Positions 1 to 21,589 of a DNA stretch of 21,589 nucleotides are shown here, one piece after another. The notes under the pieces are model-generated. The model was not told the origin of the DNA, did not search any database, and saw only the letters and a list, made by a program, of their open reading frames with translations. The translations under genes were made by a program, and so were the position numbers. Within the stretch, counting starts at the first letter, position 1, and each line of letters begins with the position of its first letter. Source of the stretch: Candidatus Iainarchaeum sp. (lineage in GTDB: Archaea; Iainarchaeota; Iainarchaeia; JAGGVJ01); contig JAGGVJ010000044.1 of NCBI GenBank assembly GCA_021158055.1, positions 1 to 21,589 of the forward strand, in the 5' to 3' direction.

Positions 1-99
1 CAGCGATACTTTTTAGTATGCCTTTTTAATTACTTTATTTGTGTTTTACTGTGCAGATTCAGTGGATTTTTTGATTGAAAGGGGAAAAATGCAATTAAG

Positions 100-3000
100 G
101 TGTTGTTTTTGAATGCGTTAACTAAATCATTTGTTTTTTTAACTGTTGTTCTTTTTTTGTCCCCTGTTTTTTCAGCGGGAACCTGGTGGGATTCAAACTG
201 GGAATACAGGAAAGCAATTACAGTTACTGATTCTTCCGGTTCTGAGTTGACTGATTTTCAGGTTGCAGTTGAGTTTGATTCTGCTTCTTTGATTTCAGCC
301 GGCAGTATGAACAGTGATTGCAGTGATTTGAGGTTTGCTGACGAGATGGGTTTGAGCCAGTTGAGCTATTGGATTGAGTCTGGGTGCAATACTGTAAGTA
401 CAAAGGTTTGGGTCAAGGTGCCAAATATTCCTGCAAACGGTTCAACTGAGATCCATATGTATTACGGCAATCCTTCTGCTGTTTCTGAAAGCCGTGGAAA
501 TGATGTTTTTGAGTTTTTTGATGATTTTAATGATGATGTAATTGATGTTTCAAAGTGGCAAAATACAACTGGTTTTTCTGAGTCAGGAGGGTATCTGAAC
601 GGCGGAAATACATCTTACAGAATACTTAGTTTGAATTCTTTTACAGGCAACTATGTCTTGGAAACAAAACACTTAACCACGACAGATGCCACCAATGGTT
701 ATCAGGCAGGGGGTTGGTATGCGTCGTCTTCGAACGGCTACAATGTTTTGCTTCATGCAACAAGCAGGTGGTATACGCGAAATGATGGTGATTGGCATGG
801 GATGGGGTCGTTTTCCTACCTGGATTCCTGGGTAAAAATCAAAACTGTTGCGGCCGGTTCTAATTCCAAGGCAGGTTTGTATAGATTGTCTGACGGGGCG
901 GAGTCAACAGAAGCGATTGACGACAACAGCGGTTTGGATTTAGAGTATGTCGGGCTAGGTAAAAGAAATGATAATAGCTTTACAGGTCAGGGTTATTCAG
1001 CTAAATGGGACTGGATTTTTGTAAGAAAATATTCTTCATCGGACCCCACATCGACGTTGGGTGCGCAGGAGCAAAGCGACAACCCAAGAGTAACAGGCAT
1101 TTCATTTAACCCTGTTTCATCTGAACCGGGGCAGACTGTGGCTGTAACAGCAACGGCTACTGACCCGCAAGGAATTGAAACAATCGGCACTTACACTTTC
1201 ACAGTCAAGCGACCGGATTCAAGCGTATTTGCAGGGCCTGTTACTCAGGCCGGTAACCAGTACTCTTTTACGCCAGATGAAATAGGTTACTGGTCGGTTG
1301 AAGTGACGGCAGCTGACATTGAAGGCAACAAAAGTTATTATCTTTCCCGAAAACTGCTTGTAAATGTTTGGTGGAACTCAAACTGGAAGTACAGGAAACA
1401 AATTGATGTCACTGAAAAGACAGGGTTTGACCTTGCAAACTTTCAGGTTGCAATAGATGCGCAAAACCTTATTTACAATAACGCGGGAATTGTCGGAAGC
1501 TGGCATTTTTCAGAAGGAAAAGGAATAAGGGCAAGTGATTCATCGAAAGAGGGCAACAGGGGAAAAATTGTCGGCGCAATCTGGACGACTGGAAAAGCAA
1601 ACGGAGGGCTTCAGTTCAGCGGCAGTGAAAGCAGTTATGTTGAAGTTGAAAACGATTCAAGTTTGACTCCGGCAAGCGAGTTCAGTGTTGAAGCGTGGGT
1701 TGAGGCAACGGACCTTGGCACCCCTCAGGAAACCGATCCTAAATCGTGTCTTGAGATACTTAGGAAAGGTGACTCTGCAGGAGACGGCGTTTATGCCGTT
1801 GACCCTGACGGGGTTGGGGGAAACCCTTCTTTTCAGGTTTATTGCGATATGACTACTGACGGCGGGGGCTGGACAGTGGTCGGGCATTACAGGCACCCTG
1901 CGTATGAAAATGCTCCTGCAGACCACGACAACAGGGATTATGCTTATTTCATGAAGGCGAGGTCAGATAATTATTTCGGAAAAGAGGATTATCTGGCAGA
2001 CCCGAACTCAGTCGGCCCGTGGACTGACTGGAGAGTTTTACAGGGCTTTGAATGGCCGGTTGAATTTGCAGTTGTTTTGGATAAAGGCGACAGTTACGCT
2101 TCAGGCTGGGAAACATACACCAAAAAAGCGGTTTACCTTGTAAAAAACAGGAACACCATGCCTAATTATGGGACCACGCAAGACCTTACAAGTTCAGACA
2201 ATGTATTATACAAACTCAACACAGCAGACAACTGGACAGACGTCGGAAGCAGTTCGGCTTCAGGAATATACTACTGGTATCCGAGAAATTCGGGAAATTC
2301 TTACCTCACGCTGTTTCATGTAAGCAATTATTATTACATTGACGGAAGAGCCGCAACCAATTACCACTACAACAACTACTACGGTTCAGGAATGCCCGGG
2401 GGAAACAATTCATGGCACCACGGTTCACACCTGCTTGTCAGGGAATCCGATTTGACTCCGGCAATCATCAAGAAAAGCGGTTCCTTTGAGTTGTCTGTTG
2501 AAAACGGTGAGTTTGTGGGGCGGATAAACAACAGGCCTGTTAGAACTCCTGCTTTGACGGGGTGGAACCACATAGTTATGACCTACAACAAAAACGCACC
2601 TTCAAACCAGCAAAAAATTTATGTAAACGGGGAGCTTAAAGCTCAATCGAGTTTGACTGAAGGCATAAATTCAAATACGAGCAAGGTTTTTATCGGCAGG
2701 TATCTCAACGGAAAAGTTGACGAAGTGCGTGTTTATGATAGGGAAATGTCCCAGGCAGAAGTTGCTGAAAGGTTCAGTTTGAGCAAGGCGAAATCGGACT
2801 ACAGCGACGTGAAATTTGTGTGGTTTGACCCGGTTTCAAACACCGACAAGGAACTGTTTCACTGGTTTGAAAACGATGAAAAAGTTTGGGTAAATGTTCC
2901 TGAACTCAAGGCCAATTCCACTGAAACCCTTTACATGTACTACGGCAACAGTGCTGCTTCAAGCCAGCCGAGAGTGGTTTACGAGTCATATGATGCAAAC

Positions 3001-6000
3001 GAGTTTTACACTGACGGAACTGCTGGAAGCGGTTCCTGTTCAACTTCAACAAATGCCCAGGGGTGGGAATGTGATTACTGTTCCTGCAGCAGTAACAAGT
3101 GGAACGGGATGTATATGATGCGCGCGACAAACCCTGACAGCGCGACCCTCAATTTCAACACGCCGTACCCTGAAGAAGACCACCTGCTCTGCCTGAAGAT
3201 GATTGACGGTGACAGGTGGCAGGGGTACAGGATAACCACTGAAGACGGGTATTCAACAGAATACAGGTACAACCCCGGGCATTACTGGGGCGGAGACGGG
3301 GGAACAGGCGGTCAATATGAATGGGATTCGTTTGACAATGACGTTGACATTTCATCTTATTTCAGCGATGTTTGCGTTGTGATTCCCGCTGAACACATTG
3401 ATTCCAACCAGTTTGCAATCACTTTTGATGACGGGGTCAAAGGAAGCATCCCTTCGTGGATTTCAGGGATAAAGCTTGTTGCCGGCGGTGTTTACAAAAT
3501 GGCGACGTATGAAGCGGAAAGAATACAGGACCACGAATATGCAGTCACCTATTATTGGGAGAGCACTGACTGGGGCTGGTATGGGGGTTGGAACAGCAGG
3601 GGAATGACCAATGCGACCGGAACGCATAACCTTACTGCTCACACGCAATATCCCGGCGAGCCCCACAAATTTGTCATTGATTCACTTGACGACAGGAACT
3701 CCTGTTATTACATTTCAGTCAACGGGTGGACTTCGCAGACCAACTGCACGCCCCAAAACGGCGGATATCATGACCAAGTTTCTCCGTTTTTCATTCCCGG
3801 CGGAGTGATTCCGACAAAAGATTTCACAATCAGCGTCACCACTCAAAGCAGTGGACGTTACACTACCCAATGGATGCTTTCAAGGGGAATGGAAAATGAA
3901 CCTGCTGCATCAATCGGATTTGAGGAGAGAAGCAATACGCCGTATGTTACGGGTGTTGTTGTCAGTCCGGGTTCGCCTGAACAGGGAAAAGAAGTCACCG
4001 TCACAGTCAATGCAGCTGATAGGCAGGGCATTGAAACGATTTCAAGCTATGAGTTCACAATCAAAAAAGCTGACGGCAGTGTTTTTGCAGGCCCTGTAAC
4101 CCAGTCAGGCAATGAATACTTGTTTACTCCTGATGCCGCGGGTTACTGGTCGGTTGAGGTGAGTGTGACTGACTCAGACGATCATAAAAGTGATGTGCAT
4201 TCAACGCAAGTGGTTGTCAGTGGTTGGTGGAACAGTAATTGGAGTTATAGGATTCCAGTAACTCTTACAGATACTTCGGGTTCAAATCTTATTGATTATC
4301 AGGTTGCAATTGAGTTTGATTCCGCTTCTTTGGTTTCTTCGGGATTAATGAATGCTGACTGCAGTGATTTGCGGTTTGCTGATGTTTATGGAATACATGA
4401 GTTGAGCTACTGGGTTGAGTCCGGGTGCAACACGTCCAGTACTAAGGTGGGGGTAAAGGTTCCAAGTATCCCCGCGAGTGACTCGGAAACAATTTACATG
4501 TACTACGGCAACCCAGATGCTTTAAGTGCAAGTGATAAGTTGGGGATTTTCACGGTTTTTAATGATTTTGAAGACAGTTTTTCAACCGGTTTTGGGGCCT
4601 GGCAAGTGGTTGAGAGTCATGATTTCACTGCTTTTGTGACGGATTATTACCAGTTGGGGTCTGGTTCGCTTTTGCAGTATCAGGATGACACTTCTCATAA
4701 TGCGTATAAGAAGGAGAGGTTAAGTGTTGATTTGAGCGGAAAGCTGATTGGAAAATTAAGAATTTACAATATATCTAGCTGGAGCACCACTAATTCAGGT
4801 AGCTGGTGGTCTTGGGCTTACACGCAGTTTTGCGTTAGGGACGGGACCAATAGCTATTGCAAATCAACAATGTATCACAAGCCCAATGCAGAGACAAAAG
4901 TTCACTATGACAATGTTGATACTGCTGACGGGTCTGAAGCGGGTTCTGATGGCAGGACATGGTATTATTATGATTATGTGATTCCTGATACCTGGAACAA
5001 GGAGTCAGTAACAATTGAGTTAATAACTGATGCTGACGGCGGTGATCAAGGAGCATTGGTGAAGTCCTGGGGCAGATGGGACGTGATGTACGCTCAGGGA
5101 GCAGTTTCTTCTGAGCCCACAGTTATTTTTGGTGTGCAGGAACAGTTTGACGCTCCAATAGTTACAGGAATCTCGCTTAATTTTTCTCTGTTTGAGGTAG
5201 GAGACACCATTGAGGCGACTGCTACTGCGACTGACCCGAATGACGACCCAATCATCCAGTATGATTTCCGTGTTTTGAATGGTTTGGGTAATGGGGTTTT
5301 GAATCCCTCTGTTCAGGGTTCAAATGTTTATTCTTTTACTGCTGTTGGCGAGCTTGGTTTGTGGCAGGTGAAAGCAAAGGCGTTTGACGGGGAGTACTGG
5401 GGTCCTGAATTCACCAAGGAAGTGTTTGTGAATGATTCAAGCCTTGCAACTGCGGGTTTGAGTTTTGATAATGGGGTATTTTCAAACACTGAAGTGTCAG
5501 CCGGAAGCGTGGTTCTTTTGGATGGACAAACAAATGGGGCTTTCACCACTAATGCAATTGACCCAGTGAATTTCAGCAAGTGGGGTGTCGTGACTTTCTC
5601 AAAAACCACGCCCGGGAGTTCAACGCTGACTGTTGATGTTTTGAAAGCATCTGATGATTCAGTTTTAATCGCAGACGTGAAGAACGGACAAAACATTTCA
5701 GGTCTTGGAGCCACTGCCATAAAACTGAGGGCAAATTTCACTTCCGGGAGCACTCCGTTTTTGGATTCATGGGACGTGAGTTATTATTCTCAATTTAAGA
5801 TAACTGTAACCAATTGCTCGGCTCCTTACTCAGGCGAAGTCACTGCAGAGGCGGTGAGGGTAAGTGATTCTGAAGAGTTTGGCCCGTTCACAGGAACCAA
5901 CGGGCAAGTGTTTGTTGAAGTCCCGCCGGGAATTTACAACATTCAGGCGTGCATTCCTGAAAACGAAAAGTGCAGCTGGAAGTACAACGTGGAACTCGCA

Positions 6001-6003
6001 TGA
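100..6003 (+). CDS. Giant secreted multidomain surface protein (paralog A): signal peptide, 3 DUF2341-like units, Ig/PKD-like spacers, LamG (concanavalin A-like) and fibrinogen-related domains
   Basis: 1967-aa ORF with a hydrophobic N-terminus ending VFSA. WW(D/N)SNW-Y-R...SD(L/V)(R/K)F...V(W)V(K/N)VP...MYYGN units start at 184, 1369 and 4225. LamG motifs GSWHFSEG, FSVEAWV, WNHIVMTY and GKVDEVRVYDR. Fibrinogen-like PKSCLEI...VYCDMTTDGGGWT. The true start may be TTG at 109, since GGTG at 99-102 looks like the RBS. Confidence 0.88.
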   Translation: MLFLNALTKSFVFLTVVLFLSPVFSAGTWWDSNWEYRKAITVTDSSGSELTDFQVAVEFDSASLISAGSMNSDCSDLRFADEMGLSQLSYWIESGCNTVSTKVWVKVPNIPANGSTEIHMYYGNPSAVSESRGNDVFEFFDDFNDDVIDVSKWQNTTGFSESGGYLNGGNTSYRILSLNSFTGNYVLETKHLTTTDATNGYQAGGWYASSSNGYNVLLHATSRWYTRNDGDWHGMGSFSYLDSWVKIKTVAAGSNSKAGLYRLSDGAESTEAIDDNSGLDLEYVGLGKRNDNSFTGQGYSAKWDWIFVRKYSSSDPTSTLGAQEQSDNPRVTGISFNPVSSEPGQTVAVTATATDPQGIETIGTYTFTVKRPDSSVFAGPVTQAGNQYSFTPDEIGYWSVEVTAADIEGNKSYYLSRKLLVNVWWNSNWKYRKQIDVTEKTGFDLANFQVAIDAQNLIYNNAGIVGSWHFSEGKGIRASDSSKEGNRGKIVGAIWTTGKANGGLQFSGSESSYVEVENDSSLTPASEFSVEAWVEATDLGTPQETDPKSCLEILRKGDSAGDGVYAVDPDGVGGNPSFQVYCDMTTDGGGWTVVGHYRHPAYENAPADHDNRDYAYFMKARSDNYFGKEDYLADPNSVGPWTDWRVLQGFEWPVEFAVVLDKGDSYASGWETYTKKAVYLVKNRNTMPNYGTTQDLTSSDNVLYKLNTADNWTDVGSSSASGIYYWYPRNSGNSYLTLFHVSNYYYIDGRAATNYHYNNYYGSGMPGGNNSWHHGSHLLVRESDLTPAIIKKSGSFELSVENGEFVGRINNRPVRTPALTGWNHIVMTYNKNAPSNQQKIYVNGELKAQSSLTEGINSNTSKVFIGRYLNGKVDEVRVYDREMSQAEVAERFSLSKAKSDYSDVKFVWFDPVSNTDKELFHWFENDEKVWVNVPELKANSTETLYMYYGNSAASSQPRVVYESYDANEFYTDGTAGSGSCSTSTNAQGWECDYCSCSSNKWNGMYMMRATNPDSATLNFNTPYPEEDHLLCLKMIDGDRWQGYRITTEDGYSTEYRYNPGHYWGGDGGTGGQYEWDSFDNDVDISSYFSDVCVVIPAEHIDSNQFAITFDDGVKGSIPSWISGIKLVAGGVYKMATYEAERIQDHEYAVTYYWESTDWGWYGGWNSRGMTNATGTHNLTAHTQYPGEPHKFVIDSLDDRNSCYYISVNGWTSQTNCTPQNGGYHDQVSPFFIPGGVIPTKDFTISVTTQSSGRYTTQWMLSRGMENEPAASIGFEERSNTPYVTGVVVSPGSPEQGKEVTVTVNAADRQGIETISSYEFTIKKADGSVFAGPVTQSGNEYLFTPDAAGYWSVEVSVTDSDDHKSDVHSTQVVVSGWWNSNWSYRIPVTLTDTSGSNLIDYQVAIEFDSASLVSSGLMNADCSDLRFADVYGIHELSYWVESGCNTSSTKVGVKVPSIPASDSETIYMYYGNPDALSASDKLGIFTVFNDFEDSFSTGFGAWQVVESHDFTAFVTDYYQLGSGSLLQYQDDTSHNAYKKERLSVDLSGKLIGKLRIYNISSWSTTNSGSWWSWAYTQFCVRDGTNSYCKSTMYHKPNAETKVHYDNVDTADGSEAGSDGRTWYYYDYVIPDTWNKESVTIELITDADGGDQGALVKSWGRWDVMYAQGAVSSEPTVIFGVQEQFDAPIVTGISLNFSLFEVGDTIEATATATDPNDDPIIQYDFRVLNGLGNGVLNPSVQGSNVYSFTAVGELGLWQVKAKAFDGEYWGPEFTKEVFVNDSSLATAGLSFDNGVFSNTEVSAGSVVLLDGQTNGAFTTNAIDPVNFSKWGVVTFSKTTPGSSTLTVDVLKASDDSVLIADVKNGQNISGLGATAIKLRANFTSGSTPFLDSWDVSYYSQFKITVTNCSAPYSGEVTAEAVRVSDSEEFGPFTGTNGQVFVEVPPGIYNIQACIPENEKCSWKYNVELA
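5137..5894 (+). repeat. C-terminal module of paralog A, directly repeated at 20832-21589
   Basis: Same offset (15695) at both ends, so no net indel. Shared peptides GEYWGPEFTKEVFVND, PVNFSKWGVVTFSKTTPG, IADVKNGQNISGL, AIKLRANFTSGSTP, EAVRVSDSEEFGPFTG. Confidence 0.93.
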
Positions 6004-6167
6004 TCGGCTAATTCTCTGTGATTGATTTTGAGTTGCGTAGTCAATAAGTGAATTTTAAAAAGAAGTAATGTTATATTTTGTATTATTCAGGCGCAGTTTG
6101 CCTTGTCTTTTTTTAAATGGTTGAATGATTAGTATTTTATTGTTTTTAGGGATGGAGATGGAGTATT

Positions 6168-6839
6168 ATGGTTGAAAAGTTTTTGAAGGACAGCATTATT
6201 AAAATAAAAAAAGTCGGTTTTGAGGGTTCTTTTGGAGTCGGGAAGTCAGCTACGATTCTTGGGGCGATGGGAAAACTCAAGTCAATGCATTTCAACGTGG
6301 AGATGATTCCTGAAGTGATTCGCGAGTGCCCGTTTCCCGCGGACCTGAGCGCCGGTGCAGACACGCAGTACTGGATTTTGAAGACACAGATGCAAAAAGA
6401 AATTGATGTTTCAAAAAATTTCCCTGACTTCATTTTTTGCGACAGGTGCGTTTTAAGCATGGTAGTGTATGGTTCTTTGCTTTTTGAGGAAGGGAAGCTT
6501 TCAGAAAAAGAACTGCGCCTTATCGTCAGGCTTGCGCGGGACTGGATTTCTTCTTATACTTGTTTTGTGCTTGTTGCGCCGATCAAGTCAGAGGAAGTGT
6601 TTGACGACGGGTTCAGGAGAACTGACCGCAAAGCGCAGCTTGCCTTGCACAACCGGTTTGAGGAAACCCTGAAGTTGATGGGGGTCCCGTTTACAGTAGT
6701 TTCAGGCGAGTACGACGAGCGGATAAAGGAAACAGTGTCTTTTTTGAGGGACCTGAAAAGGGACAACACAGAAGAAGAAACACTGAAAAAAGTGTTTGGG
6801 CTTGCAAAAAACAATGCAAACAAGGACAGTGAAAAGTGA
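6168..6839 (+). CDS. P-loop NTPase of the nucleoside/nucleotide kinase fold (AAA_28 / NadR-like or thymidylate-kinase-like)
   Basis: Walker A GSFGVGKS near the N-terminus, conserved E in IPEVIR, CDR motif, lid-like DDGFR. GGAG upstream of the ATG. Confidence 0.7.
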   Translation: MVEKFLKDSIIKIKKVGFEGSFGVGKSATILGAMGKLKSMHFNVEMIPEVIRECPFPADLSAGADTQYWILKTQMQKEIDVSKNFPDFIFCDRCVLSMVVYGSLLFEEGKLSEKELRLIVRLARDWISSYTCFVLVAPIKSEEVFDDGFRRTDRKAQLALHNRFEETLKLMGVPFTVVSGEYDERIKETVSFLRDLKRDNTEEETLKKVFGLAKNNANKDSEK

Positions 6840-6896
6840 TTTTGTGTTTTGATTTGATTTTTTAGAGTTGTTTAATTTTTTCAAAGGAGGGATAAT

Positions 6897-8147
6897 ATGT
6901 CAAAAGTTGCTGATTTGAGCCTTGCAGCGCAGGGAAAACTAAAGATTGAGTGGGCGCAGGCGCACATGCCTGTGATGGCAAAGCTTGTGGAAAAATATTC
7001 CGCGACAAAGCCGCTTGAAGGAATGAGGGTTGCAGGGTGCCTGCATGTTACAAAGGAAACCGCAGTGCTTGTGAAATCTTTGGTTGCCGCGGGTGCGGAG
7101 GTTTCCTGGAGCGGGTGCAATCCCTTGAGCACCCAGGACGACATTGCCGCTGCGCTGGCTGAAGAAGGTGTTGACATTTATGCCTGGAGAGGGCTTTCGA
7201 CCGAAGAGTTTTACTGGTGCATTGAACAGACCCTGAAGTTCAGGCCCACTCTTACCCTTGACGACGGCGCGGATTTGATTGTCCTGATTCACAACAAGCA
7301 CAAGGAACTCCTTGAAGACGTGGTTGGGGGAACGGAAGAAACCACCACGGGAATACACAGGCTTAAGGCCATGGCTGACGCAGGGGATTTGAAGTACCCT
7401 TTGATTGCAGTCAACAACGCCCAGACAAAATGGGATTTTGACAACGTTTACGGAACAGGCCAGAGTTCACTTGACGGCATATTAAGGGCTTCAAACATTC
7501 TTTTGGCAGGAAAAACTTTTGTGGTTGCAGGTTACGGCCATTGCGGAACCGGAATTGCCTTTCGCGCGAGCGGGATGGGCTCAAACGTGGTTGTGACTGA
7601 AATCGATGCAGTCAAGGCGCTTAGGGCAAAAATGGACGGGTTTTCTGTAATGCCCATGGATGAAGCGGCAAAAGTCGGCGATATTTTTATCACTGCAACT
7701 GGGATGAAGGACGTGATTGTCGGGAAGCATTTTGAGTCAATGAAAGACGGTGCGATTGTCTGCAACACAGGCCATTACGACGTTGAACTGAATTTGCCTG
7801 AACTCAAGAGCCTTTCAGTTGAACGCAGGGAAGTGCGCCCGAACAATGCCGAGTATGTTTTTGAAAACGGAAAAAAGATTTTTGTGCTTGCGGAAGGCCG
7901 TCTTGTAAACCTTTCTGCTGCCGAGGGGCACCCGAGCGAGGTCATGGACATGTCTTTTGCAAACCAGTTTTTGTCATTGATCCGCCTGGCGCGAGAGGGA
8001 AAAAACCTTGAGAACAAAGTTTATGATGTTTCTCTTGAGCAGGACGCCCTTGTTGCTGAAACAAAGCTTGAGGCCATGGGTGTAAAAATAGATAAACTAT
8101 CGCCTGAACAGGTAACTTATCTCACAGACTACAACGCAGGAACATGA
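6897..8147 (+). CDS. ahcY: Adenosylhomocysteinase (SAH hydrolase)
   Basis: Motifs GCLHVTKET, CNPLSTQD, DDGAD, EETTTG, FDNVYGTGQS, NAD-binding VAGYGHCG, GRLVNL, EGHPSEVMDMSF. RBS AAGGAGG upstream. Confidence 0.98.
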   Translation: MSKVADLSLAAQGKLKIEWAQAHMPVMAKLVEKYSATKPLEGMRVAGCLHVTKETAVLVKSLVAAGAEVSWSGCNPLSTQDDIAAALAEEGVDIYAWRGLSTEEFYWCIEQTLKFRPTLTLDDGADLIVLIHNKHKELLEDVVGGTEETTTGIHRLKAMADAGDLKYPLIAVNNAQTKWDFDNVYGTGQSSLDGILRASNILLAGKTFVVAGYGHCGTGIAFRASGMGSNVVVTEIDAVKALRAKMDGFSVMPMDEAAKVGDIFITATGMKDVIVGKHFESMKDGAIVCNTGHYDVELNLPELKSLSVERREVRPNNAEYVFENGKKIFVLAEGRLVNLSAAEGHPSEVMDMSFANQFLSLIRLAREGKNLENKVYDVSLEQDALVAETKLEAMGVKIDKLSPEQVTYLTDYNAGT

Positions 8148-8282
8148 GTGATGCACGCGGGAATGAGGGTAAGTATGCTTTGCTGCAAACGATTTGTGTT
8201 AATTGATTGATGCCTGATTTTTTGAAGTGATTGGGAGCATTATTTATTCTATTTAATCCATATTGTTTTCGGTGAGAAGTGC

Positions 8283-9329
8283 TTGCAGGACGACAACCTT
8301 ATTTTATGCAGCAAATACCCGTTTTCGAGGTCAGCAGCAAGTTTTGTTTCAAAAAGCGATGTTTCCCTGGAAAGCGTGGGAGACGAAACCGTTCAGATGG
8401 CGGTTTCCCGTGCTCTCCAGGCAATAAACAACGGGCAGGTTGAGCATCTGCACACTCATGACAGCGCCGTGTTAAAGCTTCAGGTGTATGCTTATCCCCT
8501 TGCAAAAATACTTGTTTCACTCATAGGCAACCCTTTGATAACAAAAAAGTACATTGAAGGGGAAGTGAAAGGGTTTATCAAAAGCATTGAGCTTGAACCG
8601 AAAGGGCTTGATTTTTCAATTCAGTTTGCAAGAGACGAGTTTCAGCTTGATGCGGATTATGCGCATCTCAAGCGCTACGATTGCTCTGTTCTGTTAATTG
8701 ATTACCTGAAGTGTGGTTTCAACGAGCGCGACATGAATTTCGTGAACATGCCTGTTCGCGACGGTCTCGTGTTTTTGTCAGCCCACCAGTTAAACATTGT
8801 GCTTGCTTCAATGCTTGCTTCAATGCTTTCAAAAACAATTTCCCGCATACCTGCTGAAATGAAAAACCCTTCGGAAAAGTTTTTTGTGGCGGCAAGGGAT
8901 TTGAGGGAAAAGATAAAACTGAAGGTTTCAAAAAAACTGTCTTCAGATGCATTCAGGGGCGAGTGTGCGGTTATTGAACAGGTTCTTTCCGAAGGGGTGC
9001 CTGACGGGAGAAAGCGGCTGCTTTGGAAGGTGCTGCCTCATTATCTGAGACTGAAAAGCATCAGTATGGATGAAGCAAAGGAGCTCCTTTCAAAATGGCT
9101 TGACTTGTGCGATGAAATTGAAAAGTTTGACGGGAACAAGTCGTGGTATGTGAATTATTACACGGAAAACGCTTTTGACAGGCACATCCAGCCGCTTGGG
9201 TGTGAAAAGCTTTTCGCGGAGTTTGCGTTTGTTTCGGCGTGGAAGGATCTGTGCAGTGGCTGCAAAAGAAATAAGATAACAAGGGATAATAGAAGCAAAA
9301 GAACAAGGCCTTCAAAGAAAAAAGATTGA
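8283..9329 (+). CDS. priL: DNA primase large subunit, with a PriX-like C-terminal domain
   Basis: N-terminal KYPF, YPLAKILVS and VNMPVRDGLVFL are typical of the PriL N-domain. Lies directly upstream of priS. TTG start with GGTGAG RBS. Confidence 0.85.
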   Translation: MQDDNLILCSKYPFSRSAASFVSKSDVSLESVGDETVQMAVSRALQAINNGQVEHLHTHDSAVLKLQVYAYPLAKILVSLIGNPLITKKYIEGEVKGFIKSIELEPKGLDFSIQFARDEFQLDADYAHLKRYDCSVLLIDYLKCGFNERDMNFVNMPVRDGLVFLSAHQLNIVLASMLASMLSKTISRIPAEMKNPSEKFFVAARDLREKIKLKVSKKLSSDAFRGECAVIEQVLSEGVPDGRKRLLWKVLPHYLRLKSISMDEAKELLSKWLDLCDEIEKFDGNKSWYVNYYTENAFDRHIQPLGCEKLFAEFAFVSAWKDLCSGCKRNKITRDNRSKRTRPSKKKD

Positions 9330-9349
9330 TTTTTTGAATATGTGATGGA

Positions 9350-10522
9350 ATGGATTTGAAAAACAGCGTGACAAAAAGTGTGTCTGCCGAATTGTTCATA
9401 AAGGAAAAGTTCAGGCAGTATTACTCAAAAAGGATTTCTTTCCCGTTTTTTGTTGACAAACGCGAGTTCGGGGTTTCGTTTGACCTTAAAAAGAAGATTG
9501 CCATGCGCCACCTTGCCTTTTCCACTGAGAACGCCCTTAATTCGTTTCTTGTGTCGGAAGTTCCGTTTTTTATTTCTTATTCCCTTGCGTATTACGAGAT
9601 TCCGGATGCAAGGCCCATGGAAGCGAAAAACTGGCTGGGGGCGGACCTTGCTTTTGATCTGGACGCGCAGGACATTGTGCCGAGAAAATGCAAAGAGGAC
9701 CATTCGGACGCGTGGGTTTGCGAAAAGTGCCTCGGCGCAATAAAAGACGAGACAGTGAAACTCGTGGAAAATTTTTTGGTTCCGGATTTCGGGTTTGACA
9801 AGAACAAGCTGCAGATTGTCTTCAGCGGCCACAAGGGTTACCACGTGCATTTTCGGGAAAACGAGATTCATTCTCTTGACCAGCGCGCAAGAGTAAAACT
9901 CATTGATTATGTTACGGGAAGAAATATTGATGAAAAAGGCCTCGGATTTTTCAAAGAAAAAGACATATTTGTTTCGTTTCCGCGCCCCGGTGATTTTGGC
10001 TGGAGAGGGAAAGTGGCGTCCAAGGTACTGGAAGTTATTGAAAAAGCCACCACTGTTGATGATTTGCTTTTGATTGATGGTGTCGGGGAGAAAACAGCAA
10101 GAATGATTTTAAGCAACAAAGAACAAATGATTAAGGGAGTAAACAAAGGCAATTGGAACCAGCTGCCCGGGATGGGCGGGGCAAAATGGCTTAATATCGC
10201 AAGGTCGCTTGGGGTAAAGCTCAGCTCAGAGGTTGACGCACAGGTTACGTCAGACACGAAAAAACTCTTGAGGCTTCCTGAAAGCCTTCACGGCGGTTCC
10301 GGTTTTAAAGCTGTTACTGTGAAAAACCTTGATTCTTTCGACCCGTTGAATGAAGCGGTTGTGTTTGGGAATGAACCTATAAAGGTTCATGTGACCGAAT
10401 CGCCTGGAATGTGCATTAAGGAGCAGACTTTCGGGCCGTTTAAGGATGAGTGGGTTGAGTTGCCTGAATTTGCCGCGGTTTATTTTGCTTGCAGGGGGGT
10501 AGTTGATGGATTTAAACTTTGA
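9350..10522 (+). CDS. priS: DNA primase catalytic (small) subunit
   Basis: KREFG, RHLAF, catalytic DLAFDLD, Zn-knuckle (C..H..CEKC), FSGHKGYHVH, VDAQVTSDTKKLLRLPESLHG, and a C-terminal GINS-B-like domain (TFGPF...VELPEFAAVYF). Confidence 0.97.
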   Translation: MDLKNSVTKSVSAELFIKEKFRQYYSKRISFPFFVDKREFGVSFDLKKKIAMRHLAFSTENALNSFLVSEVPFFISYSLAYYEIPDARPMEAKNWLGADLAFDLDAQDIVPRKCKEDHSDAWVCEKCLGAIKDETVKLVENFLVPDFGFDKNKLQIVFSGHKGYHVHFRENEIHSLDQRARVKLIDYVTGRNIDEKGLGFFKEKDIFVSFPRPGDFGWRGKVASKVLEVIEKATTVDDLLLIDGVGEKTARMILSNKEQMIKGVNKGNWNQLPGMGGAKWLNIARSLGVKLSSEVDAQVTSDTKKLLRLPESLHGGSGFKAVTVKNLDSFDPLNEAVVFGNEPIKVHVTESPGMCIKEQTFGPFKDEWVELPEFAAVYFACRGVVDGFKL

Positions 10523-11237
10523 GGAAATAAGGCGCATACAGCGTCTTGAAAAAAACACGCCCAGGCTTGTGGAAATAGATCCGGAGTTTTACGCTCATTT
10601 GTCAGGCTATCTTAAAAAAAAGAAAGATGACTACGTCCATTCGCTTAAGAGTTCTTCGGCAATTTCCCTTGAAGACGCGCGCGATTTTGAAAACATGAAC
10701 CGCCTTGTAAACGATATTTACGAGCGCCGCGAGAAAAAGGTTATTCTCCGGGCAATCAGGGCTTCGCGAACAGGCGAAGTTGACAACTCGCATATGACTG
10801 TTTTTGAGGAAAAAATGTTTAAGGATGTTGTTTCTGTCCTTGAAAAATACAAAAAAGTAATAAACGACATTTTTGACGGCAACGGTTCTTCGTCTTCGCT
10901 TGCGAAAAAAGCAGGCAAATCCATGAAAAGCAGGGGAAAAGCACTGAGTAAAGGCAATGAAGCAGGTGAAGACAAGAAGTCGGGAAATGATAAAACAGGT
11001 GTTGTCGAAGATGTTGCTGAAGACGCAAAAACAGAGCGGCAGGAAAACGATTTGAGTGCAGGTGATCCTGATAAGGAAGGTTTAAATATTGTTAGCGTGA
11101 GAATTATTAAGGACATGCCTGGTTTTATTGGCCCTGATAAGGTAAGCTACGGCCCTTTTGAAGTTGACCAGTATGTTGAACTTCCAAAACACATTGTGGA
11201 CTTGTTAGTCAAGCGAAATGTTGCAGAAATTGATTGA
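10506..11237 (+). CDS. gins51: DNA replication factor GINS, Gins51 (Gins15) subunit
   Basis: A-domain (EK...LVEIDPEFY, IYERREKKV) followed by B-domain (VRIIKDMPGFIGPD..SYGPF...VELP). Canonical position between priS and rpl44e. ATG at 10506 overlaps the priS end. Confidence 0.88.
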   Translation: MDLNFEEIRRIQRLEKNTPRLVEIDPEFYAHLSGYLKKKKDDYVHSLKSSSAISLEDARDFENMNRLVNDIYERREKKVILRAIRASRTGEVDNSHMTVFEEKMFKDVVSVLEKYKKVINDIFDGNGSSSSLAKKAGKSMKSRGKALSKGNEAGEDKKSGNDKTGVVEDVAEDAKTERQENDLSAGDPDKEGLNIVSVRIIKDMPGFIGPDKVSYGPFEVDQYVELPKHIVDLLVKRNVAEID

Positions 11238-11424
11238 AGTTTCTGTTTTGGCATATGTTGCCTGACAGCGCCGGCAGATGATTTGATTGCCTGTGTTTTG
11301 TTTTTCTATGTGTTGGGAAGTGTCATTTATGTCTTTTAACGTTTCATGTGATTTTTATGGATTGCATGTTTTATGAATTGTATGATATGCACAATAGTCA
11401 CTTTGTGCGCAAGGAGGAGTTTTA

Positions 11425-11727
11425 ATGAAGTTTCCTGCTGAACAGAACAAGTATTGTCCTTACTGTAATACGCAAACCAAGCAAACCATTAAACTTGGCG
11501 GTGGAAAGGTTTCAAAAGCATCCACTAAAATGAGGTTTGGAGTCAGGAAAAGGGCCAGGAAAGAAAAAGGTTACGGTGCCATTAACGTCAGGGGAAAAGC
11601 AGCCAACACAAAAAAACTTGCAAGGGGCTATCAGCTTAAGCTGACTTGTTCGGTGTGCAAGAAAAGCCACATGATAAAACTGGCGCAGGGAAAAAGGCTC
11701 AAGAAAAAACCCGAACTTATTAAATAA
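11425..11727 (+). CDS. rpl44e: 50S ribosomal protein L44e (eL42)
   Basis: MKFP...YCPYC, KGYG, KK..LKLTCSVCKK zinc ribbon, strongly basic. AAGGAGG RBS. Confidence 0.93.
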   Translation: MKFPAEQNKYCPYCNTQTKQTIKLGGGKVSKASTKMRFGVRKRARKEKGYGAINVRGKAANTKKLARGYQLKLTCSVCKKSHMIKLAQGKRLKKKPELIK

Positions 11728-11827
11728 GTTTATGGCTTTGTCTTGATCTTTGGGGTCTTGTCTTAAAGTTTTGCCCTGATGTTTTGACGTTTCATTTGAG
11801 GTTTGCGGATTTTTTGAAGGTGATTTA

Positions 11828-12010
11828 ATGAATGTTTCAATGCCAAAAAGCAGGTTTTTGAAAGTAAAATGCTTTGACTGTTCCAAAGAACAGGTAATTT
11901 TCGGATGCGCAAGCACCGGTGTGAAATGTGTTGTTTGCGGAAAAGAAATAGTGTCTCCAAAAGGAGGCAAGGCAAACATCAAAACCAGAATCATAAACGT
12001 TTTGGATTGA
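11828..12010 (+). CDS. rps27e: 30S ribosomal protein S27e
   Basis: PKSRFLKVKCFDC...QVIF...VKCVVCG...PKGGKA. AAGGTGA RBS. Confidence 0.96.
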   Translation: MNVSMPKSRFLKVKCFDCSKEQVIFGCASTGVKCVVCGKEIVSPKGGKANIKTRIINVLD

Positions 12011-12038
12011 TTGCCGGCAGTTAGTGGTCAGAATCAGT

Positions 12039-12082
12039 TTGAAAGTTTAAAATTTGTTTGTTGAAAGTTTAAGGTTTGTTTG
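12039..12082 (+). repeat. Tandem 22-bp duplication containing a BRE-TATA-like element upstream of aIF2alpha
   Basis: TTGAAAGTTTAAAATTTGTTTG followed immediately by TTGAAAGTTTAAGGTTTGTTTG (20/22 identical). Confidence 0.75.
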
Positions 12083-12112
12083 ACGGTTTCGAAATAGTAT
12101 TGAGGTGAGTTT

Positions 12113-12898
12113 TTGAGTGGATTTCCTGTTGAAGGCGAATTAGTCATTGTAAATGTTACGAAAGTAAAACCTTACGGTGCGTTCGCAATTCTTTCTGAAT
12201 ATGATGGCAAGGAAGGATTTGTCCACATTTCAGAGGTTTCCACTTCTTGGGTAAAAAACATCCGCAACTTTGTCAAGCCGGGAACCACGAGAGTCGCGAA
12301 AGTGATCGGGGTTGATGTCAGCAAAGGCCAGATTGACTTGTCGCTCAAGCGCGTTTCTGAAGGCGACGTCAGGAAAAAAATGGACAGTCATCGCCGGGCA
12401 ATCCGCTCGAAAGGACTTTTTGAGTTCATGGTTAAAAACTCAAACAAGGACTTGTCGGAAATTCAGGAAAAAGTAAAAAAGCCCCTTGACACGGAATTCG
12501 GGGACTTGTATTCTGCTTTTGAGTATTCTGCGTTGAACGGTGCGGATTCGCTTTCGGATTTGGTCGGGAGTGAATGGAGTAAGATCATATTTGACACGGC
12601 TGAAAAAAGCATTACCATCTCAAAAGTTTCAATCGGCGGAAACCTGATTTTAACAAGTGATGCAAGCGACGGGGTGGAAAGGATTAAAAAAGCCATTTCA
12701 GCTGTTGACGGGGTGGATTTCGGGGAGGACATTTCAGTTGAACTCACTTACATTTCCGCGCCAAAATATAAGATTGACGTTGTTGCTTTGGATTACAAGA
12801 CCGCTGAAAAAGCCCTTAAGCAGGCAACTGACCTGGTCATGAACAGGATGGTCGAGCTTAAAGGCGCGGCGTCTTTTGAAAGGCGTGAAAAGGAATGA
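12113..12898 (+). CDS. eif2a: Translation initiation factor 2 subunit alpha (aIF2alpha)
   Basis: S1 domain FPVEGELV, EGFVHISEV, WVKNIR, IDLSLKRV. C-terminal YISAPKY and DYKTAEK. TTG start with GAGGTGA RBS. Confidence 0.97.
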   Translation: MSGFPVEGELVIVNVTKVKPYGAFAILSEYDGKEGFVHISEVSTSWVKNIRNFVKPGTTRVAKVIGVDVSKGQIDLSLKRVSEGDVRKKMDSHRRAIRSKGLFEFMVKNSNKDLSEIQEKVKKPLDTEFGDLYSAFEYSALNGADSLSDLVGSEWSKIIFDTAEKSITISKVSIGGNLILTSDASDGVERIKKAISAVDGVDFGEDISVELTYISAPKYKIDVVALDYKTAEKALKQATDLVMNRMVELKGAASFERREKE

Positions 12899-13062
12899 AA
12901 TACTTGCTTAGGGTGTGCGGCGACTGCGCAAGGTATTCGCTTTCCCGCGAGTGCCCGGAATGCGGGAAAAAAACCGGTTACGCTCACAGCGCACCTTTTT
13001 CTCTTGAGGACCGTTACGGTGCCTGCAGAAGAAAACTGAAGCAGGAACAGGGTTTAATTTAG
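12895..13062 (+). CDS. nop10: H/ACA RNP protein Nop10 (55 aa, below the ORF-track cutoff)
   Basis: Hand translation MKYLLRVCGDCARYSLSRECPECGKKTGYAHSAPFSLEDRYGACRRKLKQEQGLI. Has a CxxC-CxxC zinc ribbon and the FSxEDxYGxxRR motif. ATGA overlap with the aIF2alpha stop; canonical synteny. Confidence 0.95.
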   Translation: MKYLLRVCGDCARYSLSRECPECGKKTGYAHSAPFSLEDRYGACRRKLKQEQGLI

Positions 13063-13079
13063 CTGTTTTGCGTGATTAA

Positions 13080-13865
13080 ATGAAATCAAACGTTGTGTGG
13101 AAAGAAAAGCCAAAGCTGAAAAACGCTTCGCTTATTTGCGGCCTTCCCGGAATCGGTCTTGTCGGGCAGATTGCCGCAAACTATCTGGTGGACAAGCTTT
13201 CAATGACGAAAGCAGCAGACCTTTATTCGCCTCATTTTTACCCGCAGGTAATAACTGATTTAAGCGGAAAGATAAAAATGATCCGCGACGAGTTTTATTG
13301 CTGGAAAAACCCTTCCGGAGACGATTTGATCGTGTTGAGGGGAGACATGCAGCCGTTCATAAACCCGCAGATCCAGGTTAATTTCCCTCACTTTCAGGTA
13401 AACAACGATATTCTTGACGCCGCATTGGAAATGAACGCAAAAAAAGTGATTACTCTGGCAGGCCTTGGAATAAGCGAAGCTGATTCCAGGTCAAAGGTCC
13501 TGGTTGCCGGAAACGACAGTGAACTGATAAAAAAAGCAGTTGATTTGGGCGCCAGCATCACCCCTACGGGATTGCCGATAATTGGCGGCGCAGGGTTGCT
13601 TTTGGGTCTTGCAGAAATCCGAAGCGTTCCCGCGGTTTGCCTGATGGGAAAAACCAATGCCAAAGTACAGGGCCCTGATGTGGAAGCTGCGAAATCAGTT
13701 GTGGAGTTTGTTTCAAAGCTTGCGGGGTTTGAAATTGACATGAGTGAAATAGAGGAAAACGCAAAGAAATCCACAAAGATTTTCAAAGACGTTCTTGAAA
13801 AAGTTCAGGAACAGGAAAAAGCCATGAAAAGGTCGCGTGAAGTTGACACCGCTTATATCCGTTGA
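13080..13865 (+). CDS. PAC2-family proteasome assembly chaperone-like protein
   Basis: GLPGIGLVG, YL...YSPHF.PQV, GD.QP, IIGGAGLLLG, CLMGKT, PD..AAK, C-terminal YIR. Usual position after nop10. Confidence 0.92.
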   Translation: MKSNVVWKEKPKLKNASLICGLPGIGLVGQIAANYLVDKLSMTKAADLYSPHFYPQVITDLSGKIKMIRDEFYCWKNPSGDDLIVLRGDMQPFINPQIQVNFPHFQVNNDILDAALEMNAKKVITLAGLGISEADSRSKVLVAGNDSELIKKAVDLGASITPTGLPIIGGAGLLLGLAEIRSVPAVCLMGKTNAKVQGPDVEAAKSVVEFVSKLAGFEIDMSEIEENAKKSTKIFKDVLEKVQEQEKAMKRSREVDTAYIR

Positions 13866-13866
13866 A

Positions 13867-13925
13867 GCGCACACTGTAAACTATGCGCCCGCGGTTTTTT
13901 TGGTTTTTTAATTTTGTTTGCTTTT
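13867..13925 (+). terminator. Probable oligo-T terminator of the replication/translation cluster
   Basis: GCGCA...TGCGC short stem (13867-13888) followed by several T tracts directly after the PAC2 stop. Confidence 0.5.
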
Positions 13926-13935
13926 TGCCGGGTTC

Positions 13936-13981
13936 AAAACAAAACTTTATATAGTACAATAATTATATAAAATTGTACTAT
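13936..13981 (+). promoter_or_regulatory. BRE/TATA promoter for a leaderless transcript, overlapped by a 10-bp inverted repeat
   Basis: AAAACTTTATATAG about 30 nt upstream of ATG 13980; no RBS. ATAGTACAAT (13951-13960) and ATTGTACTAT (13972-13981) are perfect reverse complements. Confidence 0.65.
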
Positions 13982-15284
13982 GAAAGAAATTATAAAAACA
14001 CTGCTGATTGAATGGAAAGAAAGAAAATTGCCTTTTATTTTTGACAGGGACATCGATCTTGATAAATACACTGAGTCAAGGCCAAATAAGATAATAGCTG
14101 TTTCAGGATTCAGAAGAACCGGCAAGACTTATTCTATGATGCATGTCATCAGGGAACTGTTAAAAGAGAACACTAAAGAAAATGTTGTTTACCTTAATTT
14201 TGAAGATGAAAGGATTCCGGAGAAGACGGAGTTTTTAACAATGTTGATTCCGACAATAAATGAATTATTTAAAGGCGAGTTAAAATTTTTGTTTTTAGAT
14301 GAAATTCAGAACATTCCAAATTGGAGTAAATGGCTGAGGAGAGTTTATGATGCGGAGAATATAAGATTTTTTGTGTCCGGCTCTTCTTCAAAAATGTCAA
14401 GCAAAGAGATTCCCACTGAATTGAGAGGCAGGTTTTTGGAAGTAAAAATGTTCCCTCTTTCGTTTAAAGAATTTTTAAGGTTTAAAGGACTTGAATTTGA
14501 CTTAAAAACAATAGGTTATTCGGATAAGCAAAAATCAGAATTGCTGAAATATTTAAATGAGTTTCATGAATACGGCTCTTTGCCTGAGATTGTGCTGGCG
14601 GAAGAGGGCAGGAAAGCAGATATCGCTAATTCATATTATCAAACCGTTGTTCGGCGGGACATTATAGAACGGCATAATATCAAGAACGAGGAGGCATTAA
14701 AGGCCTTGTTAAGGCTTTTGCTTAACTCTACTAAGTATTCCGTAAGTAAAATGTACAATAACCTAAAAGCATTGCATCATAAAGTGGGAAAATCGACTTT
14801 GCAAAAGTATCTTGGTTATGTGGAGAATTCGTTTTTTATGTTCAGTGTTCCGATCTTTTCATATAAAATCAAAGATCAGATGCAGTATGCCAGAAAAAAT
14901 TATTTTGTTGATGTTGTTTTTATAAGCAAGCTTTCAAATAAATTCACTAAAGATTTTGGAAGGCTGTACGAGAATTCAACCGCGATTGAGTTAAAGAGAA
15001 GGAATAAAGAATTTTATTATTGGGAAAATTCAAAGAAACAAGAAGTTGATTTTGTAATTGTTGAAGACGCTAAAGCCAGTCAGCTAATTCAGGTCTGCTT
15101 CAACATTGCTGATTTGGAGACAAGGAAAAGGGAAATCAGGTCTTTAATCCAGGCAAGCAGGGAATTAAAATGCAAAAACTTGGCAGTGATTACAGAAGAT
15201 TGTGAAGATGAAACTGAAGAGGAATGGTTTGGCACAAAAAGAAAGATAAAATTTATTCCATTGTGGAAATGGCTGCTTGAATAA
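13980..15284 (+). CDS. AAA+ ATPase (AAA_14) with HTH-like region and C-terminal DUF4143 nuclease-like domain
   Basis: Walker A GFRRTGKT, YLNFEDER, Walker B LFLDEIQ, SGSSS, LRGR, GSLPE. DUF4143-type KNYFVD, GRLYEN, YYW...EVDF...IQV. Visibly AT-richer than neighbours. Confidence 0.9.
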   Translation: MKEIIKTLLIEWKERKLPFIFDRDIDLDKYTESRPNKIIAVSGFRRTGKTYSMMHVIRELLKENTKENVVYLNFEDERIPEKTEFLTMLIPTINELFKGELKFLFLDEIQNIPNWSKWLRRVYDAENIRFFVSGSSSKMSSKEIPTELRGRFLEVKMFPLSFKEFLRFKGLEFDLKTIGYSDKQKSELLKYLNEFHEYGSLPEIVLAEEGRKADIANSYYQTVVRRDIIERHNIKNEEALKALLRLLLNSTKYSVSKMYNNLKALHHKVGKSTLQKYLGYVENSFFMFSVPIFSYKIKDQMQYARKNYFVDVVFISKLSNKFTKDFGRLYENSTAIELKRRNKEFYYWENSKKQEVDFVIVEDAKASQLIQVCFNIADLETRKREIRSLIQASRELKCKNLAVITEDCEDETEEEWFGTKRKIKFIPLWKWLLE

Positions 15285-15566
15285 AGTGAGATTGATTGAA
15301 CCTGTAAATAATTTCAGTGATGAAACGATGAAACACCAAACACCGCTTTTATCTGCAAATTACTGAAAGTGTTCGCGTTATTTTTGGGGTTAGAAAATGA
15401 ACAAAGATTATCTGAAAAAGCGAAAAAAGTTAGGACACGACATTAGCTGTTTTAGGGCCGTCAATTTCAAGTCAGCTTAAATTGCCTTAAACAGTTTGCG
15501 TTTTTGTCTTGCGGCGCCTGCCTGAAAACGCAAATTATTAATTGTTTGCGGATTAAAGATGATATT

Positions 15567-16520
15567 ATGTTTGACTACTGGAAACTTCCGCCTTATAACT
15601 TTGCAGGGCTTGAAAGCCACTGTGATTTTGAGTCCTCAAGGTTTGTGGTGGTTCCCGTGCCTTTCGACAGCACTGTCTCTTACGGTTCCGGCTGCAGGGA
15701 AGGCCCTCACGCAGTGATTTCTGCGAGCAGGCACATGGAGCTTTTTGACAGGGATTTCGGCGAGCCATACCTGCATGGAATCTGCACTCTTGATGAGCTT
15801 GAGCCGGCGCGCGGAGACCCGAAAGAAACAATTGACCGCGTTTGTTTTGTTGCAAAAAAAATAGTTGAGGCGAGAAAGATCCCGGTGTTTCTTGGAGGCG
15901 AGCATTCAATCACAGTTGGGGTTTTGAACGCGTTCAAGGAAATCAGCGACAACGTAAACGTTCTCAAAAAAGCTGTGTCAGCAACTTCTTCAAAAGAAAG
16001 AGACAAGGGGTTGCTTGTGGTGCAGTTTGACGCGCACGCTGACCTGCGCGACGAGTTTGACGGAACAAAGTATTCCCACGCGTGCGTGATGAAGCGCGCG
16101 CATGAAACGTTTGACACCCTGCAGATCGGGTTGCGCTCGGTTTCAAAAGAAGAAAGCGGGTTCATGGAAAAAAACAAGTTTGACTGTTTTTTTGCACAAG
16201 ATCTGAATTCAGACAAGGATTCAGGCAAAACAACCATTGCAAAAAAGATTGAAAAACTTGTGCAAGGTCGGGAAGTGTACATTTCAGTTGACATGGATGT
16301 TTTTGACCCTTCGGTTGCGCCGGGAGTCGGAACCCCCGAGCCAAACGGCTTGGCTTACAGGCAAGTCCTTGACCTTGTTTCTTTGATAGTTTCTGCTTCT
16401 TCCAAGACAGTCGGTTTTGACTGTGTTGAAACAAGCCCGATTCCAGGAAGCACCGTGACTGAATACACGGCAGCAAAGCTTGTGTATTCAATGATGGGCT
16501 TTTTGTCTGCGAAAAGGTAA
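15567..16520 (+). CDS. speB: Agmatinase (ureohydrolase family)
   Basis: VPFDSTVSYGSG.REGP, GGEHS, FDAHADLRD, YSHAC, SVDMDVFDPS.APGVGTPEP.G. The ATG at 15567 is preferred to the track's TTG at 15504. Confidence 0.93.
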   Translation: MFDYWKLPPYNFAGLESHCDFESSRFVVVPVPFDSTVSYGSGCREGPHAVISASRHMELFDRDFGEPYLHGICTLDELEPARGDPKETIDRVCFVAKKIVEARKIPVFLGGEHSITVGVLNAFKEISDNVNVLKKAVSATSSKERDKGLLVVQFDAHADLRDEFDGTKYSHACVMKRAHETFDTLQIGLRSVSKEESGFMEKNKFDCFFAQDLNSDKDSGKTTIAKKIEKLVQGREVYISVDMDVFDPSVAPGVGTPEPNGLAYRQVLDLVSLIVSASSKTVGFDCVETSPIPGSTVTEYTAAKLVYSMMGFLSAKR

Positions 16521-16613
16521 AGGCAAGCAGATATTTAAACAAGAAGTCATTTTCTTAATTCAGGCTTATTGATAAATTTGTTTTTAAGTTGAGTTGCGCT
16601 TTAAGGTGTTGAA

Positions 16614-19600
16614 ATGGTTGTCCAAAAAAAGTTGTTTTTGATTTTTGCGTGCATTGTGGCTCTTTTTCTTTTTATTCAGCCGGTTTGCTCCGCTTCATGG
16701 TGGGATTCAAACTGGGAGTACAGGAAACCGGTCACTGTGACTGACACCAGCGGTTCTGATCTGGCTGATTTTCAGGTTTTGTTCGGGTTTGATTCTCAAT
16801 CACTGGTTTCTGCCGGGAAGATGAATGCTGATTGCAGTGATTTGAGGTTTGCTGACGAGTCGGATTTGCGGGAGTTGAGTTATTGGGTTGAGTCCGGGTG
16901 CAACACTGCAAATACGATGGTGTGGGTGAAGGTTCCAAGCATCCCCGCAAGTTCATTTACAGTCATATATATGTATTACGGCAACGCGCCTGCAAGTTCT
17001 GCGAGCAACTATATCAATACTTTTGATGTCTTGGGTGACGGCTCTGACGGGACTTTAACAGTTTCTTCTGCGGGTACGGTGGTTAATGATTATGATTACT
17101 TAACCGGAAATGAAGATGCTGGAGAAACATCCATAGTTGTAAACAGCGGTTCTGGTTTTTCAGATGGAGACGAAATATTGATAATACAGATGCAAAGCTA
17201 TTCCGGCGGTGTTGCAGGAACCTATGAGTTCAGAAAGATAAGTTCCGGCGGGGGCACGACAACATTCACGCTTGATGCGCCGTTAAAAAACAGTTATGCT
17301 TCAGGGACGTTTAACCCGTCCGCCGCCACGGTGACGCAGGTTGTCAGGGTTCCGCAATATACCGGCGTGACCGTTGATGCAGGGGCAAGTATAATTTCTT
17401 CTGCCTGGAATGGTTACAAGGGAGGGGTAGTCATATTTAGGGCAAGCGGAGATGTAACTGTAAATGGAAATATTGATGTGTCAGGCAAGGGGTTTAGCGG
17501 GGGTGCCGGGGCAGCTGCTACTTCACCTGCACTTGGGGGCATAACATATAATGGAAGAGGCGGTTCAGGAGGTTATGTTTATTCATATGCCGGGCTTGCG
17601 GGACAAGGCGGTGGCGGAGGCGGAGGCAGCTGGACCAACGGAGGGATGGGAAGCGGCGCTGCCGGAACTGTCGGCGGCGCGGGCGGAGGCGGTGGCGGAC
17701 AGCGGGAAGGTTGCTATATGTCCCCTTATGGTGGCGGTGGCGGCGGAGGTGGATATGGCTCCGCAGGCAATGGGGGGTACGGGAGTAATAATGGTTCAGA
17801 GGGCATTAATTCAATGGGCGGCTCGGGAGCAACCCCCGCCGCTGTCGGCTGTAACAGCATCGGTTCCCCTGGCGGGGGCGGAGGCGGCGGAATTTACGGA
17901 ACACCTAATCTTGCCAAGTTATATTTAGGAAGCGGTGGTGCAGGTGGCGGAGGCGGCTGGCAACAGGATGGCGGCGGCAGTTCATCCGGCGGAAGCGGTG
18001 CAGGCGGAGGAGGAATTATTTATGTCACTGCAAACGCCATTGCCATTAATGACGGTGCGGCAGTTTCGGCTGACGGTGACCAGGGTTCAGCTGGCGGTAC
18101 AAGCGGTAACGGCAATTCAGGCGGGGGAGGGGGAGGTGCCGGAGGTTCGGTATATCTCACAGGAAATTCCCTTGCCGTGGGCACGGTCCAGGTAACTTCT
18201 GACGGCGGGGCAGGAGGGGCAGGCGGAAACGGACCTATGGCCGGTGGTATCGGCGGAGATGGCCGCATCCGTTTAAGTTCTTATTCCATATCAGGTTCAA
18301 CGGGCCCGACAGCTTATACAGCGGGATTTGATGAGGAATATGTCCGAAAATACGCTTCCTCTGAACCAGCGTCAGATATGGGTGTGGAGGAGCAGAGTGA
18401 TCTGCCGTGTGTTACAGGTGTTTCTTTTGATCCAGTTTTTCCCGAGTCAGGCCAGCTTGTGACTGTGACGGCAGCCGCTGATGACCCGCAGGGAATCGGG
18501 ACGATTGACAGTTATTCTTTTACGGTGAAAAGCCCTGAAGGGAGTGTGTTTGCGGGGCCGGTTTCGCAGGGGAGCAATGTGTATTCTTTTATTCCCAATG
18601 TTGCGGGTTCGTGGACTGTTGAGATTACGGCGACTGATGCAGAGGCGAACACAAGCAGTGTTTTCAGCGAGAGTGTGAGTGTCCGCGGCTGGTGGGATTC
18701 AAACTGGGAGTACAGGAAAGCAATTACTGTGGCTGACACCAGCGGTTCTGATCTGGCTGATTTTCAGGTGCTGGTCGGGTTTGATTCTCAATCCCTGGTT
18801 TCTGCCGGGAAGATGAATGCTGATTGCAGTGATTTGCGGTTTGCTGACGAATCGGGTTTGAGCGGGTTGGGTTACTGGGTTGAGTCCGGGTGCAATACTG
18901 CGGACACGAGGGTTTGGGTAAAGGTCCCTGAAATCCCCGCAGGTTCAGGCAAGACAATCTATGTTTACTACGGCAATGCGGAAGCGGAGAGCGCGAGTGA
19001 CGGGGATGCAGTGTTTGAGTTTTTTGATGATTTTGAGGATGATGTTGTTGGACAAATGGCTACTGGATGGGTTGATGCAAGCACCGGAAGTGGGTGGTCA
19101 CAAGTGAGTGATGCACAAGCCAAGCAAGGAAGTAAAAGCTTGGAAGCATATGGGGTTTCGTCAAGCAACGATGGCATACCTAGGAGATACAATATTGATT
19201 CAGTTGTAGATTATGCTTTTAGTTTCTGGGCAAGGTTTGGTAATGTTGATGCAGGTGGAGATGTAGCTTTTAGCTTTAGTGATACAAATGGTGGAGGTTT
19301 GGGGTCGGCAAGTGAAATTTTTAGCGCGAGTTCTATGATGATTTATGCTGAGACAGGCAGCACTTTTTTCACACCCGTTGATGATACTTGGTATTTCTTT
19401 GAATTTAAAAAAGCTAATTCATTGTCAAGCGCTTATGTTTATGATGCAAACCGGGATTTAATAACAAGTGTAGTAGACCAACCAGCACCGTCTACTTATG
19501 GTTTTGATAAAATTTATATAATTAGTGGTAATGGGGGGCAGGATTGCTTTTTTGATGTATTTCGAATCCGCAAATACGCTTCTTCCGAACCGGAATCAAA

Positions 19601-21589
19601 TGTGGGTGTGGAGGAGCAGAGTGATCTGCCGTATATTACAGGTGTTTCTTTTGACCCGGTTTTTCCCGAGGCAGGTCAGCTTGTGACTGTGACGGCGACC
19701 GCTGCTGACCCGCAGGGAATCGGGACGATTGACAGTTATTTTTTTACTGTGAAAAACCCTGAAGGGAGTGTGTTTGCTAGTTCGGGTTCGCAGGAGAGTA
19801 ATGTTTATTCTTTTGCTCCTGATGTTGCTGGTTTGTGGACTGTTGAGGTTACTGTGACTGATGCACAGGCGAACACAAGCAGTGTGTTCAGTGAACAAAT
19901 CAGTGTTGGTGGTTGGTGGGATTCAAACTGGATGTACAGGAAACCAATTACTGTGGCTGACACCAGCGGTTCTGATCTGACTGATTTTCAGGTGTTGCTT
20001 GAGTTTGATTCCGCTTCTTTGATTGCAGACGGCTTGATGAATGCCGATTGCAGTGATTTGCGCTTTGCTGACGGGTTTGGTTTGAGTGCGTTGGGTTATT
20101 GGGTTGAGTCGGGTTGCAATACTGCAAGCACCAAGGTTTGGGTGAAGGTTCCGGCTATTCCCGCAAACGGTTCAACAGACATTCACATGTATTACGGCAA
20201 CGCGCCTGCTGAGAGTGCAAGTAGCGGATCAGGTACTTTTGAGTTTTTTGATGATTTTGAGGAGGGGGTATTAGATAAATGGAAACAAACTACCTATGGC
20301 TCAATATCGACTACAGCTCATTCAGGCACATATTCTGGTGTGAGTACTACTGCCTGTTGTAAGGGTGAGCCAAACTTAGGTTTTATTTCTAACGACTTTT
20401 CGGCAATTCATAATTGTGTTGTTGAATATTGGTTTCGTGAAACTGCACGCCAGCCGTATTTCGGGTTATATATGGATTCTGGTAATTCCAATAACCGCTT
20501 TAAAAACCGAGTAGATTGCGAGCCTCACAGTGCAATGACTACAGAGTTTTGGGTTACAGAAAACGGTAGCTCTCTTGGTGGTAGTGGTAATGTTAGTGAT
20601 TTTAGTCGAAACACCTGGTATCATTCAAAAATAATAGTAAATGGAACAAATATAAAATGGTATTTTGATACTGCCGATGCGACGACTTTAAGAGGCGAGA
20701 TGACGCACGCAAATATTGCTAATTTGAATTTCACAAATTTTGCGTTTGTGGCCCGGGGAGGAAATACATACGCAGATGACATCCGCGTCCGCAAATACGC
20801 TTCTTCCGATCCCGCCGTAAGTTTTGGCGCGCAGGAGCAGTTTGGGGCGCCGGTTGTCACAGGGATGTCTTTTAATTTTTCGTTGTTTGAAGTAAGGGAT
20901 TCTGTAGAGGCGACTGCAGTGGCGTCTGATCCCGAAGGCGATCCGGTCATTCAGTATGATTTCCGTGTTTTTGATGGTTCGGGAAATGAGGTTTTGAATC
21001 CCGCAGCCCAGGATTCAGGCACTTATTCTTTCAATGCGATTGGCGAGCCCGGTTTGTGGCAGGTAAAGGCAAAAGCGAGTGACGGTGAGTACTGGGGCCC
21101 CGAGTTTACCAAAGAAGTGTTTGTGAATGATTCAGGTCTTGCAACCGTGGGTTTGAGTTTAAGCAACGGAGAGTATTCAAGCACTGAGCTGGTTGACGGA
21201 AGCGTGGTTCTTTCAGGCACGCAGTCAAGCGGGACTTTCATTACTCCTGCGATTGAGCCCGTGAATTTTAGCAAGTGGGGAGTCGTGACTTTTTCAAAGA
21301 CCACTCCGGGAAACTCAGCGCTGATGGTTGATGTTCTGGACGCGTCTGATGACTTGGTTTTAATCGCGGACGTGAAGAACGGGCAGAACATTTCAGGTCT
21401 TGAAGCCGGCGCCATAAAACTGAGGGCAAACTTTACTTCCGGAAGCACTCCGACACTGGATGCGTGGGACGTGAGTTATTACTCTCAATTTAAAATCACA
21501 ATCACGGATTGTTCAAATCCCTATTCGGGTGAGGTCACTACAGAAGCGGTAAGGGTAAGTGATTCCGAAGAGTTCGGCCCGTTCACGGG
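16614..21589 (+). CDS. Giant secreted multidomain surface protein (paralog B), 3'-truncated by the window edge: signal peptide, 3 DUF2341-like units, glycine-rich domain, Ig-like spacers
   Basis: Not in the ORF track. By hand translation the frame is open from ATG 16614 (MVVQKKLFLIFACIVALFLFIQPVCSASWWDSNWEYRK) to the window end, more than 1650 codons. WWDSNW at 16698, 18690 and 19914 are all in frame. The C-terminal part is colinear with paralog A. Confidence 0.92.
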   Translation, partial: MVVQKKLFLIFACIVALFLFIQPVCSASWWDSNWEYRKPVTVTDTSGSDLADFQVLFGFDSQSLVSAGKMNADCSDLRFADESDLRELSYWVESGCNTANTMVWVKVPSIPASSFTVIYMYYGNAPASSASNYINTFDVLGDGSDGTLTVSSAGTVVNDYDYLTGNEDAGETSIVVNSGSGFSDGDEILIIQMQSYSGGVAGTYEFRKISSGGGTTTFTLDAPLKNSYASGTFNPSAATVTQVVRVPQYTGVTVDAGASIISSAWNGYKGGVVIFRASGDVTVNGNIDVSGKGFSGGAGAAATSPALGGITYNGRGGSGGYVYSYAGLAGQGGGGGGGSWTNGGMGSGAAGTVGGAGGGGGGQREGCYMSPYGGGGGGGGYGSAGNGGYGSNNGSEGINSMGGSGATPAAVGCNSIGSPGGGGGGGIYGTPNLAKLYLGSGGAGGGGGWQQDGGGSSSGGSGAGGGGIIYVTANAIAINDGAAVSADGDQGSAGGTSGNGNSGGGGGGAGGSVYLTGNSLAVGTVQVTSDGGAGGAGGNGPMAGGIGGDGRIRLSSYSISGSTGPTAYTAGFDEEYVRKYASSEPASDMGVEEQSDLPCVTGVSFDPVFPESGQLVTVTAAADDPQGIGTIDSYSFTVKSPEGSVFAGPVSQGSNVYSFIPNVAGSWTVEITATDAEANTSSVFSESVSVRGWWDSNWEYRKAITVADTSGSDLADFQVLVGFDSQSLVSAGKMNADCSDLRFADESGLSGLGYWVESGCNTADTRVWVKVPEIPAGSGKTIYVYYGNAEAESASDGDAVFEFFDDFEDDVVGQMATGWVDASTGSGWSQVSDAQAKQGSKSLEAYGVSSSNDGIPRRYNIDSVVDYAFSFWARFGNVDAGGDVAFSFSDTNGGGLGSASEIFSASSMMIYAETGSTFFTPVDDTWYFFEFKKANSLSSAYVYDANRDLITSVVDQPAPSTYGFDKIYIISGNGGQDCFFDVFRIRKYASSEPESNVGVEEQSDLPYITGVSFDPVFPEAGQLVTVTATAADPQGIGTIDSYFFTVKNPEGSVFASSGSQESNVYSFAPDVAGLWTVEVTVTDAQANTSSVFSEQISVGGWWDSNWMYRKPITVADTSGSDLTDFQVLLEFDSASLIADGLMNADCSDLRFADGFGLSALGYWVESGCNTASTKVWVKVPAIPANGSTDIHMYYGNAPAESASSGSGTFEFFDDFEEGVLDKWKQTTYGSISTTAHSGTYSGVSTTACCKGEPNLGFISNDFSAIHNCVVEYWFRETARQPYFGLYMDSGNSNNRFKNRVDCEPHSAMTTEFWVTENGSSLGGSGNVSDFSRNTWYHSKIIVNGTNIKWYFDTADATTLRGEMTHANIANLNFTNFAFVARGGNTYADDIRVRKYASSDPAVSFGAQEQFGAPVVTGMSFNFSLFEVRDSVEATAVASDPEGDPVIQYDFRVFDGSGNEVLNPAAQDSGTYSFNAIGEPGLWQVKAKASDGEYWGPEFTKEVFVNDSGLATVGLSLSNGEYSSTELVDGSVVLSGTQSSGTFITPAIEPVNFSKWGVVTFSKTTPGNSALMVDVLDASDDLVLIADVKNGQNISGLEAGAIKLRANFTSGSTPTLDAWDVSYYSQFKITITDCSNPYSGEVTTEAVRVSDSEEFGPFT
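16698..16990 (+). repeat. DUF2341-like constant segment; further copies at about 184-475, 4225-4515, 18690-18980, 19914-20205, plus a split, diverged copy at 1369-1475 and 2785-2950
   Basis: Shared DNA such as TGGTGGGATTCAAACTGG, GATTTTCAGGT, TGCAGTGATTTG.G.TTTGCTGA, TGGGTTGAGTC.GG.TGCAA and ATGTATTACGGCAA. Confidence 0.92.
18345..18689 (+). repeat. Closing-strand plus Ig-like spacer repeat; near copy at 19569-19913 (offset 1224), more diverged copies at about 1024-1368 and 3880-4224
   Basis: RKYASSEP..GVEEQSDLP..TGVSFDPVFPE.GQLVTVTA.A.DPQGIGTIDSY; identical run TGGGTGTGGAGGAGCAGAGTGATCTGCCGT in both paralog B copies. Confidence 0.92.

Follow-up and report, generated by a model that had tools for sequence, protein, structure and literature searches.

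Ultrasmall symbionts, including the DPANN archaea, must recognize and hold their hosts, and the leading candidates for this role are expanded families of surface proteins with multiple lectin domains. So far, these proteins have mostly been reported as annotation lists. Excerpts of two reports describe DPANN multi-LamG surface proteins that are expanded and strain specific, that take up 5.9 to 6.2% of the genome, and that are proposed to mediate attachment to the host (PMC10266531, PMC5498576). Also, excerpts of PMC11809585 name DUF2341 (PF10102, the MJ1470 family) in some very large proteins of Patescibacteria (over 4,000 amino acids), and excerpts of PMC4858521 describe methanococcal pilus loci with two large DUF2341 proteins, which are proposed to be tip adhesins. 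In these excerpts, DUF2341 is an annotation label, without a fold or a unit structure.

We analyzed a 21,589-nucleotide stretch of DNA (the window) that encodes two large DUF2341 proteins, A and B. As with the giant DUF2341 proteins of CPR bacteria, DPANN archaea, and Omnitrophota, the Pfam domain is matched at high scores. Pilus-associated adhesins of the arCOG03508-like type would lie in a locus with pilins, an ATPase, and a platform protein; no pilus genes are present in the window, where the neighboring genes are for replication, translation, and metabolism. As described in the excerpts on Mia14 ("ARMAN") and on the nanohaloarchaea SVXNc/BNXNv, a small genome encodes many large, presumably secreted proteins with multiple ConA-like or LamG domains and Ig/PKD-like domains; those proteins are strain or lineage specific and account for several percent of the genome, and here the family is at least 3.1% of what was assembled. 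Unlike in those excerpts, the lectin domain here always sits on DUF2341, as part of a strictly repeated unit whose junction strands are conserved, and all members share one type of signal peptide and one C-terminal module. Neither the uncoupling of scaffold and core nor nested insertions appear in the excerpts of PMC5498576 and PMC10266531. We consider the family members to be reshuffled adhesins, of a kind that is already known. For one such family, the locus reveals the grammar of the unit (DUF2341, lectin core, linker, Ig-like spacer) and two insertion slots, and the extent to which scaffold and core differ in history can be quantified, both here and across a family of about 15,000 library representatives. 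It also yields defined binding cores and a defined junction as testable material.

Architecture of genes A and B

Gene A encodes 1,967 amino acids and starts with GTG; gene B (1,658 amino acids) is in frame to position 21587, with its 3' end open at the end of the contig. Each protein has three Pfam stretches of DUF2341 (E = 2.5e-61 in A and 4.7e-78 in B; 204.5 and 258.2 bits, versus a gathering score of 23.4 bits). The WWxSNW motif that starts each unit lies at amino acids 29, 424, and 1376 in A and 29, 693, and 1101 in B, and the YYGN motif lies at amino acids 121, 947, and 1468 in A and 121, 785, and 1193 in B. The features, all on the + strand, are as follows.

1-99 (+): conserved region 5' of A, common to A and three other family genes (blastn)
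100-6003 (+): gene A, with a signal peptide, three DUF2341 units, and the common C-terminal module (ORF calling, Pfam)
100-180 (+): signal peptide of A, amino acids 1-27 (...SPVFSAG), read by eye from the translations
184-528 (+): A1 constant block, DUF2341 to FEFFDDF, amino acids 29-143 (Pfam, window comparison, blastn)
507-529 (+): left junction, TTT GAG TTT TTT GAT GAT TTT, again at 19014-19039 and 20235-20263 (paralog exact-match search)
529-996 (+): A1 variable core, ConA-like, amino acids 144-299 (distant-relative profile, E = 2.3e-12)
997-1359 (+): A1 closing strand WDWIFVRKY, linker SSDP..GAQEQ, and Ig-like spacer (window comparison, motif positions)
1369-1470 (+): N-terminal part of the A2 DUF2341, amino acids 424-457, separated from the rest of the domain (motif, window comparison)
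1471-2766 (+): A2 slot alpha, LamG (amino acids 458-542 and 791-889) with a nested fibrinogen-like domain (amino acids ~543-790) (Pfam, NCBIfam)
2767-2949 (+): C-terminal part of the A2 DUF2341, with MYYGN at its end, amino acids 890-950 (Pfam match at 2797-2997)
2950-3867 (+): A2-beta passenger, amino acids 951-1256, without a relative in its own genome (Protein atlas score 0.90, low recognition)
3868-4215 (+): A2 linker and Ig-like spacer (window comparison)
4225-4569 (+): A3 constant block, with FTVFNDF at its end, amino acids 1376-1490 (Pfam, window comparison)
4570-5064 (+): A3 variable core, a separate cassette type, amino acids 1491-1655 (no match to the ConA-like profile)
5065-6000 (+): A3 closing segment without RKY, last Ig-like domain, and C-terminal module (window comparison, blastn)
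6168-16520 (+): housekeeping genes between A and B, outside the family (domain annotation)
16614-21589 (+): gene B, to the end of the contig (ORF calling, Pfam)
16698-17030 (+): B1 constant block, amino acids 29-139 (Pfam, window comparison)
17031-18323 (+): B1 passenger, a Gly-rich module, amino acids 140-570, with YVRKYASSEP kept after it (AgmC_N below its cutoff, homologs)
18324-18683 (+): B1 closing segment, linker, and Ig-like spacer (window comparison)
18690-19034 (+): B2 constant block, amino acids 693-807 (Pfam; 86% nucleotide identity to the B1 block)
19035-19541 (+): B2 variable core, ConA-like (profile E = 3.2e-6; CBM_4_9 E = 0.0046, below its cutoff)
19542-19907 (+): B2 closing strand RIRKYASSEP, linker, and Ig-like spacer (window comparison, motif positions)
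19914-20258 (+): B3 constant block, amino acids 1101-1215 (Pfam; AF2 pLDDT 93-98)
20259-20765 (+): B3 variable core, a ConA-like jelly roll (profile E = 3.4e-11; Foldseek)
20766-21589 (+): B3 closing strand RVRKYASSDP, last Ig-like domain, and C-terminal module, truncated by the end of the contig (window comparison, blastn)

The genes between A and B encode an AAA_28 ATPase, AdoHcy hydrolase, a PriX-like protein, PriS, GINS51, aIF2-alpha, PAC2, an AAA_14/DUF4143 ATPase, and a member of the arginase family. The organism is a DPANN-like archaeon with a small genome: PriS, the PriX-like protein, GINS51, aIF2-alpha, and PAC2 are archaeal, and the genome is 1.15 Mb (95% complete).

The first-pass annotation, which was made from the window alone, described two paralogs that each begin with a signal peptide, carry three DUF2341 units, and end in a common C-terminal module. 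ORF calling, Pfam, and the translations agree with that architecture. The number of paralogs was too low: the genome contains 18 matches to the DUF2341 profile, and the family comprises 17 ORF pieces with 13 C-terminal modules, or at least 13 genes. This catalog is incomplete because 13 of the 17 pieces are cut by the ends of contigs. The region of the signal peptide is 90 to 95% identical among family members, and positions 1 to 529/535 of the window are 78 to 84% identical to contigs C36, C8, and C31 (blastn). The C-terminal module (about 200 amino acids) is common to the family; it has no match in Pfam and no C-terminal hydrophobic tail.

To find the boundaries of the variable segments, we compared 40-amino-acid windows to the family proteins that were assembled from the same genome. 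The constant blocks had 10 to 18 other copies at 60 to 95% identity, and the inserts had no matches at all, except for B1, which matched one other unit (C15 unit 1) and some low-complexity glycine stretches. In all units, similarity falls to none at the same two boundaries, as had been proposed, and the proposed limits of the inserts (A1, A2-beta, A3, B1, B2, and B3) agree with ours to within a few tens of bases. The flanking DNA is 65 to 88% identical between copies (blastn). A and B are members of a lineage-specific family that combines a conserved scaffold repeat with unrelated binding domains. Each unit was also said to end with a closing motif; this was kept in A1, B1, B2, and B3, but A2 and A3 lack the RKY.

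The A2 block contains a second insertion slot, which the first-pass annotation did not mention, with three levels of nested domains. Its WWNSNW is at amino acid 424 and its MYYGN is at amino acid 946; in between, DUF2341 is interrupted by a LamG domain, which in turn holds a fibrinogen-like domain. The LamG domain is matched by Laminin_G_3 (PF13385) in two stretches (E = 1.2e-15 / 8e-20); the score is 58.4 bits with the full-length protein and 71.9 bits when the excised segment is searched by itself (cutoff of 27.6 bits). The fibrinogen-like domain, of the YCDxxxxGGGW type, is matched by NF040941 (GGGWT_bact; 72.6 bits, cutoff of 30) and, in its N-terminal part only, by PF00147 (Fibrinogen_C; 30.2 bits, cutoff of 22). 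Amino acids 546 to 597 match PDB sequences of FIBCD1, ficolin, and intelectin. The domain is also 57 to 69% identical to the repeats of P0154, a protein that NCBI names as from Myxococcota.

Fold of the unit and the passengers after DUF2341

The AF2 model of the B3 unit (pLDDT 81, pTM 0.78) has six strands and a helix, then 13 strands, and then about seven strands, so that folds for DUF2341, for a ConA-like domain, and for an Ig-like domain are predicted within one unit. The core of B3 is similar to galectin, the lectin domain of calreticulin, CBM66, and DUF1080-type domains (Foldseek, E = 4e-5 to 6e-6, or around 1e-5). A two-sheet jelly roll of about 13 strands was found for B3 only; what links A1 and B2 to B3 is a profile. 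This profile was built from 33 distant relatives only, and it finds 10 of the 16 trimmed cores from this genome (E = 2e-12 to 4e-4), which makes A1, B2, and B3 one domain family. Among the curated models, none passes its threshold for these three cores: B3 scores 22.2 bits for Laminin_G_3 (cutoff of 27.6), B2 scores 17.8 bits for CBM_4_9 (cutoff of 25.9), and A1 has no match at all. In most cases, what fills the insert is a ConA-like/LamG lectin domain's core. The claim that the inserts do not align with each other holds by eye and by direct alignment, but three of the six belong together by profile, with no sign of gradual divergence.

The B3 unit matches 14,937 library representatives at E ≤ 1e-3, and DUF2341 followed by a ConA-like domain of about 190 amino acids is a standard unit in thousands of proteins. 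Among the best 150 proteins, 155 of the 573 matched stretches cover DUF2341, the core, and the closing strand together. The distance from YYGN to RKY is 175 to 224 amino acids in 121 of 158 cases.

The first-pass annotation placed RKY as the last strand of a DUF2341 socket. Most likely, FEFFDDF is the first strand and RKY is the last strand of the ConA-like domain, so RKY probably does not complete DUF2341. Besides the standard unit just described, the two motifs FxFFDDF and RKY tend to co-occur (134/81/53/169, odds ratio of about 5), which fits with two end strands of a single domain. RKY is still predicted to be a strand when the ConA-like domain is folded without DUF2341; the ConA-like segment with RKY included aligns to complete ConA-like structures (Foldseek); and RKY is colinear, weakly, with DEVRIYNRALS, where the LamG domains of this family end. 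The model of the ConA-like domain in isolation is of low quality (pLDDT 59), and FEFFDDF is disordered in it, so this strand may pack on DUF2341; the Pfam model for DUF2341 also extends into FEFFDDF. The display-socket idea of the first-pass annotation does fit B1, which keeps YVRKYASSEP after a passenger that is not ConA-like.

As had been suggested, truly different passengers occupy the same slot, among them ConA-like domains, a Gly-rich module, and a fibrinogen-like domain. The A1 core is 47 to 51% identical to the cores of P0055, P0127, and P0121. The A3 core does not match the ConA-like profile; it is 54% identical to P0231, in which it lies between TFTLFNDF and IMFVRKYASPEP. A2-beta has no relatives in its own genome by window comparison or by profile and sequence searches, and its closing motif is degenerate (MLSRGMENEP); as a lead only, it may consist of two CBM6/35-like modules. 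The passenger of B1 has homologs in C15 unit 1 and in P0101 and P0134; in the latter two, the Gly-rich module is free-standing, without DUF2341 flanks. We rejected AgmC as an identification for this passenger: it scores 63.9 bits for AgmC_N (NF047640), far under the equivalog cutoff of 275 bits, and we consider it to be a related Gly-rich module instead. The Ig-like spacer is below threshold for Pfam's PKD (16.3 bits, cutoff of 23.5) and Big_7 (16.3 bits, cutoff of 24.1); in the AF2 model, it is a beta domain with about seven strands (pLDDT 77 to 90).

Putative function and the question of ongoing exchange

We infer, with a probability of about 0.7, that A and B belong to a family of secreted, multivalent surface proteins of the lectin type that is specific to this lineage, was shuffled over evolutionary time, and binds host glycans or surfaces. 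Each protein is a chain of units that ends in the family-specific C-terminal module, and each unit consists of a DUF2341 beta-sandwich, a putative binding domain, a conserved linker, and an Ig-like spacer. By default, the binding domain is a ConA-like/LamG jelly roll of about 190 amino acids, with a variable core and with FEFFDDF and xVRKY as its probable, conserved end strands. In some units, other modules of carbohydrate-binding or repeat type replace the core (a Gly-rich module, a fibrinogen-like domain, or possibly CBM-like domains); in others, LamG is inserted into DUF2341, sometimes with a fibrinogen-like domain of its own. The sharp boundaries would come from recombination over evolutionary time, by which either the scaffold was homogenized within the lineage or cores were replaced between the two junction strands; either way, a lineage-specific scaffold would be joined to old, separately conserved binding cores. 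The proteins would bind glycans or glycoproteins on surfaces or host cells, and each protein, as well as the genome as a whole, would have many specificities. Adhesion or recognition of the host, which was suggested from the start, would be in line, by analogy, with what excerpts of PMC5498576 and PMC10266531 propose for the multi-LamG proteins of DPANN archaea.

The first-pass annotation also viewed the conserved flanks as a means of homologous exchange. Recombination is needed to explain why scaffold and core have separate histories (see below), but the evidence does not bear out an operating diversification system. Such a system would use DUF2341 and the junction strands as a display frame, and cores would still be swapped among the roughly 13 paralogs via the junction DNA, which would diversify host recognition on ecological time scales. 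We think that this is improbable. In its favor, besides the junction strands that persist around the passenger of B1, of the 14 longest stretches that are identical between paralogs (21 to 28 nucleotides), 10 lie at the FEFFDDF junction, where the codons are TTT in 40 of 40 cases and GAT in 19 of 20, even though the genome prefers GAC (61%). Elsewhere in the class, four copies of the motif in other genomes have mixed codons, so the uniformity here looks like local homogenization. Also, the uncoupling of scaffold and core across the family runs both ways. However, the right junction shows no uniformity of codons, the longest exact match is just 28 nucleotides, and copies of the scaffold differ at 12 to 35% of their bases (dS of 0.35 to 1). 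No recombinase genes are present in the window. Contigs from two runs repeat the same cores, without a well-supported alternative joint, and the copies of A (P0153) and of the C8 gene (P0157) in other assemblies are 99.8 to 100% identical.

Gene-conversion systems of antigenic variation, such as pilE/pilS, vlsE, and the trypanosome VSGs, have silent donor cassettes and near-identical flanks, and their variation is visible within a population. The family described here is similar in having variable segments in a conserved frame, in a surface family that is a recombinational mosaic, but we found no donors, no near-identical flanks (our flanks are 65 to 88% identical), and, among the contigs compared, no well-supported variation within the population. 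Each of the 17 family pieces is part of a long open frame, with no promoterless donor copies among them, in a genome that is incomplete and fragmented in these places. Among the contigs of three runs, which drop rare variants, no alternative cassette at any one locus was well supported: the alternative joints that we saw have sides of 22 to 41 letters at 90% likeness and are most simply explained as paralogs. Diversity-generating retroelements, which have been described in DPANN and CPR genomes, target lectin-fold proteins; the parallel is that ligand-binding domains of surface proteins are diversified in small-genome symbionts. In contrast to the retroelements' scattered adenine-templated sites, whole cores differ here, and the genome (95% complete) has no matches to reverse transcriptase (PF00078). 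In our reading, recombination shuffled the domains of these putative host-adhesion lectins long ago, over evolutionary time, and the family is not an active switching machine.

A broader idea, which we consider to be speculative and rather doubtful, is that DUF2341-lectin repeats are a general recombination-ready display frame in small-genome symbionts (DPANN, CPR, and others), with the homogenized FEFFDDF junction and the closing strand as the splice point and with whole cores exchanged among paralogs and organisms, or even across domains for the fibrinogen-like domain. If so, host range would evolve by cassette swaps without a dedicated enzyme.

We also considered whether these proteins might be secreted polysaccharide-degrading enzymes or S-layer-like envelope proteins instead of adhesins. 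The ConA-like matches from Foldseek do include glucuronan and alginate lyases, hydrolases, and DUF1080-type and GH-associated domains. However, no catalytic family in Pfam or NCBIfam is matched at threshold; the passengers are of lectin types (fibrinogen-like, LamG, and possibly CBM-like); and thirteen divergent paralogs with shuffled binding modules would be ill-suited to forming a single lattice. This explanation seems quite unlikely.

Scaffold and core have separate histories

The remaining question is whether the cores could have diverged in place. In this scenario, the units are old duplicates, DUF2341 evolved slowly under purifying selection, the cores diverged under diversifying selection, and there was no recombination. 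DUF2341 does evolve slowly (dN/dS of 0.19 across 66 pairs of blocks from this genome), and between organisms it remains 40 to 60% identical, compared to near 12% for the cores. Also, ten cores still form one profile family, with similar lengths. However, silent sites in the scaffold are not saturated: the median dS is 0.96, the minimum is 0.35, and the closest pairs are at 0.35 to 0.65, yet the cores from this genome align no better than shuffled sequences (z = -1.1 for C8 unit 1 versus C31 unit 1, at a scaffold dS of 0.35). Because the cores are at shuffle level while the scaffold dS is 0.35 to 1, we reject divergence in place. Similarly, the scaffolds of B1 and B2 are at a dS of 0.50, yet they hold different folds.

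Comparisons to other organisms point the same way. The blocks of DUF2341 from this genome form one clade relative to 73 foreign units (SH-aLRT of 99). In contrast, no other core in this genome is as similar to the cores of A1 and A3 as certain foreign cores are: A1's core is 47 to 51% identical to foreign cores versus 33 to 41% for its flank, and A3's core is 54% identical versus 40% for its flank. Among 445 pairs of units from the same foreign protein, 57 combine a scaffold identity of at least 60% with a core identity below 25%, and 13 show the reverse; foreign proteins also include pairs with near-identical cores and scaffolds that are just 36 to 49% identical. The core tree is poorly resolved, and by an AU test (P = 0.38) the cores from this genome could still form a single clade, so the case for a formal phylogenetic conflict comes from the contrasts in identity and from A1 and A3. 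The constant and variable parts have separate histories, which requires recombination, and we consider divergence in place without it to be very unlikely.

The mosaic genes could in principle be chimeras, formed when the assembler jumped between constant blocks, and this family does break assemblies (13 of 17 pieces end at contig ends), but we dismiss this as extremely improbable since the constant blocks are 65 to 88% identical and the exact repeats are at most 28 nucleotides, a length that would not lead a k-mer assembler astray, apart from a 127-nucleotide overlap (positions 1 to 127 of the window are 100% identical to the start of contig C45, an assembler overlap). In addition, contigs from a second assembler (two runs, possibly of the same samples as the window) cross the boundaries of A1, A3, B1, and B2 with no differences: both boundaries of A1, A3, and B2 are spanned, those of B1 lie on separate contigs, and the left boundary of A2-beta is spanned as well. 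Finally, identical proteins are found on other contigs of 29,314 and 57,895 nucleotides; the former, from another assembly, encodes P0153, a C-terminal piece of 1,085 amino acids that is identical to A.

Constant and variable parts of a large protein family

The two giant genes of the window both encode DUF2341 proteins, with three Pfam stretches of the domain per protein (E = 2.5e-61 for A and 4.7e-78 for B).

Features of the window
100-6003 (+): gene A, 1967 aa, GTG start, with units A1 to A3
1726-2469 (+): fibrinogen-like domain nested in a LamG domain (A aa 543-790)
16614-21587 (+): gene B, 1658 aa, open at the contig end, with units B1 to B3
Bracketed by A and B: nine housekeeping genes, including PriS, a PriX-like protein, GINS51, aIF2-alpha, and a PAC2 proteasome chaperone
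507-529, 19014-19039, and 20235-20263: copies of the left junction (FEFFDDF); other copies are on contigs C31, C34, and C36 of the same genome

We scanned A and B in 40-aa windows for similarity to every family protein in this genome's assembly. The constant parts, namely the signal peptide, the block from DUF2341 to FEFFDDF, the closing strand with its linker, the Ig-like spacer, and the C-terminal module, recur in 10-18 other copies that are 60-95% identical, and their DNA is 65-88% identical between copies. In contrast, the six inserts have no other copy among these proteins, except that the B1 insert has one relative (unit 1 of the gene on contig C15). The constant and variable parts described in the first-pass annotation are thus correct, far beyond chance, and its insert boundaries lie within a few tens of bases of those from the similarity profile. 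However, it described two paralogs, and the family is far larger. The assembly (1,147,527 nt in 45 contigs, 94.9% complete, with the window's contig, C18, used at full length) contains 18 DUF2341 matches, 17 ORF pieces, and 13 C-terminal modules, which together occupy 35,766 nt (3.1%). Thirteen of the 17 ORF pieces are cut by contig ends. Across 151 genomes of the class, 18 DUF2341 matches is the highest number; the next highest among those listed is 8. Nor does every unit have the RKY closing motif, as A2 and A3 lack it.

The family's architecture varies in other ways. In one gene on contig C8 and one on C36 (L003 and L001), unit 2 directly follows unit 1 with no Ig-like spacer between them; this unit 2 has YSFRKAI at its start in place of WWDSNWEYRK, and a LamG domain within its DUF2341. 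Another contig (C21:48494-50353, -) encodes a complete 620-aa ORF with the family's C-terminal module and no DUF2341 unit, so the module is also used with another N-terminal part.

The standard unit and its core

A search of a library of 1.84 billion proteins with the B3 unit (406 aa) found 14,937 representatives at E <= 1e-3, including many giants of 4,000-7,700 aa. In the best 150 of these proteins, 155 of 573 matched stretches take in all three of DUF2341, insert, and closing strand, and by a crude motif count, the distance from YYGN to RKY is 175-224 aa in 121 of 158 cases. Joint coverage and spacing together indicate that DUF2341 plus a domain of about 190 aa ending in xVRKYxSPEP is the family's standard unit. 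Judging by sequence, it is a family-wide unit and no peculiarity of this genome.

We modeled the B3 unit with AlphaFold2 from a 40-row alignment (pLDDT 81.1, pTM 0.78). In the model, DUF2341 folds into six strands and a helix (pLDDT 93-98) and is followed by a 13-strand domain (pLDDT 54-90) and then by a domain with about 7 strands. When the model was compared to the PDB with Foldseek, the matches included galectins, the calreticulin lectin domain, and CBM66 (E of about 1e-5), which are all ConA-like jelly rolls. A sequence search of the PDB with the B3 unit gave no matches at E <= 1. For the six inserts, Pfam at E <= 5 gave sub-threshold hints only, and the protein atlas gave leads only (best score 0.89 for A3, and 0.90, with low recognition, for the A2 insert that follows DUF2341).

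We also built a core profile from 33 distant relatives, leaving out all rows from this genome, and tested it on flank-trimmed cores. It detected 10 of the genome's 16 inserts (E from 2e-12 to 4e-4), including A1, B2, and B3; it did not match A3, B1, the A2 insert after DUF2341, units 1 and 3 of the C15 gene, or unit 3 of the C36 gene. Half of the window's inserts therefore belong to one domain family. The inserts had been described as not aligning with one another by eye; this holds for pairwise alignments, which resemble those of shuffled sequences, but for these three not at the profile level.

The first-pass annotation also proposed that the RKY strand is the last strand of a DUF2341 "socket." Indirect evidence favors a different assignment, in which RKY is the C-terminal strand of the ConA-like domain. 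First, when the segment from FEFFDDF to RKYASSDP was folded without DUF2341, the RKY strand (E178-187) was retained and formed a hairpin with the preceding strand, albeit in a poor model (pLDDT 59). Second, this isolated 195-aa model aligns over 195-250 columns, or its whole length, to complete ConA-like domains (DUF1080-type 3u1x, legume lectins, and lyases). Third, at 437 foreign YYGN sites, we looked for an FxFFDDF-like motif and for the closing motif at the standard distance: 134 sites have both, 81 have only the first, 53 have only the second, and 169 have neither. Such co-occurrence is expected for two end strands of one domain. In addition, the genome's own LamG domains in the inner slot, within DUF2341, end in IDEVRIYNRALS, which is colinear with DDIRVRKYASS in an hhalign comparison of the two slots, but this match is weak (probability 41%, 43 columns).

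Two points speak against this assignment. FEFFDDF loses both its strand and its confidence when modeled without DUF2341, and the Pfam model of DUF2341 reaches into it; and B1 keeps YVRKYASSEP behind a Gly-rich module. Gly-rich modules of this kind stand alone without such flanks in two other proteins (P0101 and P0134). In our interpretation, the junction strands are the ends of an ancestral ConA-like domain, packed against the scaffold, and where the core was replaced, they persisted as a frame. The earlier idea of a frame would then stand in part, but its structural assignment to DUF2341 is probably wrong.

The DUF2341 of A2 is split: its WWNSNW (aa 424) and its MYYGN (aa 946) are separated by a LamG domain (Laminin_G_3, two stretches), which itself holds a fibrinogen-like domain (YCDxxxxGGGW). 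This gives three levels of nesting, with the fibrinogen-like domain inside LamG and LamG inside DUF2341. Four other units of the genome have plain LamG domains in the inner slot. The fibrinogen-like domain of A2 shares 57-69% identity with six tandem repeats in P0154 (2068 aa), which NCBI names as from a Myxococcota bacterium, and it could be a passenger module that is common to different domains of life. The "VRNY" in unit 3 of the C36 gene is part of the fibrinogen-like domain's own end (compare to HHGSHLLVRE in A2 and to the end of P0154), a further point in favor of assigning RKY to the ConA-like domain.

Separate histories of scaffold and core

Across the genome's twelve uninterrupted DUF2341 blocks (66 pairs), the median nucleotide identity is 75.7%, the median dS is 0.96, and the median dN/dS is 0.19. 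The closest pairs have dS of 0.35-0.65, yet their cores align at the level of shuffled sequences (z from -1.1 to 4.6 across seven pairs). For instance, the first units of the C8 and C31 genes have a core z of -1.1 at a scaffold dS of 0.35, and B1 and B2 hold different folds at a scaffold dS of 0.50. Divergence in place is ruled out by the combination of unsaturated scaffold dS with shuffle-level cores and by the difference in fold between B1 and B2.

In line with this, some cores are more similar to foreign cores than their scaffolds are to the foreign scaffolds. Over its full length, the A1 core shares 47-51% identity with the cores of three foreign giants, but the adjacent DUF2341 domains are only 33-41% identical. 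Similarly, P0231, a foreign protein, matches the A3 core at 54% identity and the flank at 40%. In a tree of DUF2341 blocks, 8 of the genome's units group with 1 kin unit in a clade that excludes 73 foreign units (SH-aLRT 99). The core tree has long branches and only 3 starred forks; an AU test does not reject a clade of the genome's own cores (p = 0.38), and this tree gives no formal support for incongruence.

More broadly, among 445 pairs of units from the same foreign protein, 57 have scaffolds that are at least 60% identical with cores below 25%, and in 13 the cores are at least 50% identical while the scaffolds fall 15 points or more below them (for example, 97% for the cores and 49% for the scaffolds). 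On these comparisons of sequence, the uncoupling of scaffold and core is a property of the whole family. Uncoupled histories require recombination, which would be homogenization of the scaffold, replacement of the core, or both.

Does a cassette-exchange system operate at these genes, as had been proposed? One observation, on the left junction, speaks for it. Ten of the 14 longest exact matches between paralogs are on this junction, and FEFFDDF is the most uniform stretch of the constant block at the nucleotide level. Across ten standard units, it uses TTT at 40 of 40 positions and GAT at 19 of 20 (genome frequencies, 69% and 39%), and the genome prefers GAC. Four foreign instances of the motif have mixed codons, and the right junction shows no comparable uniformity. 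One possibility is that conversion tracts ending at the left junction left this uniformity behind. However, the other evidence is against an operating system. The flanks are old (dS of at least 0.35), and the longest exact match between paralogs is just 28 nt. There are no promoterless donor copies among the 17 family ORF pieces, no reverse transcriptase in the genome (94.9% complete), and no recombinase within the window. Copies of gene A and of the C8 gene in other assemblies (P0153 and P0157) are 99.8-100% identical, and contigs from two sequencing runs have the same junctions, with no well-supported alternative. Four candidate variant joints (302 to 16878, 263 to 19007, 16949 to 19007, and 19039 to 19567) have short sides at 90% likeness, and we read them as paralogs. 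In sum, the mosaic is genuine and stems from recombination over evolutionary time; neither the socket nor the exchange system is supported in the form proposed.

Related systems and genomic context

The family belongs to a known kind, the multi-lectin surface proteins of DPANN archaea. According to the sections of the reports available to us, DPANN archaea have expanded, strain-specific surface proteins with multiple LamG or ConA-like domains, which make up about 6% of the genome and were proposed to be host-attachment factors (PMC5498576, PMC10266531). DUF2341 itself is described in the available sections as a domain in giant proteins of Patescibacteria (PMC11809585), as a candidate domain of pilus-tip adhesins in methanococci (PMC4858521), and as an appendage of MotA-like proteins (PMC12505986). 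In the same partial literature on DUF2341 and on DPANN multi-lectin surface proteins, we found no description of the unit grammar, the nesting, or the uncoupling of scaffold and core. The family of genes A and B is a well-resolved member of this kind.

The set of PriS, PriX-like, GINS51, aIF2-alpha, and PAC2 genes identifies an archaeon. Its genome size, together with relatives of the family proteins that are named as Pacearchaeota, Aenigmatarchaeota, and Nanohaloarchaea, points to a DPANN-like organism. Scans with neighboring genes did not add to this: a metagenome scan for the arginase-family neighbor turned up a single distant locus, at 38% identity, and none with conserved synteny, and a genome scan for AdoHcy hydrolase picked up 80 loci, at 54-69% identity, across many phyla, which is uninformative on synteny. 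A 160-aa ORF (11512-11994, -) between the GINS51 and aIF2-alpha genes has no Pfam match.

The sequencing runs examined were three from one study, labeled as hydrothermal vent metagenome, and were covered as contigs; no RNA run turned up among those carrying the sequence. In Logan contigs from two of the runs, pieces unique to gene A (417-5483) have a depth of 3.9-8.6 and the housekeeping contig (5946-16727) has depths of 16.4 and 12.1, although contig depth cannot rank genes; a real gap would mean that some of the population lacks gene A. Matches from the third run (X3) occur only around an AAA_14/DUF4143 ATPase gene (13980-15284). This gene has a dip in GC content (0.34 versus about 0.44) and may be foreign or mobile. 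Finally, over its bases 1-127 the window is 100% identical to the opening 127 bases of contig C45, read in reverse. An overlap of this kind comes from the assembler's k-mers, so the two contigs (C18 and C45) probably meet there, just upstream of gene A.
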